Part shown: positions 1 to 64,000 of the stretch, one piece after another
How positions within the stretch are numbered: the first letter of the stretch is position 1
Layout: each line of letters begins with the position of its first letter
Source of the DNA: an uncultured Candidatus Saccharibacteria bacterium
GTDB lineage: Bacteria > Patescibacteriota > Doudnabacteria > UBA920
Assembly (NCBI GenBank): GCA_964504715.1
Contig: CAZDEP010000002.1
Location: 21,434-85,433, forward strand
DNA: 64,000 nucleotides
Direction of reading: 5' to 3'
Made by a program: the position numbers and the translations under genes
The notes under the pieces: generated by a model
Seen by the model: only the letters and a program-made list of their open reading frames with translations
Databases searched by the model: none
Told to the model about the DNA's origin: nothing

Positions 1-2759
1 GGTGCAAAAGGGTAAAGCAAAATTAAAAATTTCCGCAACAATACTGCATCCACCGCCTCATCTTTCACTTCATTATAAAATTCCATAAACGCGGAAATGC
101 AAGTGTTGAACCTGAAATTTTCAATGTCTTCGGTGATTTTTTTAACCAGCTTGTTAATTTCCCTCTCCGCCTTTTCGGAAGCCTTTTGGAATTTGTTATT
201 TGAAATTTGGAATTTCCCGACCCATTCCCAAACACGGTCCAAAAACCGCTTTACGCCCACAATGCCCTTGTCATTCCAGGCCACCATGGCTTCATGGGGC
301 CCTAAAAACAATTCATACATCCTTAAAGTATCCGCACCGTAACTTTTCACCACAACCTGAGGGTCCACCACGTTTCCCCGCGACTTTGACATTTTTTCCC
401 CGTCGGGCCCAAGGACAATACCGTGGGGTTTGCGCATTACATAGGGCTCCTTTTGAGCCACCAATCCCTGGTCAAACAAAAATTGGTTCCAAAAACGGCT
501 GTAAAGCAAATGCAAAGTCGTATGCTCCATCCCGCCAAAATACACGTCGACCGGAGTCCAATATTTTTGTTTCTTAATATCCGCGAACTCCTTGCTATTT
601 TTTGGATCCGTATACCGTAGCCAGTACCAGCTCGAGCCTGCCCACTGCGGCATGGTGTTAGTCTCGCGCCAGGCCAACTTTTTGCAGTTTGGGCATTTGG
701 TTTCCACCCATTTTTTTATGGCAGCCAAAGGCGACTCGCCCGTGCCCGTCGGTTCGTACTTTTTTACATTGGGCAACTTTACCGGCAAGTCTTCTTCGGG
801 CACCGGCACAACTCCGCAATCCTGGCAATGGATAAGCGGGATAGGCTCGCCCCAGTACCTTTGCCTGGAAAACACCCAGTCGCGCAAGCGATAATTTACC
901 ACCCGCTGGCCAAATCCTTGCGCCTCTAAATAATCCATAATTTTTTCCGTCGCATCGTGGATGTTAAGGCCGTTTAAAAATTCCGAATTTACCATAGTCC
1001 CTTCCTCTTCCTGGACTTGTTCGATTGATGCGATAGGAGCGGTATCGCTTGCGTCTTTTTGCACGACGCGCTTGATTTCCAATTTAAATTCCTGTGCAAA
1101 TTCAAAATCGCGCTTGTCGTGGCCCGGCACGCCCACTACGGCCCCGGTCCCGACATTGCCTAAGACATAATCGGCCACATACAATGGCATATGGTAATTG
1201 GTCAACTGGTTTATGCAGTAAAGGCCGGTAAATACTCCGGTTTTTTTGCGATTTTCCGCCGTCCTTAGTTCTTCCCCTTCGCTTAAGGCCTTTTGTTTGT
1301 ATGCCTCAATACGGCTCCAGTGCTTTTCGTCGATATTTAGAATATTTCGGTCCAGTAAAGAAGGATGCTCGGGGCCCACCACCACAAAAGTCGCGCCGAA
1401 ATTTGTGTCGGGGCGCGTGGTAAAACAGGTTATGACCGGAGAAACAAATTTTAAAATTTCTGGCTCTTCTTCAGCCCTAAAGTGCGGACTGTTCGCCCTA
1501 ACCTTTAAAAACGCCGCTTTTAAGTTCTGGGCAAATTTTTCGCCGTCGCTCGGCGCGACTACATTGTCGCTTTCATCATAAATGCACACAAAACTTTCCG
1601 CTTGCTTCCGAATTGTTTTAAAATCAAACCCTTTGGCCAAAGCGGCTTTTACGGTCGGGCGCGCCTTACCATCCAAAAATTGGTCGGTAAAAGGCGTGGC
1701 GGCCAAAAAAACTTTTTTTGCCTTCACGCCCCGCTCTAAAAGCCTCAAAGCCACAATGCCGCCAAATGAGTGGCCAAAAATAACGGTCTGCTCGTCAATT
1801 TTGCAATGTTTAAGCACATACTCTGTCTGCTCCGCGTCGTTGGGCTCGGCCGCGTTCGGCAAAACCGGCGCCTGGACTTTAAATCCCCTCTTTGCCAGCT
1901 CGTCTTTTAGCGCCGGGAAAAAATTATCTTCCGGCGAGCCGCCCTTGCCGTGCAAAAGCAAAAAATTCGGCGTGTGTTCGCCTTTGGCCGTAACCGAATA
2001 AGTAATGTTTATGCCGGTCTTTTTTCCAATCCAATTGGATTGCTGCAGCTTGACCGCTTCCGGCCAATCGGGCAAATTTTTTAATCCTTCCAGCAATTTT
2101 TCCGCGTATTTTGTAATTTTCAAATACCACTGCCTTAATTCCTTCTTTTCTACGGGCGTACCGCAGCGTTCGCATTTGCCGTCTATAACCTCTTCGTTGG
2201 CGAGCCCGGTCTTGTCTTTCGGGCACCAGTTTATAAGCCCCGTGGCTTCAAAGGCGAGGCCTTTTTTAAAAAACTGCAAAAACAACCACTGGGTCCACTT
2301 GTAATATTTCGGATCCGTGGTGTTTATTTCCCGGCTCCAATCAAAAGAAAGTCCCCAGGAATGCATTTGCTTTTTGGCATTAGCCACGTTTTTTTTAGTG
2401 GTAATGGACGGATGCACCCCCATTTTAATGGCGTAATTTTCCGCCGGCAGCCCAAACGCATCCCAACCCATGGGGAACAAAACCTCAAAGCCCTTCATAC
2501 GGAAATACCGCGCGTAAATATCGGCCGCCACGTAGGGCCTCAAGTGGCCCATATGCAGGCCAGCGCCCGAAGGATACGGAAATTCCACCAAAATGTATTT
2601 TTTTCCGCCAGAGGCGGATCCGCCTTTGGCGGAGGGCTTTTTAGAAAAATCTTTCTTGTCCGACGAAGCCTTGGCGAAGTCGGAGGCAAAAAATAACTTT
2701 TTTTGTTGCCAATATTTTTGCCATTTGGCTTCTACTTGTTGGGGGTTGTATTTAGGCAT
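1..2759 (-). CDS. leuS: Leucine--tRNA ligase (LeuRS), 3'-truncated by the left window edge, with a YdeN/RBBP9-like alpha/beta-hydrolase domain inserted before the CP1 editing domain
   Basis: Manual reverse-complement translation from ATG at 2759..2757 gives one uninterrupted frame to position 1: MPKYNPQQVEAKWQKYWQQKKLFF...PYPSGAGLHMGHLRPY (HMGH), QQSNWIGKKTG, CFTTRPDTNFGATFVVVGPEHP (editing TRPDT), GEKMSKSRGNVVDP (KMSKS). The ORF is absent from the supplied track only because it runs off the window. The plus-strand ORFs listed in 97..2778 are shadow ORFs. Confidence 0.85.
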   Translation of the reverse strand, partial: MPKYNPQQVEAKWQKYWQQKKLFFASDFAKASSDKKDFSKKPSAKGGSASGGKKYILVEFPYPSGAGLHMGHLRPYVAADIYARYFRMKGFEVLFPMGWDAFGLPAENYAIKMGVHPSITTKKNVANAKKQMHSWGLSFDWSREINTTDPKYYKWTQWLFLQFFKKGLAFEATGLINWCPKDKTGLANEEVIDGKCERCGTPVEKKELRQWYLKITKYAEKLLEGLKNLPDWPEAVKLQQSNWIGKKTGINITYSVTAKGEHTPNFLLLHGKGGSPEDNFFPALKDELAKRGFKVQAPVLPNAAEPNDAEQTEYVLKHCKIDEQTVIFGHSFGGIVALRLLERGVKAKKVFLAATPFTDQFLDGKARPTVKAALAKGFDFKTIRKQAESFVCIYDESDNVVAPSDGEKFAQNLKAAFLKVRANSPHFRAEEEPEILKFVSPVITCFTTRPDTNFGATFVVVGPEHPSLLDRNILNIDEKHWSRIEAYKQKALSEGEELRTAENRKKTGVFTGLYCINQLTNYHMPLYVADYVLGNVGTGAVVGVPGHDKRDFEFAQEFKLEIKRVVQKDASDTAPIASIEQVQEEEGTMVNSEFLNGLNIHDATEKIMDYLEAQGFGQRVVNYRLRDWVFSRQRYWGEPIPLIHCQDCGVVPVPEEDLPVKLPNVKKYEPTGTGESPLAAIKKWVETKCPNCKKLAWRETNTMPQWAGSSWYWLRYTDPKNSKEFADIKKQKYWTPVDVYFGGMEHTTLHLLYSRFWNQFLFDQGLVAQKEPYVMRKPHGIVLGPDGEKMSKSRGNVVDPQVVVKSYGADTLRMYELFLGPHEAMVAWNDKGIVGVKRFLDRVWEWVGKFQISNNKFQKASEKAEREINKLVKKITEDIENFRFNTCISAFMEFYNEVKDEAVDAVLLRKFLILLYPFA

Positions 2760-2797
2760 AAAAAAATTTAATTCTTGATGAAGGTCTTCTTGCAGTC

Positions 2798-3748
2798 CTA
2801 CTTTGATAAGGCAAATAATTTTTTAGCATTCTCTGTGGTAATTTTTTCAACTTCCTCCAGTGATAGATTTTTAATTTTTGCCACTCTTTCCGCCACGTGC
2901 TTTACGTAAAGCGGTTCGTTGCGTTTGCCTCGGTGCGGGACGGGAGTCAAATACGGCGAATCGGTTTCTAGAACAATCCTGTCAATGGGAACAGTTTTAA
3001 CCACTTCTTCCATATTTCCGCTTTTATCGAATGTAATTATACCATTTAAACCCACATACGCGCCGCGCTTTATAAATTCCTGAACGATCCCCGGACTACC
3101 GGTAAAGGAATGGATTTCAAACCGCAACCCCTCCCCTTCCCTCCCCTCATAAGGGGAGGGAGTAAGGGAGAGGTGGGCTTCTTGATCTAAAATTTGAAGT
3201 ATATCCTCGTACGCGTCCTGTGAACCCGCGCTCGGCCGGCAATGAATTACCAAAGCTTTATTTGCCTCTTTCGCCAATCTGATTTGCTGGACAAACGCAT
3301 CTTTTTGCAGCTTTTTAATTTCCTGATGACGGTCTTCTTGCCCCGCAAGAAGACCGTCATCTTGCGGCAGGCGGTAGTAGTCAAGCCCGCATTCGCCAAT
3401 GCCTACTACTTTTGGACTGTCCGCAAGTTTCCGATACGCCTCAAAGTCAAATTTTTCTTCACGTGATAAAAAACTTGTCTCTTCTTCATCCAAATGCTGC
3501 GAATAAGTATGGACCGGATGCAGCCCTATTACCGCATAAACGCCACCCCTTCCTCTCTCCTCCCCCCTAGAGGGGGAGGAAGGGTAGGGGGGATATTTTT
3601 CAGCAAGATCAACGGCCTGGCGTGATGTATCGATCTGTGTACCCACGTTTACAACCCACACGCCCGCTTCCAAAGCCCGGCCAATGGTTTGGTCGACGTC
3701 TTCGGCAAAAGCCTTAAAATTCACATGGGCGTGAGTGTCTATAAGCAT
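2798..3748 (-). CDS. TatD-family metal-dependent hydrolase/DNase
   Basis: MLIDTHAHVNF... N-terminus and TatD-like length; contains two in-frame palindromic repeat insertions (PYPSSPSRGEERGRGG; LTPSPYEGREGEG) and an in-frame terminator-like hairpin (DDGLLAGQEDRH). Confidence 0.8.
   Translation of the reverse strand: MLIDTHAHVNFKAFAEDVDQTIGRALEAGVWVVNVGTQIDTSRQAVDLAEKYPPYPSSPSRGEERGRGGVYAVIGLHPVHTYSQHLDEEETSFLSREEKFDFEAYRKLADSPKVVGIGECGLDYYRLPQDDGLLAGQEDRHQEIKKLQKDAFVQQIRLAKEANKALVIHCRPSAGSQDAYEDILQILDQEAHLSLTPSPYEGREGEGLRFEIHSFTGSPGIVQEFIKRGAYVGLNGIITFDKSGNMEEVVKTVPIDRIVLETDSPYLTPVPHRGKRNEPLYVKHVAERVAKIKNLSLEEVEKITTENAKKLFALSK
3125..3176. repeat. Family-1 GC-rich palindromic element (copy A), in-frame in the tatD-like CDS
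   Basis: ctccccttccctcccctcataaggggagggagtaagggagagg. Confidence 0.8.
3326..3360. repeat. Family-3 terminator-type hairpin repeat located inside the tatD-like CDS (in-frame)
   Basis: atgacggtcttcttg-ccccg-caagaagaccgtcat has the same 15-bp arms as the 24452..24488 terminator; it encodes DDGLLAGQEDRH on the minus strand. Confidence 0.75.
3543..3593. repeat. Family-1-like palindromic element (copy B), in-frame in the tatD-like CDS
   Basis: cccttcctctctcctcccccctagagggggaggaagggtagggggg. Confidence 0.7.
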
Positions 3749-3768
3749 GAAGTAAGAAGTAAGAAAAA

Positions 3769-5256
3769 TTAAACGATCCGTGGAAATAAACGAGGAATAT
3801 TATTTTCTTCAAGATTTTCTAAAGCTTCTAAAATCTTTTTTGAGGTAAGAGGCAAAAACGGCTGCAATGTTAAAGCAATTTTGTACAGTTCTAAAAGCAA
3901 ATGTTCTATATCTTTTTTTGCCCCAGCCTCGTCGGTTTTTATTTTTTTAAACGGCTCGGTTTTTTGGATGTATTCGTCGCACTCGCCAACTTTTCGCCAA
4001 ATCCCATCCATCACGGCTTTCAAATTATACCCATTCAAATCCACGCCGCCTTCATTCTTAATTCTTAATTCATAATTCATAATTCCGGCGTTCGCTGCCA
4101 TTTTTAAAACCCTGGAAGTCAAATTCCCTATCCCGTTGGCCAAGTTGGCGTTGTAGCTTTCTATAAACCTCTCCCAGGTGTAGTCGCCGTCTTCAAAGGT
4201 GGAAATTTCTCGTAAAAGATAATACCTTAAAGCGTCTATTGCCTGCTCTTTGCTGAGGCCTTTTTGCTCCAGTTGGTTTAAAATTTGGTAGGGGTCGGCC
4301 ACATTGCCCAAAGACTTGGACATTTTTTGCCCGCCCGAAGTTATAAAACCGTGGATAATAATTTGGCGAGAGTTGGGCAGGCCGGCCGACATAAGCATCG
4401 CCTGCCACATTGCCGACTGCTGGCGCAAATTATCCTTGCCGGCAATTTGAACGGCATTGAGCTGTTCTTTCGTGCCCCAAAATTCCTCAAATTTTGATTT
4501 TTGATTTTTGATTTTTGATTTATCATCAGGCCAGCCTAGGGTTGAAACATAATTTATAAGCGCGTCGAACCACACATACATAACCTGCTTTTCGTCCCCC
4601 GGCACCGGCACGCCCCAGGGCATTTTTTCCTTCAGGCGCGAAATGGAAAAATCCTGCAGTCCCCTTTTGACGAATTCCTTTATTTCATTGAATCTAAAAT
4701 CCGGCACGACAAAATCGGGATATTTTTTGTACAAATCCAGAAGCGGCTGTTGGTATTTGGAAAAACGGAAAAAATAATTTTCTTCCTCAATGGTTTCTAT
4801 TTTCAAATTGGGATGGATGGGGCACTGCCCGTTTTCGTCCAAATCACTCTCGGTTTTTTCCAACTCGCAGCCCACGCAATATTTAACATGGTAATTTTTT
4901 TTGTATATATCCCCATTGTCCGAGCAGAGTTTCCAAAACTCCTGGCATGCCTGTTTGTGCCCGGCGTCGGTGGTACGGATAAAATGGATGTCCGGCAAAA
5001 CCCCCAGCGCCGGCATTAATTTTTTAAACTTTTCCGCGTATTCATCTACATAGCTTTGCGTGTCTTTGCCTTCCTCGGCGGCTTTCCGGTAAATTTTCAG
5101 GCCGTGTTCGTCGGTGCCTGTATTAAAAAACACTTCCTGGCCCAAGAGTTTATGGAAGCGCGCAATGGCGTCAGCCTGCACGATTTCCAATGCAAAACCC
5201 AAATGCGGGTCCGAATTCACATAGGGCAAAGTGGTGGTAATATAAAATTTGTCCAT
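3769..5256 (-). CDS. metG: Methionine--tRNA ligase (short form)
   Basis: TTLPYVNSDPHLGFALE (HIGH-variant), GTDEHGLKI, KMSKSLGN; 495 aa. Carries an in-frame family-2 repeat (GIMNYELRIKNEG) and a 7-mer tandem repeat. Confidence 0.9.
   Translation of the reverse strand: MDKFYITTTLPYVNSDPHLGFALEIVQADAIARFHKLLGQEVFFNTGTDEHGLKIYRKAAEEGKDTQSYVDEYAEKFKKLMPALGVLPDIHFIRTTDAGHKQACQEFWKLCSDNGDIYKKNYHVKYCVGCELEKTESDLDENGQCPIHPNLKIETIEEENYFFRFSKYQQPLLDLYKKYPDFVVPDFRFNEIKEFVKRGLQDFSISRLKEKMPWGVPVPGDEKQVMYVWFDALINYVSTLGWPDDKSKIKNQKSKFEEFWGTKEQLNAVQIAGKDNLRQQSAMWQAMLMSAGLPNSRQIIIHGFITSGGQKMSKSLGNVADPYQILNQLEQKGLSKEQAIDALRYYLLREISTFEDGDYTWERFIESYNANLANGIGNLTSRVLKMAANAGIMNYELRIKNEGGVDLNGYNLKAVMDGIWRKVGECDEYIQKTEPFKKIKTDEAGAKKDIEHLLLELYKIALTLQPFLPLTSKKILEALENLEENNIPRLFPRIV
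4053..4086. repeat. Family-2 AT-rich repeat (aattatgaattaagaatt core), in-frame in metG
   Basis: cattcttaattcttaattcataattcataattcc; the reverse complement encodes GIMNYELRIKNEG. Confidence 0.7.
4489..4521. repeat. Heptanucleotide tandem repeat (gattttt x ~4.5) inside metG
   Basis: aattttgatttttgatttttgatttttgattt, in-frame as DKSKIKNQKSKF. Confidence 0.7.
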
Positions 5257-5414
5257 GGTGTTTTAAAGGCTCACAAATCCCTTTTCCAACCCTACTGCAA
5301 TGCTTTCCGTAGTAGTTGCCTGATTTATCAGGCTATCGTGATAGGATGTTTAAAGGCTCACACTTACAGTGTGAGCCTTTAAATTATAGCGATTTTTAAG
5401 GGTTTAAACAAATT

Positions 5415-6419
5415 TTACGCAGCAGACGATTTTTGGCCGTAAAATTCGTTAACAACCACCGTAATGGCGCTGGCCAAGGGCACGGCCACCAACAGGCCCA
5501 AAATGCCTGCCAATTTAAAACCGGTCAGCAAAGCCAAAAGGACGACCAAAGGCGAGGTGCCCACGGTTTTTTCCATAACCTTGGGCACCAAAACATAACC
5601 TTCGGTTTTTTGTACAACCAAATACAACGCCGCCACCGCAAAGCCCAATGCCGGCGACTGCAAAAGCCCAAAGAAAATGGCGGGTACGGCAGAAAGGAAC
5701 GGCCCAATGTAAGGCACAATTTCCAAAAGCCCGGCCAGCATGGCTAAAAACAACGCATACTTAACCCCCAAAAGCGAAAGGCCAATGAAGGTAAGGGCAA
5801 AAATTACGAAGCTTAAAATTATTTGGCCCAAAATCCATAAACCCATTTTATGCTGGATTTTTTCTATAAGCCCGGTGGTAAATTCCAAATGGGCTTCCGG
5901 AATAATTACGCCAATAAAATTTTTCATGCCTTTTTCTTCCGCCACCAAATAAAAGGAAATGACCAAAACCGAAACAAAAGAAAATAGGCCGTTAAAAACT
6001 CCAAATGTACTTTTGATTACTCCCTGGCCGGATTCTGAAGCGAATATGCCTTCAAAAATATTACCCAAACGCAAATCATTCAAAAAAGGAAAACCAAACC
6101 GCTCTTCAAACTGCTTTGCATAGCTGGGAAAATTTTGGCTGACAATTTTAAACTGCTCCAGGGCCGGAGGGATGAGCAAATAAATAACCAGCGCGGCAAA
6201 CCCGAATACGAACAAATACACAGCCAAAACGCTTACGGCCCTGGGGATACGCTGCTTTTGGTTTAAATATTCGGCCATAGGCTCCATGGCTGAAGCCAAA
6301 ATTACCGAGATTAAAAAAATTAGCAATATGTCGCGGATCGCCCACAAAAAACCCAAAGCCAAAAGGATAAAAACGGCTTTTAAAATAGTTTTGGTGGATG
6401 TATCGAGCGAGCTTAGCAT
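5415..6419 (-). CDS. AI-2E family transporter (PerM/UPF0118-like permease)
   Basis: Multi-TM protein, about 330 aa, with an AI-2E-like hydrophobic profile; a second paralog lies at 53848..54876. Confidence 0.7.
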   Translation of the reverse strand: MLSSLDTSTKTILKAVFILLALGFLWAIRDILLIFLISVILASAMEPMAEYLNQKQRIPRAVSVLAVYLFVFGFAALVIYLLIPPALEQFKIVSQNFPSYAKQFEERFGFPFLNDLRLGNIFEGIFASESGQGVIKSTFGVFNGLFSFVSVLVISFYLVAEEKGMKNFIGVIIPEAHLEFTTGLIEKIQHKMGLWILGQIILSFVIFALTFIGLSLLGVKYALFLAMLAGLLEIVPYIGPFLSAVPAIFFGLLQSPALGFAVAALYLVVQKTEGYVLVPKVMEKTVGTSPLVVLLALLTGFKLAGILGLLVAVPLASAITVVVNEFYGQKSSAA

Positions 6420-6444
6420 ATTATTTCACAAAAGCCGCCTAAAA

Positions 6445-6684
6445 TTAGGCGGCGTGCTGTACATCATCAGGCAAGGTTTCCCCTCTTTCCTCAAGAATTT
6501 TTTTGGCTTGAACCATCTTTTCATCCAATTCTTTTATACCTTCAAGACAATACGCCTTAATTTGTTCACGCAAGAAATCAGTCAGCCCTTCGTCTTTTAA
6601 ATCACGGATAAGGATATCTTTAATGGTCTGGTCTAAGGGCGACTGTTCAATTAAATTGATAACTTTCTGGATTTTCTCTTCCAT
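6445..6684 (-). CDS. hypothetical small acidic protein (79 aa)
   Basis: ORF only; an unlisted ORF of about 47 aa (MGERGPRPETAG...) lies just upstream at ~6692..6835 on the same strand. Confidence 0.35.
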   Translation of the reverse strand: MEEKIQKVINLIEQSPLDQTIKDILIRDLKDEGLTDFLREQIKAYCLEGIKELDEKMVQAKKILEERGETLPDDVQHAA

Positions 6685-6855
6685 GTTATTTTTCTACGCT
6701 GGTAAATAATTGTCGTAACTTTGCCAAGCCTTCACGCGCAGTTTCAATATATGCGCGCGGATCGGTTAAGTCTGCATATTCGGCACTCAAAACCGGATTA
6801 CCTGCTGTTTCGGGTCTCGGTCCTCTTTCGCCCATAAATTTCCTTTCTTTTTATT

Positions 6856-7773
6856 TCAAACTTTGCCGCGCAAAGTTTTTAAAATTTTAATATCTGCTTT
6901 GACTTTATCATGCTCCGTTTCTAAAATCAAGGCCATAGCGGCGTCAGCCACCACTTTGGACTTCTCTCTCCCTTTGGAAGAGGGATAAGAGGGTGAGGGT
7001 TTAATATTTTTACCAAAATACCCCATAATTGCTTCAAAGCCCTTTTTGCCGATTTTGCCTTCCCCAATATGGTCGTGCCGGTCCTTTCTTTCACCCAAAT
7101 CCGGCTTGGAGTCGTTCATATGGCTCATTTTGAGCCATTTTAAGCCTATCACCTTGTCGAACTTGGAAAAAGTGGACTCCACAGCAGCGCTGTTGCGCAA
7201 ATCGTACCCGGCGGAAAAGGCATGCTGGGTATCAAAGCAAATGCCCCCAAAAGTTTTAAACTTTTCCAAAGGCTCCATGAGGTCAGCCAGTTCCTCAAAA
7301 GTGTCCCCTATTACGGAACCTGCGCCTGCGGCTATTTCCAAAAGGAATTGGGTTTCGCCGCTGCCGTACTTTTTTAAAACCTCTGCCAAGCCTTTTTTAG
7401 TTTGGGCAAAGGCTTCCTTTTCGCCCAAGTCCTTAAAGCTGCCCAAATGCGTCATGACGTATTTGGCGCCCAGGCTGCTGGCCCGTTTAAGCTCTTCCGA
7501 TACAACGCTTATGGAGCCGTGGTAGACATTGGGCTTGGCAGAACCAAAATTTACAAAATAAGGACAATGGACCACAAAATCACTAAGCTGATGGGCCTTC
7601 ATCTCATCTTTAAATCTTTTTATCGTTAAGTCATTCAATTCGGGCGCTTTCCCGCCCATAGGCGGACGGGTAAAAATTTGGAAAGCTTCGCAGCCCAAAG
7701 CCGCGGCGTTTTTTGGCGCATTCCATACTCCCCCGGCGGCTGAAACATGGCAACCGATACTAAAATTGACCAT
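6856..7773 (-). CDS. nfo: Endonuclease IV (AP endonuclease family 2)
   Basis: MVNFSIGCHVSAAGG...HCPYFVNFGS...MTHLGS... core motifs; a C-terminal ~20-aa insert (PSPSYPSSKGREKSK) is encoded by a degenerate CT/GA-rich palindrome. Confidence 0.85.
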   Translation of the reverse strand: MVNFSIGCHVSAAGGVWNAPKNAAALGCEAFQIFTRPPMGGKAPELNDLTIKRFKDEMKAHQLSDFVVHCPYFVNFGSAKPNVYHGSISVVSEELKRASSLGAKYVMTHLGSFKDLGEKEAFAQTKKGLAEVLKKYGSGETQFLLEIAAGAGSVIGDTFEELADLMEPLEKFKTFGGICFDTQHAFSAGYDLRNSAAVESTFSKFDKVIGLKWLKMSHMNDSKPDLGERKDRHDHIGEGKIGKKGFEAIMGYFGKNIKPSPSYPSSKGREKSKVVADAAMALILETEHDKVKADIKILKTLRGKV

Positions 7774-7785
7774 GATTAAATAAAA

Positions 7786-7986
7786 TTAAGAAGTCATTTT
7801 AAAAATAATTTTAAGGCGAAATTGGGGAATTTTAGGCCAGTCGGTCAAAACAAATTTTGAATGTTTAACTGGAAGTTAAGCGGAGAAATTTTTTTGGCCG
7901 AATGGACAAAATTCACGAATTGTCCCCCTACGGGGGATCTGCCGTAGGCACGACAGCCAAAAAGGATTTTTAAAATGACTTCTTAA
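7786..7986. repeat. 201-bp element bounded by perfect 21-bp terminal inverted repeats (MITE-like or structured RNA candidate)
   Basis: ttaagaagtcattttaaaaat (7786..7806) is the exact reverse complement of atttttaaaatgacttcttaa (7966..7986). The interior holds further palindromic segments (ccccctacggggg / ctgccgtaggcac). It lies in the nfo/M16-peptidase intergenic region. Confidence 0.5.
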
Positions 7987-8043
7987 TAAGATTGACGATA
8001 ATTTATAATTCTTGCCACTCTCGATCATTCGCGGCAAGCTCGC

Positions 8044-9312
8044 TTATTCTTTAAATATGGCCTTAAAAGGCTTGTCACTTTTATACGGGCCGATTACAGC
8101 CAAAGTGGCATGCTGTTTTTTAAAAAGGCTTCTGGCCAAAACCTGCACGTCTTGGGCCGTAACCTTGTCTACCCTGTCCATGGCCTCTTTAGGCGTCCGG
8201 ATTTGTTTGTAAAAAGCCGCGCGCTCTAAAAACCAATCCAGGCGCACCTGGTTGTCTTCCAACGCGAGCACGGTTTTACCTTTCAAATATTCCTTGGCTT
8301 TTTTTAGTTCCTTTTCGTCCACCGTTTCATTTTTTATTTTCTCCAATTCTACTGCAATAACCTTTAAAGCTTCCTCAATTTTACCCACCTGCACGCCGGC
8401 CCCAATGTTAAATATGCCGGTGTCCTGGTAACAAGACCCGCTGGCGCGCACATAATATCCCAAGCCCCGCCTTTCCCTGACTTCCATAAAAAGCCGGGAA
8501 GACATGCCGCCGCCCAAAATAGCCGACAAGACAGACTGGGTGGAGAGTCTGGGGTCGTTATAGCTCAAGCCTTTAAAGCCCAAAGACAAATGCGCCTGTT
8601 CGGTTTCCTTAAAATGCAGGTTGATGCGGGAGCTTTTTTGCCCGTCTTTAACCTTCTCGCAAACATGGAATTTTTTCCTCGGGAATTTTGACCAATATTT
8701 TTGCACCAGCGCATCAAAAGTTTTTTGGCTGTATTTGCCGCTAATGCCTAAAATCATGTTGGGCACCTGGTAATGGCGGTTAATGTAATCCAAAAACATT
8801 TGCCGTGTAAACTTGGTAACCGTGTCTTTGGTTCCGGCAATGTCACGCCCCAAAGGCGTGCCCGGCCACATTTTCTGTTCGAGCACGTTGTCTATTTCAT
8901 ACATGGGCGTGTCTTTGTACATGTTTATTTCCTCTACTATTACGCCTTTTTCCCTTTCCAACTCCGTTTCGTCAAAAAGCGGGTTTTGGATCATATCGGT
9001 CAAAATGCCAAAAATCAGCTCCAAATGCTGGTGGGCTGCTTTAATGTAATACTGAGTATGTTCCTTGCCGGTATTCGCATTCATTTCCCCGCCAATCGAG
9101 TCGATTAGGGAAGAAATGGCCAAGGCAGACGGATATTTTTTTGTGCCCTTAAATAAAAAATGTTCCAAAAAATGGCTTATGCCATTTTCTTTCTGTGATT
9201 CTGATCTTGAACCGGTCTTAATAAAAAAATCCACCACCACGCTTTCGGAGTCGGTTGAGGGGACTTCAATTATAGTGAGGCCGTTACCTAAAACTTTTTT
9301 TGTAAATTTCAT
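8044..9312 (-). CDS. M16-family zinc metallopeptidase (insulinase-like)
   Basis: HFLEHFLFKGT inverted zinc motif (HxxEH) near the N-terminus; 422 aa. Confidence 0.8.
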   Translation of the reverse strand: MKFTKKVLGNGLTIIEVPSTDSESVVVDFFIKTGSRSESQKENGISHFLEHFLFKGTKKYPSALAISSLIDSIGGEMNANTGKEHTQYYIKAAHQHLELIFGILTDMIQNPLFDETELEREKGVIVEEINMYKDTPMYEIDNVLEQKMWPGTPLGRDIAGTKDTVTKFTRQMFLDYINRHYQVPNMILGISGKYSQKTFDALVQKYWSKFPRKKFHVCEKVKDGQKSSRINLHFKETEQAHLSLGFKGLSYNDPRLSTQSVLSAILGGGMSSRLFMEVRERRGLGYYVRASGSCYQDTGIFNIGAGVQVGKIEEALKVIAVELEKIKNETVDEKELKKAKEYLKGKTVLALEDNQVRLDWFLERAAFYKQIRTPKEAMDRVDKVTAQDVQVLARSLFKKQHATLAVIGPYKSDKPFKAIFKE

Positions 9313-9357
9313 AATTTATGTCCTCTTAAGATTTGGGCTATGGGTGTTATTGGCGTA

Positions 9358-10491
9358 TTAATGAATAATATTGTCTTTTAAGCCAGTGCTTACATTAATA
9401 AATTTAAAGACTCGATCATTTTTTAAATATACCAAATCCTCAATTCTGATTCCACCAACGCCGCGGATATACACGCCAGGTTCAATGCTAAAAACCATAT
9501 TATCCCTTAAAATATCTTTCGAGCCTGGGGATAAATTCGGCAATTCATGAATTTCAAGGCCCGTACCGTGGCCTAAGGAATGGATAAAGAATTTGTCTAA
9601 TTTGGCTTCGGCGAGCACATTTACTGAGTGTTGATAAACATCACCGGCCTGTAAGTCGTAATGGGTGTACGGCCGCGCTTCGCGTATCGTTGTACGGCCG
9701 CGCTGCGCGTTGCGCGGGCCTATACGCGCCGCGCCGCCGATTAACGATAAACGCGAATCAATAACCTCCATTGATCCAATATACGCCCTTTCTACCTGGT
9801 TATAAGCTCTCTCTAACCGCGACGGCGCGCGTTTTAAAAATACCGTGCGAGTAAAATCACTGCAATAATTTTTGTACTTAAAACCAAAATCAATTATTAT
9901 CGATTCGCCGGGTTTTAGGCGCTTCGACGATGGAACATGATGCGGAATGGCCGCGTTTGCGCCGCTTGCCACAATTGCGGGGAAAGCCACGTCCTCGGCG
10001 CCGAATTTATACCCGGTATTGGTAATAAACTCCGCCAAACCTCTTTCAGTCCAGGATTTTTTCTTGAGCTGATTTTTTGCCATACCAAAAACTTTTTCCA
10101 CTATCTGCATGGATTTTTTTATTTTGGAAAGTTCGCCGGCATCTTTAATTTGGCGCATTTCATCCACCGGACTTCTGGCCGGCTTAGTCCTTAGCCCTAA
10201 AGCCTTAGCTCTCAAATAAGCCTCTTCCCCGAAAGTAAATCCCCACTCCAAATCCAATTTTTTACCTTTGATATATTTGCCAATATTTTTCAGCCTATCC
10301 GATTTTTTTACCCAATCGATATTCTCCAAACCCGATCCAAATCCCACAACCTCACGCTTTGTGACTAAAAGGTACTCTTCGGCCCTGTAATCAAAAGAAC
10401 GACCTGTTAAATAAAACAGGTTTTCTTTCTTTTTTATAAGGATAGGGTTTTTTAAAGCTGCTTGTATTTTCCTAATCCGTAAATTTTTCAT
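9358..10491 (-). CDS. M24-family Xaa-Pro aminopeptidase / prolidase-like
   Basis: C-terminal HSLGHGTGLEIHE...SIEPGVY...GGIRIEDLV pita-bread motifs; contains a GC-rich in-frame insertion (9667..9739). Confidence 0.8.
   Translation of the reverse strand: MKNLRIRKIQAALKNPILIKKKENLFYLTGRSFDYRAEEYLLVTKREVVGFGSGLENIDWVKKSDRLKNIGKYIKGKKLDLEWGFTFGEEAYLRAKALGLRTKPARSPVDEMRQIKDAGELSKIKKSMQIVEKVFGMAKNQLKKKSWTERGLAEFITNTGYKFGAEDVAFPAIVASGANAAIPHHVPSSKRLKPGESIIIDFGFKYKNYCSDFTRTVFLKRAPSRLERAYNQVERAYIGSMEVIDSRLSLIGGAARIGPRNAQRGRTTIREARPYTHYDLQAGDVYQHSVNVLAEAKLDKFFIHSLGHGTGLEIHELPNLSPGSKDILRDNMVFSIEPGVYIRGVGGIRIEDLVYLKNDRVFKFINVSTGLKDNIIH
9667..9739. repeat. GC-rich (~75% GC) palindromic or direct-repeat insertion inside the M24 peptidase CDS
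   Basis: gtacggccgcgct occurs twice; an inverted partner cggcggcgcggcgcgtat is present. Encodes GGAARIGPRNAQRGRTTIREARPYTH in-frame. Composition differs sharply from the flanking CDS. Confidence 0.5.
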
Positions 10492-10493
10492 TT

Positions 10494-10545
10494 TCTTCTC
10501 TCCCTCCCCTTCTGAGGGGAGGGATTAAGGGAGAGGTTGCGATTA
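10494..10545. repeat. Family-1 palindromic element (copy C), intergenic
   Basis: ttctctccctccccttctgaggggagggattaagggagaggttgcg fills the 51-bp gap between the M24 peptidase start and the DUF559 gene stop. Confidence 0.8.
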
Positions 10546-10926
10546 AACTAAACATGTTTGCTTAATTTTTTCCAATACTCCTTCAATATTTTTATCAACA
10601 TCAATATTCTGGAATCTTAAAACTTTATAACCGGACTTTTCAGCGTATTCCTGTTTTACTTTATCGTGAATTAAGTTAACCGGTTCGCTGTGCTGCCCCC
10701 CGTCTAATTCAATTAATAACATTTTACTTCGGCAACTAAAATCAAAAACATACGAGCCAATTTGGACTTGGCGCTTAAATGGCAACCCGTAAAATCTATT
10801 TGCTCTTAAATATTGCCACAATTTTATTTCCCAAGGATTTTTATTCTTTCTCAAATCTCTGGAATAAGTTAGGTAAGGCTCAGGGATAATGCGGTTCATA
10901 TGCAACCTCTCTGGCCTAAAGGCCAT
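10543..10926 (-). CDS. DUF559-type endonuclease-like domain protein (Vsr/restriction-endonuclease-like fold)
   Basis: WQYLRANRFYGLPFKRQVQIGSYVFDFSCRSKMLLIELDGGQHSE...YKVLRF is typical of DUF559; the likely true start is MNRII at ~10899. Confidence 0.6.
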   Translation of the reverse strand: MAFRPERLHMNRIIPEPYLTYSRDLRKNKNPWEIKLWQYLRANRFYGLPFKRQVQIGSYVFDFSCRSKMLLIELDGGQHSEPVNLIHDKVKQEYAEKSGYKVLRFQNIDVDKNIEGVLEKIKQTCLV

Positions 10927-11000
10927 CTCTCCTCAAAAGGAGAGAGAAAAGCTCTCTCCCTTCGACAAGCTCAGGGTACTCCTCCTATTCTAGGAGGAGA

Positions 11001-12332
11001 TTACTGCACCTGCGACAAAGCTTTACCTATGTATCCGCCGAGCTCCTCCCCTTTCATCCTCACCTGCTCCTTGCTGTCGCGGTTGCGTACGGTAACCGTG
11101 CCGTCTTCGAGGGTTTGAAAATCTACCGTAATGCAAAACGGCGTGCCGATTTCGTCCTGGCTGTAGTAGCGTTTCCCTACGTTGCCGCGGTCGTCCCAGG
11201 CGACATTAAAATCCTTTTGTAAATTGTGATAAATATCTTTGGCTTTTGCCACCAATTCCGGTTTGTTCTTTAAAAGCGGAAAAACCGCAGCCTTGTAAGG
11301 CGCAAGCTTGGGAGGCAAAGCCAAATATACGCGGTCCTCTTCTTCGCGGTAACTCGAGCACAAGACAGCTAAAAAAGTCCGGTTCACGCCCCAGGTCGGC
11401 TCCACACAGTGGGGCAAATACTTTTCATTCGTATGAGGATCGGTATATTCCAAACTTTGGCCTGACATTTTTTGATGCTGGGACAAATCGTAATCGGTGC
11501 GGTAAGCGAGCCCGTATAATTCTTTTTGTCCGAAGGGAAATTTATATTCCGTGTCTACGCTTCGCTTGCTGTAATGCGCCCGGTCAGCTTCCGGAATTTC
11601 CACCAACACCGCGTCTTTTTCTATGCCGATTTCCTTTAGCCATCCTTTTTGCTGCTCCAGCCAATATTCAAACCATTTTTCCCACTCCGACGGATGAATA
11701 AAATATTCTATTTCCATTTGTTCAAACTCGCGCGTGCGGAAAATAAAATTCCCCGGGGTGATTTCGTTTCGAAAAGCAGGGCCGATTTGGGCAATGCCAA
11801 AAGGCACAGTTTTCCTGCTGGTATCCAGGACATTCTTAAAATTTACAAACATTCCCTGGGCGGTCTCCGGCCGAAGATACACCGTGGATTTTTCATCATC
11901 CACGGGGCCCAAGTTCGTCTTAAACATCATATTAAACTGCTTGACTTCGGTAAAATCTTTTTTTCCGCACTTCGCGCACGGTGCGTTCATGTCTATTTGG
12001 TCGGCGCGATAACGTTCGTGGCAATTTTTGCATTCTACCATCGGATCATTAAAAGCATTCACATGGCCGCTTGCCTCCCAAACTTTCGGGTTCATTATTA
12101 AAGCTGCGTCAATCCCCACAACATCTTCCCGAGTTTGCACAAATCGCTTCCACCACAATTGCTTTATATTATTTTTTAACTCCACTCCCAAAGGCCCGTA
12201 GTCCCAAGAGTTGGCCAGGCCGCCGTAAATTTCGCTGCCGGGAAAAACAAAGCCCCGACGCTTGCATAGACTGACTATTTTATCCATCCCGTTAGAAATT
12301 TCATTATCGATTTTCTTTTGTTTATCGGACAT
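11001..12332 (-). CDS. glyQS: Glycine--tRNA ligase (alpha2 homodimeric type)
   Basis: RRGFVFPGSEIYGGLANSWDYGPLGVELKNNIKQ is the hallmark of GlyQS-type class II GlyRS; 443 aa. Confidence 0.85.
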   Translation of the reverse strand: MSDKQKKIDNEISNGMDKIVSLCKRRGFVFPGSEIYGGLANSWDYGPLGVELKNNIKQLWWKRFVQTREDVVGIDAALIMNPKVWEASGHVNAFNDPMVECKNCHERYRADQIDMNAPCAKCGKKDFTEVKQFNMMFKTNLGPVDDEKSTVYLRPETAQGMFVNFKNVLDTSRKTVPFGIAQIGPAFRNEITPGNFIFRTREFEQMEIEYFIHPSEWEKWFEYWLEQQKGWLKEIGIEKDAVLVEIPEADRAHYSKRSVDTEYKFPFGQKELYGLAYRTDYDLSQHQKMSGQSLEYTDPHTNEKYLPHCVEPTWGVNRTFLAVLCSSYREEEDRVYLALPPKLAPYKAAVFPLLKNKPELVAKAKDIYHNLQKDFNVAWDDRGNVGKRYYSQDEIGTPFCITVDFQTLEDGTVTVRNRDSKEQVRMKGEELGGYIGKALSQVQ

Positions 12333-12522
12333 GCTAGTTATATTAATTGTATAACTTTCCCATTTCTAACGGGATCCATCAAGTCATTTTCAGACATTTA
12401 ACGATTTTTTGCCATTGCGAGTAGGACGAAGCAATCTAATTACCAGATCGCCGCGGCCTTTTTTAGCCTCGCGATGACGCACTAATATTTATGTTTATTA
12501 TATCAAAAACCCGTGCTACTTG

Positions 12523-13680
12523 CTACTTACTACCTGCTACTTCCCTATAACTCTTTACCATTTCCCCAAAATAATCGTACTGTATTGCCGTGCGAATTTT
12601 TTGCATTAAGTTCAAATAGAATTTCAGGTTGTGCATTGTTGCCAGGCGAATGGCCAAAGGCTCGCCCGTGGCAAACAGGTGCCGAAGGTAAGACTTGGTG
12701 TGGTTAAGACACAGATAACAGTCACAGGCATTGTCTACGGGCGTAAAGTCTTCCTTATATTTTTCAAGACGAATATCTATAGTACTATAACCTTCTTGCT
12801 GGCCCTTAGCGCTAATATACAACCTCCCATGCCTCGCTTCCCTTGTTGGAATAACACAATCAAAAGTGTCACACCCCCGCGCTGCGGCCTGCACAATATC
12901 AAACGGCGTGCCCACGCCGAGCAAATGTTTGGGAGCGTTTTCAGGTAAATAAGGCATGGCAGCTTCCACGGCTTTCATCATTTCCTCGTGCGGCTCCCCA
13001 ACAGCCACGCCGCCAATGGCAAAACCTTCAAAGCCCAAATTCACCATATCCTGAGCCGATTGTTTACGAAGGTCCGGGAAAGATGCTCCCTGCACAATCC
13101 CCCATAATTTTTGGCCGCGATTTATGGGGTCGCCATCTATAACTATTTTTTGATGTTCTTTAATTGCGCGCTCGGCCCATCTTTTAGTCAGCGCGATTGA
13201 TTCCTTGCTCCGCTCATATTCAAACGGATAGCCCGGAAAATCGTCCAATATTAACGCAATGTCGCTGCCCAAATTTGCCTGGATGTCTACCGATTTTTCC
13301 GGAGATAACACCTCTTGTTTTCCATCAAGGTCAAATTGGAATAAAACTCCCACCTCCATAACTTTACGCATTTTGGATAAAGAAAAAACCTGAAAGCCCC
13401 CGCTGTCGGTAAAAATGGGCCCTTTCCAATTCATAAACTTATGCAGTCCACCGGCTTTGTAAATAAGTGCGTCGCCCGGGCGCTGCCAAAGGTGGTAAGT
13501 GTTGGCCAAAACCATTTCCGCGCCCCAGAATTTCAGCTCTTCGGCCGTTACCGATTTTACCGCACCCTTGGTGCCAATAGGCAAAAACGCCGGCGTATGC
13601 ACATCGCCGTGAGCGGTATGGATAATCCCCGTTCTGGCTTTCAATGACGGGTCGGATTTTAAAATTTCAAAATAGGACAT
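12523..13680 (-). CDS. tgt: Queuine tRNA-ribosyltransferase (tRNA-guanine transglycosylase)
   Basis: MSYFEILKSD...TGIIHTAHGDVHTPAFLPIGT...CDCYLCLNHTKSYLRHL zinc subdomain. Confidence 0.9.
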   Translation of the reverse strand: MSYFEILKSDPSLKARTGIIHTAHGDVHTPAFLPIGTKGAVKSVTAEELKFWGAEMVLANTYHLWQRPGDALIYKAGGLHKFMNWKGPIFTDSGGFQVFSLSKMRKVMEVGVLFQFDLDGKQEVLSPEKSVDIQANLGSDIALILDDFPGYPFEYERSKESIALTKRWAERAIKEHQKIVIDGDPINRGQKLWGIVQGASFPDLRKQSAQDMVNLGFEGFAIGGVAVGEPHEEMMKAVEAAMPYLPENAPKHLLGVGTPFDIVQAAARGCDTFDCVIPTREARHGRLYISAKGQQEGYSTIDIRLEKYKEDFTPVDNACDCYLCLNHTKSYLRHLFATGEPLAIRLATMHNLKFYLNLMQKIRTAIQYDYFGEMVKSYREVAGSK

Positions 13681-13787
13681 CCACTACAGTATAATAGATT
13701 CCCCGCAAAGTATAAAGCTTGCAAAAAAAAAACGAAATATTTTCCCAATCTAAATAATCAGCGCTCCAAAAAAGCATAAAAATAAGA

Positions 13788-13880
13788 ACCCGCACTACTT
13801 GTCGCGAAGGACTTTCATGCGGGTTAAAAAAGCTTATATTAATCAATGGGCATCATTGCGCTGCGCAATGATGCCCATTG
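13788..13880 (-). terminator. Two tandem hairpins downstream of pnp (probable rho-independent terminators)
   Basis: 13844..13880 is a perfect 17-bp-stem palindrome (caatgggcatcattgcg-ctg-cgcaatgatgcccattg). 13788..13826 has an aacccgca/tgcgggtt stem followed on the minus strand by a T-run (cttatttttatgctttttt). Confidence 0.5.
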
Positions 13881-13893
13881 TATCTTCTAACTT

Positions 13894-16173
13894 TTACCTG
13901 TCAAAATTTCTTCTGGGCGGGCGGGAACCATGCCCACCGGGGCCCCTGTGGCCGCCGCCAAATCCGCCCGGCCTCGGGCTTCGGGGCCGGAAGTCGTCGT
14001 GGCTGCCTTGCGCCATTTGTTCAGGCGTGGGCGGAGCCGCAAACGGTTTGTGTGTAAGGTTTATCCTGCCCTGGTCGTCTATTTCCGAAACCTGGACTTT
14101 TAAAGCATCGCCGATTTTAACCACATCTTCCACCCTGCCGACCCGGTAATTTGCGAGCTGCGAGATGTGCACCAAGCCTTCCTTGCCCGGCAAAACTTCC
14201 ACAAAGGCGCCAAAGTCCATTAGCCTGGTAACTTTGCCTTCGTAAATTTCGCCCGGCTCCACTTCCTTAACAATGTTTTGTATCCACTTCACGGCTTTTT
14301 CCGCCATAGCGGCGTCGGTGCCGCAGACCATAACCAGCCCGTCGTCTTCAATGTCTATTTTTAAGCCGCCGCATTCCGCAATAATTTCATTAATAACTTT
14401 TCCGCCCGGCCCAATGACTTCGCGGATTTTGTCGGGCTTTATCCTGAACGAAGTTATGCGCGGCGCGTACTTGGAGAGTTCCGCTCTCGGCGCGGGCAAA
14501 GCTTCTTTCATTTTGCTTATAATGTGAACGCGCGCAGGCTTGGCCTGCTCTAGGGCCTTTGCCAAAATATCGGCGCTTAAGCCTTTAAGCTTCATATCCA
14601 ATTGGAGCGCGGTAACGCCTTCTTCCGAACCCGTAACTTTAAAATCCATATGGCCGTTAAAATCTTCTATGCCCGCAATGTCGGTTAAGACTTTAAAATT
14701 ATTGGGATTGGCTTCGTCCATTACCAAACCCATTGCGCAGCCGCCTATTACTTCCTTTATGGGAACGCCCGCGTCCATTAAAGCCAAGGTGCTGCCGCAG
14801 GTGCTGGCCATTGAGGTGGAACCATTGGAAGACATAATTTCGCTGACCAAACGCATTGTGTAAGGAAAAGTTTCCTGCTCCGGCAAAACCACTTCCACGG
14901 CCCGTTCGGCAAGCATGCCGTGGCCGATTTCGCGCCTCCCCGGGCCCCTTAAAGGAGCTACCTCACCGACGCTGTAACCGGGCATATTATAGTGATGGAT
15001 ATAGCGCTTGGCGCGGCCGTCTGTAGGGTCTTCCATGCCGTCCAGCATTTGCTCGTCGCCCTTACTGCCCAAAGTTACCACAGTCAAAGCCTGGGTTTCT
15101 CCCCTGGTAAACAGCGCACTGCCATGCGTGCGCGGCAAAATTCCGACCTCACAGGCAATGGGGCGGGTTTCGTTAAGCTTGCGGCCGTCCACGCGGCGCT
15201 CTTTTTCCAAAATTTGCTTTTGCTGATATTTCTTTAGAATTTTGTCCACGCAAGCGGCGACGTCCTTTTCAACATTCACACCTGCAATATCCCCAACCGT
15301 GACCTTAACCGCTTCGGTAATTTCTTTTTCCAGTTTGGAAATGTTGGCTTCGCGCTCTTCCTTATTTTTTACGTAAACCGCGGCATCTATTTTATCCTGG
15401 GTTAGCAGCTCCTTAACTTTTTCCATTACCGCGTCGTTGGGTTTGACAATTATTGGCTCGCTCTTAGTCTTGCCAACCTGTTTGGCAAACTCCATTTGGC
15501 ATTTAACCAATTCCCCGAGCGCAGGTTGGGCAAACTTTATGCCTTCCACAATCTCCTCTTCCTTCACCAATTTCGCGCCCATTTCCACCATAATAATATG
15601 TTCGCCGGTGCCGCACACAATCAAATCCATATCGGATTTTTCCTGCTGTTCGTGGGTCGGATTAATCACATACTGGCCGTCCACTTTGCCAACCCTCACG
15701 CCGGCCACGGGGCCATCGTAAGGCACATTGGAAATAGCCAACGCCATGCTTGCGGCATTCACCGCCACCATATCGGGTTCGTTTACGCCGTCTATGGACA
15801 AAACCATTGCCGTTACCTGGACATCATTTCTCATCCCATCCGGAAACAGCGGCCTTAAAGTTCGGTCTATTACCCTACCTTTTAAAATGGCGTCGTCCGT
15901 GGCGCGGCCTTCTCTTTTAATCCAGCGGGAACCTTTTATTTTGCCGGCCGCGTACAACCTTTCTTCGTAGTCCAAAAGCAGAGGGAAAAAATCTATACCC
16001 TCCCTCGCCTTGTCGCTCATTATGGTAGTGGCCAAAACCACGGTGTCGCCCAATCGGGCAAGCACCGCGCCGGAGGCCTGGCCGGCTAATTTGCCGGTTT
16101 CAAAACTAAACTCACCCTCGCCTACTTTGCAGGAAATCTTTTTGCTTTCCATTAAATTTTCCTTTGGTTTCAA
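13894..16173 (-). CDS. pnp: Polyribonucleotide nucleotidyltransferase (PNPase) with a Gly/Arg-rich C-terminal tail
   Basis: Two RNase PH-like domains plus KH and S1 (…GDALKVQVSEIDDQGRINLT); the tail GGFGGGHRGPGGHGSRPPRRNFDR is encoded by a GC-rich palindrome (ccggcctcgggcttcggggccgg). Confidence 0.9.
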   Translation of the reverse strand: MKPKENLMESKKISCKVGEGEFSFETGKLAGQASGAVLARLGDTVVLATTIMSDKAREGIDFFPLLLDYEERLYAAGKIKGSRWIKREGRATDDAILKGRVIDRTLRPLFPDGMRNDVQVTAMVLSIDGVNEPDMVAVNAASMALAISNVPYDGPVAGVRVGKVDGQYVINPTHEQQEKSDMDLIVCGTGEHIIMVEMGAKLVKEEEIVEGIKFAQPALGELVKCQMEFAKQVGKTKSEPIIVKPNDAVMEKVKELLTQDKIDAAVYVKNKEEREANISKLEKEITEAVKVTVGDIAGVNVEKDVAACVDKILKKYQQKQILEKERRVDGRKLNETRPIACEVGILPRTHGSALFTRGETQALTVVTLGSKGDEQMLDGMEDPTDGRAKRYIHHYNMPGYSVGEVAPLRGPGRREIGHGMLAERAVEVVLPEQETFPYTMRLVSEIMSSNGSTSMASTCGSTLALMDAGVPIKEVIGGCAMGLVMDEANPNNFKVLTDIAGIEDFNGHMDFKVTGSEEGVTALQLDMKLKGLSADILAKALEQAKPARVHIISKMKEALPAPRAELSKYAPRITSFRIKPDKIREVIGPGGKVINEIIAECGGLKIDIEDDGLVMVCGTDAAMAEKAVKWIQNIVKEVEPGEIYEGKVTRLMDFGAFVEVLPGKEGLVHISQLANYRVGRVEDVVKIGDALKVQVSEIDDQGRINLTHKPFAAPPTPEQMAQGSHDDFRPRSPRPGGFGGGHRGPGGHGSRPPRRNFDR

Positions 16174-16279
16174 AAGACGGGCAAATGAACGAGACTGTCT
16201 GTATCATCATAAAAGATGAAAGTACAAGTCTGCGCGATATCTACCAGCCTTTTGAAACTTAACTAATTAATTCTGACTT

Positions 16280-16675
16280 TTAATTCTCACTGCCTATTTC
16301 TGCTTCAAAATTGCTTAAGAAAGCCACGGGGTCGGGAGTGGAGCCGAACATAATATGGTCAACGCTGTTCCTCTGGCCGCGGTGCTTTACGCTCTCCACG
16401 CCTTTGGACTGGAACCACTGCTTCCAATAATTACTGAACTTGTTATAACCTTCGCTGCCTTCGGAGCCGTATTTTTCGTAAATGGTCTGGTACTTCAGCA
16501 TGTCGCAATTGTCAATAAAGGCGCTCTTTTCTTCCAAAGTCAAAAACCCGTTCTTACTGTAATTGTCTTTAAGGCTTTTTATGTTGGGATGGTTATATAT
16601 TGCTTTGCAAATTTCCAAAGCAAGCGCGTACCAGTCTTTTTCAAAACTTTCGGCGTCAAAGTGGTTATTCAACAT
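16280..16675 (-). CDS. hypothetical protein (131 aa) inserted between rpsO and pnp
   Basis: ORF overlaps the rpsO 3' end by 11 nt; no recognisable motif. Confidence 0.4.
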
Positions 16676-16997
16676 CTGGTTCTTGTTCTTTTGGTGTGGT
16701 CTTTTTTATGGCCGGAGCTTCCGCAAAAGATGCGACCTTCAATTTTAATTTGTCAACAATTTTTGCGAAACGCTTTTCGTCCTCATTTTTCAAATACCTA
16801 AGCAGCCTTCTGCGGTTGCCCACCATCTTTAAGAGTCCGCGGCGGGAGTGGTTGTCTTTCCTGTGGATCCTTAAATGATCCTGCACCCTGGCCACCTCTT
16901 CGGTTAAAATGGCAATTTGCACTTCCGGGCTGCCGGTGTCGTCTTTATGGGTCCGGAATTTGCGGATTATTTCGTTTTTTTCCTGGGGAGTTAACAT
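16665..16997 (-). CDS. rpsO: 30S ribosomal protein S15 with a ~20-aa C-terminal extension
   Basis: [69 protein letters not shown]. Confidence 0.85.
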
Positions 16998-17164
16998 TGC
17001 TTTGTCCGTCTCGATTATAATCGAGACGCCTTCTCTTCACGAAATGAATTGCGGCGCTAGTTCACGGGGGCCGCATTACAGATTCATCCGTGGATTAATT
17101 TATGCATTTATTATAATAGATTTAAGGATTTTTGTAAACCCCGTTAGAAAACCGAGAATGGCGG

Positions 17165-18157
17165 TCACTCTGGGGCTAAAGCCGCCAAATACTCTATAAA
17201 ATTTTCAAAAACATTATACTCGGTGTATTGTTCAAAACTTTTTAGCCCCGGAAAACGGTTGACCTCCAAAATATAAAACTTGCCGTTTTTTTCCAATATG
17301 TCGACTTTGGCCAGTTCCCTGCCCAATGTGCGAGATGCTTTTTCGGCGAGTTTAATAAGCTTTCCATACTTGTCATTGCGAGCCCTGAATGCATCTGAAG
17401 GGCGTGGTAATCTATTCTCATAGATTGCCTCCACCTTCGCTGAAGCTTCGGCGGACAGGTCGGATGCACTCGCAATGACAGAAAAAGAATCAAAATCCAC
17501 CCTTCCGAATTTCTTATTAAATCTAAATCTTAAAATTACCGGCAATGCCTTATACCCGACCGTAATAATTTTATATTCATAATCCGCCTCTATATATTCC
17601 TGCCACATCCATTCGTTTAAAGGATGCCGGCCAATGATATTTTGGAATTTGAAATTTGAAATTTGGGAATTTATGTGAAAAGTGCCTCTGGCCTTTAGTC
17701 CATATACCCACTTTAATATAAAAGTGCTTAGTGCTTCCGCCTTCGCCAAAGCTTTAGCGGACAAGAAGCGCTTGGTGCCAAGTTTAGAACCATAATTCAT
17801 AATTCTTGATTCATACTTCCAAGTTTTAGGGATAAGGAGGCCGGTTTTTTTTAGATTTTTATAGTCTTCCCATTTACCTTTGCCTAAATTGCCTTGGGTT
17901 ATATTTTCATCTACCACCCTGCCGCCCTGGGCTTGAAAGCTTTGGGCAAGCTTTATAATTTTTTCCAAATAATCCGCTTTATCCTTTAAATAGGGATTCC
18001 GAATATATAAAACATCGCCCCCAAGCGTCGTAAGCTGAAAATTGCAGGCGGCAAGATCGGCAATGTCCATAATTCTTAATTCATAATTCTTAATTCTCGC
18101 TTCCAAAGCGAGCCTGTTTGCCGCGTAAGCGCTTTTTGGGGAGATAAGGTAAATCAT
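17165..18157 (-). CDS. ATP-grasp family ligase (RimK/glutathione-synthetase-like)
   Basis: ATP-grasp-like C-terminal half (…YILEVNRFPGLKSFEQ); contains two in-frame family-2 repeats (ARIKNYELRIMD; YESRIMNYGS). Confidence 0.6.
   Translation of the reverse strand: MIYLISPKSAYAANRLALEARIKNYELRIMDIADLAACNFQLTTLGGDVLYIRNPYLKDKADYLEKIIKLAQSFQAQGGRVVDENITQGNLGKGKWEDYKNLKKTGLLIPKTWKYESRIMNYGSKLGTKRFLSAKALAKAEALSTFILKWVYGLKARGTFHINSQISNFKFQNIIGRHPLNEWMWQEYIEADYEYKIITVGYKALPVILRFRFNKKFGRVDFDSFSVIASASDLSAEASAKVEAIYENRLPRPSDAFRARNDKYGKLIKLAEKASRTLGRELAKVDILEKNGKFYILEVNRFPGLKSFEQYTEYNVFENFIEYLAALAPE
17791..17820. repeat. Family-2 repeat, in-frame in the ATP-grasp gene
   Basis: cataattcataattcttgattcatacttcc; encodes WKYESRIMNYG. 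Confidence 0.6.
18068..18097. repeat. Family-2 repeat, in-frame in the ATP-grasp gene (tandem 14-mer)
   Basis: cataattcttaattcataattcttaattc; shares an identical 19-mer (aattatgaattaagaatta, on the reverse complement) with the metG copy; encodes RIKNYELRIMD. Confidence 0.7.
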
Positions 18158-18187
18158 ACCTATAATACTAGCTTATTTTTGCACAAA

Positions 18188-18251
18188 ATTCGAACGTCGC
18201 ACAATGCACAACCTAAAAAACTCAAATGCCCATTGTCGCCATATATTTTGT
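18188..18251. repeat. 'Solo' inverted-repeat pair of the cacaatgcacaa / tttgtgtatttgtg family (empty MITE-like site)
   Basis: cgcacaatgcacaacc (18188..18203) and ttttgtgtatttgtgg (18236..18251) are inverted relative to each other. The same 13-mer tttgtgtatttgt recurs at 41690..41702 flanking the GxxExxY gene. Confidence 0.4.
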
Positions 18252-18370
18252 GTATTTGTGGATAACCTCTCGTGTCGCATAATGTTGTATTGTGTTAAAA
18301 TAGAATTGCCGCATAAAGCTGAACATAATTTCTTGCAGCATTTAAATGGCGGAAATGTTATCCTAAAACC

Positions 18371-19408
18371 ATGGAAACTACCCCCTCCCCTACAAAGCCT
18401 AATATGAGCGGATTGCGCAAAGCCATTATGGACTTTTTGGAATACTGTGAAATCGGCAAAAACCAGAGCCGCAATACCATTGCGGCTTATTACCGCTACC
18501 TGGATAAATTTGAGCGCTTTGCCCAAGGCATTAAATTAAAAGATGCCAAAGACATTACCTTAGATGTAATTAACCGCTACCGGCTTTATTTAAACCGCCT
18601 GGAAGACGAAGACGGCCGGACACTTAAACTAATTACCCAAAACTACCATTTAATAGCCCTCAGGGCATTCTTAAAATACCTGACCAAGCAGGATGTTAAA
18701 ACCTTGTCCCCGGAAAAAATCGAATTGCCCAAAAACCCCCAACGGCAGGTGGAATTTTTGGAAAACGATGAACTGCAAAGGTTATTCGACGCCACCAACC
18801 AGGAAACGGACGAAACTTCCCGCTTAAGGGATTATGCGATTTTGCAGACTTTGTTTTCCACCGGCCTCCGCGTTTCCGAACTGGCTTCCCTCAAAAAGGA
18901 CAATATAAACCTCGAACGCCACGAATTTACCGTACGCGGCAAAGGCAGCAAGTTAAGGCTGGTGTTTTTAAGCGATACCGCGGCAGAAGCCATAAAAAAA
19001 TACCTGGCTAAACGCCGGGACAATAACAAGGCTTTGTTTATCGCCCATTCCAAAATCGGAGAATCAGTGGAAAAACAAATGGAAAGCCAACAGGCAACCT
19101 CTCCCCTTCCCTCCCCTCATAAGGGGAGGGTGGCCGAAGGCCGGGAGAGGTTGAGATTTTTTGGCCTGACTCCCCGCTCTATCCAACGGATTATTAAAAA
19201 ATATTGCCTGATTGCGGGGATCGTAAAAAAAGTGACCCCGCACACCCTCCGGCATTCCTTTGCGACGGACTTGCTGCAAAATGGCGCGGATATAAGGAGC
19301 GTGCAAACCCTTTTAGGCCACTCCTCCATAACCACAACCCAAATTTATACCCACATAACAAACCAGGGACTAAGGGACATTCATAAGAAATACCACAATA
19401 AGAAGTAA
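18371..19408 (+). CDS. Tyrosine site-specific recombinase (XerC/XerD-like)
   Basis: C-terminal HTLRHSFATDLLQNGADIRSVQTLLGHSSITTTQIYTHI (R..H..R..Y catalytic box); interrupted in-frame by palindromic element E (ATSPLPSPHKGRVAEGRERLRFF). Confidence 0.8.
   Translation: METTPSPTKPNMSGLRKAIMDFLEYCEIGKNQSRNTIAAYYRYLDKFERFAQGIKLKDAKDITLDVINRYRLYLNRLEDEDGRTLKLITQNYHLIALRAFLKYLTKQDVKTLSPEKIELPKNPQRQVEFLENDELQRLFDATNQETDETSRLRDYAILQTLFSTGLRVSELASLKKDNINLERHEFTVRGKGSKLRLVFLSDTAAEAIKKYLAKRRDNNKALFIAHSKIGESVEKQMESQQATSPLPSPHKGRVAEGRERLRFFGLTPRSIQRIIKKYCLIAGIVKKVTPHTLRHSFATDLLQNGADIRSVQTLLGHSSITTTQIYTHITNQGLRDIHKKYHNKK
19095..19153. repeat. Family-1 nested palindromic element (copy E), in-frame in the xerC-like CDS
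   Basis: caacctctccccttccctcccctcataaggggagggtggccgaaggccgggagaggttg. Confidence 0.85.
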
Positions 19409-19536
19409 GAGGTATGAAGCAAGAATTAAGGTTAAGACAAATCAAAAAGCCTACGTACATCTACGTAGGCTTTTTCAATTTCTGCGCCTCATGTTTTTCC
19501 CTTAATTCTTAATACTTAATTCTTACTTCTTGCTTC
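19399..19536. repeat. Inverted pair of family-2-related A/G-rich repeats flanking the 19444..19476 terminator
   Basis: aagaagtaagaggtatgaagcaagaattaagg (19399..19436) vs ccttaattcttaatacttaattcttacttcttgcttca (19499..19536). Confidence 0.55.
19444..19476. terminator. Bidirectional rho-independent terminator between convergent genes
   Basis: aaaaagcctacgta-catc-tacgtaggcttttt perfect hairpin with A/T runs on both sides; flanked by inverted family-2 repeats (19399..19436 and 19499..19536). Confidence 0.6.
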
Positions 19537-19720
19537 ACACGTACCATTTATAGTCGCTCATGGCTCGCATGGCTTCTTCCATGTCGACCTGGTACTCTGC
19601 CTGGGTTTCCTTGCTATAGACAGTCAGCGGTATTTGGCAGTAGGGACACACTCCCGCTTTTTCCCTGGAAAACCCGCAACTGTCGCACATATACATGTAA
19701 AAATTTTGCATATTTATCAC
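19535..19720 (-). CDS. small zinc-ribbon protein (61 aa)
   Basis: CDSCG...CPYC four-Cys pattern. Confidence 0.35.
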   Translation of the reverse strand: MINMQNFYMYMCDSCGFSREKAGVCPYCQIPLTVYSKETQAEYQVDMEEAMRAMSDYKWYV

Positions 19721-20037
19721 CTCTTTCCCACAAAATTAATAATTATAGCGGGAAATCCTCCGAAGCTTTAGCGTAGGAGGACTACCCTACTAAAGCTGGT
19801 GATGCAAACCGACAAAATATTCCCTTATTCATACAACTTATCCATAAAACGAAATAAATAAAGCTTCGTTTCAGTCGTATGATTATGCAGTTGTTAAAGA
19901 ACTCCCCCTACTTTCGGTTTATTCCGATTTAAGATTTTTGTCAAGCATGTTTTCCACTTACAAAAAAACGCGCCTTTAGCGCTTTTAAGATGAACTCAAT
20001 TTTCAAATATTGGCCGAAGGCCACGAGCGAAGTCGAG

Positions 20038-20112
20038 TGGTGGTCCCGGTAGGAATCGAACCTACATCAATGCCTTAGAAGAGCACTGCTCTATCCATTG
20101 AGCTACAGGACC
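20038..20112 (-). tRNA. tRNA-Arg (anticodon TCT)
   Basis: Hand-folded: GGTCCTG-TA-GCTC/AATGGAT/AGAGC-A-GTGCT/CTTCTAA/GGCAT-...-TTCGATT T-loop-CGGGACC-ACCA; CCA is encoded. Confidence 0.8.
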
Positions 20113-20131
20113 CTGATTTTTTACTTTCACC

Positions 20132-20208
20132 TGGTGACCCCGGCAGGAGTTGAACCTGCGACCTCAAGCTCCGCAAGCTTGCGCTCTATCCAACTGAGCT
20201 ACGGGGCC
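20132..20208 (-). tRNA. tRNA-Arg (anticodon GCG)
   Basis: Hand-folded: GGCCCCG-TA-GCTC/AGTTGGATA/GAGC-G-CAAGC/TTGCGGA/GCTTG-AGGTC-GCAGG/TTCAACT/CCTGC-CGGGGTC-ACCA; 34-36 = GCG with G37. Confidence 0.7.
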
Positions 20209-20334
20209 AAAAGGTGGAAGTAAAAAATTGCCCTAATATTCTTATTTGTGTCGGCATTAATTTTGCCGCGCCAATATGCCAGCCAATTAACTTTTGTGAT
20301 TTTACCATATAATCAAACAATTTTCAATCTGTTT

Positions 20335-21246
20335 TTACTTAGTAAATCTTGCAAAAAAATAGCTGGTCACGTCCGTATTGTCCAAATTCCCCGACAATAT
20401 GGCCTGGTTGGTATTGGTATATTCCATTTTTTTAGCATTCCTTAATTCGAGGAATTTTAAAAAGGCAACAATGGAAGGCGGACTGTCCATTTCTTCGGGA
20501 GTTCTTTTGCCAATTGCCTCATAGTCAAAACCTTCCAGCATTTTTAAAGTTTGCTTGTCCTGGCTTTGGGCCACGGCATTGGTAACATGGTGCGAGAAAT
20601 CCACGCTGGCAATAACCAGGCTGTCTTCGGGCAAAAGCCGGTTTAGCGCTTGGGCCAGAGTTTGCGCCTCAAGAAGCGAATAATTCCGCTTTATGACAAT
20701 GGGTAAAAACTTCGCTTCGGGAAATTGGTGCTTTATAAAACCCACGAGCACGGAAATTGAATGTTCGCGCTCAAAGGTGGTTTCCTCGTTTTTTACCAGG
20801 CCCGTAGCCAATAATTTTTCGTACAATTCTTTGTCTGTTGCCAAATCCCCCCACGGGGTTTTATAAGACCAGCCGGAAATTTGCGCGCGCGCAGTGCCTG
20901 CGCCAAAATGGTTCGGCCCAATAACAACAATGGTTTTAGGATTTTGGGCGCCCAAAGCCTGGAAAAGCCAGGCAATTTGCCTTTCCGCGTAAAAATGGTG
21001 CGAAACTATGGCGCCAAAGACCTTTTGGGGGGTTGTTTCCACTTTGTCCGGCTTTAGGATCCCACTGTAAAATTCACTTTGCATAAAGTTCGCAAAGTGG
21101 AAATTCTTTTGATCCGGCTCTTTTACTTGGGTGCTGTGAGGCAAAGTCCTAAAGATGGCCAAATACCCAACAGCCAGCGCCAATGCAACTACCAAAAAAA
21201 ATAAAACAAATTTTTTTTTCATTACCTCAAAACCGCCCCGCCCCAT
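20335..21246 (-). CDS. MEMO1 / AmmeMemoRadiSam system protein B family
   Basis: GAIVSHHFY...GPNHFG...SVDFSHH metal-ligand pattern of the MEMO/UPF0103 family; the probable true start is MKKKF at 21222 (signal/TM). Confidence 0.65.
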   Translation of the reverse strand: MGRGGFEVMKKKFVLFFLVVALALAVGYLAIFRTLPHSTQVKEPDQKNFHFANFMQSEFYSGILKPDKVETTPQKVFGAIVSHHFYAERQIAWLFQALGAQNPKTIVVIGPNHFGAGTARAQISGWSYKTPWGDLATDKELYEKLLATGLVKNEETTFEREHSISVLVGFIKHQFPEAKFLPIVIKRNYSLLEAQTLAQALNRLLPEDSLVIASVDFSHHVTNAVAQSQDKQTLKMLEGFDYEAIGKRTPEEMDSPPSIVAFLKFLELRNAKKMEYTNTNQAILSGNLDNTDVTSYFFARFTK

Positions 21247-22883
21247 TCAACCAGTGTAAAGCCGCTCCGGGCCAAAGGCTGCGGCAATTCCTGCTCGGGA
21301 ATATTTTCGTAAGCGTCCAGGCCTTTGGCTGTCATCATTACCCGAATTACGCTCGTAGGCTCGACGGACAAATCAAGAGGCGCTATTTCATCCATCTGCT
21401 CTTTTTTCAAAAAAGTAATTTTGTAATAAGGCTTGTGAAGACCCTTTAGCCTGGGCAGCCAATAAGCGTTAAAATCTTCCGCTTCCCTGCCGCGAAGGCC
21501 AAGCAAAGACAATTTGGCTTTCAAAAAGCCTTCCAAATCTTTTTGTGAGACTACAAATCCGCTGTCTTGGGCGGGATAATTAAGGCCTATGCCTTCCCAG
21601 AACAAATAAGGATAACTCAACCCATCGGCCAAATTTTTTATAGTGCCGTCGGGATGGGCCACTACCTGCCAGCCGTTCTTATAATCCGGTTTGGTGTAGG
21701 TAAATCCGCCATTGGGATAAACTTTTACGGAAAGCTCGGTCTCTTTTTGAGGATATAAATAAATTACCGGCTTGCACATTTCGGCAGCAATCTGGAAACG
21801 GTCGTTCTTAAATTCTATCCAGCGCCCTATTGGGTCTTTCCAGTAAAGCAGTGGACGATAAGATAAAAACTGTTCGTAAGTGTACTTGCTTTTTGAGGTC
21901 CGCTCCCAGGAGCCCTGATCACTGTAGTAAGGAATGGTATTTTCGTCGTTATATAATTCTTTAAGCGCCGGATCCTGGGGGTCTTTTAAGCCGTACAAAG
22001 TTTCGCCGTTTGAAGTCTTGCCCACTTCCATCAGCCTTTGGGAAGGCTTTAATTCGCTCTCTTCCATTCGGGCTAAATACATGCAAAGTGCTCCGCAACC
22101 GGTAATACGGGTATAAGTGTACGGGTCCTGGCTTTGTGTATTGTCATTAAATGTCGCTTTCAAACTCCTGGCTTCCTTGTTTACGAACGGCAAAACCAGA
22201 TCATAGGAAATGGCGGTATGGTCGGGCAATTCTACTATAAAACACCCGTCCTGAGTCAAATAAACATCCCCCAAAGTCGGATGGGTAAACATTTTTCTTT
22301 CTATTCCGGGTTTTAACTGGCTGAAATATTCGTTCGCCACCCAATTTTTTTTGAGCTTATAAGCAGTGCCCGGCAAATCTATTTGTTCGGGTATGTCGTG
22401 TATTCCGTGTATCAATATATTTTTGTCCTGAAGATACACAGGCCTGTTTTCCTGCATAACAAAATGCTTATACTCCGTGCCAAGCCCGGGAATTATCTGC
22501 ATAAACAAATCCTGTCCCTTAAATTCCCCGCTCGTCACCTTCCCCACTTTGTATTCCTCTGTGGGATTCTGGGGATCTTGAACAGGGATAATGGAAGAAG
22601 GTTCCCACTTGGCCAACCAATCCACGGTAATATAACCTTCCTGGGGTACGTTTTGGGAGTCGTCCTTAACCTGGTCGGGCGTGGAGGAACTCTGTTCAGA
22701 AGGTGTTTGTCCGCCCGGCAGGTTAGGATTTTGATTTAACTGGCTCCTTTGTTTGAGCAAAAACCCTATTACTACCAAAAGCACGACAACAATTCCCGCT
22801 AAAACCGTGCTGATTATTAGGGGGACTTTTGGCCCCGGGCCTTGCGGCTGGGGAACGGGCGCCTGCGTTTGTGGATCGTTCAT
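21222..22883 (-). CDS. hypothetical single-pass membrane protein with a large extracytoplasmic domain (553 aa)
   Basis: One N-terminal TM (IISTVLAGIVVVLLVVIGFLL) followed by about 500 aa with no recognised domain. Confidence 0.5.
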   Translation of the reverse strand: MNDPQTQAPVPQPQGPGPKVPLIISTVLAGIVVVLLVVIGFLLKQRSQLNQNPNLPGGQTPSEQSSSTPDQVKDDSQNVPQEGYITVDWLAKWEPSSIIPVQDPQNPTEEYKVGKVTSGEFKGQDLFMQIIPGLGTEYKHFVMQENRPVYLQDKNILIHGIHDIPEQIDLPGTAYKLKKNWVANEYFSQLKPGIERKMFTHPTLGDVYLTQDGCFIVELPDHTAISYDLVLPFVNKEARSLKATFNDNTQSQDPYTYTRITGCGALCMYLARMEESELKPSQRLMEVGKTSNGETLYGLKDPQDPALKELYNDENTIPYYSDQGSWERTSKSKYTYEQFLSYRPLLYWKDPIGRWIEFKNDRFQIAAEMCKPVIYLYPQKETELSVKVYPNGGFTYTKPDYKNGWQVVAHPDGTIKNLADGLSYPYLFWEGIGLNYPAQDSGFVVSQKDLEGFLKAKLSLLGLRGREAEDFNAYWLPRLKGLHKPYYKITFLKKEQMDEIAPLDLSVEPTSVIRVMMTAKGLDAYENIPEQELPQPLARSGFTLVEWGGAVLR

Positions 22884-22970
22884 AAGTATAATTGATAATA
22901 TTTTTCCTACGGATTAAGTATATCCCAATAATGGCTTTTCACAAAGCAAAAAAACCGCTACTATACCTGC

Positions 22971-23672
22971 ATGGAAAGAGTCCAAAAGTTCATATCCGGT
23001 TCCGGAGTCGCTTCGAGGCGCAAGGCGGAAGAATTTATAAATTCCGGCCAGGTTTTTATTAATGGCAAAAAAGCACGCTTAGGCGACAAGGTGGACCCAC
23101 AAAAAGATGTAGTTAAAGTTTACGGCAAAATAGTAAAACCTGCGGAAGGGAAACTCTACATAATGCTCAATAAGCCCAAAGGCTGTGTGGTTTCCAAAAA
23201 AGACCCGCAAGGCAGGAAAACCGTTTTTAGCCTTTTGCCGGAAGATTTGCGCGGGCGGGTATGGAACGTCGGGCGTCTGGATTACGGCACCGAAGGCCTT
23301 TTAATTTTAACCAACGACGGCGAACTTACCCAAGAACTGGCCCACCCTAAATTTGAGCACGAAAAAGAATACGAAGTGCTTACCCAAGAAGCGCCTACCG
23401 ACTCCCAGCTGGAAGAGCTTAGACACGGGGTGGAAATCGCGACCGGACCGACCTCGCCCGCGCAAGTCAAAACCCGGGCGGATAAAGTCCTCATAACCAT
23501 TCATGAAGGCAAAAAACGGCAAGTAAGAAGAATGTTTGAAGCCGTTGGTATGACCGTAAAAAACTTAAAGCGCATCCGCATAGGCAAGCTTTTATTACCC
23601 GCCGATTTGCCTGCCGGACAATACCGCATGGTTGATAAGGAAGATATATTAAATATCCAAAAGGATGAGTAA
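22971..23672 (+). CDS. Pseudouridine synthase, RsuA/RluB family
   Basis: S4 domain (ASRRKAEEFINSGQVFING) plus the GRLDYGTEGLLILTNDG catalytic Asp motif. Confidence 0.85.
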   Translation: MERVQKFISGSGVASRRKAEEFINSGQVFINGKKARLGDKVDPQKDVVKVYGKIVKPAEGKLYIMLNKPKGCVVSKKDPQGRKTVFSLLPEDLRGRVWNVGRLDYGTEGLLILTNDGELTQELAHPKFEHEKEYEVLTQEAPTDSQLEELRHGVEIATGPTSPAQVKTRADKVLITIHEGKKRQVRRMFEAVGMTVKNLKRIRIGKLLLPADLPAGQYRMVDKEDILNIQKDE

Positions 23673-24447
23673 GCGAAAAATTAAAATAATAATTTTCCTT
23701 AGTCTTGCGATAATTTTAACGATTATCGCTTTGCTTTTAATTAAACAAAAATACCAAACCACTTTTGTTGATGAACCAAAAATGAACCCGGCAAAAACTA
23801 TGACTTTGCCTTCGGAAACTGCCCCAACATCTTCCCCCGCTACCGGCTACGAGCTACCTACTACCCTCCTTCTCCCCGTCCCCTTCACCCCCCAGGCGCC
23901 CACGGCCAACTGGGACAAGCTCCATAACGAGGCCTGCGAAGAAGCCAGCGCTATTATGGCCGCTTTTTATTTCTCCCCTTCTAAAATAGGAACGGATAAA
24001 GGGATGGTGTTAGATCCAAAAACCGTGGAATCCGAAATCCAAAAACTTACCGAGTGGCAGCAGCAAAATTTTGGCTATCATTTAAGCATAAACACGGCCG
24101 AAACCGAAAAAATGGCACAGGAAGTCTACGGCCTTAAAACCCAAATTATAAACGATTTTACTGAAAATGACATAAAAAAAGCCCTCACCGAGGGCAAACT
24201 GGTATTATTCCCCGCAAACGGCCGGCTTTTATACAATCCGAATTTTAAAAGCCCGGGGCCAAAATACCATATGCTGGTAATAAAAGGCTATACCCAAGAA
24301 AATTTTATAACCAATGATCCCGGAACAAAAAAAGGCCTTAACTACCCCTATAGTTTTGAAACTCTTTACAGCGCCAACGGTAACTACGACCATACCACCG
24401 AAGAAGTAGATACAACACGTAAGAATGTAATAGTAATCTGGAAATAG
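23665..24447 (+). CDS. membrane-anchored papain-like cysteine peptidase (C39-like / Peptidase_C39_2-type)
   Basis: N-terminal TM; PQAPTANWDKLHNEACEEASAIMAAFYF (Gln...Cys nucleophile context) and a later His in HMLVIKGY. Confidence 0.5.
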   Translation: MSKRKIKIIIFLSLAIILTIIALLLIKQKYQTTFVDEPKMNPAKTMTLPSETAPTSSPATGYELPTTLLLPVPFTPQAPTANWDKLHNEACEEASAIMAAFYFSPSKIGTDKGMVLDPKTVESEIQKLTEWQQQNFGYHLSINTAETEKMAQEVYGLKTQIINDFTENDIKKALTEGKLVLFPANGRLLYNPNFKSPGPKYHMLVIKGYTQENFITNDPGTKKGLNYPYSFETLYSANGNYDHTTEEVDTTRKNVIVIWK

Positions 24448-24451
24448 CAAT

Positions 24452-24488
24452 ATGACGGTCTTCTTGCAACAGCCAAGAAGACCGTCAT
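24452..24488. terminator. Perfect 15-bp-stem hairpin terminator (family-3 repeat copy) between convergent genes
   Basis: atgacggtcttcttg-caacagc-caagaagaccgtcat followed by atttttttgtg. Confidence 0.65.
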
Positions 24489-24501
24489 ATTTTTTTGTGT
24501 C

Positions 24502-25515
24502 TTATTTCCAGGTCAGCTCCACCATAAAATCCAAATATTTTTTGGAAATTTGTTCGAGCTCGGCTTCCGAAAAAGAAGAGGTGGGACTGCTTAAAATTAC
24601 ATCCTCTAAACCCAACCCGTCTAAAATCCTTTGCTTGGGAACCGATTCTTCAGTGGCAGACTTAATGGCTTTAATAATGCGCAACTGGCAATTTTCGCGC
24701 GCCAGCTGCAAATCCTCGGTCTTGTCCCTTTGGCTGTCTAAAAGGCTAACAACCTCCGGTTCCCGGCTAACCGCCCTGTCTTTTGAGCGGTTATTTTTAT
24801 GGTTGCCGTTTCTTTTTTTCAAATACTGCCTGTATTCGGCAAAAGCCGCGTTTTTTTCCACAATGAGCTGTTTTAGGGTAGTCTGGATGCGCTCCTCGCT
24901 GCCGTCCTTTAAAACTTCAAACAATTTTTTTAAAGTAATAGGTTCCCCCGCGACCACTTTTCCGTCCTTAATCCGCGCGTTATAAATAACGGTTTCTTCG
25001 CTTATGATGTTTTCCTTAAGCAAATGCGCGTAATCCCGCTGGCACTGCTTGCAGGAATAAACCACGTCGTGGTCATAAGTATCCACTTCCCCGGTATTCA
25101 TGGGCTGTGACACCGTTACAATTGCCGCAATCGGACCCGTATCTTCTTTTTCCTCGCCCGGGGAATGGATTTTGCCTTCATGCTCTATTCCGATCAAATT
25201 TTCCAGGGCGTTCATTTCCGCGCACTTCCTGTCCGGATACGGCAGCATTTCGCCTTGCACCGGTTTGGAATTGGCGCCGGTATAAATGGCGGGATTTGAT
25301 ATGTCCAAATCTTTTCCAATGGCCAGTATCGCACAGCCAACATGCATTTTGGGGTTTCGATTTTCGTCGTCCCAATGCACTCCCCGCTTTTCCGCTTCAA
25401 TGGCCGCGCTTACCATAGCGGCCTTGTTGCCCTCAAACATACGCATAAAAGACGCACTTACTTCGGGTGACAAGTGAGTTTCAGGAAATTTGATTTGTTC
25501 CAAACGCTCCAACAT
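24502..25515 (-). CDS. Cytidine/deoxycytidylate-deaminase-fold protein with a ~140-aa C-terminal extension
   Basis: VGCAILA..., RKCAEMNALENL (CAE zinc motif) and YSCKQCQRDY (PCxxC-like), ending in a LKKLF-like C-term of the CDA core, followed by a charged low-complexity tail. Confidence 0.55.
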   Translation of the reverse strand: MLERLEQIKFPETHLSPEVSASFMRMFEGNKAAMVSAAIEAEKRGVHWDDENRNPKMHVGCAILAIGKDLDISNPAIYTGANSKPVQGEMLPYPDRKCAEMNALENLIGIEHEGKIHSPGEEKEDTGPIAAIVTVSQPMNTGEVDTYDHDVVYSCKQCQRDYAHLLKENIISEETVIYNARIKDGKVVAGEPITLKKLFEVLKDGSEERIQTTLKQLIVEKNAAFAEYRQYLKKRNGNHKNNRSKDRAVSREPEVVSLLDSQRDKTEDLQLARENCQLRIIKAIKSATEESVPKQRILDGLGLEDVILSSPTSSFSEAELEQISKKYLDFMVELTWK

Positions 25516-25535
25516 ACAAACTTAATTACTTACTA

Positions 25536-25643
25536 CTAGTACCGTTTCATTTTAATTATGTCGATTGTCAGATTTTCAAACTCCTCTAAAATCAATTAAT
25601 TTAAGGGCTATTGGCCGTCAGGTTTAAAATGAAACGGCACTAG
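25536..25643. repeat. 19-bp inverted repeat (1 mismatch) enclosing ~70 bp (MITE-like or structured RNA candidate)
   Basis: ctagtaccgtttcatttta (25536..25554) vs taaaatgaaacggcactag (25625..25643). Confidence 0.4.
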
Positions 25644-25659
25644 CTACCTGCTCCTTGCC

Positions 25660-27495
25660 CTATTGCTCTCCCACCTGCTGTCTCCACATAGCATAATACA
25701 AACCCTTTTGTTCAAGCAAGTTTTGATGCGCGCCCTGTTCCGTAATTTTGCCTTTTTCCAAAACATAAATACGGTCAGCGTGCATAATAGTAGACAAACG
25801 ATGCGCTATAAGCACAGTAATCTGTTTGCTGTTTTTGGACAACTCGCGGATAGTGGAAGTAATCTGCTCTTCGGTTAGGGAATCGAGGCTGCTGGTGGCT
25901 TCATCAAAAACCAAAAGCGAAGGATTCCTTAAAAGCGCGCGCGCAATGGAAAGGCGCTGTTTTTCCCCGCCCGAAAGCTTTACCCCGCCCTCGCCAATTA
26001 CGGTGTCTAAACCCTGAGCCGCCCTCTGCATTAGGCTTTGCGCCGCCGATTGGTTCAAAACCGACCACAATTCTTCGTCCGACGCTTCCGGCTTTACAAA
26101 CCTCAAATTATCCCGGATAGTACCGGAAAAAACCTGGGTGTCTTGTGTAACCAAGCCTATTTGGGACCTTAATTCTTCCAAATCCGCATTTCGGAGCTCC
26201 ACGGAATTGTAATGGATTTTTCCGTTTTGGGGGCGATACAGCCCGACCAAAAGCTTAACCAGCGTGGTTTTGCCGCTGCCCGACGGGCCCACAAACGCCA
26301 CCGTATCGCCCTTTTTGGCGTTAAAACTCACCTCTGCCACGGCATGCCGCTGGCCCGAAAGATGTTTAAAGCTCACGCTGTCAAAACTTAAGGCTTCCAA
26401 AACGCCCAAGGGTTGCCTGTTGGCCGCCTTCGGCTCTTTTGGGGTGGCCAGTATGGTTTTAAAATTATCCAAAGATGCCTGCGACTCGCGGTAAGTATTT
26501 ATGACATTGCCCAATTCCTGCAACGGATTGAACAAAAAGAATGAATAGATATAGAGGGAAAAAAACTCACCCAAACTGATGGTCCGGGCGAAAACCAAAT
26601 ACATCATTACAAAAAGCATTATTGTCCTTAAGGTATTTACAACGGTCCCCTGGACAAAACTCAAAGACCGGACATATTTTACTTTCTCCAGCTCCAATTT
26701 TAAAATTTCGCGCGTTGTGTCGTTTAAACGCTTTATTTCCTGCCCCGAAAGGCCCATGGCCTTTACCAGTTCAATGTTACGGAGGGATTCCGTAGTGGAG
26801 CCGGCAAGCTCCGTGGTCGCCTTTACAATGCGGACCTGGACGGCTTTAATTTTCCCGCTCAAGAGCCAGGAAGCCAAAGCCAGCAAAGGCACCATTGCTA
26901 TGTACACCAGGGCAATTACCCAGCTGACAAAGAAAGCGTAAATAATTACGAACCCGAATCCTATCAGCGAAAAAAAGACAACATTCACAAAACCCGTAAC
27001 CAGTTTTTCCACGTCCGACCTCACCCTTTGCAATTTTTCCAGCGTCTCCCCGCTGCGTTGGTCTTCAAACACCTGATAAGGCAACTGCAAACTGTGGGCC
27101 AGCCCGTCGGTATACATTTTCGCCCCGAGTTTTTGAGTGACCGTATTTACAAAATAATCCTGGAAATTCTTGGCTACGCGGGAAACCAGGGCCGTGCCCA
27201 TAGACAACAAAAGCAGGGTTCCCACTCCTCTAAAAAATTCATTCCTGCCCAACTCCCCGAATTTCGTAACATAATTGTCCAGTACCAGGCGGAAAATATA
27301 AGGGTCCAAAAGCGAAAACACCTGGTTGACCGCAGCCAAAAACAGGGCCAGGGCCAGTAATTTCCAGTATTTTTTTAAATATGAAAATAAAATATTCATA
27401 AATTTTTTGATAATCGGCGGCGCTGCGCGCCTGCCTGCCGCCTGCCTGCCGGTAGGCAGGGCAGGTAGGGATCCTCCAACTGTGTTCGCACGCAC
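25660..27495 (-). CDS. ABC transporter, fused permease/ATP-binding exporter (MsbA-like)
   Basis: Six TM helices plus GPSGSGKTT (Walker A), LSGGEKQRLSIARAL (signature) and LLVFDEATSSLD (Walker B); the likely true start is MNILFSY at ~27399, with a GC-rich palindrome (cctgcctgccgg-ta-ggcagggcagg) in the leader. Confidence 0.85.
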   Translation of the reverse strand: MRANTVGGSLPALPTGRQAAGRRAAPPIIKKFMNILFSYLKKYWKLLALALFLAAVNQVFSLLDPYIFRLVLDNYVTKFGELGRNEFFRGVGTLLLLSMGTALVSRVAKNFQDYFVNTVTQKLGAKMYTDGLAHSLQLPYQVFEDQRSGETLEKLQRVRSDVEKLVTGFVNVVFFSLIGFGFVIIYAFFVSWVIALVYIAMVPLLALASWLLSGKIKAVQVRIVKATTELAGSTTESLRNIELVKAMGLSGQEIKRLNDTTREILKLELEKVKYVRSLSFVQGTVVNTLRTIMLFVMMYLVFARTISLGEFFSLYIYSFFLFNPLQELGNVINTYRESQASLDNFKTILATPKEPKAANRQPLGVLEALSFDSVSFKHLSGQRHAVAEVSFNAKKGDTVAFVGPSGSGKTTLVKLLVGLYRPQNGKIHYNSVELRNADLEELRSQIGLVTQDTQVFSGTIRDNLRFVKPEASDEELWSVLNQSAAQSLMQRAAQGLDTVIGEGGVKLSGGEKQRLSIARALLRNPSLLVFDEATSSLDSLTEEQITSTIRELSKNSKQITVLIAHRLSTIMHADRIYVLEKGKITEQGAHQNLLEQKGLYYAMWRQQVGEQ

Positions 27496-27614
27496 CCACC
27501 TAACCCCAATGCGTATCAGCAGTACAAAACGGGCGGATTAAATAACGCATAACGCCGCCGTAAAACGATACGCGCGGCGCTGACGTATAACATTACAAAA
27601 AACTACTATCCGCC

Positions 27615-28124
27615 TCACTTTTTCTGCCCCTTTAGTATTTCCACTTCCTTAATTAAAAACTGGAGCTGCGACTCAATATTGTTTAAAACCACGTTAGCCG
27701 AGGTGGGCCCCTCGGGGGTAGCCGTATCTTCCGTGGAAATTTCGTCTATGTCCTCGGAAATGTCTTCCACATCTTCCTGCAGGCTGACTACGTCCTCGCC
27801 CAAATCTTCCACGTCTTCCTGAATTTCTCCGACGTCTTTTTGGATTTCTTCAATGTCTTCTTCCACGTCCTGCAAGCTTTGCGTGGTCCGGTTTACGCCC
27901 ATTTGTATGAATATGGCCAGATAAATCGCCTCCAGGGAAACCACGGTAGTCAATATCAAAAGAATGCGGTCCCAATCAATCCCTAAAAGCCCCAACCCGA
28001 ATGCAACAATAAAAAAGAAAGTATGGACCAGAATTGAAAAAGACGAACCTATCCAATCCATTGCCTTATACGGGATTTTTTTCAGGTACTTAAAATTAAA
28101 TTTAGGCAAATTGGTTGGGACCAT
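27615..28124 (-). CDS. small membrane protein with acidic coiled-coil tail (possibly DUF1003-like)
   Basis: Two TM segments, then DVEEDIEEIQKDVGEIQEDVEDLGEDVVSLQEDVEDISEDIDE. Confidence 0.4.
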   Translation of the reverse strand: MVPTNLPKFNFKYLKKIPYKAMDWIGSSFSILVHTFFFIVAFGLGLLGIDWDRILLILTTVVSLEAIYLAIFIQMGVNRTTQSLQDVEEDIEEIQKDVGEIQEDVEDLGEDVVSLQEDVEDISEDIDEISTEDTATPEGPTSANVVLNNIESQLQFLIKEVEILKGQKK

Positions 28125-28152
28125 ATTTTTTAAATTTTGAATGAAAGTATGT

Positions 28153-28180
28153 ATATTATAACATTCTTATGTTATAATAT
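28153..28180. promoter_or_regulatory. Perfect 12-bp-arm palindrome in a divergent promoter region (candidate operator overlapping -10-like TATAAT)
   Basis: atattataacat-tctt-atgttataatat. Confidence 0.35.
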
Positions 28181-28298
28181 ACAAACAATCTTAAAATGAA
28201 CTGAAACAAAATAATCATTTTTTCGTTTTAATAGAATAGTTAGGATAACCGGGCTTAATTTAGGTCGGGCTCGGCTAATATATAATTAAAAATATAAT

Positions 28299-28610
28299 AT
28301 GAATAAAAAAACCAAACTTCTTATAGCCTTAACCGGCATTTTGGCTGTGATAATAATAGCCCTGGTAATTAATGACAAAAACGCGCAGCAAAAACGAGCT
28401 GCCTTAAGCAGCCAAAGCCAAAATTCGGTTCAAACCGCTTTTAAACCCATCCCGGCTTACGAAAGCCTGGACGAAATTGTCGCCGGCATAAACTCCGACG
28501 TAAATTTAGATACGACTGTGGCCAACGAAAACGATGCCTCAGCTTCGTATGTTGGCCAATTGGATTCATCAATTAACTTAAACAACCTCTACAATGCAAG
28601 CGACTTCTAA
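28299..28610 (+). CDS. hypothetical small secreted/anchored protein (103 aa)
   Basis: N-terminal hydrophobic segment LLIALTGILAVIIIALVI. Confidence 0.4.
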   Translation: MNKKTKLLIALTGILAVIIIALVINDKNAQQKRAALSSQSQNSVQTAFKPIPAYESLDEIVAGINSDVNLDTTVANENDASASYVGQLDSSINLNNLYNASDF

Positions 28611-29481
28611 AATATATAAAGGATTGATGCTTTTAAGCGGATTGGCCATGGTGGCCGCCCCGCTTGTGGCCTCGGCCCGGGGTGACGAAAACGAACAGGA
28701 CCGCCCTCCCCGCCCCGAAATAAAACAGTCTCCCCGTCCCTCTTCCACCCCGGAAAGGCAAAAGCCGCCCCTGGCCACCAGCACCCGGGAAAATTCCGGC
28801 GAAATGAACTTCTGCTTGAGGTTGGAAAAAGGCCTGCCGGAAATAAAAAATAAGCTGGGCGAAAAAAAGCAGGAACTGACGGAAAAAAAGCAGGAACAGG
28901 TAAACAAGCTCCAGGAAAAAAGCCAGGAGAATGCAAAAAAACTGGAAGAATTTAGGGGTAAGGCCGACGACAGGCGCGAAATCCGCTATGACAAACTGGA
29001 TGAAATGGCCAAAACCGACGCCCAAAAGCAGGCGGTGGCCGAATTCAAAGCCACAGTGGAAGCGGCTATAAAAACCAGAAAGACGGCCGTGGATGCTGCT
29101 ATACAAACTTTCCAACAGGAAATAGAAAAACTTGCCAAACAAAGGCAGGCTGATTCGGAAAAAATAATGGCACAACTCAAATCCGCAATGGACAAAGCCA
29201 TGACGCAGGCCAAAGCGGATTGTGCGGCAGGCGTGGACCCCAAAACGGCCAAAACAAATTTTGAAACTGCGGTAAAGGCGGCGCAAAAAGCTTTTGAAGA
29301 CTCTAATAAGAGCATGAAAAACCTGGTGCCTGATCTGGAGAAACTCAAAAAAACCCGGGACGAGGCTATAAAAAAGGCAACTAAAGATTATGACGCAGCC
29401 TTAAAACAGGCTACCGCCAAACTAAAAGCGGCTTTCCCCCAGGAAAAGAGCCCTAAGGCAACGGGAACGCCTACCAGCTAA
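28594..29481 (+). CDS. secreted coiled-coil protein (295 aa), Lys/Ala/Glu-rich
   Basis: Signal-peptide-like LMLLSGLAMVAAPLVASA, then a Pro-rich linker and long heptad-like K/E/A repeats; the minus-strand ORFs opposite are shadow ORFs. Confidence 0.5.
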   Translation: MQATSKIYKGLMLLSGLAMVAAPLVASARGDENEQDRPPRPEIKQSPRPSSTPERQKPPLATSTRENSGEMNFCLRLEKGLPEIKNKLGEKKQELTEKKQEQVNKLQEKSQENAKKLEEFRGKADDRREIRYDKLDEMAKTDAQKQAVAEFKATVEAAIKTRKTAVDAAIQTFQQEIEKLAKQRQADSEKIMAQLKSAMDKAMTQAKADCAAGVDPKTAKTNFETAVKAAQKAFEDSNKSMKNLVPDLEKLKKTRDEAIKKATKDYDAALKQATAKLKAAFPQEKSPKATGTPTS

Positions 29482-29529
29482 AAGCTGATACCGCTCTGCA
29501 CGCTGTTACATAACTCAGGCTCCGCCGAC

Positions 29530-30861
29530 TTGTCGGCGGAGCCTGATGTCTTTATAATACAGTTAATGAAAAAATTCTATCTTGCCCTGTTTTTTTTCGG
29601 CAACCTGGCCGTAATTACCGCCATTTGGCTGAAAGGCTCAAGGGACCTGATTTTTAGCCATAGTTCCGCTTTTCTCCTGATTGCTTTCGGCCGCGTGGCA
29701 GGCCTATTTTTGGAGTACCTACTCCTGGTACAAATAGTGCTAATAGGCAGGATTACTTTTTTGGAAGATTTATTCGGCCATGACGGCTTGAACCGCATCC
29801 ACCGCTGGCTGGGATATTCGCTGGCTTCCCTCCTGCTTTTGCATCCGGTATTGTTAATTTTTGGCTACGGCAGAATCGGTGGGGTACATTTCATCCCGCA
29901 ATTTTTACTGTTTATTAAATCCTGGGAAGATATTTTAAATGCCGTACTGGCGGTAATTGTATTTCTGCTGGTGATTGGGTTTTCTGTATTCTTAAGAAAA
30001 AAGGTCCGCTACGAAACCTGGTACTTTGTTCACCTTTTGTCCTACGTGGGGATATTCTTGGCATTTGGTCACCAAACCGCAACTGCCGACGTAACCTCGG
30101 GCGGCCCATTTTTTTACTGGTATGCGCTTAATTTTGCCTTTGGGGGCGTGTTTTTAACCTACCGCTGGATCAGGCCTTTTTGGAACTTTTACCGCCACGG
30201 TTTTTTTGTGGAAAAAATCATCCGGGAAACCCCGGATATCTTTTCCGTATACATTGGCGGGAAAAACCTGGAAAACTTCAAATTCCGCGCCGGGCAGTTT
30301 GCCAACCTGAATTTCGTTCAAAAAAATCTCTGGTTTACCCATCCCTTTTCCTTCTCCTCCGCCCCCACGGGCAAACATTTGAGGTTCACGGTGAAAGCTC
30401 TGGGAGATTTTACTTCCAAAATCAACCAAATCCGACCTAAAACCAAAGTTATAATAGACGGGCCCCTAGGCGCCTTTGTGGCGCCGGGAAATAAAAATAA
30501 ATTTTTATTTTTGGCCGGCGGGGTGGGTATAACTCCCATTCGCGCGCTTATGGAAGACTTGGGCCGAAAAAATAAGGATCTGGCACTGGTCTACAGCGCC
30601 AAAACCAAAAACTCCCTGGCGTTTTTTGACGAATTAAATGCCATAAATTCCAAAAATTATTTTGCCCTGACCGGCGAACAGGCCGCGGGCTTTAGCTACG
30701 GCAGAATTGATGCGGAAAAAATAAAAAACTATGTGCCCGACTTTATGCAGAGGGAAATTTTTGTCTGCGGTCCGAAAAAAATGATGTCAGGAGTTATAAG
30801 TGTCTTAAATACTTTAAGCGTGCCTAAAAATCAAATCCACTCCGAGCGGTTTGAATATTAG
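29530..30861 (+). CDS. Ferric-reductase / NOX-like transmembrane flavocytochrome (FRE domain + FAD-binding + NAD-binding)
   Basis: His pairs in TM helices (HRWLGYSL...LLHPVL; HLLSYVGIFLAFGHQ), HPFSFSS (FAD site) and GGVGITP (NAD(P)H site); the likely true start is MKKFY at ~29563. Confidence 0.7.
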   Translation: MSAEPDVFIIQLMKKFYLALFFFGNLAVITAIWLKGSRDLIFSHSSAFLLIAFGRVAGLFLEYLLLVQIVLIGRITFLEDLFGHDGLNRIHRWLGYSLASLLLLHPVLLIFGYGRIGGVHFIPQFLLFIKSWEDILNAVLAVIVFLLVIGFSVFLRKKVRYETWYFVHLLSYVGIFLAFGHQTATADVTSGGPFFYWYALNFAFGGVFLTYRWIRPFWNFYRHGFFVEKIIRETPDIFSVYIGGKNLENFKFRAGQFANLNFVQKNLWFTHPFSFSSAPTGKHLRFTVKALGDFTSKINQIRPKTKVIIDGPLGAFVAPGNKNKFLFLAGGVGITPIRALMEDLGRKNKDLALVYSAKTKNSLAFFDELNAINSKNYFALTGEQAAGFSYGRIDAEKIKNYVPDFMQREIFVCGPKKMMSGVISVLNTLSVPKNQIHSERFEY

Positions 30862-30916
30862 ACGACAGGCATCCCCTTTTTTCTCCCAACAAAAAATTCC
30901 GATCAGATCGGGATTT

Positions 30917-30941
30917 TTTGTTGGGGCGGCTAACGGAAATT
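30917..30941. repeat. Direct duplicate of the tRNA-His 3' end (att-like repeat)
   Basis: ttggggcggctaacgg(a)aatt matches 31083..31102 inside/at the end of tRNA-His, 146 bp away. Confidence 0.45.
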
Positions 30942-31083
30942 TCCTCTCGCTCCGACTCGGGGGCCGGGGCGCTACACTCAAGAATGCTCCAAATAGTCGC
31001 ATTCTTATCTCGCGCCCTTCAATTCCCGCTTTACCCTTTCAATAAAGAAAGCGCCCAACCCATAAGGGTCAGGCGCATTCTTT

Positions 31084-31159
31084 TGGGGCGGCTAACGGGA
31101 ATTGAACCCGTGTTCCCGCTGCCACAGAGCGGTGTAATAACCACTATACCATAGCCGCC
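31084..31159 (-). tRNA. tRNA-His (anticodon GTG), no genomically encoded G-1
   Basis: Hand-folded: GGCGGCT...CCGCT/CTGTGGC/AGCGG...GGGTTCAATTCCC...AGCCGCC-C-CCA; position -1 is C. Confidence 0.75.
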
Positions 31160-31559
31160 GCGTCACAATGGCCTACGGGCTTTCATTTTGGCGCAAGCGC
31201 TAAAACTCTCGCCCTAAGACATTGTTCCTTTTCCCCAATTTTCATAGGCTGAAAATTGGGGGCCCCAGTTTCGGAGCTATTTTAACAAAAAAACTCTCGC
31301 ACAGAAGATGTGTAGAGTTTATCCAAACATATGCTGTGTCATATGTTTCCTTGCCGCAATTGTTTGCGACTTAGTAATTATAGGACATTTTCCCCTACTA
31401 GTCAACAAAAAGCCAAATTATTGACAAAATTTAATCAATTTTATTAAAAGTATCGGTAAAACGATATATTATGTGCTAGATGATACTTGATTGTCTAAAC
31501 GATATATTATTGTCTATCCGATACTTTTTAAAGCTTAAAAATAAGCTTTTTTTCTAATT

Positions 31560-31600
31560 TAAAAACTACCTTTGCTATGTGCAAAGATAGCTTAAAAGGT
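31560..31600 (-). terminator. Hairpin plus T-run downstream of the giant gene
   Basis: Minus-strand ctatctttgcacatagcaaaggtag followed by ttttt. Confidence 0.4.
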
Positions 31601-31616
31601 TTATTTACTCTTATTT

Positions 31617-34600
31617 CTATTCTACACCTACTGAAGCAGCTCCCAAGCCACTCTCCCCTGACGGTACAGGATCTTGGGGAGCGATATCATTTGTAGGCTG
31701 TTCGGCTGGAGGCATAGAAGGCTCTGGCGTAATTTCCTCAGGCGTGGTTTGGCTTTCTGGCACTACGATTTCGCTTTCTGGGGCCGGCTCTGTTTGCACG
31801 TCAGGCACAACTGACGCTTCTGTTGCTGGGGTTAGCGCAGCTTCCGCGGGCTGGCTGGGGGCTGATTCCTCCTGGCCTACCCCCTCCCCTGCCGAGGGCG
31901 TAACTTCAGCCGGCTGGTTTGTGCCGCTTTCAGTAAAGGGCAGTGTGAGCGTTATGCCCAACACCTGGCCATCACTGACCGTAAGTTTGGCTTCGGGCGA
32001 GGCAAAGGCATGGAAGTTAAAAGTTACGTCTTCGTCCTGCACATATTTAAGTTCGATAGTAAAGCCTTCGGCCGTGGTGCTGGCTATGCGGTAAGCGCCG
32101 CTTACAAAATCCAAAGGCGTGGCCGTAACTATGGGCTGGTATTCGTACGGTTTTGTAAACGTTACTTTTACTCTCTTTGAGCCGGCCAATATTTTAGCTT
32201 GTCCCACGCTGTCTTGGGAAAGATACACCTGTGTTTTAAAGACTATGGGCGCTTGCGGGTCTACATCACTGCCTGTGTTCTGCAGGTTAGACACCGTCTG
32301 TTGCAGGCTGTTTATTTTTTCATCCAATGCCTTTATGCCCACCAAAGCTACACCGGAAGGATCTATGGTGGAAATGGCAGTGTCGGACCCACCCAAGCCA
32401 AAGGATGCGTAAAAGTCCTGGGCTGTTGGGCCTAAGTGGGTTATGGATGCATCTTCCCGCTTATAGTTCCATTTGGCTATGGGTAAATTTACTATCTTTT
32501 CTAAAATAGATGCAGGCGTAACCGAAGCAAAATTTTCCTTCAAATTCCTGTCCGAAGCATTGGTCCACGTACCCCCCGCCGTCACATACGCCCCACTAGC
32601 CATAGTTAACGGGCCCAGTGTGGGAGTGGTTGTGCCAACGCCAACATTGCCGGTTCCTGTTAATATCTCTATTCCCCGTCCCGCAGTAGCGTCCGCCCAC
32701 AATTCCAAACTTTTACCTGCCGTCGCATAAACTGATGCGTCAGCTCCATTGGCTATTCCAGCTCCAGCCCCGCCACGACCTCCACCAAAGCCAACCGTAG
32801 CTGCAGCAGTGATACTACTGACAGATAAAGCATTAGAAAGATACAAATTCCTTGGCCTGTTAGCCCCACTTGCCCCAATATCCCAAGTGTTATCCGTGCC
32901 AAACAATAACGCTCCACGCATAGTAGTAGTTCCATTTACATCCAAAGTTGTCGCAGGACTCGTCGTCCCAATCCCAACGTTGCCGCTCTTTTCAATTAAC
33001 AATCTGACATTACCTCCAGCACCATTATTCTCATTCCCAATTATGAAATCACCGGTGTTGCTCCAGCCACCTTGTCCAATTACCCATGCATCGTTGGTAT
33101 CTGTACCAGCAACATCATCAAAGAATCCAATTTCAGATTCTCCTCCGGCAGCGGAAGGCGAAAATCTAGCAAGCCCATAATAAGAATCGGTGGATCCAGT
33201 TCCTGCAACGTGTAATTTATGCGAAGGCCCCGTCGTCCCGATGCCGACGTTGCCATTACTTAATATTGACATTACATCCGTAGCCGGAGCAACACCACTC
33301 GCCGAACCAACCTTAAACTCCAATGCTCCTCGCGTAGTAAGCCCGTCTGCAATCATCCAGTTCCTGTCCGAGACATTCCCGCTTCCGCTGTAAAAACTCA
33401 TTCTTGGCGATGAATCGTTATTGGTCGCGATTCTTAATTGCGCCGATGCCCCTTCCATATGCAACAACGTGGCCGGACTCGTCGTCCCAATCCCAACGTT
33501 GCCTGTTGATTGTTTTACTGTAAATGGAGTAGCTGCAGCAGAGTTGTCATACAGAGCAAAATCGCCTGCATTATTTAGACCAGAGTACATTGTCCATGTT
33601 TTTCCACCAGCTTTACCGTCTTTAAGTTGAATATAAGGAATATCGGCCGTAGAACCTTCTACTATAAAAGTTCCTCTAACCGACCCACCTCCAACATGAA
33701 GCAGCGCACTCGGACTCGTCGTCCCGATGCCGACGTTGCCGCCGCCTTCAATCGTCATTCTCATAACACTATTGGTACCAAACTGCAATGGGTAGTTTTG
33801 CCATACATTTATTGCGGCTGCATATGGTAACGACCCTGTACCAAATATCCCACCAGTACTTCTATCCAAACCAATTTGTAATTGGTTATTTCCATTAATC
33901 CATCTGGAAATTACATAATTGGTTGATGTGGTAGATTTTATTTGGGTATCTGCTGTAGGAGCTTGGATATCTAGAATCTTTGCCGGATCTGTCGTCCCAA
34001 TGCCAACGTTGCCTTGATTTGTTATGACCATTAAACTTGTCCCACTACTCGAGGCCACATTGAACGGATCAATCGTTCCTGAACCTTTTATATCCACCGT
34101 ATACGTAGGCGAACTATTGTTAAAACCAATTTTATTATTCCCATTTAAAATGGTTATGGCAGAACCACCATTTGCCCCCAAACCCAAAGTTTTGGGTCCA
34201 GTTGTTTGGAGATAGCCACCTGTAGTATCCACGTACAGTCCCACACTGGCCCCCGATGCTCTTGTGACCACCATCCCCCAACCATTTGCGGACAAATAAT
34301 TTTCCTGTAAATAATTTGGAGCCGTCGTCCCAATCCCCACATTCCCGCTCGGGGTGACGGTGAGGAGCGAGGTGCCGGTTGAGGAATTTACCTGGAAAGG
34401 ATTTAATGTGCCGGTGCCTTGGACTAAGAAGCTAACGGTGGAAGATGTGGCATTTACCCCGGAAACTGTACCGTTGTCTATTAGGGTACCAACAGTAAGT
34501 CCGGTGGATGATGCCCAGGTTGCCACATACCCCTTTACTCCCCCAGCCAAAGATCCGCCACTGGCTCCGCAGTCTATGCCGGCAGTTATTACATTACCGC

Positions 34601-37600
34601 TGTTGTCTACCCTCAAACACTGCATACCGCCGCCGGCTAAGGTAGGCAACAAAAGGGCGTTTATGGAAGTCTTGCCTGTGGCAGTATTTACATAGAATGT
34701 GGATGTTGATGATGTAGCAACATTTAAGTTTCCATACACATCCAACTTTGCTATTGGTGATGATGTGCCAATACCAACGTTGTCGGAAGCATTGACGACC
34801 AACCCTGAACCGGAATTCCCTGTCCGATTTAAAGTCATTAAGCCATAGGTATTGTCGTAAAACAAATATCCGCGAAGATTAGACCCCTGCGTAAACTGAA
34901 TTTGCGGCAGAGAAGTTGCGCCGCCGTCGATTCTCAGAGTAGTACTACCGCTGCTTGCCACATGCAATGCCGTTTGCGGACTCGTGGTGCCTATGCCAAC
35001 GTTGCCGTAATTTGTAATCCTCATTTTTTCGTCCGCAGCCGCTACTTGTTGGTACGCGCTACCGCCATTGGTTATGGTCAAAAACACTATGTCTCCGGTA
35101 CCGCCCGAACCGTTTGTCGCCTGGACTGCGCCAATAAACTGCTTTTGTGAAGTATCATTGCCTGAATACAGCCCTAAACGCATACCCACAAAATTCCCGG
35201 GCTGACCTGCAATATTATTTAACGTAAGTCCGTTTGTGACACTGTTTGAAGAGCCGTCCGCGTAAGTTATATATAGTTTGGAATTCGGCGCCAGGCCATT
35301 CCCCGTACCCACCGCTCCTATGCCAATATTTCCCGAAGGGAAAACTGTTAGCACATGCGCTCCGGTGGATGAAGAAATGGTAAACATATTACTGGACCCG
35401 CTGCCCTGAACATGCAAACTTGCAAGCGGTGTGCCCGTGCCAATACCCACGTTGCCGCTGGTACCCAAAACCGTTAAACGCGTGGTCGTGCCGTTGTTAG
35501 CCAAAATCGAAAGCGTTGAAGTCGCGCCTTGGCCTGCGCCTTCTTGGATGTTTAATGTTGTTACACCCGTAGCAGCGGTGCCGTCGTACACCAGCAACGT
35601 ACCGTTACCTATGGTTTGCGCCGCGCCCTGCCTGCCTATTACCACGGAATTCGGGGAAGACACGCTGCCATTTATGCCTATCATTTCCACTGTGCCACCG
35701 GAATTACCAATAAACAAATTGCTGGAATTTGCCCGCGCGAACAAATGCAAGCCCTGGGTTGTAAACTTTAATTCCGCACCGTTGCCAGCTTGGGATTTTA
35801 TATTTACCCCAACGTCGTTTGTGCTTTGTACGGTTAAGCCAGCAAAAGCCGAAGTGGTTACAATATGCAGCGTATCGCCCGGCGTGGAAGTGCCAATACC
35901 TACCCTGCTAGTGCCCGTATTTGCAAACAAAACAGATGTTGATGATGTAGCAACATTTAAGTTTCCATACACATCCAACTTAGCCAAAGGCGACGTGGTC
36001 CCAATGCCAACGTTGCCGAGTAAATATGAATTGCCAGTCCCTACACTTATTGTCCCGCCCGTAACCAAGTTGCCTGAACTGTCTACAACAAGTTGTGTGG
36101 ACGAACCGGCAGAGGTCGTAAGCGTTCCGGATGTCCCACCATAAGTTGACCAAGATGATGTGTATGGCGGAATTTGTCCTGCAATGATTCCGCTATACCA
36201 TTCAACACTAAGATTGCCCAAAACAGGAGTAATCCTCCAAGAAGGGTCACCATTATTCCACAAATACCAATTGCCACCGACCAATTTGTAATAATTGTAA
36301 TTATTGTATCTACCCGCATAAGTATAAGTCCCGGCCGGATTACCGCTTCCTGAAGTACAACCTGGACAACTAACAATAACCGGCAAAACCGAATTGGTCC
36401 CAATTGTAGCCGTCAACCCATTTATATCTCCAGCAGAACTTACCGTGAACTGATTATTATTCCCAACTGTTAACAATTGACTCGGACTCGTCGTCCCAAT
36501 ACCAACGTTGCCATCGTTTTTAATATACATCTGGGTCGCCGCTCCAGCATTTGTAGAGAAAAGAATATTACCACTGGCGCTCCTAATAACTAAGTCATCT
36601 TGAACAGACCCCAAAGATAAGTTATTCGCGCCGCCGGCAAGGCCTACCAAACCTTTATCCACGCCGGCATGCTTGAGGCCAAAGAACCCATTTGTAGAAG
36701 AATAATCAATGTAAGCGGTCGCCTGTGTACCGTAAATATGCAACAATCCGCTCGGCGCCGTGGTGCCAATGCCGATGTTGCCGGTATTACCTTGAATGGT
36801 CAGGCGCTCCTGTTCAGCACTGCCGGTCCAGGTTTTAAAACGCAAATACCAGTTGGTGCCGTCATACACATTGTAAATACCTCCCAGGTTCGCGCCGGTG
36901 GCGCTATATCTAAATCTTACCGCCTGCCCCGTTCCCGAGCTGGCCCCCCCATCGTTGTCCAAAATTAACCCTGTAACATTCCCATTACTTGCCTTATAAA
37001 CATGGAGAGCATCAAGTGGACTTGTCGTCCCAATTCCGACGTTGCCGGCAGAAGTAACGCGTAAATAGGAAGCGCCTGATGAAGACGCTATATCTAAAAT
37101 ATCTACCGTGGATGAAGCAACTACTGACAACGAAACTGACGGACTTGAAGTATTTATGCCAACCTTATTATAGGTATTACTTAAAAAGAGGGCTGGTGTG
37201 AATGCGGCGGTGTTTGAACCTTGGCCAATAGACAATCCTCCAACCGCATTGCCATTGTTACGAAGTTCTCCCAAATACCATTCGGGAATAGAACCGAGTC
37301 CAAATTGTATTTGTGCGGCACGGGTGTTAGAGGAACGGCTAATTAACATACCGGCGCCCCCCGCCGAACCTATGTTGTTAATAAAAACCGGAATTGTATC
37401 GGTGGTGGTACTGGCAGTCACATTAAACAAAGCGATTGGACTCGTAGTCCCAATGCCGACGTTACTACCTTTTAAAGTCATAACTGAAGTTCCACCTATT
37501 TGGAAATCCGTATACATAGTGCCCGCGCTTACGCCGCCGCCGCTGTTGGCCACATTTATTATTAAAGGTTTCTGGTTAGAAGTTGCGGAATTAGCCAGAA

Positions 37601-39179
37601 GCGTGGTGCCGTTTATATTTTCGGTAATGGAAAAATATTGGTTTACGTTAGTGCTGTTGTCCCTGGTGAACCTCGCTACTTCGTTGCTATTTCCCACAAC
37701 ATGCAAAACCGAAACGGGACCACTCGTCCCAATACCAACATTGCCCGAACTGTAATAAATGCTTCCGTTCGTGGAAGTGGACCAGGTGGCGCCGGCTACG
37801 GAAATATTTGCCCAGGAAAGCTGGCCTGAGCCGTTGGTAACTAACACTTGGTTAGCCGAGCCATCCCCTCCCGGCCAAGCGTAAGCTATGCCGCCTAAAG
37901 TGGTCGTGGCAAAAGAAACCGTGCCGGTAAAGTTAGCGGCACCGGAAACATTTATTTGGTCGCTGACATTCAAAACATTTATTTGTGTCTTATCCGAAGA
38001 AAAATAAGTAAAAGAACCTATGGTGCCGTTGCCCGTGCCCCCGGGGTTGCTCGTATTCACATAGCCCAAACTCCATCCCCCGCCCTGAAGCGAAGAGCTC
38101 CCCGACGCCCCCTGCGCCCCCGTTTCGCCCCTTTCCCCTTTTTCACCCTTTTCCCCCTTGAATTTCCCTTCTGCCAAATATTGCTTTAAGCGCTCGTCCA
38201 CCAATTGACTTAAGGTGTTCGTGTCCACCGGGGCGATTGTTTCTCCCAACACCCTCCCGGAAATTTTGAGGGTTTTTTTCGGCAATTCCTTTAAGGAAAT
38301 TTTGGGAATGTAAATAGTCTCAACGATTTCCGGAGCTTGGAATTCGCTTCCGCCGAAGAACGGGGATTCCGACCAACGCGGCTTTTGCATTTGCAAAGCC
38401 AGCGCGTAAATTTTGCCTGCAGTTTTTTGGGCCTCGTCTAGGGCTGCGCGCTTAATTTGCAAAGGCGCGGATTTTATAACCTCGCCAAAGCCTTGTTTAA
38501 TTTCGGCCCAGCCCAAACGCGAAGGAAGGTTTTTTACTTTTTCCCACGCAAAAAGCCTTAGCTGCCTGCCGGCATTTGGTGCGGAAATTTTAGGGTCATT
38601 TGCGAAGGAAGGTTTTTTAAAAATAAAGGTATAAAATATTTTTTCTCCCGCGGCTTTCCCTTCTTTGCCAAAAAGGCTGCCGGAATAATCAGCGCGGGGT
38701 GCAACAATTGTCTTACCCAAAACTTTTGGCTGCCGGTTTTCCGCAACAAGCCTGGATGGCCCGTTTTGGTCGTGCGAAGCCAAAACCAGATTGGCTTTGC
38801 TTATTGCCGCGGTTTCATTTTTTGTTGACTGCTTATACCACAGGGTGGAAAAAACTATGCCGAAAATCAAAACCAAATGCGCGGCGGTTATGGCAAACCA
38901 CATGGGCCAGCGCGAGCTAAGTATACCGTAAGTTTTTCGCTTGCTTACCGAATCTACATTTTTTTTAGGCAAAGCTCCGCAGGCGCGGCACGATTCCATT
39001 GCCCTTAGCAGGTGCGCAAGACCTTCCACTTGGGGCAAATGGCTTTTAGGTATTGGCCGCGCAGGAATCATCTCCCGCAAAGAAACCGGTGGCACCCTGA
39101 CAGGCACAATAAACTTCAGTCCGGGCGGCATGTGGCGGCCGGGCCTGCCATATTTCAAAATCAAAAGCAGCCTTTTCAT
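31617..39179 (-). CDS. Giant (2520-aa) membrane-anchored fibre protein with collagen-like triplets, tail-fibre-like repeats and a Peptidase_S74 intramolecular chaperone domain
   Basis: Single uninterrupted ORF. N-terminal TM (WPMWFAITAAHLVLIFGIVFSTLWY). GEKGEKGERGETGAQGASG collagen-like stretch (nt ~38100..38160). YAWPGGDGSANQVLVTNGSGQLSW phage-fibre-like motif. About 19 repeats with core (S/T)GNVGIGTTSPxxxLHV. ASDRNLKENF...WNYKREDASITHLGPTAQDFYASFGL...VALVGIKALDEKINSLQ (S74 chaperone, nt ~32290..32560), then about 225 aa with a P/E/T-rich tail. The true start codon is uncertain (MPPGL, MESCRAC and MWFAI are alternatives). Confidence 0.9.
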   Translation of the reverse strand: MKRLLLILKYGRPGRHMPPGLKFIVPVRVPPVSLREMIPARPIPKSHLPQVEGLAHLLRAMESCRACGALPKKNVDSVSKRKTYGILSSRWPMWFAITAAHLVLIFGIVFSTLWYKQSTKNETAAISKANLVLASHDQNGPSRLVAENRQPKVLGKTIVAPRADYSGSLFGKEGKAAGEKIFYTFIFKKPSFANDPKISAPNAGRQLRLFAWEKVKNLPSRLGWAEIKQGFGEVIKSAPLQIKRAALDEAQKTAGKIYALALQMQKPRWSESPFFGGSEFQAPEIVETIYIPKISLKELPKKTLKISGRVLGETIAPVDTNTLSQLVDERLKQYLAEGKFKGEKGEKGERGETGAQGASGSSSLQGGGWSLGYVNTSNPGGTGNGTIGSFTYFSSDKTQINVLNVSDQINVSGAANFTGTVSFATTTLGGIAYAWPGGDGSANQVLVTNGSGQLSWANISVAGATWSTSTNGSIYYSSGNVGIGTSGPVSVLHVVGNSNEVARFTRDNSTNVNQYFSITENINGTTLLANSATSNQKPLIINVANSGGGVSAGTMYTDFQIGGTSVMTLKGSNVGIGTTSPIALFNVTASTTTDTIPVFINNIGSAGGAGMLISRSSNTRAAQIQFGLGSIPEWYLGELRNNGNAVGGLSIGQGSNTAAFTPALFLSNTYNKVGINTSSPSVSLSVVASSTVDILDIASSSGASYLRVTSAGNVGIGTTSPLDALHVYKASNGNVTGLILDNDGGASSGTGQAVRFRYSATGANLGGIYNVYDGTNWYLRFKTWTGSAEQERLTIQGNTGNIGIGTTAPSGLLHIYGTQATAYIDYSSTNGFFGLKHAGVDKGLVGLAGGANNLSLGSVQDDLVIRSASGNILFSTNAGAATQMYIKNDGNVGIGTTSPSQLLTVGNNNQFTVSSAGDINGLTATIGTNSVLPVIVSCPGCTSGSGNPAGTYTYAGRYNNYNYYKLVGGNWYLWNNGDPSWRITPVLGNLSVEWYSGIIAGQIPPYTSSWSTYGGTSGTLTTSAGSSTQLVVDSSGNLVTGGTISVGTGNSYLLGNVGIGTTSPLAKLDVYGNLNVATSSTSVLFANTGTSRVGIGTSTPGDTLHIVTTSAFAGLTVQSTNDVGVNIKSQAGNGAELKFTTQGLHLFARANSSNLFIGNSGGTVEMIGINGSVSSPNSVVIGRQGAAQTIGNGTLLVYDGTAATGVTTLNIQEGAGQGATSTLSILANNGTTTRLTVLGTSGNVGIGTGTPLASLHVQGSGSSNMFTISSSTGAHVLTVFPSGNIGIGAVGTGNGLAPNSKLYITYADGSSNSVTNGLTLNNIAGQPGNFVGMRLGLYSGNDTSQKQFIGAVQATNGSGGTGDIVFLTITNGGSAYQQVAAADEKMRITNYGNVGIGTTSPQTALHVASSGSTTLRIDGGATSLPQIQFTQGSNLRGYLFYDNTYGLMTLNRTGNSGSGLVVNASDNVGIGTSSPIAKLDVYGNLNVATSSTSTFYVNTATGKTSINALLLPTLAGGGMQCLRVDNSGNVITAGIDCGASGGSLAGGVKGYVATWASSTGLTVGTLIDNGTVSGVNATSSTVSFLVQGTGTLNPFQVNSSTGTSLLTVTPSGNVGIGTTAPNYLQENYLSANGWGMVVTRASGASVGLYVDTTGGYLQTTGPKTLGLGANGGSAITILNGNNKIGFNNSSPTYTVDIKGSGTIDPFNVASSSGTSLMVITNQGNVGIGTTDPAKILDIQAPTADTQIKSTTSTNYVISRWINGNNQLQIGLDRSTGGIFGTGSLPYAAAINVWQNYPLQFGTNSVMRMTIEGGGNVGIGTTSPSALLHVGGGSVRGTFIVEGSTADIPYIQLKDGKAGGKTWTMYSGLNNAGDFALYDNSAAATPFTVKQSTGNVGIGTTSPATLLHMEGASAQLRIATNNDSSPRMSFYSGSGNVSDRNWMIADGLTTRGALEFKVGSASGVAPATDVMSILSNGNVGIGTTGPSHKLHVAGTGSTDSYYGLARFSPSAAGGESEIGFFDDVAGTDTNDAWVIGQGGWSNTGDFIIGNENNGAGGNVRLLIEKSGNVGIGTTSPATTLDVNGTTTMRGALLFGTDNTWDIGASGANRPRNLYLSNALSVSSITAAATVGFGGGRGGAGAGIANGADASVYATAGKSLELWADATAGRGIEILTGTGNVGVGTTTPTLGPLTMASGAYVTAGGTWTNASDRNLKENFASVTPASILEKIVNLPIAKWNYKREDASITHLGPTAQDFYASFGLGGSDTAISTIDPSGVALVGIKALDEKINSLQQTVSNLQNTGSDVDPQAPIVFKTQVYLSQDSVGQAKILAGSKRVKVTFTKPYEYQPIVTATPLDFVSGAYRIASTTAEGFTIELKYVQDEDVTFNFHAFASPEAKLTVSDGQVLGITLTLPFTESGTNQPAEVTPSAGEGVGQEESAPSQPAEAALTPATEASVVPDVQTEPAPESEIVVPESQTTPEEITPEPSMPPAEQPTNDIAPQDPVPSGESGLGAASVGVE
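34702..35991. repeat. Intragenic near-identical direct repeats inside the giant gene (for example a 47-bp copy at 34702..34748 and 35934..35991, plus ~17 copies of the ggactcgtcgtcccaatgccaacgttgcc motif)
   Basis: Seen directly: gatgttgatgatgtagcaacatttaagtttccatacacatccaact occurs twice; the GNVGIGTT-encoding 30-mer recurs with 80-100% identity through 32970..37750. Confidence 0.8.
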
Positions 39180-39427
39180 ACAGCCCCCTTTCCAAAAGCC
39201 TGGAGGCTCCTGAGCATTTTTTGGTGCTTTATGGCTTGCTTCTTTACGTATTCTTTAACGGCCGTTTCGGTGGTCAGCCAGTCGCGCGAAATTTTTACGG
39301 CTTTTAGCTTGCCTTTTCTTGCCAGCAAACTCAAATACTCCGCGCTGTAAGGTGTGGCTTGCGCGGCTTCGGAAATTGAAATTAAATTGCCCGAGGCAAA
39401 AAATAGCCTCTTCTCTTCTTCGGACAT
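39176..39427 (-). CDS. small excisionase/MerR-type HTH DNA-binding protein (83 aa), overlapping the giant-gene ORF by 4 nt
   Basis: LISISEAAQATPYSAEYLSLLARKGKLKAVKISRDWLTTETAVKEYVKK resembles the excisionase-family HTH (HTH_17-like). Confidence 0.5.
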   Translation of the reverse strand: MSEEEKRLFFASGNLISISEAAQATPYSAEYLSLLARKGKLKAVKISRDWLTTETAVKEYVKKQAIKHQKMLRSLQAFGKGAV

Positions 39428-39688
39428 TAAATTGTGGTTTTTTTGTTTGTTTCAAACCAAAGATGCCGGATTTTGGGCATTTTTGATTGTTTCACCGAGC
39501 CTCTATAGGCTATCCGATACTTTTCTACTTATATCTTAGCACAATTTTTGAGTTTTGTCTAGAGGTAAGAGCACTTTTTTATTTTTCCTTTTTATAAAAA
39601 TAAAATTTTAGACTTCTTTAATAAATTCATTAAAATATTCATTAAAATTTTTATTTGTTTCCCTGCCATAAAATGTTAAAATAGCTTT

Positions 39689-40564
39689 ATGCCTACCATT
39701 TGCTTCGGCCAACAGCCCAACGGCTTTTTCCCCAAAAACTTTTTTGTCGCTAAAATTCTAACAGCCCAAAAACTCCAAAAAGATTTGGGCGGCAAGATAG
39801 CGTTTTTTTACCATGACTCCGACGCCGACTACCGCGAAACCGTAACTGTCTTAAAAGACAAAGCCACGGGCTCGGAAGTACGCCTGAACTTTTTTCAGGA
39901 AAATAAAATCCAAAAAAATTTTTCGCCGCTGTATGCAAAAAGGATAGTCCCCTCCCCCACAGCGGAAGGGAAAGGAGTGGAAGGCTGGAAAGAAGAAATT
40001 TTAAAACAGCTACCGAGGTTTATTCACCCTCCCCTAACCCCTCCCCTCAAGGGAGGGGAAACTACTGCATCCCCCTCTGCTTTAAGCGAAGGACAAGGCT
40101 TGGACTTGATTGATATTTTTAAATCCGTAGATGCCAATACCGTCGCGGATTTCTGCCTGGAGATATACAAAAAAATGGGCTTGCTGGAAGGAGTGGAAAT
40201 TTACCGATCTTCCGACAAAAATTTCCGGCTCAACGCTTTAGATTTAAGCCAGGAATACTTTGCCGACATTCTTTACCAAAACGAAGCTGTCCGGGCAAAA
40301 AAAACTTCTAACGGCTTTCAGCTCCACAAAGGCGGCGGGCAATTTATAGACCTGCCCGAAGAGCCCGTGGAAAAAACCCAAAAGACCCCCGCTGCCAAAG
40401 AACGCTTTGCCTGGATGAACAGCGTCATAAACTGCACCCACTATATTTACGGCGAAGGCGAAGCGCAGTATATGGACTTTAAGGAACATCCTAAGGTACA
40501 ATTCATTCAGCGCGATATAATTGATAACCCGACCCTCGCTTGGTTATCTACCCTTAATTCATAA
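39689..40564 (+). CDS. hypothetical protein (291 aa) upstream of the bshB-like gene, carrying an in-frame palindromic element
   Basis: MPTICFGQQPNGFFP...; insert HPPLTPPLKGGETTASPSA is encoded by element F. Confidence 0.45.
   Translation: MPTICFGQQPNGFFPKNFFVAKILTAQKLQKDLGGKIAFFYHDSDADYRETVTVLKDKATGSEVRLNFFQENKIQKNFSPLYAKRIVPSPTAEGKGVEGWKEEILKQLPRFIHPPLTPPLKGGETTASPSALSEGQGLDLIDIFKSVDANTVADFCLEIYKKMGLLEGVEIYRSSDKNFRLNALDLSQEYFADILYQNEAVRAKKTSNGFQLHKGGGQFIDLPEEPVEKTQKTPAAKERFAWMNSVINCTHYIYGEGEAQYMDFKEHPKVQFIQRDIIDNPTLAWLSTLNS
40023..40077. repeat. Family-1 palindromic element (copy F), in-frame in hypothetical CDS
   Basis: caccctcccctaacccctcccctcaagggaggggaaactactgcatccccctc. Confidence 0.8.
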
Positions 40565-40578
40565 TTCATACTTCTATG
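40552..40578. repeat. Family-2 repeat at a gene junction (stop of 39689..40564 / start of the bshB-like gene)
   Basis: ccttaattcataattcatacttctatg. Confidence 0.55.
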
Positions 40579-41268
40579 AAGATACTTGCAATCGGCGCCC
40601 ATCCGGACGACATTGAATTCGGAGTCGGCGGGCTAATTATTAAAGAAGCCGAAAAAGGTTCGGAGATTTTGTATGCCATAGGCTCGCTGGGCGAAGCCGG
40701 AACTTCGGGCACGCCCGAAGAACGCCGGCAGGAAGCCGAAGATGCCGCCAAGATAGTCGGGGCAAAAGTGGAATTTTTGGATTTGGGAGGCGACTGCCAC
40801 ATGACCGACTCCCCTGCCAATGCCATAAAGATTGCCGAAGTCATCCGCCGCTTTAAGCCGGAAGTTGTCCTCGCGCCTTCCCAAACAGAAAACCAGCACC
40901 CGGACCACAAAGTTATTTCCGACCTGGCCCGCGTCGCCTGCCGCCTGGCCAGATACGGCGGCTTAACGGAAGTAAAGCATTTGCCTGTGCATAAAATTAA
41001 CGGCCTCTACTTCTACCCTTCCGGCGCGGAATGGGACAAGCGTCCGGACATAATAATAGACATGAGCGGCGTTTACGAAAAGTGGGAGCAGGCCATGTCC
41101 GCCCACAAAAGCCAAATGAAAACCCGGGAGTACTTAAACCTAGTGGGCAGCAAGGCCGCGGCTTTGGGCGCCTCGGTGGGCGTAAAATACGCCATTGGCC
41201 TCTGGACCAACGACCCCATACGCTTAAATAATTTGTCAGATATCACACTGTCTTCCAGAAACTATTAA
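40576..41268 (+). CDS. PIG-L/LmbE-family N-acetylglucosaminyl deacetylase (BshB-like)
   Basis: MKILAIGAHPDDIEFGVGG...HPDH metal-binding motifs. Confidence 0.75.
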   Translation: MKILAIGAHPDDIEFGVGGLIIKEAEKGSEILYAIGSLGEAGTSGTPEERRQEAEDAAKIVGAKVEFLDLGGDCHMTDSPANAIKIAEVIRRFKPEVVLAPSQTENQHPDHKVISDLARVACRLARYGGLTEVKHLPVHKINGLYFYPSGAEWDKRPDIIIDMSGVYEKWEQAMSAHKSQMKTREYLNLVGSKAAALGASVGVKYAIGLWTNDPIRLNNLSDITLSSRNY

Positions 41269-41306
41269 GATCACAAATGCACAAATAAAAAAAATCACAC
41301 AAATCT

Positions 41307-41675
41307 ATGGGAGAAAATACCGGCGATCATACCAAAGAAATTATCGGGGCTATATTCCGTGTTTATAATATACTGGGATATGGGTACAGGGAGAAGGAAT
41401 ACCAAAAGGCCCTCGCCGAAGAACTGTCCAAGCTCGGTCTTAGATTCCAAAGAGAACTTTATAGCTATTTAAAGTATGGGGAAAAAATCATTACAAAATT
41501 TTATGTTGATTTCCTGGTTGAAAACTGTGTGGTAGTAGAATTAAAAATCGCTGACGGTATTTACAGAAAACACTTCCAACAGCTGCTCGCCTATTTAAAA
41601 AATCATAATCTTAAAGTTGGTTTATTGGCTGTGTTTACGGCTGATCGTGTAATTATCAAACGCATAGTAAATTAA
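41307..41675 (+). CDS. GxxExxY-family protein (PD-(D/E)xK nuclease-like)
   Basis: GENTGDHTKEIIGAIFRVYNILGYGYREKEYQKALAEEL... matches the GxxExxY pattern; flanked by cacaaatgcacaaata (left, 41270..41306) and tttgtgtatttgt (right, 41676..41711, inverted). Confidence 0.7.
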   Translation: MGENTGDHTKEIIGAIFRVYNILGYGYREKEYQKALAEELSKLGLRFQRELYSYLKYGEKIITKFYVDFLVENCVVVELKIADGIYRKHFQQLLAYLKNHNLKVGLLAVFTADRVIIKRIVN

Positions 41676-41711
41676 TTTGCGCAATTAGTGTAATTTGTGT
41701 ATTTGTAATCT

Positions 41712-42833
41712 ATGAATATTGGAATCGTTTGCTATCCTTCAATCGGTGGAAGCGGGATTTTAGCCACCAACCTTGGTTTGGAACTTGCCAAACTCGGACA
41801 TAAGGTTCATTTTATTTCCTACGAAAGGCCGTTTCATTTGAGCACCGGCAACAAAAACGTTTTTTTCCATCGGGTGAACATAAACACCTACGGGCTTTTT
41901 AAATACCCCGACTACACCCTGCCTCTTGCCGTAACCATAGGCAATGTCCATGAGATTTACGGACTCGACGTACTTCACGTGCATTACGCCGTCCCCCATG
42001 CCACGGCCGCGCTTTTGGCCGAGGAAATGATAAAACAGTGCGACAACTTCCCTCCGCCCAAAATAATTACCACCCTTCATGGGACGGACATTACCCTGCT
42101 TGCGCGGGATAAAAACCTGACCGAGGTGATAAAGTATTCCATAGAAAAATCCGACCGGGTAACGGCGGTTTCCAAATACCTGGGAAAACAAACGCGCCGC
42201 TTTTTAAAAACAAAAAACCCAATTGAAATAATTTATAACTTTTATTCGCCCGGCCCGGTTACCAAAAGCCGCACCGCGGTAAGGAAGGCTTTGGGTGTAG
42301 CGCCTAACGATTTTCTGGCGGTGCATCTTTCCAACCTCAGGCCGGTAAAACGCATACCCGACCTGCTTAAGACGGCTTTTTTGGTGCGCGACCGCCGGTT
42401 TAAGCTGCTGATTATGGCCGGCGGCGATTTTACCCCTTACCTTCCCCTGCTCAAAAAATACCGGCTGGAAAAAACCGTAATCGTAAAAAAAGGCGAAAGC
42501 GGAGTGGAAAATTATTTGAACGCCGCGGACATGGGGCTTTACGCTTCGGAGGAAGAAAGCTTCGGCTTGGGAATACTCGAAAGTATGGCCTTTCAAAAGC
42601 CCGTGGTGGCTACGCGGGCAGGCGGCATACCCGAAGTCGTGGAAAATAAAAAAACCGGCTTGCTCGCGCCGGTGGGAGATGCCAAAGCCATGGCCCAATA
42701 CATTAAAATTTTAATGCAAGATAAAGATTTAAGTGAAAAAATGGGAGCAGCGGGCAAAACCAGGGCGGAAAAACTTTTTTCGGCGGGTAAAATTGTACAG
42801 GAGTACTTAAAGATTTATCAAAGAACGCCTTAA
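41712..42833 (+). CDS. GT4 glycosyltransferase, BshA-like (N-acetyl-alpha-D-glucosaminyl L-malate synthase family)
   Basis: MNIGIVCYPSIGGSGILATNLGLELAKLGHKVHFIS...HVHYAVPHA...TLHGTDIT...EESFGLGILESMAFQKPVVATRAGGIPEVV follows the BshA/MshA-type GT4 pattern. Confidence 0.75.
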   Translation: MNIGIVCYPSIGGSGILATNLGLELAKLGHKVHFISYERPFHLSTGNKNVFFHRVNINTYGLFKYPDYTLPLAVTIGNVHEIYGLDVLHVHYAVPHATAALLAEEMIKQCDNFPPPKIITTLHGTDITLLARDKNLTEVIKYSIEKSDRVTAVSKYLGKQTRRFLKTKNPIEIIYNFYSPGPVTKSRTAVRKALGVAPNDFLAVHLSNLRPVKRIPDLLKTAFLVRDRRFKLLIMAGGDFTPYLPLLKKYRLEKTVIVKKGESGVENYLNAADMGLYASEEESFGLGILESMAFQKPVVATRAGGIPEVVENKKTGLLAPVGDAKAMAQYIKILMQDKDLSEKMGAAGKTRAEKLFSAGKIVQEYLKIYQRTP

Positions 42834-43568
42834 TCAGGGCGTTTTTTTATTTTCCACTATTTCCCCCGCTTTAATTTCTATTTTATCCGCAATCCTCAAA
42901 TTGCGGATTTGTTTTGGATTTAAGATCCGGAAGTGTTTTATTTCGTCCAGGTAATCGGGTATGTAAAAAAGGTTTTGCGATGAAATCCGCCAGTTAACAT
43001 CCTCCTTCGCCTTCCCCATGGCGGAAAGGGAAACTTCCAATTCCCCTCCCTTGAGGGGAGGGGTTAGGGAAGGGTGATGGTCAAAATACCCCAAATCAAA
43101 CGGTCTTGAGTATTCGCGCAAAGTTTTTCGGCCCTTGGAGTCGAAATATTCGTGGAAATAAGACATGGCCAATTCCCGCACAGACTTGTAAACCGGTTCG
43201 CGGTACCTTAAAACCGCGTGGTTGGTTTTGCTAATCGCACCCCAATGCCCAAACTGTTTGAACACGGCAACCACATGGTCGAAGTCATGCTCCTCTGACC
43301 TTAAGTCCAAAACCAAAGGGCGGTGGCCGTGAAATTCCAAAATTGCCGCGGCCAGCATGGCGCCTTCCATGCAGTGCGCGGATTTATTTTTTATTGCCGA
43401 ACGCGGACTGAAACACGTGTTCCCTTTTTCTTCAAAATTAAATTTTAGACCATTCAAATAGCTTTGAATATCTTTTGGCGAATTGAGCCTCTTAAACAAC
43501 CCCAATTCATATGAATTGTAGCCTTTTTTATATTCAAGGTTTCTCATATGCGCCAATATCCGTACCAC
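42834..43568 (-). CDS. transglutaminase-like / papain-fold cysteine peptidase superfamily protein
   Basis: SAHCMEGAMLAAAILEFHGHRP...HDFDHVVAVF (Cys...His...Asp spacing); in-frame insert HHPSLTPPLKGGELEVSLSA from element G. Confidence 0.45.
   Translation of the reverse strand: MVRILAHMRNLEYKKGYNSYELGLFKRLNSPKDIQSYLNGLKFNFEEKGNTCFSPRSAIKNKSAHCMEGAMLAAAILEFHGHRPLVLDLRSEEHDFDHVVAVFKQFGHWGAISKTNHAVLRYREPVYKSVRELAMSYFHEYFDSKGRKTLREYSRPFDLGYFDHHPSLTPPLKGGELEVSLSAMGKAKEDVNWRISSQNLFYIPDYLDEIKHFRILNPKQIRNLRIADKIEIKAGEIVENKKTP
43028..43083. repeat. Family-1 palindromic element (copy G; reverse orientation of F), in-frame in transglutaminase-like CDS
   Basis: aaacttccaattcccctcccttgaggggaggggttagggaagggtgat; its reverse complement shares ccctaacccctcccctcaagggagggga with F. 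Confidence 0.8.
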
Positions 43569-45900
43569 CGCTATTGCCCCGCGCCTGGGACTGCAAATGC
43601 TTTACATACTGCTTATCCAGCGGGTAGCCTGGGATAAACATGCTCTTGTCCAGTAACGGGGAACCTGCTTTGGGGATAAAATTGTCATTTGCGGGATCGG
43701 TAAATAACGGGTCATCGCCGAATGCGTTTCCACCCCCGTCAATAAATTGCGTGGTGCTGCCGGAAGCAACCATGCGGCTACAATACAGAAAATTGGGCGC
43801 ACCGGGGTAGTTGCAATTCCCCTTGTAAATCCAATTATTTTTTAACTCCGCCTGGGCCCCGGTATTACCGCCTAAAATATCAAAGCCATAATACGGCGGG
43901 TCTTGGGCATAAAACGCATTGTTATAAATTTTGGCATAAAAATCTGACTTGTCAAACCAAAAACCCAAGGCTTGCGAAGGGCGTTTTATAATAAAGGTAT
44001 TATTGAAGATATTAACTTTCTTTCTCCAATTTTGCGGCTTGTCGCTTTCCGTATCCCCTCCCCAATGGATAATTTGGTCATTGTCATAACCCTTCAATTT
44101 TATGAACACATTCCCATAAACGTTATCATCGGCATATGCCCCGTACGTCTGCTTGTACAAATCCACGATGCCGTTGTTCACCGCGTCTATAACCCTGTTG
44201 CCTCCCTCAATCCAGTTGTATCGTACCGTAAGCCCGGCTGAACGGTCTTTAATGTTCGTGCCGTAATCATGATCCAACTTCATATAGTTATATTCAAACA
44301 CCATGTTAATTGCCGAAACATACACATTATGGTGCTGTCCATCCCCGTAATATGAGTTGTCGTGAATATAATTGCCCTGGATAAGGATATTTTTTGAAGG
44401 ATTGGTGTTGGTAGACGCCACAAATATTCCGTCGCCGTTGTCATGTATGTCGCAATTTTTAATAACAATATTTTCGCCTTTTTCCACGTAAATTGCAGCC
44501 GCGTTGGATTCATACGGCCACGGCGCCCCGTTTTTACCGATAAAATTTACATGCAAACGGGCGTTGCGAATTTCCAAATTCTCTATAAATACATATTTAA
44601 TCATTTTATCGGAAGGAACACTGGAACCGGAAAGCTTAATAATACCTCGGTCCATGTTCCAGTAGTCCAAATCTGGATGCTCTTTGGCATTTTCACCGTC
44701 TATTATCGGCCGTTCGCCATTGGGGCCCAACACGCCGGTTATGACAATTGGCGCGGCTTCCGTGCCGGAATTGCCTATGTCAAATTTTTCCCGGTAAGGC
44801 TCACTTCGCCAATATACCCGGATCATATCCCCGGCTTTTATAGTGGCCAGCGGTACCTGGGCAAAAGATTCATACTGCTTGCCCGGGCCGACTTCAAAAA
44901 CGCGAAGAGGGGCGGGATACGTTGAAAGAATATTTGTTTGATACGGACTCGGACTAGATGTGGGAGTAGGGGTTGGTGTAGGGGCGGGGGTGGGCGTCGG
45001 AGCGGGAGTTGGGGAAGTTGTCGGGGTGGGAGTTGCTGCCGATTTTAACCAGGAAAGTTGGGCAGCCGCATAGCCAGTTTCTTCAAAATAGGCCATTTTT
45101 ATTTTATGGGGGCCGGCCGTAAAAGTGGTTGTATAGGAATAACCAGCTGCGGCTTGTCTTACCCACTTATCTATAACTAACTGGTCATCTATATACAAAC
45201 GCACTCCATCGTCTGTCAGGGTTGAAAAGGTATACGCGGCCGCTTCAAAATTAAATGTACCTTCAAAAGTAGCCGAAAACTGGTCCACGGTCATATTTGC
45301 GGCCGGACTGCCGCCTGACCAGTCAAAGTTCACGGAATTGACCGTAGAAGTTGCTTTTAAAGTCTCAAAATTCTTTCCCGCATAATAACAAGCGGTAAAA
45401 GCATTGCTCTCCGCCGCCGGACACCCAGAAGCGGCGGGAGCTGCAGCAGGGGCATCTAAGGTCATAAAATATTTACGCGCCAGCAAGACGCCTTTTTTGT
45501 CCGGCTGGCTGTAAAATTCAATTTTATACTTGGTTTTCGGGGCCAATACAAAACCGGTATTGGCGGTGCCTGTCATTTCTGCAAGGCTTGATAAAACCAC
45601 ATTGTTAACATACACAGAACCTTGTCTGTCCAGTGTCCGTTTCCAGGTAACCTGGTAATTCCACAGGCCGTTTTGATATTCAAGCGGCGTAATGTTCACA
45701 GCCAAAGACCGGTTACTAACCAGCGCCTGCGCGGGATAAGTCACGGCTCCCAAAACCCTCTCCTGAGCCTGCCTTAATAATTCGGAATATAAGAGCGCCC
45801 TGCTCACCCCGGGGAAAATTGCCGACAATACAAAAATACTAAGCACAAAAATGCCTGCCAAACTTTTACGTATTGGAATTTTCATGTTTTTAGGTTTCAA
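43534..45900 (-). CDS. secreted PA14-domain protein with Pro/Thr linker and right-handed parallel beta-helix (pectate-lyase-fold) domain
   Basis: Signal/TM N-terminus; PA14-like DDGVRLYIDDQLVIDKW; TPTPTTSPTPAPTPTPAPTPTPTPT linker; beta-helix repeats NCDIHDNGDGIFVAS / IQGNYIHDN. Confidence 0.65.
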   Translation of the reverse strand: MKPKNMKIPIRKSLAGIFVLSIFVLSAIFPGVSRALLYSELLRQAQERVLGAVTYPAQALVSNRSLAVNITPLEYQNGLWNYQVTWKRTLDRQGSVYVNNVVLSSLAEMTGTANTGFVLAPKTKYKIEFYSQPDKKGVLLARKYFMTLDAPAAAPAASGCPAAESNAFTACYYAGKNFETLKATSTVNSVNFDWSGGSPAANMTVDQFSATFEGTFNFEAAAYTFSTLTDDGVRLYIDDQLVIDKWVRQAAAGYSYTTTFTAGPHKIKMAYFEETGYAAAQLSWLKSAATPTPTTSPTPAPTPTPAPTPTPTPTSSPSPYQTNILSTYPAPLRVFEVGPGKQYESFAQVPLATIKAGDMIRVYWRSEPYREKFDIGNSGTEAAPIVITGVLGPNGERPIIDGENAKEHPDLDYWNMDRGIIKLSGSSVPSDKMIKYVFIENLEIRNARLHVNFIGKNGAPWPYESNAAAIYVEKGENIVIKNCDIHDNGDGIFVASTNTNPSKNILIQGNYIHDNSYYGDGQHHNVYVSAINMVFEYNYMKLDHDYGTNIKDRSAGLTVRYNWIEGGNRVIDAVNNGIVDLYKQTYGAYADDNVYGNVFIKLKGYDNDQIIHWGGDTESDKPQNWRKKVNIFNNTFIIKRPSQALGFWFDKSDFYAKIYNNAFYAQDPPYYGFDILGGNTGAQAELKNNWIYKGNCNYPGAPNFLYCSRMVASGSTTQFIDGGGNAFGDDPLFTDPANDNFIPKAGSPLLDKSMFIPGYPLDKQYVKHLQSQARGNSGGTDIGAYEKP

Positions 45901-45970
45901 ACAACTTTCCTATCACTTATAAAGATTATATCGTGATTCCTTGAATAAAAAAAGTGTTCGAAAACCATGC

Positions 45971-47008
45971 TTATTTCCGTGCTTTTTCTATCCCGTGCCC
46001 GCCGAACTGTTTCCTTAATAACGCCACAATTTTATTGGAAAACTTGTTTTGGTTTTTGGGGTCTTTGGATTCTTTCCGCACATTCACGGAATCTTCCAAA
46101 ACCCTTACATCCACGCCAAGTTCTTTGCCGGCTTGTACCGTCCATTCCCCTTCACCCAGCATATTTATTTCGCCCTTGGTATTTTCCAAATCTTCCTTTT
46201 CAAAAATATTTTTTACCAAATCAATAAGCCAGCTGCGGATTACCGAACCTTGCTGGTAAATGGCGGTCAGTTGGTTAAAATCGTAATCGAATTCAGAAGC
46301 CTTAAGCACCCCGTAGCCTTCGCCAATGGCTTCCATCATCCCGTATTCAATGCCGTTGTGGGCCATCTTGGCAAAGTGTCCCGCGCCGTTCTTGCCCAAG
46401 AGGCCGTAATTTTCTCCGGCGGATAATGCTTTAAAAATCGGCTCCACCAAAGGCCACTCTTCTTTTGGCCCGCCGACCATAAGCGCAAAACCGTTCTCCT
46501 CGCCCCACACGCCGCCGCTTGTGCCGCAATCATAAAAGACCACACCCTTTTCGCCCAGCTCTTTTCCGCGCTTAAGGGAATCTTTATAAAAACTGTTACC
46601 GCCGTCTATAATAATGTCGCCCGCGCGAAGATGCGGACCTAACTGATCGGTTAAAAAATCGCCTATGATATTTGAAGGCAGCATTAACCAAAAAACTCTT
46701 GGCTGGTCAGCCATAAGGTTGACTAAATCGGGCACATTGTCAAAAGAACGGGACAACAACCTCTCCCCATCCCTCCCCTTATGAGGGGAGGGTGTTCCGC
46801 CTTTTGGCGGGACGGGAGAGGTAGCGGCTACAAAATCGTCAAACTCTTTCCGCGGGCCATCTGAACGATTCCACGCCAAAACTTCAAAATTATTTTTCTT
46901 CAGACGGCGGGCGATTTGCGCGCCCATTTTCCCTAAACCAAAAATTGCAATTTGCATATTATTTATTCTGTCACTCTGACCTAACTTGGCTAAAGTTTCG
47001 TCGTGCAA
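45971..47008 (-). CDS. gnd: 6-phosphogluconate dehydrogenase (decarboxylating), short ~300-aa form
   Basis: MQIAIFGLGKMGAQIARRL (the likely true start, ~46954) and GTSGGVWGEENGFALMVGG...GAGHFAKMAHNGIEYGMMEAIGEGY; in-frame insert TSPVPPKGGTPSPHKGRDGERLLS from element H. Confidence 0.8.
   Translation of the reverse strand: MHDETLAKLGQSDRINNMQIAIFGLGKMGAQIARRLKKNNFEVLAWNRSDGPRKEFDDFVAATSPVPPKGGTPSPHKGRDGERLLSRSFDNVPDLVNLMADQPRVFWLMLPSNIIGDFLTDQLGPHLRAGDIIIDGGNSFYKDSLKRGKELGEKGVVFYDCGTSGGVWGEENGFALMVGGPKEEWPLVEPIFKALSAGENYGLLGKNGAGHFAKMAHNGIEYGMMEAIGEGYGVLKASEFDYDFNQLTAIYQQGSVIRSWLIDLVKNIFEKEDLENTKGEINMLGEGEWTVQAGKELGVDVRVLEDSVNVRKESKDPKNQNKFSNKIVALLRKQFGGHGIEKARK
46756..46826. repeat. Family-1 nested palindromic element (copy H; near-identical architecture to E), in-frame in gnd
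   Basis: caacctctccccatccctccccttatgaggggagggtgttccgccttttggcgggacgggagaggtagcg. Confidence 0.85.
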
Positions 47009-47086
47009 TGACTATTATCAGTAAGAGATCCCTCCGCTCGTCCCGCCTGCGGCGGGACTTCGGTCGGAATGACAGAAGGTGATAAA

Positions 47087-47647
47087 TTATTTTAATAAAT
47101 GTAAATATTTTTGCCTTAATTTGGAAATTTTCGGTTCAATTACAAGTTGGCAGTAAGGCTTGTCTTTATTGCTATTGTAATAATTCTGGTGGTAGCCTTC
47201 GGCCTCGTAAAATTTGCCGGCGGGTTTTACTTCGGTCACAACAGGCTTTGAGTAAATATGATCCTGTTCCAGTTTTTTTATAAATGATGAAATAGCGGCC
47301 TTTTGCTCTTCCGTAGTGTAAAAAATAACGGAGCGATACTGCGGGCCTGCATCATTCCCCTGCCTGTCTTTGGAAGTCGGATCGTGGGAGGTAAAGAAGA
47401 CGGATAGCAAATCATCGAGCGTAATAACGGACGGGTCAAACTCTACTTGCACAACTTCTATGTGTCCGCTAGTGCCGCTTGATACTTGTTCATAAGTGGG
47501 ATTTTCCCCGCCAGCCAGCGGATTGCCGCCCGCGTAACCAGATTTTACGCTAATAATCCCGCGTAGTCTCTGTACCACCGCCTCCACACACCAAAAACAC
47601 CCGCCGCCAAAGATAATGTTTTCCAAATTATGTTCTTGATGGTTCAT
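47087..47647 (-). CDS. msrA: Peptide-methionine (S)-S-oxide reductase
   Basis: IIFGGGCFWCVEAV active-site motif. Confidence 0.9.
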   Translation of the reverse strand: MNHQEHNLENIIFGGGCFWCVEAVVQRLRGIISVKSGYAGGNPLAGGENPTYEQVSSGTSGHIEVVQVEFDPSVITLDDLLSVFFTSHDPTSKDRQGNDAGPQYRSVIFYTTEEQKAAISSFIKKLEQDHIYSKPVVTEVKPAGKFYEAEGYHQNYYNSNKDKPYCQLVIEPKISKLRQKYLHLLK

Positions 47648-47657
47648 AGGAAAATGG

Positions 47658-48677
47658 TTATTTGACTATATACACCCTGTTTCTTCCTGATTCTTTCGCT
47701 TCATGCAACCAATGCTCCCCCTGCAAAACCACGGAATCGACCAATTTGTCCCAGTATTTAATTTCATCCGGAAAATTAAATTCCATAACCGATCCGCTAA
47801 TAGTAATTTTATTTGCCCTTGTTATTGGAATGCCAAAATTTTCCAGCCGTTGGGCTTCCAATTTCTCATTCCCAAAATCGTAAGGAATTTCTATGTTTAC
47901 ATACTCCCCGTTATTATCTTTTTCTAAAGGCTCATTTTCACCTCTACCCATAAGCCTTCTTAAGGCAATTTCCGCACCTTTAATGTCTGTATTTGGTAAA
48001 AAAATTAAAATTTCTTCGCCGCCCATCCTTCCCACCGTGGAAGTTTCAGGATTCTTTTTTTCATCTTCTTTTGAATTGAGCCTGACGATAGGGTCGCGCG
48101 CGCGGAAATTTTGGGCTAAAAATTTCGCCACCTTAACCAAAACTTCATTGCCCACTATGTGGTCGTAAGTGTCATTAATGGATTTAAACCTGTCTACATC
48201 CAGGCTAATAAAAACTCCTTTACGCACCCCCGCTTCATGGTAGGCTTTTAAAAGTTCAGTAAATCCCGCCCTTCCATAAAGCCCCGTAAGCTCGTCAAAA
48301 TTGGCGTTGCGATATAAAGTTTCGTGAATTTGAAGTAATTTTAAAATAATTGCCGCATTTAAATCCCTTTCTCTTTTGACCGAAGCCGATTCTCCCTGCA
48401 AAAGCTCCACATCCGTCTCAAGCCTATGAATTTTCTCCTCGAAAGATTTTCTGCTCGAGTCTGCACGCATTTTTTCATAAGCCTTAATCCCGCTTTGCAC
48501 CTTTTCGCCAATGGCTTTTAACCTAGTGTCCGCACTTTCCATTGCATTATTAAGCTGCAAATTTTCGTTAAATAACGCCTCGACCATGCGGCCCTCGTCT
48601 TCCCTTAGGGCAGTTTGCCTTGCTTTTGCGGCCAGAGCTTCCTCCAAAGGCTCGGGCGAATTTTTTTGCTCGCTCAT
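47658..48677 (-). CDS. GGDEF-domain diguanylate cyclase-like protein with an N-terminal coiled coil (signature reads GGEEI)
   Basis: FDELTGLYGRAGF...SLDVDRFKSINDTYDHIVGNEVL...RMGGEEILIF. Confidence 0.7.
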   Translation of the reverse strand: MSEQKNSPEPLEEALAAKARQTALREDEGRMVEALFNENLQLNNAMESADTRLKAIGEKVQSGIKAYEKMRADSSRKSFEEKIHRLETDVELLQGESASVKRERDLNAAIILKLLQIHETLYRNANFDELTGLYGRAGFTELLKAYHEAGVRKGVFISLDVDRFKSINDTYDHIVGNEVLVKVAKFLAQNFRARDPIVRLNSKEDEKKNPETSTVGRMGGEEILIFLPNTDIKGAEIALRRLMGRGENEPLEKDNNGEYVNIEIPYDFGNEKLEAQRLENFGIPITRANKITISGSVMEFNFPDEIKYWDKLVDSVVLQGEHWLHEAKESGRNRVYIVK

Positions 48678-48685
48678 ATGTGTCT

Positions 48686-49036
48686 TTAATTATTTTGATA
48701 CAATGTAAATCTATATTTTCCCATATCTACCTCAAGCTCTTTACTGACTTTAACCCCGTCTTTTTTAAGCAGCGACTTTTGCAATTCTTTGTCCGCAGTC
48801 CAATTGCCTTTTATGGATATTACTCCCTTGTTATTCAAAACTCTCCACCACGGTATTCCTGAATTTCCATCAATATCAAAGTTTCTTAATATCCTCCCCA
48901 CTTCCCTCGCCCCCTTTGGCTTGCCGCACGCTGCTGCCACCTGACCGTAGCTTACAACTTTGCCTTTGGGCACCTGACCGATGAAAGATAAAACCTGTTC
49001 TTTAAAATTTTGTTCAATCTTGTTCAATTTTGTCAA
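48686..49036 (-). CDS. Alkyltransferase-like (ATL) protein, MGMT DNA-binding domain lacking the catalytic Cys
   Basis: YGQVAAACGKPKGAREVGRILRNF...GIPWWRVLN (Trp in place of the PCHR Cys). Confidence 0.65.
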   Translation of the reverse strand: MTKLNKIEQNFKEQVLSFIGQVPKGKVVSYGQVAAACGKPKGAREVGRILRNFDIDGNSGIPWWRVLNNKGVISIKGNWTADKELQKSLLKKDGVKVSKELEVDMGKYRFTLYQNN

Positions 49037-49046
49037 TCTTGTTCAA

Positions 49047-50510
49047 TTACTTTGTCCACCATTCTTTGGCGTCTTTTTCTATCCACTCATCCGCCGTTTT
49101 AGGCCCGTTGCTGCCGATTTTATACTTATGCAAGATCTGTTTTTTAAACTGCGGATTTTCCGTTATGGAATCCACGTACTTCCAGGAAGCCTCAATTTCA
49201 TCGCTCCTGATAAACAGCCTTTGGTCGCCTTCCATAAAATCCAAAAGCAGCCGCTCATAAGCGGAAGGGATTTCGCCTTTGAATTCCTTTTCGTAGCCGA
49301 AAGCCAGGTTGCCCTGGTGGAGCTCAATGCCAAAACCCGGAATTTTGTTGTTAATTTGCAAAAACACTGCTTCGTCCGGCTGGATTTGGAAAGTTAAAAC
49401 ATTGGACGCGCAGCCCTTAAACAAACAGCGTATGGGCTCCCTAAAGTGGATGGAAATTTGTGTTAATTTTTTGGAAAGTTTTTTGCCGGTGCGCAAATAA
49501 AACGGCACCCCGGACCAGCGCGGCAAATTCACGTAAGTCTTAAGCGCAAAAAAAGTTTCCCTTGCGCTTTGGCTTCCGACCTCTTTGGGATAATTTTCAT
49601 ACTGGCCCAAAACCAGCCGGTTGTTTATTTTAGCGCCGTCAAAAGGCTCCAGCGCTTTTAGCACCTTGAGTTTTTCGTCGCGGATTAAATCCGCCGTCAG
49701 GTTGTAAGGCTCGTCCATGGCAATAAGCGCCAGCATTTGGAGAATGTGGTTTTGCAAAAAATCTTTAAGGGCGCCGGTTTCCTCATAAAAGGCGGCACGC
49801 CCCCCGACCCCGTCTTTTTCCAGCACCGAAATTTCCACGTGGTCTATAAAGCGGTTGTTCCACAAAGGCTCAAACAGGCTGTTGGCGAAACGCGCGACCA
49901 TTAAATTCTGCACGGTTTCCTTGCCCACATAATGGTCAATGCGATAAATCTGTTCTTCCGAAAAATACTTCAGCAATAAATTATTAAGCGCCTGGGCGGA
50001 CTTTAAATTAAAACCAAACGGCTTTTCCACCAAAATCCGGCTTTGACGGCCGTGCTCGGCGCAGGCCTTCAAAAGGCCGGCCGAACTTAAAATCCGAGTC
50101 AGCGATGCAAACTGCTGGGGCTTGGTGGCAAAATAAAACAGGCGGTTATAGCAAATGTGCTTTTTTCCGGCGTCATGGTCTGACAAAATTTTCGCGAGGG
50201 GCTTAAAACTCTCCGGCGAATCGAAATCGCCCTTAAAATAAAGCAGGTGCTTTAAAAATCCATTTTTGTCCTTGGGAGAGATTTTTTTTAGTTTTTGCGA
50301 TTTGGACAAAATAAATTTCAAATAAGCCTTATTGTCAAAATCCCGCCTGCCCACGGCCACCAGGCGAAAATTTTTGGGCAACAGGCCGTGCTTCTGCATT
50401 CGCAAAAGCGCGGGCAGCAAATAGTCCGCGGACAAATCCCCGGTCGCCCCGAAAATAGTCAAAATGGTCGGGGGCAGAATGTGCCTGTTGTAATTGAGCA
50501 TCTTCGGCAT
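49047..50510 (-). CDS. zwf: Glucose-6-phosphate 1-dehydrogenase
   Basis: IFGATGDLSADYLLPAL (NADP site) and RIDHYVGKETVQNL. Confidence 0.9.
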   Translation of the reverse strand: MPKMLNYNRHILPPTILTIFGATGDLSADYLLPALLRMQKHGLLPKNFRLVAVGRRDFDNKAYLKFILSKSQKLKKISPKDKNGFLKHLLYFKGDFDSPESFKPLAKILSDHDAGKKHICYNRLFYFATKPQQFASLTRILSSAGLLKACAEHGRQSRILVEKPFGFNLKSAQALNNLLLKYFSEEQIYRIDHYVGKETVQNLMVARFANSLFEPLWNNRFIDHVEISVLEKDGVGGRAAFYEETGALKDFLQNHILQMLALIAMDEPYNLTADLIRDEKLKVLKALEPFDGAKINNRLVLGQYENYPKEVGSQSARETFFALKTYVNLPRWSGVPFYLRTGKKLSKKLTQISIHFREPIRCLFKGCASNVLTFQIQPDEAVFLQINNKIPGFGIELHQGNLAFGYEKEFKGEIPSAYERLLLDFMEGDQRLFIRSDEIEASWKYVDSITENPQFKKQILHKYKIGSNGPKTADEWIEKDAKEWWTK

Positions 50511-50632
50511 AATAATAAAATTGCTTATCCCTATGGGGGAAAATAGGATAAATACTACCTTTACTATAACATACCATTTTCATTAATAAAAACGCCGCCC
50601 TCTCTTTTGGTCGGCCAAAGGGAAATTAGAAA

Positions 50633-53314
50633 TTATTCCCGAATTTTTGAAAGGTACAATTTAAAATTATATATCAGCTTCCTAATTTCCTCAGCCAAAA
50701 TAACCACAAAAGCCACGCCTAAAATTGCCGCCCACTCGCCCCAGGTTAAAGGGACGGTTTTTAGTATTTTTTGGAAAAAAGGATGGTAAATTGCCAAAAG
50801 CTGCAGGCCCAAATTAGCCAAAACGGCTAAAATTAAATATGGATTTTTGAAAAATCTGCCGCTAAATATGCTTTCCCTGTCTGACTGGCAATTAAAACCG
50901 TTGTACCACTGCGCAACAGCCAGGGTCGTTAAAGCTATGGTTATGCCTTTAAAATAATCTACACTGTAATACAGGTTAAACAAATACAAAGCCGCTCCGG
51001 CCATGGCCGCGCCCAAAATGGGCATTTGCAATAGCATGGACGGGGTCATAAAATACTTTGGCTGCTTTTGGAAATTACTGTGCAAAAGCCCGGCTTCCTT
51101 TTTCTCCAATGCCAAAGCGGTGCCTATGAGCGGGTCGGTGACTAAATTCAGCCATAATATTTGCGCCGCCAAAACCGGCATGGGCATATGCAAAAAAAGC
51201 GCCGCAGTTATGGCAAACAATTCACCCAAAGAAGTGGAAAACAAAAACAACAGCGATTTTTGGATATTTTTGTACATATGGCGGCCTTCGGCAATGGCCG
51301 CGACAATGCTGCTTAAGTTGTCATCCAAAAGCACAATGTCGGCCGCGTCTTTAGCCACTTCCGTGCCGATTTTACCCATGGCCACACCCAAATCCGCCGC
51401 CGCCAGAGAAGGCGCGTCGTTAACTCCGTCGCCGGTCATAGCCACCACCACGCCCAAATGCTTGTAAGCTTCTATAATTTTCATTTTATCCTGGGGCGTG
51501 ACCCGGGAATACACAGAAATTTTGTTTAAGCGAGCAGCCAGCTGCTCCTTGCTGAGTTCCGCCAATTCGCTCCCGCTTATGGCTTCGTCGCCCGCTTGGT
51601 ATATACCAGCCTCCTCCGCAATGGCTTTGGCCGTCACTTTATGGTCGCCCGTTATCATGACAATTTTTACCCCGGCTTCTTTGGCAAGCTTTATGGCTTG
51701 TTTAGCTTCCGGCCTTACCGCATCTTCTATGGCAAGCAGCCCGGTTAAAACCAAATCGTCGATATTATCCGTTTTATGGTGCCTGCCCAAAAGCTTAAAG
51801 CCGCATGCTACTACCCTTAAAGCCTGGGAGGAGAATTCCTCCATAACCGCCTCCCACTGTTTTCGGACCTGGGCGGTAAAGGGATGGCGCTCGCCGTTTT
51901 CCAAAAAACTGGCAGCCTTATTCATAAGCACTTCCGGCGCGCCGGAAATGGCGCAAAAAATTTCCTGGCGATGTTCGTAAAAGACCGCCCTAAATTTGGT
52001 ATTATAGCTAAACGCGATTTCGGCAGTTTCTTTGTATTCTTCAAAAAGTTTTTCCCGCGGCTCCCCTAATTTTTCCCCCAAAACCTGCATAGCCGCCTCG
52101 GTCGGGTCACCCGCCACTTTATAAACCCCTTCCTGCTTTAAATACCTGACCGTCGCCCGGCTGGCAAGCGAGGCTATGCGCGCTGAAAGCCCGACGTCTC
52201 CCGAGCCTGGCTGTTTCTGGCCCCCAAGCTCCAAATGTCCATCGGGGCTGTAGCCGCTGCCGGTCAGCGTATAAATCTTGCCGCCTGACAGTATTTTTTT
52301 TACCGCCATTTCATTTTTGGTAATGGTGCCGGTTTTGTCCACGGCAATCACCCGCGCCTGCCCGAGCGCTTCTACGGCCTGCAACTTTTTTACCAGCGCC
52401 TTGCGGCGGCTCATTCTGTATACGCCGGTTACCAAAATTAAAGTCAACACCAAAGGCAGGCCTTCAGGGATCATGGACACGGCCAAAGAAACTACTATCC
52501 CAAACATTTCCCTTGCGGACCTCCCGTATGCCAGTCCCAAAGAAAAAAGCCCGGCCGAAATTACACCAATGGCATAAATAATCAACCGGGAAAGTTTTTT
52601 AATATTCCGCTGCAGGGGAATTTCCGTTTCCCCCACTTCCAATAAATTTTTGGCCGTTTTGCCAATTTCCGTCTCCGCGCCCGTAGCCACCACCGCGCCC
52701 AAACCATTGCCGGTTAAAATATTGGTGCCTTTAAACACCATATTTTTCTGGCCCGCCGGCGGCAGCGAACTTTCGCCAATACTGCTTTCGGATTTGTGGA
52801 CTCCGCCCGACTCCCCCGTTAAAGCGGCTTCGTCGCAGCTTAGGTTGGAAACATGCAGGAGCCTCGCGTCGGCCACCACTTTTTGGCCTTCCTGCAGCAC
52901 CAGAATATCGCCCACGACCGCATCTTTTTCCGGAATTATTTCTTCCTCGCCTCCGCGAATAACCGCAGCCTCGCTCTCCGAAAGTTTTTTAAGGCTCCTT
53001 AAGGTGCTCTGGCTGCGGCCTTCCTGAATAGCCCCGACGACAGCATTAAAAATTAATACGGCCAAAATAATTACGCTGTCGGTATGTTCACCGATAAAAT
53101 AAACTATGGTTGAACATAACAATAAAATATATATTAGGGGGCTTTTAAATTGGTTGGCAAAAATTTTGAACCACGAGTCAGGCGGGCTTTCCGGCAGCAA
53201 ATTCGGACCATACTTTAAAAAGCGGCTCTCGGCCTCTTTGGCGCTTAAGCCGGTTTCCATATTCGTTCCAAGCTCGGTTTCTATTTGGTTTTTGGTATAT
53301 TGGTACCAGTGCAT
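50633..53314 (-). CDS. Cation-transporting P-type ATPase (P2-type, Ca2+/Mg2+-like)
   Basis: VIAVDKTGTITKN (phosphorylation site), TGES, MTGDGVNDAPSLAAADLGVAMG; 893 aa with 10 TM helices. Confidence 0.85.
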   Translation of the reverse strand: MHWYQYTKNQIETELGTNMETGLSAKEAESRFLKYGPNLLPESPPDSWFKIFANQFKSPLIYILLLCSTIVYFIGEHTDSVIILAVLIFNAVVGAIQEGRSQSTLRSLKKLSESEAAVIRGGEEEIIPEKDAVVGDILVLQEGQKVVADARLLHVSNLSCDEAALTGESGGVHKSESSIGESSLPPAGQKNMVFKGTNILTGNGLGAVVATGAETEIGKTAKNLLEVGETEIPLQRNIKKLSRLIIYAIGVISAGLFSLGLAYGRSAREMFGIVVSLAVSMIPEGLPLVLTLILVTGVYRMSRRKALVKKLQAVEALGQARVIAVDKTGTITKNEMAVKKILSGGKIYTLTGSGYSPDGHLELGGQKQPGSGDVGLSARIASLASRATVRYLKQEGVYKVAGDPTEAAMQVLGEKLGEPREKLFEEYKETAEIAFSYNTKFRAVFYEHRQEIFCAISGAPEVLMNKAASFLENGERHPFTAQVRKQWEAVMEEFSSQALRVVACGFKLLGRHHKTDNIDDLVLTGLLAIEDAVRPEAKQAIKLAKEAGVKIVMITGDHKVTAKAIAEEAGIYQAGDEAISGSELAELSKEQLAARLNKISVYSRVTPQDKMKIIEAYKHLGVVVAMTGDGVNDAPSLAAADLGVAMGKIGTEVAKDAADIVLLDDNLSSIVAAIAEGRHMYKNIQKSLLFLFSTSLGELFAITAALFLHMPMPVLAAQILWLNLVTDPLIGTALALEKKEAGLLHSNFQKQPKYFMTPSMLLQMPILGAAMAGAALYLFNLYYSVDYFKGITIALTTLAVAQWYNGFNCQSDRESIFSGRFFKNPYLILAVLANLGLQLLAIYHPFFQKILKTVPLTWGEWAAILGVAFVVILAEEIRKLIYNFKLYLSKIRE

Positions 53315-53840
53315 ACGAAAATTAGCATGCGAAAATTCGAAAATTATGCGAAATCTATCAACTAATTACGCGTTCGTTATTAATTTCATGATTAATGACT
53401 CTGTAGGGCTTCACATACACAGCCTGGAAATTTATTATCATTCCAAGTTTTAATTTAAGCACATGTAAATACCTTTGAGTTTGAAAATAATCTTCTTTTG
53501 TAATGTTAGGTCGGGCTTTAATCTCAAGTAAAATGCAATCATCTATTATAAAATCTATCCTATTACCTGTGCCCTTTATGGTAAACTCGCGGGTAGATTT
53601 AATCTTATTTTCGATTAACTTTTGTTCTAAAGAATCACAATACTGTTTTTCTTTTGCAAAACGCCCCAACTCTTTTTTTACCTGTAAACACAAACCCGTA
53701 ATTTTATAAGAAAGTTCGGGGTAAAGAATATCCTTCCTTAATAGTCTTGGTTTTATTTCCATACTTGGATTATTATGTCTCTAATCCATTTTTATTTCGT
53801 ACTTTCGCATGCTTTTCGTTGTTTCGTATGCAAACTTTCG
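53310..53840. mobile_element. GxxExxY gene cassette bounded by ~50-bp imperfect inverted repeats built from gcat(g/a)cgaaa units
   Basis: Left 53310..53365 reads gtgcatacgaaaattagcatgcgaaaattcgaaaattatgcgaaatc. Right 53783..53840 reads ...actttcgcatgcttttcgttgtttcgtatgcaaactttcgcatgcac, which is the reverse complement of the same units. The repeats abut the P-type ATPase start codon and the AI-2E stop codon. Confidence 0.5.
53358..53762 (-). CDS. GxxExxY-family protein (second copy)
   Basis: ELSYKITGLCLQVKKELGRFAKEKQYCDSLEQKL...LLEIKA. Confidence 0.7.
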   Translation of the reverse strand: MEIKPRLLRKDILYPELSYKITGLCLQVKKELGRFAKEKQYCDSLEQKLIENKIKSTREFTIKGTGNRIDFIIDDCILLEIKARPNITKEDYFQTQRYLHVLKLKLGMIINFQAVYVKPYRVINHEINNERVIS

Positions 53841-53847
53841 CATGCAC

Positions 53848-54876
53848 TTACCTCTCCATATACTCCCTCAAGTCTTCCCGGTAAATATCCACCAAAGTTA
53901 CAAACACTGCCATGACAATGGGCCCGAGTAAAAAGCCAAAGAAGCCGAAAAATTTTATGCCGCCTAAAATGCCAAAAAGAATTAAAAGCGGATGGATTTG
54001 GGTTTGGGAGCCCACCAGCTTTGGGCCGGCAACATTGTCAACCATCCCCACCGCCAGCGCGCCCCAAACTGCCATGCCTACCGCAGCGCCCGTATGCCCC
54101 GTGGCCAGCAGGTACAGCACCGCCGGAATGACTGCCAAAGAAGTGCCCACGGTTGGGACCAAAGCGGCCAAAACCGTAAACGCCCCCCACAGAAGCGGAT
54201 TAGGCACGCCAAAAATCAAATACCCCGCTGTGCCTACCACGCCCTGGATAAGCGCCACCAAAAAAGAACCCTTTACTACGCCGTTGACCGCCGAAGAAAT
54301 TTTCTCCACCAAAAGATTTTCATGCTTTTCGGAAAGCGGCAAAATCGCGCCAATGTATTTTTTTATTTTTTCGCCGTCGCGCAAGAGGTAGTAAAAAGTA
54401 AAAAATACCAAAAAGAACGACAACACAAAACCCGCCACGTTGGAAAGCACGGCGCCCAAACTCTGGAAAGCGCCGCCCGCAACTTGAGAAAATTTGGAAC
54501 CCAAATCGTTTATAAAACTTTGCCCCAATTCCTTAAACTGCGGCGGCAAATGGGCAACTAGCTGGGCGGCTCCTGTCTGTGCAGATGTATCCCTCAGCTG
54601 ATTATATAAACCAACCACTTCGTTAAACAACAATTGGCCCATAAAGTATAAAGGCACCATAACAATAAACAACACTATAAATATGCACGCCAAAGCCGCC
54701 ATGGGCTGACTTTTAAATGCGCGGACAAACCTCTGATAAACCGGCCAAAAAAGCACCGCCATAATAGCCGCGAGTGCCAGCAAGTTTAAAAACGGCCACC
54801 ACATAAGAGCCACCACGGCTCCCACGCAGGCAAACAAAACCAAAAAAGCTATTAACTGCAAACGCTGATGGTTCAT
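53848..54876 (-). CDS. AI-2E family transporter (second paralog)
   Basis: Multi-TM protein, 342 aa; AI-2E-like. Confidence 0.7.
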   Translation of the reverse strand: MNHQRLQLIAFLVLFACVGAVVALMWWPFLNLLALAAIMAVLFWPVYQRFVRAFKSQPMAALACIFIVLFIVMVPLYFMGQLLFNEVVGLYNQLRDTSAQTGAAQLVAHLPPQFKELGQSFINDLGSKFSQVAGGAFQSLGAVLSNVAGFVLSFFLVFFTFYYLLRDGEKIKKYIGAILPLSEKHENLLVEKISSAVNGVVKGSFLVALIQGVVGTAGYLIFGVPNPLLWGAFTVLAALVPTVGTSLAVIPAVLYLLATGHTGAAVGMAVWGALAVGMVDNVAGPKLVGSQTQIHPLLILFGILGGIKFFGFFGFLLGPIVMAVFVTLVDIYREDLREYMER

Positions 54877-55134
54877 AAAATATAATTTTATAAAGATGAA
54901 AAAATAGTACTAATGTCACTATTAGTATATCAAACCTTGACTAAACATACAATTTATGATAGAATTTTCACGTCCTGCCCGATAGTTGTGGGCAGTTTTA
55001 TTTGGGACACTACATAATACGGATCTGGATGAGTAACTGATGTACTCATACCTACCGATCCTAGCATCAGTTGTCATCGGTGGATTAGTTATATATGAGC
55101 TGATCCGCATTATATCTTTACAAGAATAATATTT

Positions 55135-56979
55135 ATGGAAAGAAACAATTTAAGAAACATAGCCATTATCGCGCACGTCGACCACGGCAAAACCACGCTT
55201 GTCGATGCCATGCTTAAACAGACCCACACGGTCAAGGAAAACCCTGACACTAAGGATTTAATAATGGACAGCATGGACCTGGAGCGCGAACGCGGCATTA
55301 CCATTCGCGCCAAAAACGCGAGCTTGGTTTACAATGGCACCAAAATAAACATTGTGGATACCCCGGGCCACGCCGACTTTGGCGGCGAAGTGGAAAGAAC
55401 CTTGCGCATGGCCGATGGCGTTTTATTGTTAGTTGATGCCAAAGAAGGCCCCATGCCCCAAACCAAGTTCGTGCTTAAAAAAGCTTTGGAGCTTGGCCTT
55501 AAGGCTATTGTGGTCGTAAACAAAGTGGACAAACCCGACGCCCAGGTTGACCATACGGTTAATAAAACATTTGACTTGTTTGTGCACTTAAACGCAAACC
55601 ACGAACAGTTGGATTTTCCTATCATTTACGCCTCGGGCGTGAAAGGCTTGGCCGACGAAAAATTGGAAAGCGTAATGGAAAAAATTACGAGCGGCGCCAA
55701 CCCGGACGTCTCTCCCCTCTTTGAGGCCATTATAAAGCACATCCCCGCCCCTACAGTTTCCCTGGACGAATCTTTTGCCATGCTGGTCTTGGCCCTGGTT
55801 AACGACAATTACAAAGGCAAAATGGGCATTGGCAAAATAGTTTCAGGCTCTGTGAAAAAAGCCCAAAATATTGTCCGCATTAAAACCGACGGCCAGCGCG
55901 ACTCAGGCAAAGTTACCGCCCTCCAAATGTACGAAGGCCTAAAGCCGGTGGACGCCGAAGAGGCGGAGGCCGGTGACATTGTCGCGATAGCCGGTTTTGA
56001 CGACGTAAGCATTGGCGAAACTCTAACCGATCCTATAAAGCCCATCCACTTGGAACCCGTACAAATAGAGCCGCCGACCATTAAAATGACGTTTGGCGTA
56101 AACACTTCCCCGTTTGCCGGCAAAGAAGGCAAATTCGTTACCTCCCGAAACTTGCGCGACCGCTTGTACAAGGAATTGGAAACCAACGTGGCGTTAAAAG
56201 TAGAACCCAGCGAAGAAGGTGCGGAAAGCTTTTTGGTTTCCGGCCGCGGCGAATTGCATTTGGGTGTTTTGATTGAGACCATGCGCCGCGAAGGTTTTGA
56301 ATTGCAAGTCAGCCAGCCGCAGGTTATTTATCATTCGGCCGATGACGGCACAAAAATGGAACCTTACGAGGTAATCACCATAGACGTGCCCAGCGAATAC
56401 CAAGGCTCGGTTATAGAAGAGCTTGGCCGCCGCGGAGGCGTAATGCAGCACATGGACAGTTCGGGCAACAACGCCGAACTCCATGCCGAATACCTTATTC
56501 CTACCCGCGGGCTTATTGGCTTAAAAAATATCCTGCTCACCCGCACTCGCGGAACCATAATAATGAACAACCTTTTCGACTCGTACCGACCGGTCCACGA
56601 ACTCGATACCCATTCCAACGACCACGGCTCGCTTATAACTTCTGAATCGGGTGTTTCCAATGCGTACGGTTTAAATAATGCCCAGGAACGCGGAATTTTG
56701 TTTATTGGCCCGGCGGTGGATGTTTATGAAGGCATGGTAGTGGGTAAAAATTCCTTAGATACCGACCTTGAACTGAATGTCTGCAAAACCAAAAAACTTA
56801 CCAACATGCGCTCAAGCGGCGCGGACGATGCCATAATCCTTACTCCCCCGCACCCGGTGGAACTGGACTTTGCTTTGGAATACATTGGCTCGGATGAACT
56901 GGTGGAAGTCACGCCCAAATCCATCCGCATAAGAAAAAAAATCCTTTCTGCTACAGAACGCAAACGCGCGAACAGATAA
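55135..56979 (+). CDS. typA: Translational GTPase TypA/BipA
   Basis: NIAIIAHVDHGKTTLVD...DTPGHADFGGEVER...NKVDKP G-domain; 614 aa. Confidence 0.9.
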   Translation: MERNNLRNIAIIAHVDHGKTTLVDAMLKQTHTVKENPDTKDLIMDSMDLERERGITIRAKNASLVYNGTKINIVDTPGHADFGGEVERTLRMADGVLLLVDAKEGPMPQTKFVLKKALELGLKAIVVVNKVDKPDAQVDHTVNKTFDLFVHLNANHEQLDFPIIYASGVKGLADEKLESVMEKITSGANPDVSPLFEAIIKHIPAPTVSLDESFAMLVLALVNDNYKGKMGIGKIVSGSVKKAQNIVRIKTDGQRDSGKVTALQMYEGLKPVDAEEAEAGDIVAIAGFDDVSIGETLTDPIKPIHLEPVQIEPPTIKMTFGVNTSPFAGKEGKFVTSRNLRDRLYKELETNVALKVEPSEEGAESFLVSGRGELHLGVLIETMRREGFELQVSQPQVIYHSADDGTKMEPYEVITIDVPSEYQGSVIEELGRRGGVMQHMDSSGNNAELHAEYLIPTRGLIGLKNILLTRTRGTIIMNNLFDSYRPVHELDTHSNDHGSLITSESGVSNAYGLNNAQERGILFIGPAVDVYEGMVVGKNSLDTDLELNVCKTKKLTNMRSSGADDAIILTPPHPVELDFALEYIGSDELVEVTPKSIRIRKKILSATERKRANR

Positions 56980-56986
56980 ATACTAA

Positions 56987-57019
56987 AGACGGTCTTCTTG
57001 CCAGGCAAGAAGACCGTCT
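56987..57019 (+). terminator. Rho-independent terminator after typA (family-3 hairpin copy)
   Basis: agacggtcttcttg-ccagg-caagaagaccgtct followed by tttaaaaac. Confidence 0.6.
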
Positions 57020-57161
57020 TTTAAAAACAAGTAAAAAGTAACGCACTAAATTTTAAAGGCTCAACCGGTTGAGCCTTTAAAAAGGCCTAAAATAGGCCTT
57101 AATTTAAGGCCTGGGAATTAAGGAAATTACTAACAAAATCGCTTAGAGATCAAAAAGGACT

Positions 57162-57536
57162 CTACTTTCTAAGCTCCAATTTATATTCCTGAAGCCAAGC
57201 TTGGACAAAATTTAGCATCTTCCTGCCAAATCCCTTAAGTCTCAATAAATCCGACCCCGATTTTTGAATCAAATCGTTTATTGTAAAAATACCTGCATTA
57301 TTCAAAATATTTATAAAGCGGGCGCTGTGCCTTTTATCCTGCATTTTTATGACGCTTACCGGGAGCTGGAAAACCTCCGGGTTGGGAAGACTTTCTTTTT
57401 GAATATCCCGCCCAACACTTTGCCGGCCCAAATAGAAACCTTCTTCCCTGATCGCCGAATCTCGTTTTTGATCTTCGGTCATAGAACTTTCTGCCCTGGA
57501 AATCTCCTCCTCGGAAGGCTTGTAATTTTCAAACAT
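57162..57536 (-). CDS. small protein with RNA-polymerase-alpha-CTD-like helix-hairpin-helix domain
   Basis: FINILNNAGIFTINDLIQKSGSDLLRLKGFGRKMLNFVQAWLQE. Confidence 0.4.
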   Translation of the reverse strand: MFENYKPSEEEISRAESSMTEDQKRDSAIREEGFYLGRQSVGRDIQKESLPNPEVFQLPVSVIKMQDKRHSARFINILNNAGIFTINDLIQKSGSDLLRLKGFGRKMLNFVQAWLQEYKLELRK

Positions 57537-57548
57537 ACTTTTTAAAGC

Positions 57549-57809
57549 TTAGAAAAAATAATAAATTAATAATAGTTGCTGCAAAAGAAGCAACATCATG
57601 CTTAAAATAAAAACGAATTTGCGGGTTTTGTGGCGGAAGGCAAGCATGCCCAAAAGCACGCCCAAAGAAGCAAAAAACACGCCAATAAAAAAGAACGAAA
57701 CTTCGCTATACCTTTCCTTGCCGGCAATGCTTTTGTTTTTATCCATACCCACATAAACAAAAGCAAATAGGTTTAAAGCCGCCAGCGCAAACAAAATCCA
57801 AGTTTGCAT
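57549..57809 (-). CDS. DUF1294-family small membrane protein
   Basis: GMDKNKSIAGKERYSEVSFFFIGVFFASLGVLLGMLAFRHKTRKFVF matches the DKxxA...RHKTRK pattern. Confidence 0.5.
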   Translation of the reverse strand: MQTWILFALAALNLFAFVYVGMDKNKSIAGKERYSEVSFFFIGVFFASLGVLLGMLAFRHKTRKFVFILSMMLLLLQQLLLIYYFF

Positions 57810-57857
57810 ATTTTTTCTTATAGGCTTATTCGGGCGAATAAGCCTATGCGTAAAGGG

Positions 57858-58832
57858 TTAAATAATTTGGGCTAAAATTAAATCCAAAAGCATCCGCGGG
57901 GGCGTTTGGGAAGTTTTAAGATCTTCGTCCATTGCGCCCAATTTGGTTAAAGTCTCCAAAACTTTTTTCGGCTGGAATCTTTCCGCAATTTTTTTCATTA
58001 TGTAAAGCCTGCCGCTCTTCCAGGCGGTTTGACGCAAAATTTCTTCGTCGCCAATGTTGCGGCTTAAAAAATCCTGCACCATGGCGACATTCCTGAACTG
58101 TTCGCTTAAAAGCGCGTTGAGCTGGATAACGCCGCCTTTTTCGTCGGCGGCGTTTTGGTCTTTTAAAAATTTATTTATAAGCGAAAAAGCTTCCAGTTTG
58201 CGCTTGTCCGCAATGGCGTTGGTAATTTGGAACGCGTCCACTTCCACATTTTCCGCCACCAATTCCCTGACATCCTCAGGGCCAATTTCCCGGCCCAAAG
58301 CAAAGGCCATAAGTTTTTTTATTTCACTGTCCGCGCGCCACAGGCTGTATACTTCCTCGGCGGCAATAAGTTTGCCGCCCACTTTGGTTTCTTTGGCCTG
58401 GTCCCGCCCAAGACGCATGGCCAACTCCCCTGCCGCAAGCACACTTATTTGCCCGCCCAGATCTTTTGCCCGTTCTATTATCCATTTGTCCAAATCTTTG
58501 GCGTGGGGCAGCAAAAACTCCCGCACGGTTATTTCTGTGTTTGCGAGCAAATCTTTATTTTCTTTTTTCCTTTTGTCCAGGCTTATTAGGCTGATGATTA
58601 TTAAATTAGGAGATTTAATAATAGGTTCGAGCCTGTCGTTAATTTCCGGCATAATGCCTTCAAACACAAACATACCGGGCTTTAAAAACAAATCGGTTTC
58701 GGCCAGCGTCGATACCGGCGGCAAAACATCCTCTTTACCAAACACGCTCAAACTCCCCCCTCTTTGTTTGGAGAGCAGGCTAATATATTGGCTTTTGGAA
58801 TAATCGTCTGGCCCTAAAAGAATATGCAGCAT
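57858..58832 (-). CDS. holA: DNA polymerase III delta subunit-like (HolA)
   Basis: MLHILLGPDDYSKSQYISLL N-terminus, clamp-loader delta-like size and helical C-terminal region. Confidence 0.5.
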   Translation of the reverse strand: MLHILLGPDDYSKSQYISLLSKQRGGSLSVFGKEDVLPPVSTLAETDLFLKPGMFVFEGIMPEINDRLEPIIKSPNLIIISLISLDKRKKENKDLLANTEITVREFLLPHAKDLDKWIIERAKDLGGQISVLAAGELAMRLGRDQAKETKVGGKLIAAEEVYSLWRADSEIKKLMAFALGREIGPEDVRELVAENVEVDAFQITNAIADKRKLEAFSLINKFLKDQNAADEKGGVIQLNALLSEQFRNVAMVQDFLSRNIGDEEILRQTAWKSGRLYIMKKIAERFQPKKVLETLTKLGAMDEDLKTSQTPPRMLLDLILAQII

Positions 58833-58910
58833 ATTTGCATTTTAACATTTAAGCATTTAAACATCAAAACGCAAATTTCACCCACAGATTTGATTGAACG
58901 ATTTTTGCCC

Positions 58911-58935
58911 CCGCAAGATGACGGTCTTCTTGCGC
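58911..58935. repeat. Partial or rearranged family-3 copy (intergenic)
   Basis: ccgcaaga-tgacggtcttcttg-cg. Confidence 0.5.
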
Positions 58936-58958
58936 TCATTAACTCGTTCGGGCATATA

Positions 58959-60047
58959 TTATTTCGTTTTAAACTCTACTTTACCTTTCGAGTTTTTTAT
59001 TCTATCCATCCATTTCTTGGCAAAAGCAAATTCTTCAGGATTTTGCTGACTAAAATTTTGATCGACCATAAATTTATGGCATACATTTCGGGAAAATCTG
59101 CGGAGTACAGCTCCCGATAAAATAGTTTTCGCTAGTTGTTCCGTCATTGTCCCATTTTTTACTCTTTGACCAAAATCGGCTTGTACTTTATTTTCGTATA
59201 CACTGTCTTTGATATTGCTTTTAGCTTGGAGCTGCCTTGCTTCCTCTATCCACTCTAGCCTATCCTGGGGAGACAGTTCATCTATTTCGTCCCAATTAAA
59301 AGTTGCCGCTAATTGATACTTGAACCTGTCACTGAAATCCTGTGCGTCAATAAAATTTTGGTCTAAAATTAAAGTATTTCTTTCAGTGGAACCGACTGAT
59401 TGATGGCCGTAGTAATTACCCATTTCGCCAACAAACCTTGTTTGCTCTCCAATTTTTATAGAGTCAATAGTTGTTAAAAGACCCCTTGGAGTACCTTCTA
59501 ATTCCTTCTGAACTTTTGGAGTGCGGTCACCCAATCCCTCCAAGCTTACAATTTTAGATTTACTTGCTAAACTTGTTTGAATTGCGTTAATGTCCCAACG
59601 CAAATTGAGAACTTTGACATATTCCCCTATCATTCTTTCCTCATCGTTAATTTCACTCTCCAGAGTTTCTAAATAAAATTGTCTCGCTTGTTGTGCCTCT
59701 TTACTTGCCCCTGCAGGTAGCGGCTGTTTTGAAGCTAAACTAGTTTTAGCTTTTTGTAATTGGTCGTGCGTCCGATCAACTTGTCTTAGTATTTCAAAAT
59801 CGTCTTGTAAATCTCTCAAAAAAACTGCGTCGGTTTGTTGAAGTAACCCCTCCACGTATTTTTGAGTAATACCAGATTTTTTTACAATTTCTTTTATCCT
59901 TTCCCAAGTATTTGTAAGTGTACCCATTTTGCTTTCCAAAGCCACCACCCTTTGCTCAGGAGTTTTTTGAGCTTCTTGTGAGAGGGCATCTTTTGCCGCC
60001 AAAGCTCCACCTGCCAAGGCACCTAAAAATTCTCTTCTGTTATTCAT
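58959..60047 (-). CDS. hypothetical secreted protein with twin-arginine-like signal (362 aa)
   Basis: MNNRREFLGALAGGALAA (RRxFLG followed by a hydrophobic stretch). Confidence 0.45.
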   Translation of the reverse strand: MNNRREFLGALAGGALAAKDALSQEAQKTPEQRVVALESKMGTLTNTWERIKEIVKKSGITQKYVEGLLQQTDAVFLRDLQDDFEILRQVDRTHDQLQKAKTSLASKQPLPAGASKEAQQARQFYLETLESEINDEERMIGEYVKVLNLRWDINAIQTSLASKSKIVSLEGLGDRTPKVQKELEGTPRGLLTTIDSIKIGEQTRFVGEMGNYYGHQSVGSTERNTLILDQNFIDAQDFSDRFKYQLAATFNWDEIDELSPQDRLEWIEEARQLQAKSNIKDSVYENKVQADFGQRVKNGTMTEQLAKTILSGAVLRRFSRNVCHKFMVDQNFSQQNPEEFAFAKKWMDRIKNSKGKVEFKTK

Positions 60048-60184
60048 AAAAATTCTTAGCTTTAATACTTATATTTTTGCCATTTTTCTTTTATTGTATC
60101 ATGGATAAAAAATTTAATCTATTGGGAGAATTCTGTCTCCACTAACCAAAAGAAGTTACACAACTAAAGTTGCATAACTTCTTT

Positions 60185-60260
60185 TGGTGGGTCGGGTGGG
60201 GTTCGAACCCACGCGCTTTCGGTTAAGAGCCGACTGCTCTACCAGCTGAGCTACCGACCC
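60185..60260 (-). tRNA. tRNA-Lys (anticodon CTT)
   Basis: Hand-folded: GGGTCGG-TA-GCTC/AGCTGGTA/GAGC-A-GTCGG/CTCTTAA/CCGAA-...-GTGGG/TTCGAAC/CCCAC-CCGACCC-ACCA. Confidence 0.8.
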
Positions 60261-60396
60261 AAAAATTCTAATATATTCTACATAAAATTAGCTGGTCTGG
60301 CAACCGGACCTTAACTTTTTCAAAATACTCCATATAAGCATAAGCATGGGAGGCAATTTTATGCGGCTTCCAAGTATTATCTTTGCCGGTTAATTC

Positions 60397-60473
60397 TGGT
60401 GACTCCGGCAGGATTTGAACCTGCTGCCTCTTGGTTCGAAGCCAAGCGCTCTATCCAAATGAGCTACGGAGTC
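60397..60473 (-). tRNA. tRNA-Arg (anticodon TCG)
   Basis: Hand-folded: GACTCCG-TA-GCTC/ATTTGGAT/AGAGC-G-CTTGG/CTTCGAA/CCAAG-...-GCAGG/TTCAAAT/CCTGC-CGGAGTC-ACCA. Confidence 0.8.
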
Positions 60474-60620
60474 ATATTAAATACTCGGTAAAGGCACAGC
60501 TAATTATAACTTAAGCCATAAAAAAAATCCACCGCCCTCGATGGAAAAACTTAAAAAATCAATCTCATAATCTCAAGATTGTAAGATTGTTATTTTTATA
60601 AAGGTGACGTCCCATTTCCC

Positions 60621-60914
60621 CTAGCGCGTGCCAAAAGGGTCTTGGTACAAGGGAGTATTTGGATAATATGTTTTACCCGCGTTTATGCGTTTAACGGATT
60701 CCTCAAACCCATTTATGTTCAGCCTTACGCCCTTGGATGCGACCACCCCCTCGGGAGCCTGGTTGGCTTTTAAAACCTGCTTGGCTGAGGAATACAAAAT
60801 ACCAATTTCAAAAATAAAAATTAGTCCCAAAATTATGTAAAAAGCCAGGGAAGAATTACCCTTAAATTTTGTGGTTATTACCCGCAAGTCCAATTTTACG
60901 GAAAGGCTCTTCAT
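60621..60914 (-). CDS. small single-TM protein at the distal end of the pilus-assembly operon (97 aa)
   Basis: TM LAFYIILGLIFIFEIGILY; overlaps the pilO-like stop by 4 nt. Confidence 0.4.
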   Translation of the reverse strand: MKSLSVKLDLRVITTKFKGNSSLAFYIILGLIFIFEIGILYSSAKQVLKANQAPEGVVASKGVRLNINGFEESVKRINAGKTYYPNTPLYQDPFGTR

Positions 60915-61456
60915 TTTTTTATATACAAAAAAGAATTAAAAGTAACATTTACCTCACCCTTGCCGGCGGCGCTAAAATTAACCTGTCCGGTTTTGGTTAT
61001 AAATTCTAAATTCTCCAAATATTCCATAAACGCAACAGCCTTGCTTAAAGAACCCCTGAGCGATATTACGTAGGGAATTTGGTAAATCTCCGATTTAGTG
61101 CCGGCTTTGGTGGCGTTTTTAAGCGTGCCGGAAATACCGGTGAGTTCCATTTCCACGCCTATATCCCGCGCAATGGATTCCAGCCGCCTAATTTCGTTTA
61201 CCAGCGTAATATCCTGGCTAAAAAACTGTTCGGGCTTCAGCTTTGCGTTTTCAATTTGGCTTAAGTCATTTTGGGCTTCTATAAAACTCTGTTTTTCCGC
61301 CTGCAGCATTGCTTCCTGTTTTTTTAGTCCTGACATTTCCTCAATTAAACTTTGGTTTGACGAGCCAAACTTATCGAACAAATACCCAAACATAATCCCG
61401 CTGGCAACAAGCCAGAAGAAAACCGCCATATAAATTTTATTTTTGGTGGAATTCAT
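60911..61456 (-). CDS. Type IV pilus assembly protein PilO-like
   Basis: N-terminal TM plus coiled coil, size and position after a pilN-like gene. Confidence 0.5.
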   Translation of the reverse strand: MNSTKNKIYMAVFFWLVASGIMFGYLFDKFGSSNQSLIEEMSGLKKQEAMLQAEKQSFIEAQNDLSQIENAKLKPEQFFSQDITLVNEIRRLESIARDIGVEMELTGISGTLKNATKAGTKSEIYQIPYVISLRGSLSKAVAFMEYLENLEFITKTGQVNFSAAGKGEVNVTFNSFLYIKK

Positions 61457-61457
61457 G

Positions 61458-62027
61458 CTATTTCAAAAGCTCGGGGCCTATGTTAAAGGTGAAATGGAAA
61501 TTTATTTCAGTCGGCTTTGCCACATTTTCCAAAGGATAGTCAATATTGGGAAAATTTTTATTTTCCGCAAGGATATTTTCATAAAGCTCAATAACCAGTT
61601 CCCGGGTAGGGCTAAAACCCGAAATATCCACAAAATTACGGTTGGCATCTACGCGCATGGAAGTGACTAAAACTCCCTGCGGCACCAAAGGCGCAAAGGC
61701 CCGCACGGCTTTGGAAATTTTGGGCACCGAAGCACTTAAAGTCTGGTAGTCGGTAATAAAATTGTTTAATTTGCCAATCTCCTGCTTAATTTTTGCATTC
61801 TCCTCTTTGTTCGTAAACTGCTGCAGTTCCTCAATATTTTTTTGAAGACGGGTTTTGTGCTGCTCCAAATAGAACCTGACTCCAAATTGAGCCAAAAGTA
61901 CAAACGCAAAACTTACGCCCGAAAAAGCCATAAGCAAAATAACCACCCTAAACAGTTTCCTGTATCGCAGTTCCTGCTGTTTTTCCTTTGGCAATAGGTT
62001 AATAATCTTCATATTAGTTCTTCCCAA
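61458..62027 (-). CDS. Type IV pilus assembly protein PilN-like
   Basis: KIINLLPKEKQQELRYRK followed by a TM, the typical PilN N-terminus. Confidence 0.6.
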   Translation of the reverse strand: MGRTNMKIINLLPKEKQQELRYRKLFRVVILLMAFSGVSFAFVLLAQFGVRFYLEQHKTRLQKNIEELQQFTNKEENAKIKQEIGKLNNFITDYQTLSASVPKISKAVRAFAPLVPQGVLVTSMRVDANRNFVDISGFSPTRELVIELYENILAENKNFPNIDYPLENVAKPTEINFHFTFNIGPELLK

Positions 62028-63080
62028 TTACTCGGCCAGGCCTCTCATAGCCAAACCAATGGCGGTCGTAAAGCTCAAAGAGTCTTCGCCTTCCCAGGGC
62101 AGCTGCTTTAATTCCGGCAAATTTACCCAAGGATTCCCCATCTCAACGGTTATGCCTTCCGCGGCAAATTCCGGCTGCAGGCTTTGGGCCAGATTTTTCA
62201 AGCGCGCGCTGCCGCCCGCCAAAAATATTTTACTGACTTTGCTTGAGGAATGCTCGCTGTGAAATTTAATAATATTTTTTATTTCCGCGCTTAAATTATT
62301 CAAAACCGGCAGCAATCCCGTGCGGATGTTGGGATATTCGGCAGTATTGGCCACCCCCACTTTTCGCTTAATAATTTCCGCTTTCTGGCTGGACACGCCT
62401 AAAAGCCGGGCAATGCTTTCGGTAAAAGTGTTGCCGGCTATGGGTATGGAGGAAGTAAACTGCAGGTTTCCCTCTTCCACCATAATCAGGCTGGTTCTAA
62501 AGGCATCCAAATCTACAATTAAGCAGGTAGGCTTGGTTTTAGAGTCTATGAGCGCACGCTGGCAGCTCTGGGATTCGACTTCCAGGGCATTTACAGTAAG
62601 ACCGGAGGACTCCAAAATCCCGACATATTTGTCCACAAACTCCTTAGGCGAAGCGATGATCAAAATTTCCTGCTTGTCTTCTTTCCGGCCTAAAATTTGC
62701 CAGTCCAAATACACCTGTTCAATGGGCAAAGGGATAAAACTTTCGGCTTCCACCGGCACGGCCGTGGATATTTCCGACTCCGACATAATCGGCAGCTGGA
62801 TGACCCGAACAAAAGATTTGGACTCCGGCAGGCTGGCTACCACAAAATTCCCGCTAAAATGCCCGAACTGGGCCTTAAGCAAAGATTGTTTCAAAAGGTA
62901 GGAAAAAGTTTTGACGTCCGCAATTGCGTCATTCAATACCAAACCTTTGGGCAAAACCACGTCGCTATAACCTTGGACCGTTATGTCTTTTCCCATGCGG
63001 CCGAACTGCATAAGCTTAAAAGAGCTGCCGGTGAGGTCTAGGCCGAATGCATTGTTTTGGTTTTTTAAAAAATTAAACAC
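62028..63080 (-). CDS. pilM: Type IV pilus assembly protein PilM (actin-like ATPase fold)
   Basis: FGLDLTGSSFKLMQF N-terminus, about 350 aa; followed by pilN/pilO-like genes. Confidence 0.75.
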   Translation of the reverse strand: MFNFLKNQNNAFGLDLTGSSFKLMQFGRMGKDITVQGYSDVVLPKGLVLNDAIADVKTFSYLLKQSLLKAQFGHFSGNFVVASLPESKSFVRVIQLPIMSESEISTAVPVEAESFIPLPIEQVYLDWQILGRKEDKQEILIIASPKEFVDKYVGILESSGLTVNALEVESQSCQRALIDSKTKPTCLIVDLDAFRTSLIMVEEGNLQFTSSIPIAGNTFTESIARLLGVSSQKAEIIKRKVGVANTAEYPNIRTGLLPVLNNLSAEIKNIIKFHSEHSSSKVSKIFLAGGSARLKNLAQSLQPEFAAEGITVEMGNPWVNLPELKQLPWEGEDSLSFTTAIGLAMRGLAE

Positions 63081-63107
63081 AAATTTTATTTCAGTCTTTT
63101 TGAAATT

Positions 63108-64000
63108 CTACTTAATGGATTGGCTAATGCTATAAATGGGACTTATAAGCGCTACTGCCAAAACACCAACTATCCCGCCAATAAATAAAAGCAGCAAAGG
63201 CTCAATAACGGAAGAAAGGTTCTTCATTATTGTATCAATTTCTTCCTCATAATGCACGGCAAGCTGGGAAAGCATATCTTCCACGGTTCCCGATTCTTCG
63301 CCTACCTGGAGCATTTGCACGACCAAAACCGGAAATAAGCTTTCGTCTTTCGACAAGGTGTCGGTCAAATTTTTCCCCAATCTCACTTCGTTGGCGCTTT
63401 TGGTAATGAGTTCGCGGTATGGAATATTCCCCAAAGAATTACCCGCGACTTCCAGGCCCTCGACTATGGGAATGCCGCTTTTTAAAAGCGAGCTTAGAAT
63501 GCGGGCAAAGCGGGCCAAATTAATTTTTTTTACAATCGGCCCGATTACCAAAAACCGGGTAGATACTATATCAAAAACCCTTTTGCCCGTATAGGTTCTA
63601 TAAAACATAATGAGCCCAACTATTGAGCCAATTAGCCCCAGGACCGTAATAACCGCATGAGCGCTCATAAAATCCGCCACGGCAATAACCACGCGCGTCA
63701 TAAACGGCAACTCCACGGTGCCAAACTCTTTAAAAATGGATGTCAATTTCGGCAAAACGAATATGGACATTAAAATGCCGATAATAATCATTGCGGCGAC
63801 TATTACGGCCGGATATATCATGGCTCCCCTGACTTTGGATTTTAAGTCCGCTTCCCGATGGAGCTGGACAGTTAAATATTCCAGGCTCTTGTCCAAATTT
63901 CCCGACATCTCCCCCACTTTAACCATGCTGATAAAAATATTGGAAAAAACATTTTCGTGCCGCGCCAACGCTTCGCCCAAACTTTTGCCGCCCTCTACCT
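63108..64000 (-). CDS. pilC: Type IV pilus/T2SS platform protein PilC/GspF (5'-truncated by the right window edge)
   Basis: GSPII_F-type repeats (…GEESGTVEDMLSQLAVHYEEE…, …VGEMSGNLDKSLEYL…); the frame continues beyond position 64000. Confidence 0.75.
   Translation of the reverse strand, partial: VEGGKSLGEALARHENVFSNIFISMVKVGEMSGNLDKSLEYLTVQLHREADLKSKVRGAMIYPAVIVAAMIIIGILMSIFVLPKLTSIFKEFGTVELPFMTRVVIAVADFMSAHAVITVLGLIGSIVGLIMFYRTYTGKRVFDIVSTRFLVIGPIVKKINLARFARILSSLLKSGIPIVEGLEVAGNSLGNIPYRELITKSANEVRLGKNLTDTLSKDESLFPVLVVQMLQVGEESGTVEDMLSQLAVHYEEEIDTIMKNLSSVIEPLLLLFIGGIVGVLAVALISPIYSISQSIK

Follow-up and report, generated by a model that had tools for sequence, protein, structure and literature searches.

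A YdeN/RBBP9-type serine hydrolase inserted in, or encoded beside, the leucyl-tRNA synthetase of CPR bacteria

The leuS gene of an uncultured bacterium of the CPR (Patescibacteria), lying at the left end of the window (the whole 64-kb stretch of DNA that was analysed), raises the question of why a leucyl-tRNA synthetase (LeuRS) should hold a serine hydrolase within its editing domain, and whether the two activities have anything to do with each other. LeuRS is among the best-studied proofreading enzymes and is a validated drug target (benzoxaboroles, TM84). The original prediction regarded the arrangement as not described, in agreement with our literature searches, which found no account of a LeuRS-hydrolase in the searchable literature; the automated JGI annotation of one relative reads [quoted passage not shown].

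A hydrolase domain within the LeuRS reading frame

The gene (positions 3..2759; all features described here are on the minus strand) encodes a bacterial-type LeuRS. Frame 0 of the minus strand is open from the ATG at 2759, where the complete N-terminus begins, to the left window end, giving 919 aa in the window, with the C-terminal 99 aa lying beyond it. The window LeuRS is 100% identical to the database protein P0231, which represents the full-length protein of 1018 aa. Even in its C-terminally truncated form, it scored 874.3 bits against the NCBIfam profile TIGR00396 (leuS_bact), for a cut-off of 548.4. The model of the full P0231 protein had a pLDDT of 86.7, with aa 29-50 at the N-terminus disordered, and Foldseek matched it to bacterial LeuRS structures with TMt values of 0.83-0.86 (0.83 for 2bte of T. 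thermophilus and 0.85 for 4aq7 of E. coli). No second leuS was found among the ORFs within the 64-kb window.

Both class-I signatures of LeuRS are present, HMGH at aa 69-72 (2544-2555) and KMSKS at aa 789-793 (381-395). The connector NWIGKKTG (aa 242-249, 2013-2036), together with the first stalk strand INITYSV (aa 242-256 in all, 1992..2036), leads from the catalytic body to CP1; the strand entering CP1 corresponds to E246-258 of the full LeuRS model, and it aligned with “GINITYK” of the relative L005, which is insert-free at that point. The CP1 editing domain proper (aa 443-640, 840..1433) opens with the stalk strand ITCF, followed by the TTRPDT editing motif (aa 447-452, 1404-1421), and also contains GTGAVVGVPGHDKRD, the GTG...HDxRD editing motif (aa 537-551, 1107-1151); the Pfam domain tRNA-synt_1_2 covers aa 443-612 (E 8e-50). 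Compared with the canonical LeuRS of E. coli (4aq7/4arc) and T. thermophilus (2bte), the window LeuRS thus shares the two signatures, two zinc knuckles, CP1 with both editing motifs, the anticodon-binding domain and the C-terminal domain. It differs by the disordered aa 29-50 and by ~186 extra residues placed in the first beta-hairpin of CP1, hereafter Site A.

These extra residues form a YdeN/RBBP9-type alpha/beta serine hydrolase cassette (aa 257-442, 1434..1991), as indicated by Pfam, sequence and fold matches. It consists of a linker TAKGEHTP, a core running from NFLLLHG to EPEILKF (aa 265-438, 1446-1967) and a linker VSPV. In close relatives that are insert-free here, the same loop has ~11 residues, e.g., “GINITYKLEKNPQVSIEVFTTRPDT” in L005. 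A stalk of two strands carries the hydrolase, whose last helix is ~8 residues away from TTRPDT. Motif positions and the L005 alignment confirm the predicted insertion point, after the NWIG connector strand and before the strand that enters TTRPDT. The predicted span, 1446-2012, also includes the stalk strand INITYSV and misses the last four linker residues. A continuous LeuRS had been predicted as well, and indeed the protein is encoded in a single frame with no stop codon or frameshift in 1446-2012, in which all the quoted motifs (HMGH, NWIGKKTG, GHSFGG, DESDN, SPHF, TTRPDT, and KMSKS) were located. An artefact, a frameshift or a separate gene is ruled out by this unbroken frame and by the same architecture in >100 independent assemblies.

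The assignment to the YdeN/RBBP9 family, also part of the prediction, is one on which Pfam profiles, phmmer and Foldseek all agree, with a similarity well above chance. The insert alone reached 24.5 bits with PF06821 (Ser_hydrolase) for a cut-off of 22, while the whole LeuRS as query stayed just under it with 20.3 bits; scores of relatives reach 94 bits. Abhydrolase_1 matched the insert alone with 34.6 bits (cut-off 25.8, E 2e-8). Among PDB sequences, phmmer retrieved YdeN (1uxo, E 8e-7) and RBBP9 (E 7e-4). The model of the insert was of high quality (pLDDT 94.1, pTM 0.89), as was the same region within the full-length LeuRS model (pLDDT 89-97). The top seven PDB matches by Foldseek were all RBBP9 or YdeN (E 1.6e-14 to 3.9e-13; TM 0.80-0.88, rmsd 2.4-2.5 Å), and the next fold came only at E 5e-8. 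With the insert as query, either as a single sequence or as a profile, a word-index homology search did not retrieve LeuRS hosts; an exhaustive search did, with 222 proteins at E<=1e-10.

Searches of Pfam, NCBIfam and the PDB for the known aminoacyl-tRNA editing folds (CP1, YbaK/ProX, AlaX, and DTD) matched the insert to alpha/beta hydrolases only, and Pfam gave no match to peptidases S66 or S51 (MccF/MccG type). An intein, a self-splicing element or a mobile element is ruled out: the junctions (...ITYSV/TAKGE and ...VSPV/ITCF) carry no intein splice residues, no Hint or homing-endonuclease domain was matched by Pfam in the protein, only short chance repeats lie at the flanks, and GC content is ordinary. 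No second copy of the hydrolase domain was found within the 64-kb window. In conclusion, what LeuRS contains here is an entire serine hydrolase of the YdeN/RBBP9 type that folds on its own.

Catalytic residues and their conservation

The catalytic triad proposed in the original prediction is borne out by the family alignment and by conservation. The nucleophile Ser331 (1767..1769) lies in the elbow GHSFGG (aa 329-334, 1758-1775), aligned with “AHSLG” of YdeN and “GHSSG” of RBBP9 (Ser75). The acid, Asp398 (1566..1568), is the second Asp of DESDN (aa 395-399, 1563-1577) and takes the place of the Asp in the family consensus “SDNDP”; in pairwise alignment it matches Asp138 of RBBP9 within one residue. 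The base, His426 (1482..1484), lies in SPHF (aa 424-427, 1479-1490), aligned with “GGHF” of YdeN and “CGHF” of RBBP9. Furthermore, His270-Gly271 of “LLLHGKGG” (1947..1952) form the HG motif that follows strand beta1 and is conserved in the family; by likeness to other alpha/beta hydrolases, it would be the oxyanion-hole motif.

The column of Ser331 holds Ser in 149/152 domains of a wider set and in 96/96 domains of a set embedded in LeuRS. At Asp398 we found D in 124 and E in 17 of the 152 domains (86 D and 10 E in the set of 96 embedded ones), and at His426 a His in 140/141 non-gap positions of the wider set and in 94/94 embedded copies. The HG motif is somewhat more variable, with H in 138 and G in 131 of 152 domains (13 of them gapped there) and H in 85/96 embedded copies. 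Since triad and HG motif are conserved, the hydrolase is predicted to be catalytically competent and under purifying selection.

In comparison with human RBBP9 (2qs9, 7oex, and 9fcr) and B. subtilis YdeN (1uxo), the insert has the same minimal, lid-less fold of ~180 aa; HG, GxSxG, Asp and His follow one another as they do there, and the triad residues align. Sequence identity is only 20-22%, and the two reference enzymes are free-standing whereas the insert is nested in another enzyme. A further difference may concern Glu108, which binds the alpha-amine of the substrate in RBBP9 and is not conserved by pairwise alignment: in a loop where this alignment is unreliable, the residues of the insert opposite Glu108, Ser76 and Tyr99 are Ala, Phe332 and Phe, respectively. 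By the same unreliable loop alignment, P0001 and P0002 carry Glu at this position. The LeuRS-type clade has conserved motifs of its own, LPN..P...EQ and F.D..RP.

Distribution and exchange of the cassette

The survey of related LeuRS for the same insertion gave a clear outcome. Among the 120 closest LeuRS clusters, the hydrolase was found at Site A in 90, at Site B in three, at Site C in one and at an unclassified position in two, and it was absent from 24. Site B is the loop just beyond the HCQDC zinc knuckle (aa 644-648, 816..830), and Site C (aa 846-866, 162..224) is the variable loop with which the anticodon-binding domain begins; both are empty in the window LeuRS. Site B is occupied in P0020, L010/P0313, P0273, P0103, P0079 and others, and Site C in L003, L005/P0252, P0002, and P0101. 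LeuRS hosts that are >=74% identical in the core differ in the site used (A, B or C). Assemblies of NCBI, JGI, ENA and Logan all contributed to the >100 independent clusters in which the same architecture recurs. When an alignment of four close sequences was used as query to scan genomes for the domain, 17/19 metagenome loci and 9/9 genome loci were LeuRS.

The history of the cassette was then compared with that of its host. Across LeuRS hosts, insert identity and core identity are uncorrelated (r = 0.05), and among the 96 embedded copies mean identity is 44% for the insert vs 79% for the LeuRS core. The closest host LeuRS is 96% identical in the core and 89% in CP1, yet its cassette is 41% identical, with third codon positions saturated. 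The lack of correlation and this 41% cassette in a 96% core rule out that insert and host were inherited vertically together; the cassette has a history different from that of the host gene.

That the hydrolase generally stands in for a degenerate CP1 is ruled out: the window LeuRS and nearly all hosts keep TTRPDT and HDxRD intact, which leaves no obvious editing gap to fill. Variant editing motifs are TTWPHT, in Site-B hosts, and YDSVPQT, in two LeuRS genes beside free copies of the hydrolase.

Free-standing copies of the LeuRS-type clade were often found close to leuS: five of the eight lie beside it or in operon with it. The free hydrolase gene is directly upstream of leuS for P0001, P0013 and P0031 and directly downstream for P0034. 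The operon of one free copy reads hydrolase-hydrolase-YbaK-like tRNA_edit-Ham1-archaeal-type LeuRS. No aaRS was found near either of two distant control copies of the family (0/2). In the LeuRS-type part of an NJ tree without support values, the other host proteins are mostly tRNA-handling (ValRS, AlaRS, an Fmt-like protein, and TsaD). Taken as insert or as neighbouring gene, the hydrolase is linked to LeuRS in well over a hundred lineages; far from being an isolated curiosity, it recurs widely in CPR LeuRS as a module that recombines.

A putative functional partner of LeuRS

To our knowledge, no alpha/beta hydrolase deacylates tRNA, and our literature search found none. Within the family, RBBP9 is a serine aminopeptidase that strictly requires a free alpha-amine (PMC8866121), and it activates the valyl ester valacyclovir, as reported by Shenoy 2020 in the form in which PMC7730578 cites it. 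The reading that we favour, to which we give an even chance, is that the LeuRS hydrolase is a dedicated functional partner of the synthetase, acting as an alpha-aminoacyl ester or amide hydrolase in quality control or house-cleaning. According to this reading, the whole serine hydrolase for which the CP1 entry hairpin of a canonical bacterial LeuRS has been opened would cleave an alpha-aminoacyl carbonyl (ester or amide) bearing a free alpha-amine, with the chemistry of RBBP9. Candidate substrates are mischarged tRNA(Leu), at its 3'-terminal aminoacyl ester, small aminoacyl esters, and aminoacyl-nucleotide-like by-products or inhibitors, so that the hydrolase may add a quality-control or house-cleaning activity beside the intact CP1 site. 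Given the three insertion sites and the separate operon-encoded protein, it probably needs proximity to LeuRS or co-expression with it, not a fixed geometry.

If this reading is right, the hydrolase would be, like YbaK/ProX, AlaX and DTD, an accessory aminoacyl-ester hydrolase beside a synthetase, and one clade member does share its operon with a YbaK-like protein and LeuRS. Its fold and predicted mechanism (a Ser-His-Asp covalent catalyst) are unrelated to theirs. A precedent for an aaRS with an extra enzymatic domain, appended there as a protective one, is the IleRS with a GNAT domain (NCBIfam NF040702). Besides the intact CP1 motifs and the want of a known tRNA-deacylating alpha/beta hydrolase, several points weigh against the partner reading: the pairing of Glu108, the alpha-amine anchor of RBBP9, with Ala of the window insert; the position of Site C, which belongs to the anticodon-binding domain and is distant in sequence from the sites at the acceptor end; the SecA and EngA hosts of the same clade; and the NUDIX, HAD and methyltransferase inserts found at another CP1 loop of CPR LeuRS, which imply that these enzymes may simply tolerate insertions.

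The last point belongs to the main alternative, in which the hydrolase is an autonomous passenger that serves some function outside leucylation, such as that of a general esterase or peptidase, and LeuRS is merely a permissive host; we consider it somewhat improbable. A small hydrolase with adjacent termini would enter surface loops easily, and leuS is an essential, constitutive gene in a streamlined genome. Coherently with a passenger, three different LeuRS sites are used, the cassette history is decoupled from that of the host, and the family is found elsewhere: besides ValRS, AlaRS and TsaD, the hosts of the LeuRS-type clade include SecA and EngA, and members of the wider family are inserted in UvrB and fused to Adk, Ham1, NUDIX, HD, glyoxalase and Peptidase_S51 domains. 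A fixed position at the editing-domain junction of other aaRS hosts is contradicted by the two ValRS hosts, where the insertion sites differ, one on each side of DTWFSS. The SecA, EngA, UvrB and TsaD hosts and the intact CP1 motifs keep the passenger reading alive. However, a separate gene would not be expected to stay near leuS, as 5/8 clade members do vs 0/2 distant controls, and one leuS-linked free copy lies even beside an archaeal-type LeuRS. LeuRS also makes up ~52 of the best 150 family representatives, against one or two for any other host, in a list biased by its LeuRS-derived query. The three sites, the free copies beside leuS and the operon with the YbaK-like protein tip the balance towards a functional link with LeuRS; the two options of the original prediction, an auxiliary deacylase and an unrelated moonlighting insert, are both still the main contenders.

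CPR bacteria are amino-acid auxotrophs, and leucine release from peptides would help them. The hydrolase could then be an RBBP9-like N-terminal aminopeptidase for hydrophobic residues that frees leucine from scavenged peptides for LeuRS, an explanation that we find unlikely. It agrees with the proven aminopeptidase activity of RBBP9 (PMC8866121), with the aaRS hosts ValRS and AlaRS, which serve hydrophobic or small residues, and with the fusions to Peptidase_S51 dipeptidases in the wider family. It leaves unexplained the Fmt-like, TsaD, EngA and SecA hosts and the operon with a YbaK-like deacylase and Ham1, and tethering would be of little use, as free leucine would diffuse off.

About as unlikely, and by analogy throughout, is target-borne immunity, in which the hydrolase would cleave, at LeuRS itself, Trojan-horse compounds imitating leucyl-adenylate (with warheads like those of TM84 or microcin C), comparable with MccF, MccG and MccH. 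LeuRS is a natural target of TM84, and aminoacyl-nucleotides are detoxified by two serine peptidases, MccF of family S66 and MccG of S51 (PMC8323819, PMC9239234). With MccF, MccG and MccH (HIT) the insert would share only the concept of neutralising aminoacyl-adenylate mimics aimed at aaRS, being of a different fold family. In favour are the cleavage by RBBP9 of the aminoacyl ester of a nucleoside analogue (again Shenoy 2020 as cited in PMC7730578), the NUDIX and HAD inserts, directed at nucleotides, that the same LeuRS proteins carry, and divergent cassettes exchanged between near-identical hosts, which resembles diversifying exchange. The Ser_hydrolase-Peptidase_S51 fusions (P0098 and P0142) are also suggestive, but they fall outside the LeuRS-type clade in the NJ tree without support values. 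Moreover, no such toxin is known in CPR habitats, and the known warheads are P-N or sulfamoyl linked, not esters. Finally, a non-catalytic module, the fold being kept as a structural or interaction domain only (a pseudoenzyme), is highly improbable: nothing specific speaks for it beyond an insert that diverges faster than the core, and Ser, acid and His are near-invariant in the 96 embedded and ~150 wider copies, with HG and GxSxG kept.

Overall, comparative genomics leads us to infer that the hydrolase is a dedicated LeuRS partner rather than a random passenger, and the association points to an undescribed partner activity of the essential LeuRS. A more specific proposal, which we put forward tentatively, is that an RBBP9-like hydrolase has been recruited as LeuRS partner in CPR bacteria and in at least one organism with an archaeal-type LeuRS, either as a “third sieve” on mischarged tRNA(Leu) or as target-borne protection against toxins; it would cleave aminoacyl esters or aminoacyl-nucleotides and be kept by selection while shuffled as a cassette between sites and lineages.

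The LeuRS-hydrolase is directly testable as a system, and in it nature provides a clear case of a single domain that has entered one host protein at several points and been swapped as a cassette. If the partner reading is true, a second, mechanistically unrelated hydrolytic centre exists in or beside LeuRS across a large share of a bacterial radiation, and aminoacylation quality control or synthetase defence has a component that nobody has assayed. On the more specific proposal, and counting the NUDIX and HAD inserts that CP1 also receives, LeuRS would be a platform for enzymes that clean up by-products or toxins. For the poorly understood YdeN/RBBP9 family, the LeuRS hydrolase represents a concrete functional lead.

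The serine hydrolase domain of the window LeuRS

The leuS open reading frame lies on the minus strand, where it starts with an ATG at 2759 and stays open, as a single frame of 919 aa, up to the left edge of the window; an identical full-length protein of 1018 aa (P0231) is available in public assemblies, on a 102-kb contig. The protein belongs to the bacterial LeuRS type: it scores 874 bits against NCBIfam TIGR00396 (cut-off 548), HMGH, KMSKS, the two zinc knuckles, TTRPDT and GTG...HDKRD are all found, and its full-length AlphaFold model (pLDDT 86.7, pTM 0.77) superposes on the T. thermophilus and E. coli LeuRS with TMt 0.83-0.86. Near the N-terminus, a Lys/Ser/Gly-rich stretch (KASSDKKDFSKKPSAKGGSASGG; aa 29-50, window ~2610-2675, minus strand) is predicted to be disordered (pLDDT <50) and is missing in several relatives.

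The original prediction placed a YdeN/RBBP9-type serine hydrolase within a continuous LeuRS frame, and this was borne out. The insert spans aa 257-442 (window 1434-1991, minus strand; 186 residues), with NWIGKKTG-INITYSV and ITCF-TTRPDT junctions, and checks of the insert for stop codons, frameshifts, anomalous composition and flanking repeats were all negative. The same loop has ~11 residues (GINITYKLEKNPQVSIEVFTTRPDT) in L005, a locus of a close relative that is insert-free at this position. Taken alone, the insert passes the threshold of the Pfam Ser_hydrolase model (PF06821), and it also matches general alpha/beta hydrolase models. When its sequence is compared with proteins of solved structure, B. 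subtilis YdeN (E 8e-7) and human RBBP9 (E 7e-4) come out on top. The insert model, made with free-standing homologues (pLDDT 94.1, pTM 0.89), has RBBP9 or YdeN as its top seven PDB folds (TM 0.80-0.88, rmsd 2.4-2.5 A, E ~1e-14), the first match to any other fold being six orders of magnitude weaker. The alignment places the triad at Ser331 (GHSFGG), Asp398 (DESDN) and His426 (SPHF), the residues already proposed from the sequence, and an HG motif follows strand 1. In the full-length model the insert (pLDDT 89-97) is carried by a stalk of two strands, E246-258 and E442-447. Profile, fold and triad agree in placing the insert in the YdeN/RBBP9 Ser_hydrolase family. Membership tests ruled out any known tRNA-editing fold, an intein and an S66/S51 detoxifying peptidase.

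Two genes lie upstream of leuS in the same direction, on the minus strand: MetRS (5256-3769) and TatD (3748-2798). The order MetRS - TatD - (hydrolase) - LeuRS is common to the window (2759-5256, minus strand) and to L002, a locus of a relative in which a stand-alone hydrolase gene stops 2 nt short of leuS. The TatD of the window has 316 aa versus 280 aa in L002, and carries two short insertions of low complexity (PPYPSSPSRGEERGRGG and LSLTPSPYEGREGEG). Sua5/YciO comes after leuS in three loci of relatives (L001, L020 and L023).

Spread of the domain among LeuRS and other proteins

When 1.84 billion representative proteins were searched exhaustively, 1178 relatives of the hydrolase came up, 222 of them at E<=1e-10. 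LeuRS account for about 52 of the best 150 of these 1178, a list skewed to kin of the LeuRS-borne query. Within LeuRS, the domain occupies three positions: the entry to CP1, as in the window (Site A), directly after the HCxxC knuckle that comes after CP1 (Site B), and the first loop of the anticodon-binding domain (Site C). The survey of related genomes suggested with the original prediction found the insertion in many relatives: of the 120 LeuRS clusters most similar to the window protein, 90 carry it at Site A, 3 at Site B and 1 at Site C, with 2 unplaced and 24 insert-free. All three sites are used among hosts whose catalytic core is 74-92% identical to that of the window LeuRS. On metagenome contigs, Site-A LeuRS represent 17/19 loci with the domain. 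The closest named relatives are Candidatus Doudnabacteria, and the genome matches are all Patescibacteria/CPR. The module is both widespread and linked to LeuRS. At L005 (3973-7050; CAZAED010000010.1, from a Saccharibacteria-labelled MAG), the Site-C hydrolase contains an in-frame TAA where L003, another relative, has AAA (Lys), and the database protein P0252 (827 aa) stops there; either the sequence is in error or the LeuRS is truly truncated inside the insert.

Copies that stand alone but fall into the same part of the domain tree are leuS neighbours strikingly often. Three are directly upstream of leuS (P0001, P0013 and P0031, separated from it by 2 to 36 nt) and P0034 is directly downstream, while P0024 belongs to an operon composed of hydrolase, second hydrolase, YbaK-like tRNA_edit, Ham1 and LeuRS, the latter being of archaeal type (TIGR00395, 750 bits). 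This operon layout, with two Ser_hydrolase genes, YbaK-like tRNA_edit, Ham1 (ITPase) and an archaeal-type LeuRS, is that of L018 (GCA_020049755.1, JAHZTO010004402.1, 4001-8549). No aaRS gene was found near P0152 and P0015, nor near two distant free-standing controls, and the contig of P0036 is too short to judge its neighbourhood. Ham1 is also close to leuS and hydrolase in L020, and it is fused with the hydrolase in P0094. Another free-standing member (L041:4477-5052, AMFJ01000853.1) has TGA at four places in its reading frame. Two of these codons fall where Gly is conserved, ahead of HS in the nucleophile elbow and ahead of HF in the motif of the catalytic His, a pattern that fits the UGA=Gly code used by Gracilibacteria/Absconditabacteria.

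The family is promiscuous in its hosts. In the neighbour-joining domain tree, which carries no support values, the same part includes copies within ValRS, AlaRS, an Fmt-like protein, TsaD, EngA and SecA. Members closer to the canonical type sit within UvrB, or are end-to-end fusions with Adk, Ham1, NUDIX, HD, glyoxalase, Peptidase_S51 or aminoglycoside nucleotidyltransferase. Clusters P0030, P0037, P0054, P0056, P0066, P0083, P0092 and P0143 carry the domain in SecA, EngA/Der, UvrB, TsaD, AlaRS, ValRS and Fmt-like formyltransferase. ValRS hosts have it at two different sites, and in non-LeuRS hosts the compact domain always starts at about [NK][YF][IV]xLHG and ends at about EPxxL.

A second insertion hotspot is present within the CP1 of CPR LeuRS, where NUDIX, HAD_2 or Methyltransf_23 domains occur, often alongside the Site-A hydrolase (P0268 aa 566-681, P0321 562-678, P0339 409-516, P0302 554-709, P0333 394-555, and also L008, L009 and L011). 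Its counterpart in the window LeuRS is at ~aa 566-586 (window ~1002-1064, minus strand). In P0328, two hydrolase domains are in tandem at Site A. CPR LeuRS is a general insertion host, and seems to serve as a platform for small inserted hydrolases and transferases.

Conservation and probable exchange of the cassette

Among 96 LeuRS-embedded copies, the nucleophile Ser is conserved in 96/96, the acid (Asp or Glu) in 96/96, and the His in all 94 non-gap sequences. This holds even though, measured against the window protein, the hydrolase averages only 44% identity, while the N-terminal catalytic core averages 79% and CP1 56%. Insert identity is bimodal (about 35-44% and 50-61%) and correlates neither with core identity (r = 0.05) nor with CP1 identity (r = -0.11). 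The closest relative, P0233, is 96% identical in the core and 89% in CP1, yet its cassette at the same site is only 41% identical. The codon alignment of window 1434-1991 against the P0233 gene (L023:703-3690) gave third-position identities of 0.6-0.83 in the flanks versus 0.23-0.47 in the cassette, which is essentially saturated at these positions, while the flanks are 87-97% identical in protein. Because of this saturation, and because the boundaries coincide with the insert edges, the cassette must coalesce far deeper than the surrounding gene. Across 87 relatives, cassette type, CP1 type and core identity conflict with one another, a pattern indicative of modular recombination within leuS. 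On this sequence evidence, the cassette appears to be swapped between lineages, with CP1 types also shuffled independently.

The CP1 editing motifs are intact in the window LeuRS and in nearly all hosts. The exceptions are TTWPHT in the Site-B hosts P0020 and L010 (=P0313) and YDSVPQT in two LeuRS that adjoin a free hydrolase (L002:2831-4558 and L020:1578-3998); HDxRD is kept in the LeuRS with these variant Thr-rich motifs. Hydrolase configuration and CP1 type may be linked.

Putative function of the LeuRS-linked hydrolase

To our knowledge, the biochemistry of the YdeN/RBBP9 family is known only for RBBP9. Aminoacyl-tRNA esters, aminoacyl-adenylates and their mimics are the chemical class that LeuRS makes and handles. 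RBBP9 is a serine aminopeptidase for which a free alpha-amine is absolutely required (PMC8866121), and valacyclovir, a valyl ester prodrug, is reported to be activated by it (Shenoy 2020, as cited in PMC7730578). Both activities of RBBP9 come down to alpha-aminoacyl carbonyl hydrolysis, which matches the chemical class of LeuRS.

Architecture, fold, the conservation of the catalytic residues and the association with leuS in genomes are established; from comparative evidence we infer that the domain works as a serine hydrolase and that its function is tied to LeuRS. As an aminoacyl ester/amide hydrolase, it could add a quality-control or house-cleaning step beside the intact CP1, a role to which we give about an even chance. 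Proximity to LeuRS or co-expression with it would be needed, and exact geometry apparently not, since the domain occurs at three LeuRS sites and in trans. The leading candidate substrate would be the 3' aminoacyl ester of mischarged tRNA(Leu), favoured by the hosts that handle tRNA, by the YbaK-like protein of the operon and by the short distance of 8 residues to TTRPDT; small aminoacyl esters or aminoacyl-nucleotides would come second.

Among the alternatives, a pure passenger domain, carried by LeuRS as by the many other hosts of the family, is less likely but the strongest contender. Less probable again is a leucine-releasing aminopeptidase, a reading that would take the RBBP9 peptidase activity at face value. 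Target-borne immunity against toxins that mimic leucyl-adenylate, an idea modelled on MccF, MccG and MccH and on TM84, would be slightly more doubtful still. A pseudoenzyme, set beside the conserved triad, is highly improbable.

Full-text literature searches found no description of the hydrolase-in-LeuRS architecture; one relative was auto-annotated by JGI with both halves, as 'leucyl-tRNA synthetase/predicted alpha/beta hydrolase family esterase'. The architecture is of a known general type, an aaRS with an accessory enzymatic domain, and its evolutionary signature is unusually strong and unexplained. The domain could represent a new class of synthetase-associated hydrolytic activity, a prospect that is realistic though less than even.

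Follow-up and report, generated by a model that had tools for sequence, protein, structure and literature searches.

The window (the whole 64,000-nucleotide stretch of DNA that was analysed) raises the question of how short palindromic repeats came to lie in-frame, six times over, inside ordinary genes of a Patescibacteria bacterium with a tiny genome, and what carries them about. The repeats belong to a known but unexplained family; the new point is that the intergenic copy D is among repeats that bracket a DUF559 gene, an arrangement that recurs in numerous other bacteria. The reading developed below, which as a whole is probably correct, is that the elements are a branch of the triplex-motif (TM) family, that the in-frame inserts have been filtered by reading frame, and that DUF559 is a candidate partner of the repeats.

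The repeat family and its relatives

The GC-rich palindromic repeat family is confirmed in the window. The core CCCTCCCCT-N{3,5}-AGGGGAGGG has four exact matches (3139, 10502, 19109 and 46771) and none in 100 shuffles, and 11 perfect pyrimidine-to-purine hairpins are observed versus 0.43 expected, with a stem length of at least 8 in nine hairpins (3138, 3558, 10501, 10926, 10979, 19109, 40038, 43043 and 46771). Judged by the core matches and by the hairpin scan against chance, all seven clear copies of the first-pass annotation (designated here A, B and D to H) are real; the degenerate copy that it placed at 6963-7000 has a fold no more stable than that of shuffled sequence (z -0.58) and is not supported. 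The core-plus-block pattern is far above chance and the folds are stable (z-scores versus shuffles of -3.7 for A, -2.0 for B, -3.3 for D, -6.3 for E and -7.7 for H). Beyond the seven copies, there are two family hairpins 5' of the DUF559 gene and a decayed one at approximately 39947-39985.

The elements in the window are 45 to 81 nt long. Each unit is built of a pyrimidine arm, a loop of 4-5 nt and a complementary purine arm, followed by a second purine block (GGGAGAGGT in the window) that approximately mirrors the first purine arm. Copy D (10494..10545, plus strand; hairpin CCCTCCCCT-TCTG-AGGGGAGGG, followed by ATTAA and GGGAGAGGTTG) is a one-sided unit. Copies A (3125..3176; tail' CAACCCCTCCCC, hairpin CCCTCCCCT-CATA-AGGGGAGGG, loop AGTAA, purine block GGGAGAGGT), E (19095..19153) and H (46756..46826) have a block on both sides and a long outer stem closing the hairpin; E and H consist of tail', hairpin, a small nested GC hairpin (TGGCCGAAGGCCG and TTCCGCCTTTTGGCGGGA, respectively) and purine block. 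Copy B (3543..3593) is a divergent variant with the hairpin CCTCCCCCC-TAGA-GGGGGAGG; no strand is assigned to A, B, E or H. E and H, previously described as nearly superimposable, are indeed 86-97% identical over 37 nt (19095 versus 46756), both with the nested second hairpin, and have opposite orientations relative to their host genes. The subfamily of F and G in opposite genomic orientation also stands (40023 versus 43028, 97% complementary over 37 nt), but the extent given to its members does not, since both are inverted doublets of approximately 81 nt with a decayed second half: F (40023..40103, minus strand; tail' CACCCTCCCCTAA, hairpin CCCCTCCC-CTCAA-GGGAGGGG, spacer, second half) and the F-type doublet G (42999..43079, plus strand).

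The order of pyrimidine arm, loop, purine arm and second purine block is that of BoxC/PIT/TMECO; the window elements form a branch of the BoxC, PIT or TM repeats in Patescibacteria (Candidatus Doudnabacteria-like), and the family is not new, as the names BoxC, PIT and TMECO 'triplex motif' exist already (PMC4666352). The TMECO repeats of Holder et al. (2015), who cite earlier BoxC and Hoyne/Maher work, are short, G/C-rich and occur in E. coli, other Proteobacteria and Cyanobacteria (PMC4666352). Like the window elements, BoxC/PIT/TMECO repeats have a C-rich arm of 9 nt, then a G-rich arm and a second G-rich block, each preceded by a short loop, and are multi-copy and dispersed, at times in inverted pairs, with closely similar sequences in distant taxa. 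In the E. coli elements the second purine block provides the third strand for an intrastrand triplex, and the window elements may form such a triplex too; neither in double-stranded DNA nor in vivo did Holder et al. observe the triplex (PMC4666352). The strict TMECO consensus CCCTCNCCC-N3-6-GGGNGAGGG-N3-GGGNGAGGG has no match in the window. Loop 2 is 5 nt or holds a nested hairpin in the window copies versus 3 nt in published TMECO, a block flanks the hairpin on either side in several window copies, and the host genome belongs to Patescibacteria. Of the seven window copies, six are intragenic, whereas the 23 TMECO copies of E. coli K-12 are all intergenic (PMC4666352).

A genome scan, which gives a sample of the taxonomic picture, found the exact core in at least 120 genome loci, those listed coming from Proteobacteria, Cyanobacteria, Bacteroidota, Chloroflexota, Acidobacteriota and several Patescibacteria classes. 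In nearly all of these listed loci the core is accompanied by the one-sided block YN-GGGG(T/A)GGGGT, and the two together occur in many groups that carry BoxC/PIT/TMECO. In-frame copies are also present in real non-CPR proteins.

A DUF559 gene bracketed by repeats

The sole intergenic copy of the seven, as it had been correctly described, is D, which abuts the DUF559 gene directly 3' of its stop codon and lies 5' of the start of an M24 peptidase. The DUF559 gene (10543..10899, minus strand; Pfam PF04480, E 5e-32; PDB 3hrl, E 2e-18) encodes a protein of Vsr/EDxHD-type nuclease fold (118 aa from ATG 10899, 127 aa if the start is 10926) that scores under the cut-off of the NCBIfam YcjD model, and the gene is supported by a gene call in L001. 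On its 5' side is a repeat cluster (10900..10999, minus strand) with the hairpins TCTCTCCT-CAAA-AGGAGAGA (10926-10945) and CTCCTCCT-ATTCT-AGGAGGAG (10979-10999), a small GC hairpin GGCCTTTAGGCC and a purine block AGAGAGGTTGCAT abutting the DUF559 ATG. A purine block next to the DUF559 start codon could be no more than a ribosome-binding site, and the hairpins could be stabilisers or terminators.

DUF559 is the top recurring neighbour family of the core matches (9 of 120 among the loci listed). In an independent set of 35 distinct DUF559 loci, fetched through protein similarity alone, a hairpin is present upstream of the gene in 26, downstream in 28 and on both sides in 20, and hairpin density is 5.3 per kb in the DUF559 flanks versus 0.14 per kb in the remainder of those loci, a 37-fold enrichment. 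The gene is bracketed by inverted copies with their purine blocks toward it, a geometry that is consistent across loci, and the arms flanking one DUF559 gene are more alike than arms from different loci. Both the repeats and their adjacency to DUF559 extend across phyla, the hairpin-plus-DUF559 arrangement recurring in CPR bacteria, Gammaproteobacteria and Cyanobacteria. E. coli K-12 ycjD has a canonical, pattern-perfect TMECO adjoining it; Holder et al. (2015) report no associated gene, and 'ycjD' and 'endonuclease' are absent from their text (PMC4666352). E. coli genomes have approximately 18 TM-like places with ycjD versus approximately 10 without it, in a comparison that ignores phylogeny, and some genomes without ycjD still have 15-21 copies. 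The position of DUF559 is syntenic within clades; thus, the gene itself is not hopping.

The repeats are non-autonomous and have spread by copying within the genome, and the small DUF559 nuclease is proposed as their partner enzyme, which may recognise or cleave the hairpin-plus-block structure and thereby drive copying or gene conversion among copies. DUF559 is put forward as a candidate partner nuclease with a possible catalytic role in the spread. A less probable account, which still deserves serious consideration, is that the repeats are real and inserted but were mobilised by a Y1/RAYT or other transposase elsewhere, by slippage or template switching at hairpins, or by ectopic gene conversion, and that DUF559 does not mobilise them: its gene would home into them or exploit them as a ribosome-binding site, a terminator or an operator, or the nuclease would process structures formed by the repeats, in repair instead of spread. 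Consistent with this account are the Shine-Dalgarno-like purine block 5-20 nt before the ATG, the stable position of DUF559 within clades, the E. coli genomes with up to 21 copies and no ycjD, and the link that Holder et al. draw between the motif and local instability, with no enzyme invoked (PMC4666352). A ribosome-binding role, however, leaves the mirror-image copy 3' of the stop codon unexplained, and the recurrence of the arrangement in CPR bacteria, Gammaproteobacteria and Cyanobacteria argues against this account. A Y1 transposase is present in relative L004, but the hairpin at its flanks is of another kind (AGCCGATWWATCGGCT); no Y1/RAYT transposase is found near any copy in about 170 loci.

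DUF559 as proposed partner of the repeats has a counterpart in the REP/REPIN elements with their RAYT (Y1, IS200-like) transposase (PMC3116915, PMC3337134), which likewise are short hairpins, rich in GC, next to a single-stranded flank that is conserved, occur as singlets and inverted doublets, and combine many orphan copies with one bracketed gene that is single-copy and vertically inherited within clades. The bracketed gene encodes a PD-(D/E)XK/Vsr-type nuclease in the window versus an HUH Y1 transposase in RAYT systems; the window repeats lack the GTAG/CGTC tag, and REPs are extragenic. DUF559 shares its fold and nuclease domain family with I-Bth0305I and other EDxHD/Vsr-like homing endonucleases, selfish-element enzymes with sequence-specific DNA cleavage (PMC3239194). 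Those enzymes reside in group I introns or inteins and have extra DNA-binding parts, whereas the DUF559 genes are free-standing, encode approximately 118 aa and have hairpin-repeat flanks.

Inserts within reading frames

Intact ORFs contain six of the copies, all in-frame and stop-free, with encoded peptides exactly as first quoted, and no copy breaks a frame. The TatD-family hydrolase (2798..3748, minus strand; Pfam PF01026, E 2.5e-70, homologue alignment and AlphaFold model) contains copy A at aa 191-208 (AHLSLTPSPYEGREGEGL) and copy B at aa 52-69 (PPYPSSPSRGEERGRGG); its gene also has a palindrome unrelated to the family (3323-3367). Copy E occupies aa 242-261 (ATSPLPSPHKGRVAEGRERL) of a XerC/XerD-like tyrosine recombinase (18371..19408, plus strand; Pfam PF00589, E 4e-43, and PDB alignments), and copy F is in a 291-aa conserved hypothetical protein (39689..40564, plus strand), which also holds the decayed pyrimidine/purine hairpin. 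Copy G (HHPSLTPPLKGGELEVSLSAMGKAKED) is in a 244-aa conserved hypothetical protein (42834..43568, minus strand), whose earlier label 'transglutaminase-like' has a sub-threshold Pfam match (E 0.018) as its only support. Copy H (AATSPVPPKGGTPSPHKGRDGERLL) is in a short-type 6-phosphogluconate dehydrogenase (6PGDH; 45971..46957, minus strand; Pfam, PDB and an insert-free orthologue in relative L172), which probably starts at ATG 46957 although the ORF reaches 47008.

The window is approximately 86% coding and six of the nine strong hairpins are inside ORFs; thus, the elements are not excluded from genes, and most copies land in ORFs. Every copy has stops in two to four of the six frames, and the host reads an open one. 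In the opposite orientation none of the three frames of the F/G type is open, so survival alone suffices to explain why F and G have the same orientation relative to their hosts. Surviving copies are in permissive loops, with lengths that are multiples of three and a stop-free frame and orientation, and hence would be translated as P/S/G/E/R-rich disordered loops.

The inserts are lineage-specific, at recurrent variable loop sites in TatD, the XerC-like recombinase, 6PGDH and the two hypothetical proteins. Orthologues, in which the same segments would have pointed to native sequence, lack them or are differently filled at the site. Insert-free homologues exist for TatD and the 291-aa protein, the copy G site is without an insert in 59 of 120 homologues of the 244-aa protein, and in the XerC family the insert is confined to the 95% and 86% relatives plus a few others. 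Among 120 TatD homologues, four hot spots have at least 8 extra residues in 25, 14, 47 and 10 proteins, and at one TatD site two close relatives have a heptamer-type sequence where the window has an element. Placement of the inserts in loops is shown by their positions relative to solved structures (6PGDH, XerC-like) and by the AlphaFold model of TatD, in which they are low-confidence coil. Neither a target-site duplication nor a target motif was found at the copies.

It is improbable that the peptides are the selected feature (flexible or interaction loops, for example in an episymbiont) and the DNA palindromy secondary: all three A/E/H-type copies share the PSP-x-x-GR reading frame and the same loop sites are repeatedly filled in homologues, but other genomes have the same DNA in intergenic positions, on both strands and in all three frames (PSPxxGR, LPLxGEG, PPLxRGG), close relatives have fillers of unrelated sequence at one and the same site, the inserts are modelled as low-confidence coil, and they decay after insertion (PSPHKGR to PSLQKGK in the 86% relative). 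Hardly credible is the notion that the segments are native low-complexity linkers that only look repeated, or are removed from mRNA or protein before maturity: in its favour, every homologue has a variable linker at these sites, but unrelated genes have palindromic 37-nt stretches of 86-97% identity in common, splicing would make filtering by frame and stops needless, a search for Rfam intron or ribozyme matches gave none, and inserts of 15-27 aa have no intein-like domain.

The earlier comparison with Rickettsia palindromic elements (RPEs) stands as an analogy. RPEs, reportedly described by Ogata et al. in 2000 and 2002, resemble the window elements in that palindromic repeats have entered conserved proteins in-frame in a reduced genome, where they are tolerated as additional surface segments and lack target-site duplication. 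They are about 100-150 bp long and, to our knowledge, restricted to Rickettsia, whereas the window elements are unrelated in sequence, shorter, and of a family found across phyla; we know of no partner gene for RPEs. The small dispersed repeats (SDR) of Nostoc and the GC clusters of yeast mitochondria are structured repeats of 20-80 nt that can be nested within each other, accompany heptamer tandem repeats or be part of coding sequence. We know of no proposal of a nuclease partner for them; they are like the window elements in being very small structured repeats, and unlike them in sequences and hosts.

Repeat copies and their residence in genes

The GC-rich palindromic elements first noted in the window belong to a structured multi-copy repeat family that is nearly the same across phyla, filtered for reading frame within genes and concentrated around DUF559 genes. 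The window (~45% G+C, with no HIP1 sites) contains the core CCCTCCCCT-N3-5-AGGGGAGGG four times, versus none in 100 shuffles, and 11 perfect hairpins in which a 5' arm made up wholly of pyrimidines pairs with a 3' purine arm were found by scanning, versus 0.43 expected. In nine of them the stem is 8 nt or longer (3138, 3558, 10501, 10926, 10979, 19109, 40038, 43043 and 46771). All seven copies that the first-pass annotation had called clear are present (A at 3125, B at 3543, D at 10494, E at 19095, F at 40023, G at 43028 and H at 46756), and in the hairpin scan their stems measure 8-10 nt and their loops 4-5 nt; they are dispersed and include near-identical members. Copies E and H are indeed almost superimposable, each with a nested second hairpin, and their folds are far more stable than those of shuffled sequences (z -6.3 and z -7.7, respectively), and copies F and G are rightly grouped as one type, with 37 nt in common at 97%. 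A probable degenerate copy proposed at 6963-7000 has a fold no more stable than those of shuffled sequences (z -0.58) and was dropped. Rfam at gathering thresholds identified only five tRNAs in the window, and no match covers the elements.

Six copies lie within intact ORFs and encode exactly the peptides originally quoted. The host genes are those of TatD (PF01026, copies A and B), a XerC/D-type recombinase (E), a short-type 6-phosphogluconate dehydrogenase (H) and two conserved hypothetical proteins of 291 aa (F) and 244 aa (G), one of which had been labelled transglutaminase-like on what proves to be a sub-threshold match. Stop codons occur in two to four of the six frames of each copy, and the open frame is the one that is read. 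In the F/G type all three reverse-orientation frames are closed by stops, which accounts for the orientation that F and G do share relative to their host genes. The window is ~86% coding, and the presence of six of the nine strong hairpins in ORFs equals the expectation for random placement; thus, the elements are not excluded from genes, merely filtered afterwards.

By the names of its homologues, the host belongs to Patescibacteria, close to Candidatus Doudnabacteria. The window copies are very probably inserted repeats. Orthologous sites are empty or differently filled in relatives, and the insertions first suspected therefore stand. The lengths of TatD homologues vary between 278 and 361 aa, with the variation located at four hot spots, at which 25, 14, 47 and 10 of 120 homologues have at least 8 extra residues; many have no insert. 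Codon alignments of the window with three relatives (L002, L004 and L005) have a mosaic pattern: at the copy-A site the element is found in the window and L004, and a short heptamer-type sequence in L002 and L005, while the copy-B site is empty in L005 and holds a different palindrome in L004. The insert is missing from the 6-phosphogluconate dehydrogenase of a relative (L172) and from homologues of the 291-aa protein. In the family of the 244-aa protein, 59 of 120 homologues have no insert and the remainder carry, at that very position, fillers of 7-66 aa; the site is empty in one relative (L170) and carries a full doublet in another (L171). In the XerC family every member has a variable linker at the site, and the element is present in relatives at 95% and 86%, where it is decaying, and in a few others. 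Comparison with solved structures places the extra residues between aligned blocks, and an AlphaFold model of TatD (mean pLDDT 81) shows the inserts as low-confidence coil leading from a helix to the next strand.

The analogy drawn at first with Rickettsia palindromic elements (RPE) is sound, in that the window copies are inserted in frame into conserved protein genes without disruption. RPE families are ~100-150 bp long; the window elements, of 45-81 nt and in Patescibacteria rather than Rickettsia, are set apart by host and length. Through the in-gene copies, selfish DNA would reshape the proteins of reduced genomes in a manner like that in Rickettsia.

Affinity with the BoxC/PIT/TM repeats

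Repeats of the BoxC/PIT/TM family have been on record since the 1990s and number thousands of copies over hundreds of genomes; no function, mobiliser or origin is known for them. The window units follow a like module order and have the same arm and loop dimensions (~9 nt and 3-6 nt, respectively). The pattern AGGGGAGGG-N3-21-GGGAGAGGT has six matches in the window versus none expected, the second loop being 5 nt or a nested hairpin, compared with 3 nt as published. The tails that had been taken for outer stems correspond to the second purine block of the family, which copies A, E and H have on both strands and copies F and G on a single side, in the form of its C-rich complement. Read from the sequence, the block is a mirror of the purine arm but for one position, and its role in a triplex is putative.

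The BoxC repeat of E. coli was later named the PIT element and then the TMECO triplex motif, with the pattern CCCTCNCCC-N3-6-GGGNGAGGG-N3-GGGNGAGGG (Holder et al. 2015, PMC4666352). There are 23 copies in strain MG1655, all intergenic, and 3610 TM copies in 262 proteobacterial genomes, together with many G/C-rich motifs in cyanobacteria (PMC4666352). A TM single strand forms a stable triplex in vitro, but none was detected in duplex DNA or in vivo; TM elements raise local instability, lack promoter or terminator activity and are linked neither to mobile elements nor to gene classes (PMC4666352). The strict TMECO pattern, which is matched by two further loci besides the ycjD-fabI spacer of E. 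coli, has no match in the window; since the modules correspond, the window copies are classed as a sister variant and not TMECO proper.

A scan of a 596-Gb collection with one genome per species found the exact core at 120 or more loci, for which simple arithmetic with uniform composition gives a chance expectation of ~9 matches. The matches listed derive from Gamma-, Beta-, Alpha- and Deltaproteobacteria, Cyanobacteria, Bacteroidota, Chloroflexota, Acidobacteriota and several classes of Patescibacteria, and nearly all of them conserve a one-sided extension (...AGGGGAGGG-YN-GGGG(T/A)GGGGT). Copies in Saccharibacteria (L091, L086 and L065) are almost identical to those of the window, outer arms included. 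Six of the seven window copies are inside ORFs, in contrast to the intergenic copies of E. coli. The exact core is also in frame in an Eco57I-type methylase of Thiothrix (two clusters), in RND pumps of Gallionella and a Nitrosomonadales genome, and in a radical-SAM protein; thus, an always intergenic location is a property of E. coli, not a rule of the family. Long ORFs spanning the repeats in GC-rich loci (L036, L098, L009, L056 and L062) are antisense artefacts and were discarded as coding evidence.

Because the element class was already known under other names, the window family is not categorically new. New within the literature searched are the host, which belongs to the candidate phyla radiation (CPR), the routine in-frame residence and the bracketing of DUF559 genes; publications outside subscription journals yielded no palindromic or in-frame repeats in Patescibacteria. 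The BoxC/PIT/TM family now extends to this phylum, and its copies, which would add disordered loops, are tolerated within essential genes in CPR and occasionally in Proteobacteria.

DUF559 genes bracketed by the repeats

The single intergenic copy, recognized as such from the outset, is D, directly 3' of the stop codon of a DUF559 gene (10543-10899, 118 aa; PF04480, 110 bits versus a cut-off of 20.6; PDB 3hrl, E 2e-18) in which the core residues E64, D66, H70 and D79 (E..D...H...D) are invariant. The sequence upstream of this gene holds two more hairpins and a small GC hairpin, together with a purine block abutting the ATG. DUF559 is the commonest neighbouring protein family among the 120 or more core loci listed; it occurs in nine of them, always no more than ~150 nt from the core and with no further occurrence in the rest of these loci, with hosts that include Saccharibacteria, another Patescibacteria genome, Methylobacter, Thiotrichaceae and two cyanobacteria. 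The geometry is constant, with a hairpin and then a purine block upstream and the complementary block and then a hairpin downstream, so that the purine blocks face the gene; some loci have whole doublets on both sides.

An independent set of 44 metagenome loci (35 distinct) was collected by protein similarity only, with three CPR-type query sequences that bias it towards CPR-like DUF559 genes; it also includes loci with GC-rich flanks (e.g. L148 and L158-L160). A perfect pyrimidine/purine hairpin lies within 150 nt of DUF559 upstream in 26 of the 35 distinct loci, downstream in 28 and on both sides in 20, and hairpin density is 5.3 per kb in the flanks versus 0.14 per kb in the remainder of the same loci. 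Arm sequences vary by lineage (CCCTCCCCT, CCCTCTCC, CTTCTCCT, CCCCTCCCCC), and arms on the two sides of one gene are more similar (0.82) than arms of different loci (0.73; permutation p 0.0004), a figure that clade structure inflates. The nested small GC hairpin that precedes the purine block in copies E and H recurs in DUF559 flanks.

E. coli K-12 ycjD is a DUF559 gene, and a pattern-perfect TMECO lies in the ycjD-fabI spacer, which we take to be the place of the first BoxC description, next to envM/fabI. The gene is carried by 3378 of 5426 complete E. coli genomes. In an evenly spaced genome sample, ycjD-positive strains have ~18 TM-like places (range 12-25, n=37) versus ~10 in ycjD-negative strains (range 1-21, n=23; Mann-Whitney p 5e-7, uncorrected for phylogeny). 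A search of E. coli for a clean empty site of the ycjD cassette found none, and the cassette boundaries are unreadable because another island adjoins fabI in strains without ycjD. Neither ycjD nor any endonuclease is mentioned by Holder et al. 2015 (PMC4666352), and the publications on DUF559, represented mostly by titles and abstracts, reveal no link to repeats.

The DUF559 nuclease may recognise the hairpin with its purine block and, by nicking or cutting, promote copying or gene conversion among repeat copies. Such copying would account for the lack of target duplications, the repeated occupation of the same loop sites, the likeness of copies within a genome (E/H and F/G) versus the different fillers at orthologous sites in relatives, and the sequence common to distant phyla. 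That DUF559 is the catalytic partner of the repeats is tentatively proposed, at rather less than even odds; that YcjD and its relatives are dedicated nuclease partners of BoxC/TM repeats throughout Bacteria is proposed at similar odds. The principal alternative keeps the repeats and makes the relation passive or regulatory, through use as RBS or terminator, homing into repeats, or repair of repeat structures. The Vsr/EDxHD nuclease group, to which DUF559 belongs, also includes a characterised homing endonuclease, I-Bth0305I (PMC3239194).

If DUF559 proteins are such dedicated partners, they and the repeats would constitute another system of the REP-RAYT kind, with a Vsr/EDxHD nuclease in place of the HUH transposase, and this would explain the origin and within-genome uniformity of an orphan repeat first described in the 1990s, its near-identical sequence across phyla and its entry into proteins of gene-dense CPR genomes. 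The two systems have in common hairpin singlets, inverted doublets and one bracketed single-copy gene, which, like RAYT, is syntenic within clades and differently placed between clades; they differ in that the bracketed gene is DUF559, not RAYT. The bracketing provides a directly testable hypothesis for the old repeat, with ycjD of E. coli K-12 as candidate gene. Mobilisation by a Y1/RAYT transposase was rejected: no homologue (Y1_Tnp, PF01797) is present in the window or beside any copy in ~170 loci, and the sole Y1 gene seen (in L004) is flanked by a different hairpin. The copies also differ from MITEs, of which terminal inverted repeats and target-site duplication are the hallmark: the direct repeats that flank them are no stronger than those around random positions, and a 9-nt repeat beside copy H (one mismatch) is matched at 9-14% of random positions.

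Other features of the window and related loci

In four loci of Gammaproteobacteria and Cyanobacteria (L023, L045, L051 and L111), the DUF559 cassette directly follows a gene with an HsdS-like C-terminus, resembling a type I restriction specificity subunit, and HsdS-like ORFs are the second commonest neighbour among the core matches listed. A link of DUF559 to defence systems was considered and rejected, the only match being a marginal one to DpdF. The E. coli K-12 locus between ycjD and fabI (L173, 5240-5420) has a partial duplicate of the ycjD 3' end between ycjD and TMECO, a hairpin-like CCCTCTCCC...GAGGGGG overlapping the ycjD stop codon, and a palindrome with a 17-bp stem (TCACCTCATTCTGACAA...TTGTCAGAATGAGGTGA) upstream of ycjD. 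The Y1 gene of L004 (3402-3930, 137 aa, PF01797), which is IS200-like and lies beside the TatD gene of that relative, is bracketed by the hairpin AGCCGAT-WW-ATCGGCT and may represent a separate REP/RAYT-type system in Patescibacteria.

Repeat-derived inserts of at least three families in the window inflate and diversify CPR protein sequences and can mislead alignment, orthology calls and structure prediction. In the gene of the 291-aa protein, SPTAEGKGVE is encoded by a decayed pyrimidine/purine hairpin (CCCCTCCCCC-ACAGC-GGAAGGGAAAGG, 39947-39985) that is missing from every aligned homologue. A second, unrelated palindromic family (GACGGTCTTCTTGC-N3-GCAAGAAGACCGTC; 3323-3367, 56983-57018 and 58891-58934) has one in-frame copy in TatD (PQDDGLLAGQEDRHQ), also found in L002 and missing in L004 and L005, and two intergenic copies just after or between genes. 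Tandem heptamers (AATTCTT/AATTCAT; 4050-4095, 17791-17822, 18061-18106, 19400-19546 and 40560-40591) are in frame as ...NYELRIKNE... in a MetRS-like gene and in ORF 17165-18157, and the heptamer-type peptide RIKNEELGxxN fills the TatD and XerC loop sites of relatives. A GC-rich ACGGCCGCGC-type repeat (9668-9751) is in frame in an M24 peptidase (RLSLIGGAARIGPRNAQRGRTTIREARPY), where it splits the Pfam match, and has related intergenic copies at 27403-27429 and 27544-27587.

An inverted pair, TTCTTGTCCGACGAAGCCTTGGCGAAGTCGGAGGCA, occupies 2653-2688 and 17732-17767; the copy in ORF 17165-18157 reads FLSAKALAKAEA, and similar peptides (SADLSAAALAKAEALAKAG) fill the fourth TatD hot spot in four homologues (P0004, P0013, P0040 and P0044). 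Two further TatD homologues (P0078 and P0103, of the L078/L103 type) have a long insert beside a duplicated host segment (RFEVHS(Y/F)T ... RFEIHSFT), which hints that host-sequence duplication may accompany some insertions. A 2520-aa ORF on the minus strand (31617-39179) contains ~13 internal repeats at a spacing of ~240-330 nt, with the common motif GGACTCGTCGTCCCAATCCCAACGTTGCC.

Follow-up and report, generated by a model that had tools for sequence, protein, structure and literature searches.

Bacterial genomes are known to contain simple-sequence repeats (SSRs) in the form of short tandem heptanucleotide arrays, and one family of these goes by the name of short tandemly repeated repetitive (STRR) sequences, whose classic units differ from GAAKTAW, the unit form described here. 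Rickettsia palindromic elements (RPEs), on which Ogata et al. wrote in 2000, are mobile palindromes of 100-150 bp whose ends are defined. As far as it is summarised in PMC4679880 and PMC4692102, the survey of Mrazek et al. (2007) describes heptanucleotide long simple-sequence repeats (LSSRs) of prokaryotes, and the present family resembles them in its head-to-tail 7-nt units, in the strong over-representation of period 7 against neighbouring periods, in a sporadic phylogenetic distribution and in polymerase slippage having been proposed as cause. The LSSRs so summarised come mainly from Burkholderia, Xanthomonas, cyanobacteria and actinobacteria, not from Patescibacteria, and the units likeliest to lie in coding regions are those with a length that is a multiple of three, whereas about two-thirds of the arrays of our 7-nt family, those in metG included, are intragenic. 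A literature search for heptamer repeats of this kind in CPR found nothing. The STRR sequences of heterocystous cyanobacteria (Calothrix/Nostoc), as cited in PMC4692102, likewise show a few preferred heptamers per lineage in short arrays at many loci, but they are essentially intergenic, whereas the Doudnabacteria arrays lie mostly in-frame in genes.

Two further heptamer systems and two other kinds of translated repeat complete the comparison. The TAACTGA repeats of marine Beggiatoaceae (MacGregor 2015, PMC4679880) occur in 2-6 copies a few nucleotides before start codons without a Shine-Dalgarno (SD) sequence; one orientation bears stops and is hence confined to ORF ends, the other is sometimes translated into a 7-aa periodic peptide, and, as here, the mobility mechanism is not evident. 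They differ in unit, and no more than 24 of some 170 repeat sets reach into ORFs, chiefly at the ends of proteins or in hypothetical ones, whereas the Doudnabacteria arrays are orthologously conserved and sit within conserved enzymes, in one case in a core beta-strand. GGGAATC and GGGGAYT, which Rehm et al. (2015, PMC4692102) describe from Xanthomonas and Nostoc, share the preference for about four units; the AT-rich GAAKTAW is unable to fold into a G-quadruplex, and therefore a quadruplex cannot explain that preference here. Like RPEs and the amino-acid tandem repeats of Borgs (PMC9879509), our repeats are translated in-frame within proteins that are otherwise conserved, chiefly at the surface or where confidence is low, but the Borg repeats have unit lengths divisible by 3 and are recent and unique to each locus, whereas ours measure 7 nt, so that the frame is kept only per three units, and form old arrays of a common unit family.

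The family lies in a genome of Candidatus Doudnabacteria (Patescibacteria/CPR), of which we analysed a window of 64 kb (the whole 64,000-nucleotide stretch of DNA) alongside 289 kb of related DNA. In-frame placement inside housekeeping genes is unusually frequent here, and the genic arrays are old, their conservation extending to the DNA itself. The initial annotation had described a discrete dispersed module with a 19-mer core; its coordinates and translations all hold, as does its observation that one family serves as coding, stop/start junction and terminator-flank sequence far above chance, whereas its interpretation is supported in part. What was taken for a dispersed repeat is one 7-base unit, GAATTAA with its close variants, repeated head to tail in short runs: all copies in the window are arrays of 2.4-5 units (median about 4) of the form GAAKTAW (GAATTAA, GAATTAT, GAAGTAA and one-base variants), differing in unit number, phase and variants and having nothing in common outside the heptamers. 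Neither common flanks nor ends, inverted termini or target duplications were found among the seven window copies, and a repeat search of the window recovers the heptamer portion alone; because the flanks share nothing, a mobile element is not indicated. The exact identity between metG and the ATP-grasp gene stands, the stretch that they share being a 20-mer, GAATTATGAATTAAGAATTA, rather than a 19-mer.

Abundance exceeds what base composition predicts. The exact 18-mer AATTATGAATTAAGAATT occurs at 4060-4077 and 18071-18088 only, both on the minus strand (2 against 0 expected from dinucleotide shuffles), and with up to three mismatches there are 11 overlapping matches, against 0.27 expected, at five loci (4053-84, 17794-818, 18071-95, 19504-28 and 40549-73). 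These relaxed matches overlap at 7-nt steps, and Tandem Repeats Finder (TRF) gives a period of 7. The window holds five strong arrays of period 7 where 0.05 are expected, in agreement with TRF, and none at periods 5-6 or 8-15; the 289 kb of Doudnabacteria-like DNA hold 35 period-7 arrays against at most 8 of any other period, and 874 kb of other CPR loci hold 35 against at most 20, with a median of 4.0 copies. Period 7 alone is thus enriched, both in the window and in the loci of related Doudnabacteria and of other Patescibacteria. GAAKTAW-family loci number 7-8 in the window and about 40 in the 289 kb. The metG arrays and the adjacent junction array are 100% identical in contigs of three other samples, which were assembled independently, and are therefore not assembly artefacts.

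One host of coding arrays is metG (3769-5256, minus strand), an essential gene. Its site 2 (4050-4086, minus strand) consists of five units, GGAATTA TGAATTA TGAATTA AGAATTA AGAATGA, and encodes GIMNYELRIKNE at MetRS residues 391-402, a predicted coil, of pLDDT about 60, that lies between the catalytic domain and the anticodon-binding one. Compared at the DNA level, all of 10 close Doudnabacteria orthologues carry the array at the same codon and in the same frame, with five units in essentially all of them. A degenerate I.N.E..I.N pattern of equal length persists in many metG orthologues, eight have a GTATAAA-type array (IKYKVLSIKY) at this site, and more distant Patescibacteria have an equally long loop without the repeat. 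Site 1 (4492-4521, minus strand) is built of a different heptamer, a perfect (ATCAAAA)x4.3 encoding IKNQKSK at residues 249-255; here the window equals the related locus L201 plus exactly 21 nt (three units), and elsewhere the unit is GACAAGA (L121), CAACCCA (L124), AAGTCGG (L125), CGACTTC (L205) or, in L203 and L123, the octamer CAAATCAG. In orthologues these protein sites are thus occupied by arrays of many other units, which contradicts the single module of the initial annotation, and the diversity at site 1 suggests that arrays are generated in place.

The ATP-grasp gene (17165-18157, minus strand) is RimK-like and, unlike metG, is not known to be essential. Site A (18068-18103, minus strand; GAAGCGA GAATTAA GAATTAT GAATTAA GAATTAT) encodes (EA)RIKNYELRIM, with RIKNYELRIM at residues 21-30, and aligns gaplessly across 28 orthologues; GAATTAW x4 is present in the window, L208 and L209, and all units in L210 are of the GAAGTAA type. 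Site B (17791-17820, minus strand; GAAGTAT GAATCAA GAATTAT GAATTAT) encodes KYESRIMNY at residues 114-122 and lies in a non-alignable mosaic segment, 17609-17845. A different heptamer, CAAATTT/CAAATTC x3.6 at 17641-17665 (minus strand), encodes QISNFKFQ at residues 165-172 and is a perfect CAAATTC x4 in L209.

Could the peptide I-x-N-Y-E-L-x-I itself, or AT-rich composition, have been selected, with no repeat process at the DNA level? Site A is predicted to form a helix end, a turn and a strand (E27-30) with a pLDDT of about 95 and aligns with the RimK-type EA...G.E..I.D motif, and the degenerate metG pattern of constant length would fit such selection too. Codon identity in the arrays, however, far exceeds that of the conserved core and genome codon usage: at same-residue positions of the metG array identical codons make up 0.87, against 0.49 in the core (302 of 345 pairs against 174 expected from 110 upstream codons), the Leu codon is TTA throughout (100% of pairs, 21% in genome usage) and the Gly codon GGA (14% in genome usage). 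Identical units also stand in non-coding DNA in both orientations, and dinucleotide shuffles yield just 0-0.27 matches. Peptide selection or composition alone is contradicted by these shuffles and codons, and we regard it as very improbable.

Insertion of a mobile or templated element of very small size at permissive genic and junction sites, after the manner of RPEs or the small dispersed repeats of cyanobacteria, is the reading that the initial annotation implies. It would account for one unit family recurring at so many loci, and other, clearly dispersed palindromic elements do lie in-frame in metG and the ATP-grasp gene; L205 has a Y1 transposase gene in its syntenic region. Site B also invites this reading, being carried by P0124, P0125 (L210) and P0140 and missing in the nearest relatives L208 and L209, with about 39 nt identical in L210 (P0125) although the ATP-grasp proteins are just 57-65% identical. 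Yet the 237-nt segment around it is replaced as a whole between genomes that are 90-96% identical elsewhere, which points to recombination rather than insertion, and site B is the sole array that some orthologues have and others lack, unlike metG site 2 and site A. The latter two are clade-ancestral and not recent insertions, because Doudnabacteria orthologues carry both at the same codon and with the same length, and their segments are as long as the non-repeat sequence of outgroups. The orthologue comparison suggested by the initial annotation speaks in part against its reading, the segments being shared within Doudnabacteria and the repeat lacking in distant Patescibacteria. For metG and site A the insertion reading is largely refuted already; unrelated heptamers at the same hot spots are inexplicable by an element of fixed sequence, the copies lack shared termini, and we consider the reading unlikely throughout.

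We favour, with a probability of roughly 0.55, a lineage-preferred heptanucleotide SSR like the cyanobacterial STRR, shaped by misalignment or conversion in a 7-base register and filtered by coding constraints. Arrays would arise and stay repetitive through replication slippage or through conversion within or between arrays, and inside genes selection would let only the sense orientation survive, since the antisense TTAATTC form puts TAA in every frame, restrict net length changes to 21-nt (7-aa) steps, and set base 7 of consecutive units by codon phase. The coding copies do follow stop-codon and frame rules: each of the family arrays inside genes (28 of 28) has the sense orientation because antisense TTAATTC contains TAA, and base 7 is not T in NGA, any base in ANG, and T or C in TAN, as in 10 of 10 orthologous arrays. 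From this phase rule follow the alternation of GAATTAA and GAATTAT and the periodic peptide E-L-[R/G]-I-[K/M/R/T]-N-Y, which any GAAKTAW array in a gene would be expected to encode; the 20-mer common to metG and the ATP-grasp gene is explained by arrays obeying the same phase rules, and transposition is unnecessary. Array positions are stable across Doudnabacteria, units change in concert and synonymous sites are conserved. Slippage itself was never observed: unit number at metG site 2 is constant in essentially all 10 orthologues, the terminator-flank arrays are of one length in the window and L210, and contigs of the three further samples are 100% identical. The absence of net length change at site 2 and site A is not predicted by simple duplication, and the SSR explanation does not account for the preference for 7 nt.

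Outside genes the 289 kb contain family arrays of two classes only, either antisense and 0-4 nt from a start codon (window 3749 and 40554; the tatD leaders of L201, L207 and L122; L210 7968; L125) or sense and on or directly past a stop codon. The first includes the metG-tatD junction (3746-3768; plus-strand GAAGTAA x2.4), which runs from the metG stop (3769-71) to the ATG of tatD (3746-48) and in which the minus-strand mRNA reads UUCUUACUUCUUACUUC-AUG; orthologous arrays adjoin the ATG in L201, L207 and L122. It also includes 40552-40578 (minus strand; plus-strand mRNA TAA TTCATAATTCATACTTCT ATG), which runs from the stop (40562-64) of ORF 39689-40564 to the ATG (40576-78) of a PIG-L-family gene (40576-41268). 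Both junction copies, whose stop and start positions were as first annotated, are oriented to their genes (3749-65 and 40555-74) oppositely to the coding copies. In the second class, the sense array TAA GAAGTAA GAGGTAT GAAGCAA GAATTAA GG (19399-19436, plus strand) overlaps the xerC stop (19406-08) and has an orthologue in L210, and its inverted counterpart (19499-19536, minus strand; GAAGCAA GAAGTAA GAATTAA GTATTAA GAATTAA GGG), with orthologous arrays in L209 and L210, follows a convergent Cys-rich 61-aa gene (19535-19720, minus strand). As had been noted, the pair brackets a terminator-like hairpin (19444-19476) with a 14-bp stem and T or A runs on both sides, and the two arrays fold into a long hairpin (-51 kcal/mol, z = -10). 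Their lengths are equal in the window and L210, and intergenic arrays are conserved above local background.

This placement bears on a third alternative, tentative in our judgement although the most plausible of the three, namely that selection maintains the arrays as functional cis-elements. They could then serve in three ways: antisense arrays (UUAAUUC/UUACUUC) as unstructured, SD-independent leaders directly before start codons; post-stop sense arrays giving TAA in each frame and lengthening terminator stems; and coding-sense arrays as pairing partners of leader arrays further downstream, such as metG site 2 for the tatD leader, whereby translation would be coupled. The two-class rule fits them, as do an SD-like motif in only 7 of 57 window ORFs, the conserved synonymous sites of the metG array and a tatD leader array kept in 4 of 5 genomes whose tatD has a leader of its own, free of the upstream gene. 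According to Rehm et al. (PMC4692102), other heptamer SSRs, those of Xanthomonas and Nostoc, obey this orientation rule too and likewise prefer four units, and the Beggiatoaceae repeats likewise sit just upstream of SD-less start codons (PMC4679880). In the predicted minimum-free-energy (MFE) and centroid structures of both the window and L201, the tatD leader is base-paired to the metG array, the array being the leader's best predicted duplex partner anywhere in metG, with -14.8, -27.9 and -23.4 kcal/mol (window, L201, L207) against a median of about -5. Same-family arrays of opposite orientation pair automatically, however, and this is not evidence of selection; shuffled sequences fold as well as the window (z = -0.6), the metG array persists in four genomes (L203-L206) that have no leader partner for it, and ATP-grasp sites A and B are both sense, with no antisense partner found nearby. 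Very short intergenic spacers partly force closeness to start and stop codons, different units substitute freely for one another at metG site 1, and Rfam contains no family matching the arrays. Purifying selection on a cis-element nonetheless fits some features as well as the SSR reading does, namely within-family changes such as GAAGCAA to GAATTAT, strict start/stop placement and intergenic conservation above background.

A related sense array (12513-12540, minus strand; GTAGCAG GTAGTAA GTAGCAA GTAGCAC) overlaps the stop of a tRNA-guanine transglycosylase gene (12523-13680, minus strand), and the ATP-grasp CAAATTT and metG ATCAAAA arrays show that other units form equivalent arrays in the same genes. 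Arrays of GAATTAN were also found in Nostoc, Scytonema, Calothrix and Richelia, and in other phyla about 90% of them lie outside long ORFs.

The AT-rich repeat that the initial annotation had described as a dispersed module built on a 19-nt core does recur inside genes, at gene junctions and beside a terminator; the module core does not hold, since the copies are tandem arrays of a heptamer without common flanks. The 18-mer AATTATGAATTAAGAATT has two exact matches in the window (4060-4077 and 18071-18088, both on the minus strand), where dinucleotide-preserving shuffles expect none, and a tolerance of up to three mismatches yields 11 matches at five loci against 0.27 expected. These matches overlap and step by 7, and TRF reports period 7 at 3749-65, 4050-85, 17791-819, 18068-97, 19501-36 and 40555-74. 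On the purine-rich strand the unit is GAAKTAW (GAATTAA, GAATTAT or GAAGTAA, with the one-base variants GAATCAA, GTATTAA and GAAGCAA); the window has 7-8 such arrays, and 289 kb of Doudnabacteria-like DNA have about 40. The 20-mer common to metG and the ATP-grasp gene thus reflects two arrays with the same unit and not the core of an element. The coordinates and translations first reported were all borne out when the sequence was read again: the metG copy is translated as GIMNYELRIKNE at residues 391-402 of MetRS and the ATP-grasp copies as RIKNYELRIM (residues 21-30) and KYESRIMNY (residues 114-122), the junction copies lie in the interval between the metG stop and the tatD ATG and from a stop at 40562-64 to an ATG at 40576-78, and an inverted pair of arrays brackets a terminator-like hairpin at 19444-19475. 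Pfam identifies the products as MetRS, TatD, tRNA-guanine transglycosylase (TGT), a RimK-like ATP-grasp protein, an XerC-type integrase and a PIG-L family protein. Three contigs assembled independently from other samples match the window at 100% DNA identity across the metG arrays and the junction array, which rules out an assembly artefact.

Strong period-7 arrays in the window number 5 against 0.05 expected in shuffles, and strong arrays at periods 5-6 and 8-15 number zero, the enrichment being confined to period 7; chance or base composition as the source is ruled out by the shuffles. Heptamer arrays of unrelated unit are also present, namely, in metG, a perfect (ATCAAAA)x4.3 that encodes IKNQKSK (4492-4521), CAAATTT at 17641-65 in the ATP-grasp gene and TTTGGAA at 185-215, together with a related GTAGYAN array at 12513-40 over the TGT stop. 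Homologues of its MetRS assign the window to Candidatus Doudnabacteria (Patescibacteria/CPR), and the loci fetched from other genomes (L-numbers) include 80 Patescibacteria metG loci, seven syntenic Doudnabacteria metG loci (L201-L207) and three ATP-grasp loci (L208-L210). The 289 kb of Doudnabacteria-like DNA hold 35 period-7 arrays (12 per 100 kb) and at most 8 at each other period from 4 to 12, and 874 kb of other CPR loci hold 35 (4 per 100 kb) and at most 20 at any other period; median array length in the count of CPR loci is 4.0 units. When 185,579 species genomes were scanned with GAATTANGAATTANGAATTA, the matches listed, which carry no frequencies, included Cyanobacteria, Bacteroidota, Ignavibacteria, Chloroflexota, Acidobacteria, Patescibacteria and others; across 120 loci among the matches listed, there are 294 period-7 arrays versus 5-22 at other periods, and about 90% of GAATTAN arrays fall outside long ORFs. 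In these loci (L001-L120), GAATTAN arrays of other phyla reach 150-340 nt (L005 5211-5554, L036 2836-2993, L076 6732-6886), the commonest variant is GAATTAC (59 arrays), followed by GAATTAT (49), and many of the 8-kb pieces contain several heptamer arrays. Heptamer arrays are a widespread phenomenon, and it is the location of the Doudnabacteria copies that is unusual.

Among the long simple-sequence repeats (SSRs) of bacteria, heptanucleotide ones are the commonest, and to our knowledge no established account explains either why 7 nt is preferred or how one unit spreads through a genome. The present arrays belong to this kind: head-to-tail 7-nt units, a period-7 excess and a dispersed preferred unit, three marks of heptanucleotide SSRs or STRRs, are found here, and their kin are Mrazek's LSSRs, the cyanobacterial STRR, the TAACTGA repeats of Beggiatoaceae and the GGGAATC repeats of Xanthomonas. 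We favour, at a probability of roughly 55%, a lineage-preferred, non-mobile heptanucleotide SSR, in which misalignment in 7-nt register, by slippage or conversion, would create the arrays and keep them repetitive, and coding filters would then shape them. Spread as a mobile mini-element is very unlikely: seven GAAKTAW copies have no common flanks, shared ends, inverted termini or target duplications, and they begin and finish at differing unit phases. Identity as a MITE, RPE or REP-like element was rejected on the defining features of termini and of duplications or filled and empty sites. For the metG array at 4050-4086(-) and the ATP-grasp array at 18068-18103(-), an origin by insertion does not survive comparison, as every close orthologue has an array at these sites and neither array is longer than the matching segment of outgroups. 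In the ATP-grasp gene the second array (site B, 17791-17820(-)) is patchy among orthologues, the same in the window and L210 over about 39 nt and lacking in L208 and L209, the nearest relatives; its absence amounts to replacement of the entire 237-nt segment 17609-17845, within which the window and L208 are unalignable and outside which they are 90-96% identical over 16118-19218. This pattern suggests recombination between lineages and not insertion of an element, and the arrays are mostly not insertions. Two heptamer arrays lie in the same segment, as does a palindromic insert that encodes FLSAKALAKAEALS; sites B and C occur in all four combinations of presence and absence among the four genomes compared.

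Within genes, the coding frame leaves a clear imprint on the arrays. All 28 intragenic family arrays of the Doudnabacteria-like DNA are sense-oriented, because TTAATTC contains TAA and three antisense units would close every frame. A sense array passes through all three codon phases in every 21 nt, and from unit to unit the seventh base falls in turn in NGA, where T is barred, in ANG, where any base will do, and in TAN, where only T or C is allowed. This rule, kept in 10 of 10 orthologous metG arrays, accounts for the alternation of GAATTAA and GAATTAT and for the periodic peptide E-L-[R/G]-I-[K/M/R/T]-N-Y that any such array encodes. This is direct evidence from sequence that the coding arrays are translated and that purifying selection keeps stop codons out of them. 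In AlphaFold models the metG array is coil (pLDDT ~60) between the catalytic and anticodon-binding domains, and the first ATP-grasp array (18068-18103(-)) covers the end of a helix, a turn and a core beta-strand (pLDDT ~95). Maintenance is visible at the DNA level: codon pairs for the same residue within the metG array are identical in 302 of 345 cases, where the rate in the 110 codons upstream would give 174; every Leu codon is TTA (21% of window Leu codons) and Gly is GGA (14%). A per-amino-acid codon test and the codon usage of the window rule out codon bias as the source of this conservation, and we give almost no credence to convergence at the protein level, or composition, as the origin of the repeats. 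With the unit changes described next, this conservation means that the repeat is maintained at the DNA or RNA level, which either homogenisation or selection could bring about.

Orthologues show how old the arrays are and how their units change. At 4050-4086(-) in metG, a five-unit GGAATTA-type array begins at the same Gly-Ile codons in 10 of 10 close orthologues at the DNA level, and among 108 orthologues with the anchor motif, clear GAATTAN-type peptides occur in 15, a GTATAAA-type peptide (IKYKVLSIKY) in 8 and, in many, degenerate I.N.E..I.N forms whose modal length is the same; distant relatives have an equally long, non-periodic loop. The ATP-grasp array at 18068-18103(-) aligns without gaps in 28 orthologues and matches the RimK-type EA...G.E..I.D segment; its units are GAATTAW in three genomes and GAAGTAA-type throughout in L210, a concerted change. 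The arrays flanking the terminator are five units long in both the window and L210, and whole units are exchanged there within the family (for example GAAGCAA to GAATTAT). The ATCAAAA array of metG (site 1, 4492-4521(-)) is a true hot spot, built in place in different orthologues from ATCAAAA, GACAAGA, CAACCCA, AAGTCGG, CGACTTC or the octamer CAAATCAG, and the window exceeds L201 there by exactly three units, 21 nt. Unit number thus changes by three at this site and is constant across species at 4050-4086(-) and at the terminator flanks; three other contigs encoding an identical MetRS are 100% identical in DNA and therefore uninformative on strain-level copy number. A general rule of +7-residue insertions was rejected, the step being clean at metG site 1 only and a tatD loop differing by 4 or 8 residues among orthologues. 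At metG site 1, L203 (about 10760-10800) and L123 carry CAAATCAG x3 octamer arrays encoding QISKSANQ, which in this or a close variant is common to many orthologues (P0007, P0008, P0013, P0044 and others), and AAGTCGG in L125 and CGACTTC in L205 lie in opposite orientations.

The stable copy number, the two arrays without net length change relative to outgroups, the confinement of unit changes to the family and the strict adjacency of arrays to start and stop codons weigh against an SSR and favour instead functional cis-elements, an alternative that we regard as doubtful but worth holding in view. Every non-coding array of the family belongs to one of two classes. Antisense arrays abut a start codon at 0-4 nt (window 3749-65 and 40555-74, the tatD leaders of L201, L207 and L122, L210 at 7968, and L125), a placement that covers only 2 of the 7 window copies, and sense arrays lie on or just past a stop codon (window 19399-436, 19499-536 and 12513-40, with copies in L204, L209 and L210). 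A Shine-Dalgarno (SD)-like motif (GGAG, GAGG or AGGA at -18 to -4) precedes 7 of 57 window ORFs, a count that is approximate since the first start codon was taken as the ORF start, and the organism appears to use Shine-Dalgarno sequences rarely; were the arrays to act in cis, they would be a new layer of expression control in organisms that scarcely use such sequences. A more specific proposal, that the arrays are modular complementary zippers, under active maintenance and not just passively tolerated, in which sense arrays within or behind genes pair with antisense leader arrays over hundreds of nucleotides, is improbable. In predicted folds of the metG-tatD mRNA, both for the window and for L201, the coding array does pair with the array of the tatD leader, and the coding array is the best predicted duplex partner of the tatD leader within metG; such pairing is weak evidence, because opposite orientation produces it automatically. 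As a selected structure it was set aside except within the zipper proposal, since the window fold does not rise above shuffles and the coding array has no partner in four genomes. A long hairpin (-51 kcal/mol, z = -10) with the terminator inside it is predicted for the inverted pair at 19399-19536. If the zippers were real, RNA pairing would couple the translation of adjacent genes, as with the metG array and tatD leader, and DNA or RNA pairing would lengthen the stem of a bidirectional terminator; the inverted geometry would also permit template-switch conversion of the quasipalindrome type, copying unit variants between partners, which could account for zero net length change, synonymous-site conservation and within-family unit changes. 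Rfam covariance models found five tRNAs only in the window at the gathering score, and none fell on any array. Convergent with xerC, next to the inverted pair, is a gene for a conserved 61-residue Cys-rich (CxxC...CxxC) protein at 19535-19720(-), also present in L209 and L210.

Among described systems, the G-rich heptamers of Xanthomonas and Nostoc have the same orientation rule and a four-unit preference (Rehm et al., PMC4692102), and the TAACTGA heptamers of Beggiatoaceae directly precede start codons that lack an SD (MacGregor, PMC4679880), a start-proximal placement like that seen here, although the Doudnabacteria unit differs (GAAKTAW, or WTAMTTC on the other strand). The literature searched contained no description of heptamer repeats of this sort in CPR/Patescibacteria. 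The Doudnabacteria arrays differ from the described cases in lying mostly within conserved housekeeping genes, in their orthologous stability across a class-level lineage, in a measurable conservation of synonymous sites and in the core beta-strand that one array encodes. Their presence in conserved single-copy genes (metG, tatD, leuS) allows unit-by-unit alignment across many metagenome-assembled genomes, and such alignment brings out their stable positions, the concerted change of units, the conservation of synonymous sites and the clean filtering by codon phase. The arrays also explain odd low-complexity segments of CPR proteins (ELRIKNY, IKNQKSK and similar), which might otherwise pass for functional motifs, insertions or errors of assembly.

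Other repeats share the window. A GC-rich palindromic dispersed family, ..CCTCCCCTTCCCTCCCCT-cat-AAGGGGAGGGA.., probably the first repeat family of the initial annotation, has copies at 3124-3174, 3543-3594, 10501-10537, 19094-19144, 40025-40049 and 46756-46806, two of them in-frame in tatD and one in xerC; at the tatD copies the window reads PPYPSSPSRGEERGRGG, where orthologues have a gap or other inserts. One Doudnabacteria genome carries, between tatD and leuS (L205 13091-13504), a 137-residue Y1 transposase gene (IS200/IS605-type, PF01797), which could be a REP-associated (RAYT-like) enzyme tied to the palindromic families; no tie between it and the heptamers was seen. A third, small hairpin family, GCAAGAAGACCGTC...GACGGTCTTCTTGC, lies at 3321-3365, 24447-24467, 56983-57018 and 58891-58933, one copy inside tatD and the others terminator-like at gene ends. 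Finally, the ORF at 31617-39179(-), 2520 residues long and probably a giant repetitive surface protein, contains at least 13 internal repeats spaced by ~240-330 nt or multiples thereof, with the conserved motif GGACTCGTCGTCCCAATNCCAACGTTGCC (plus strand).
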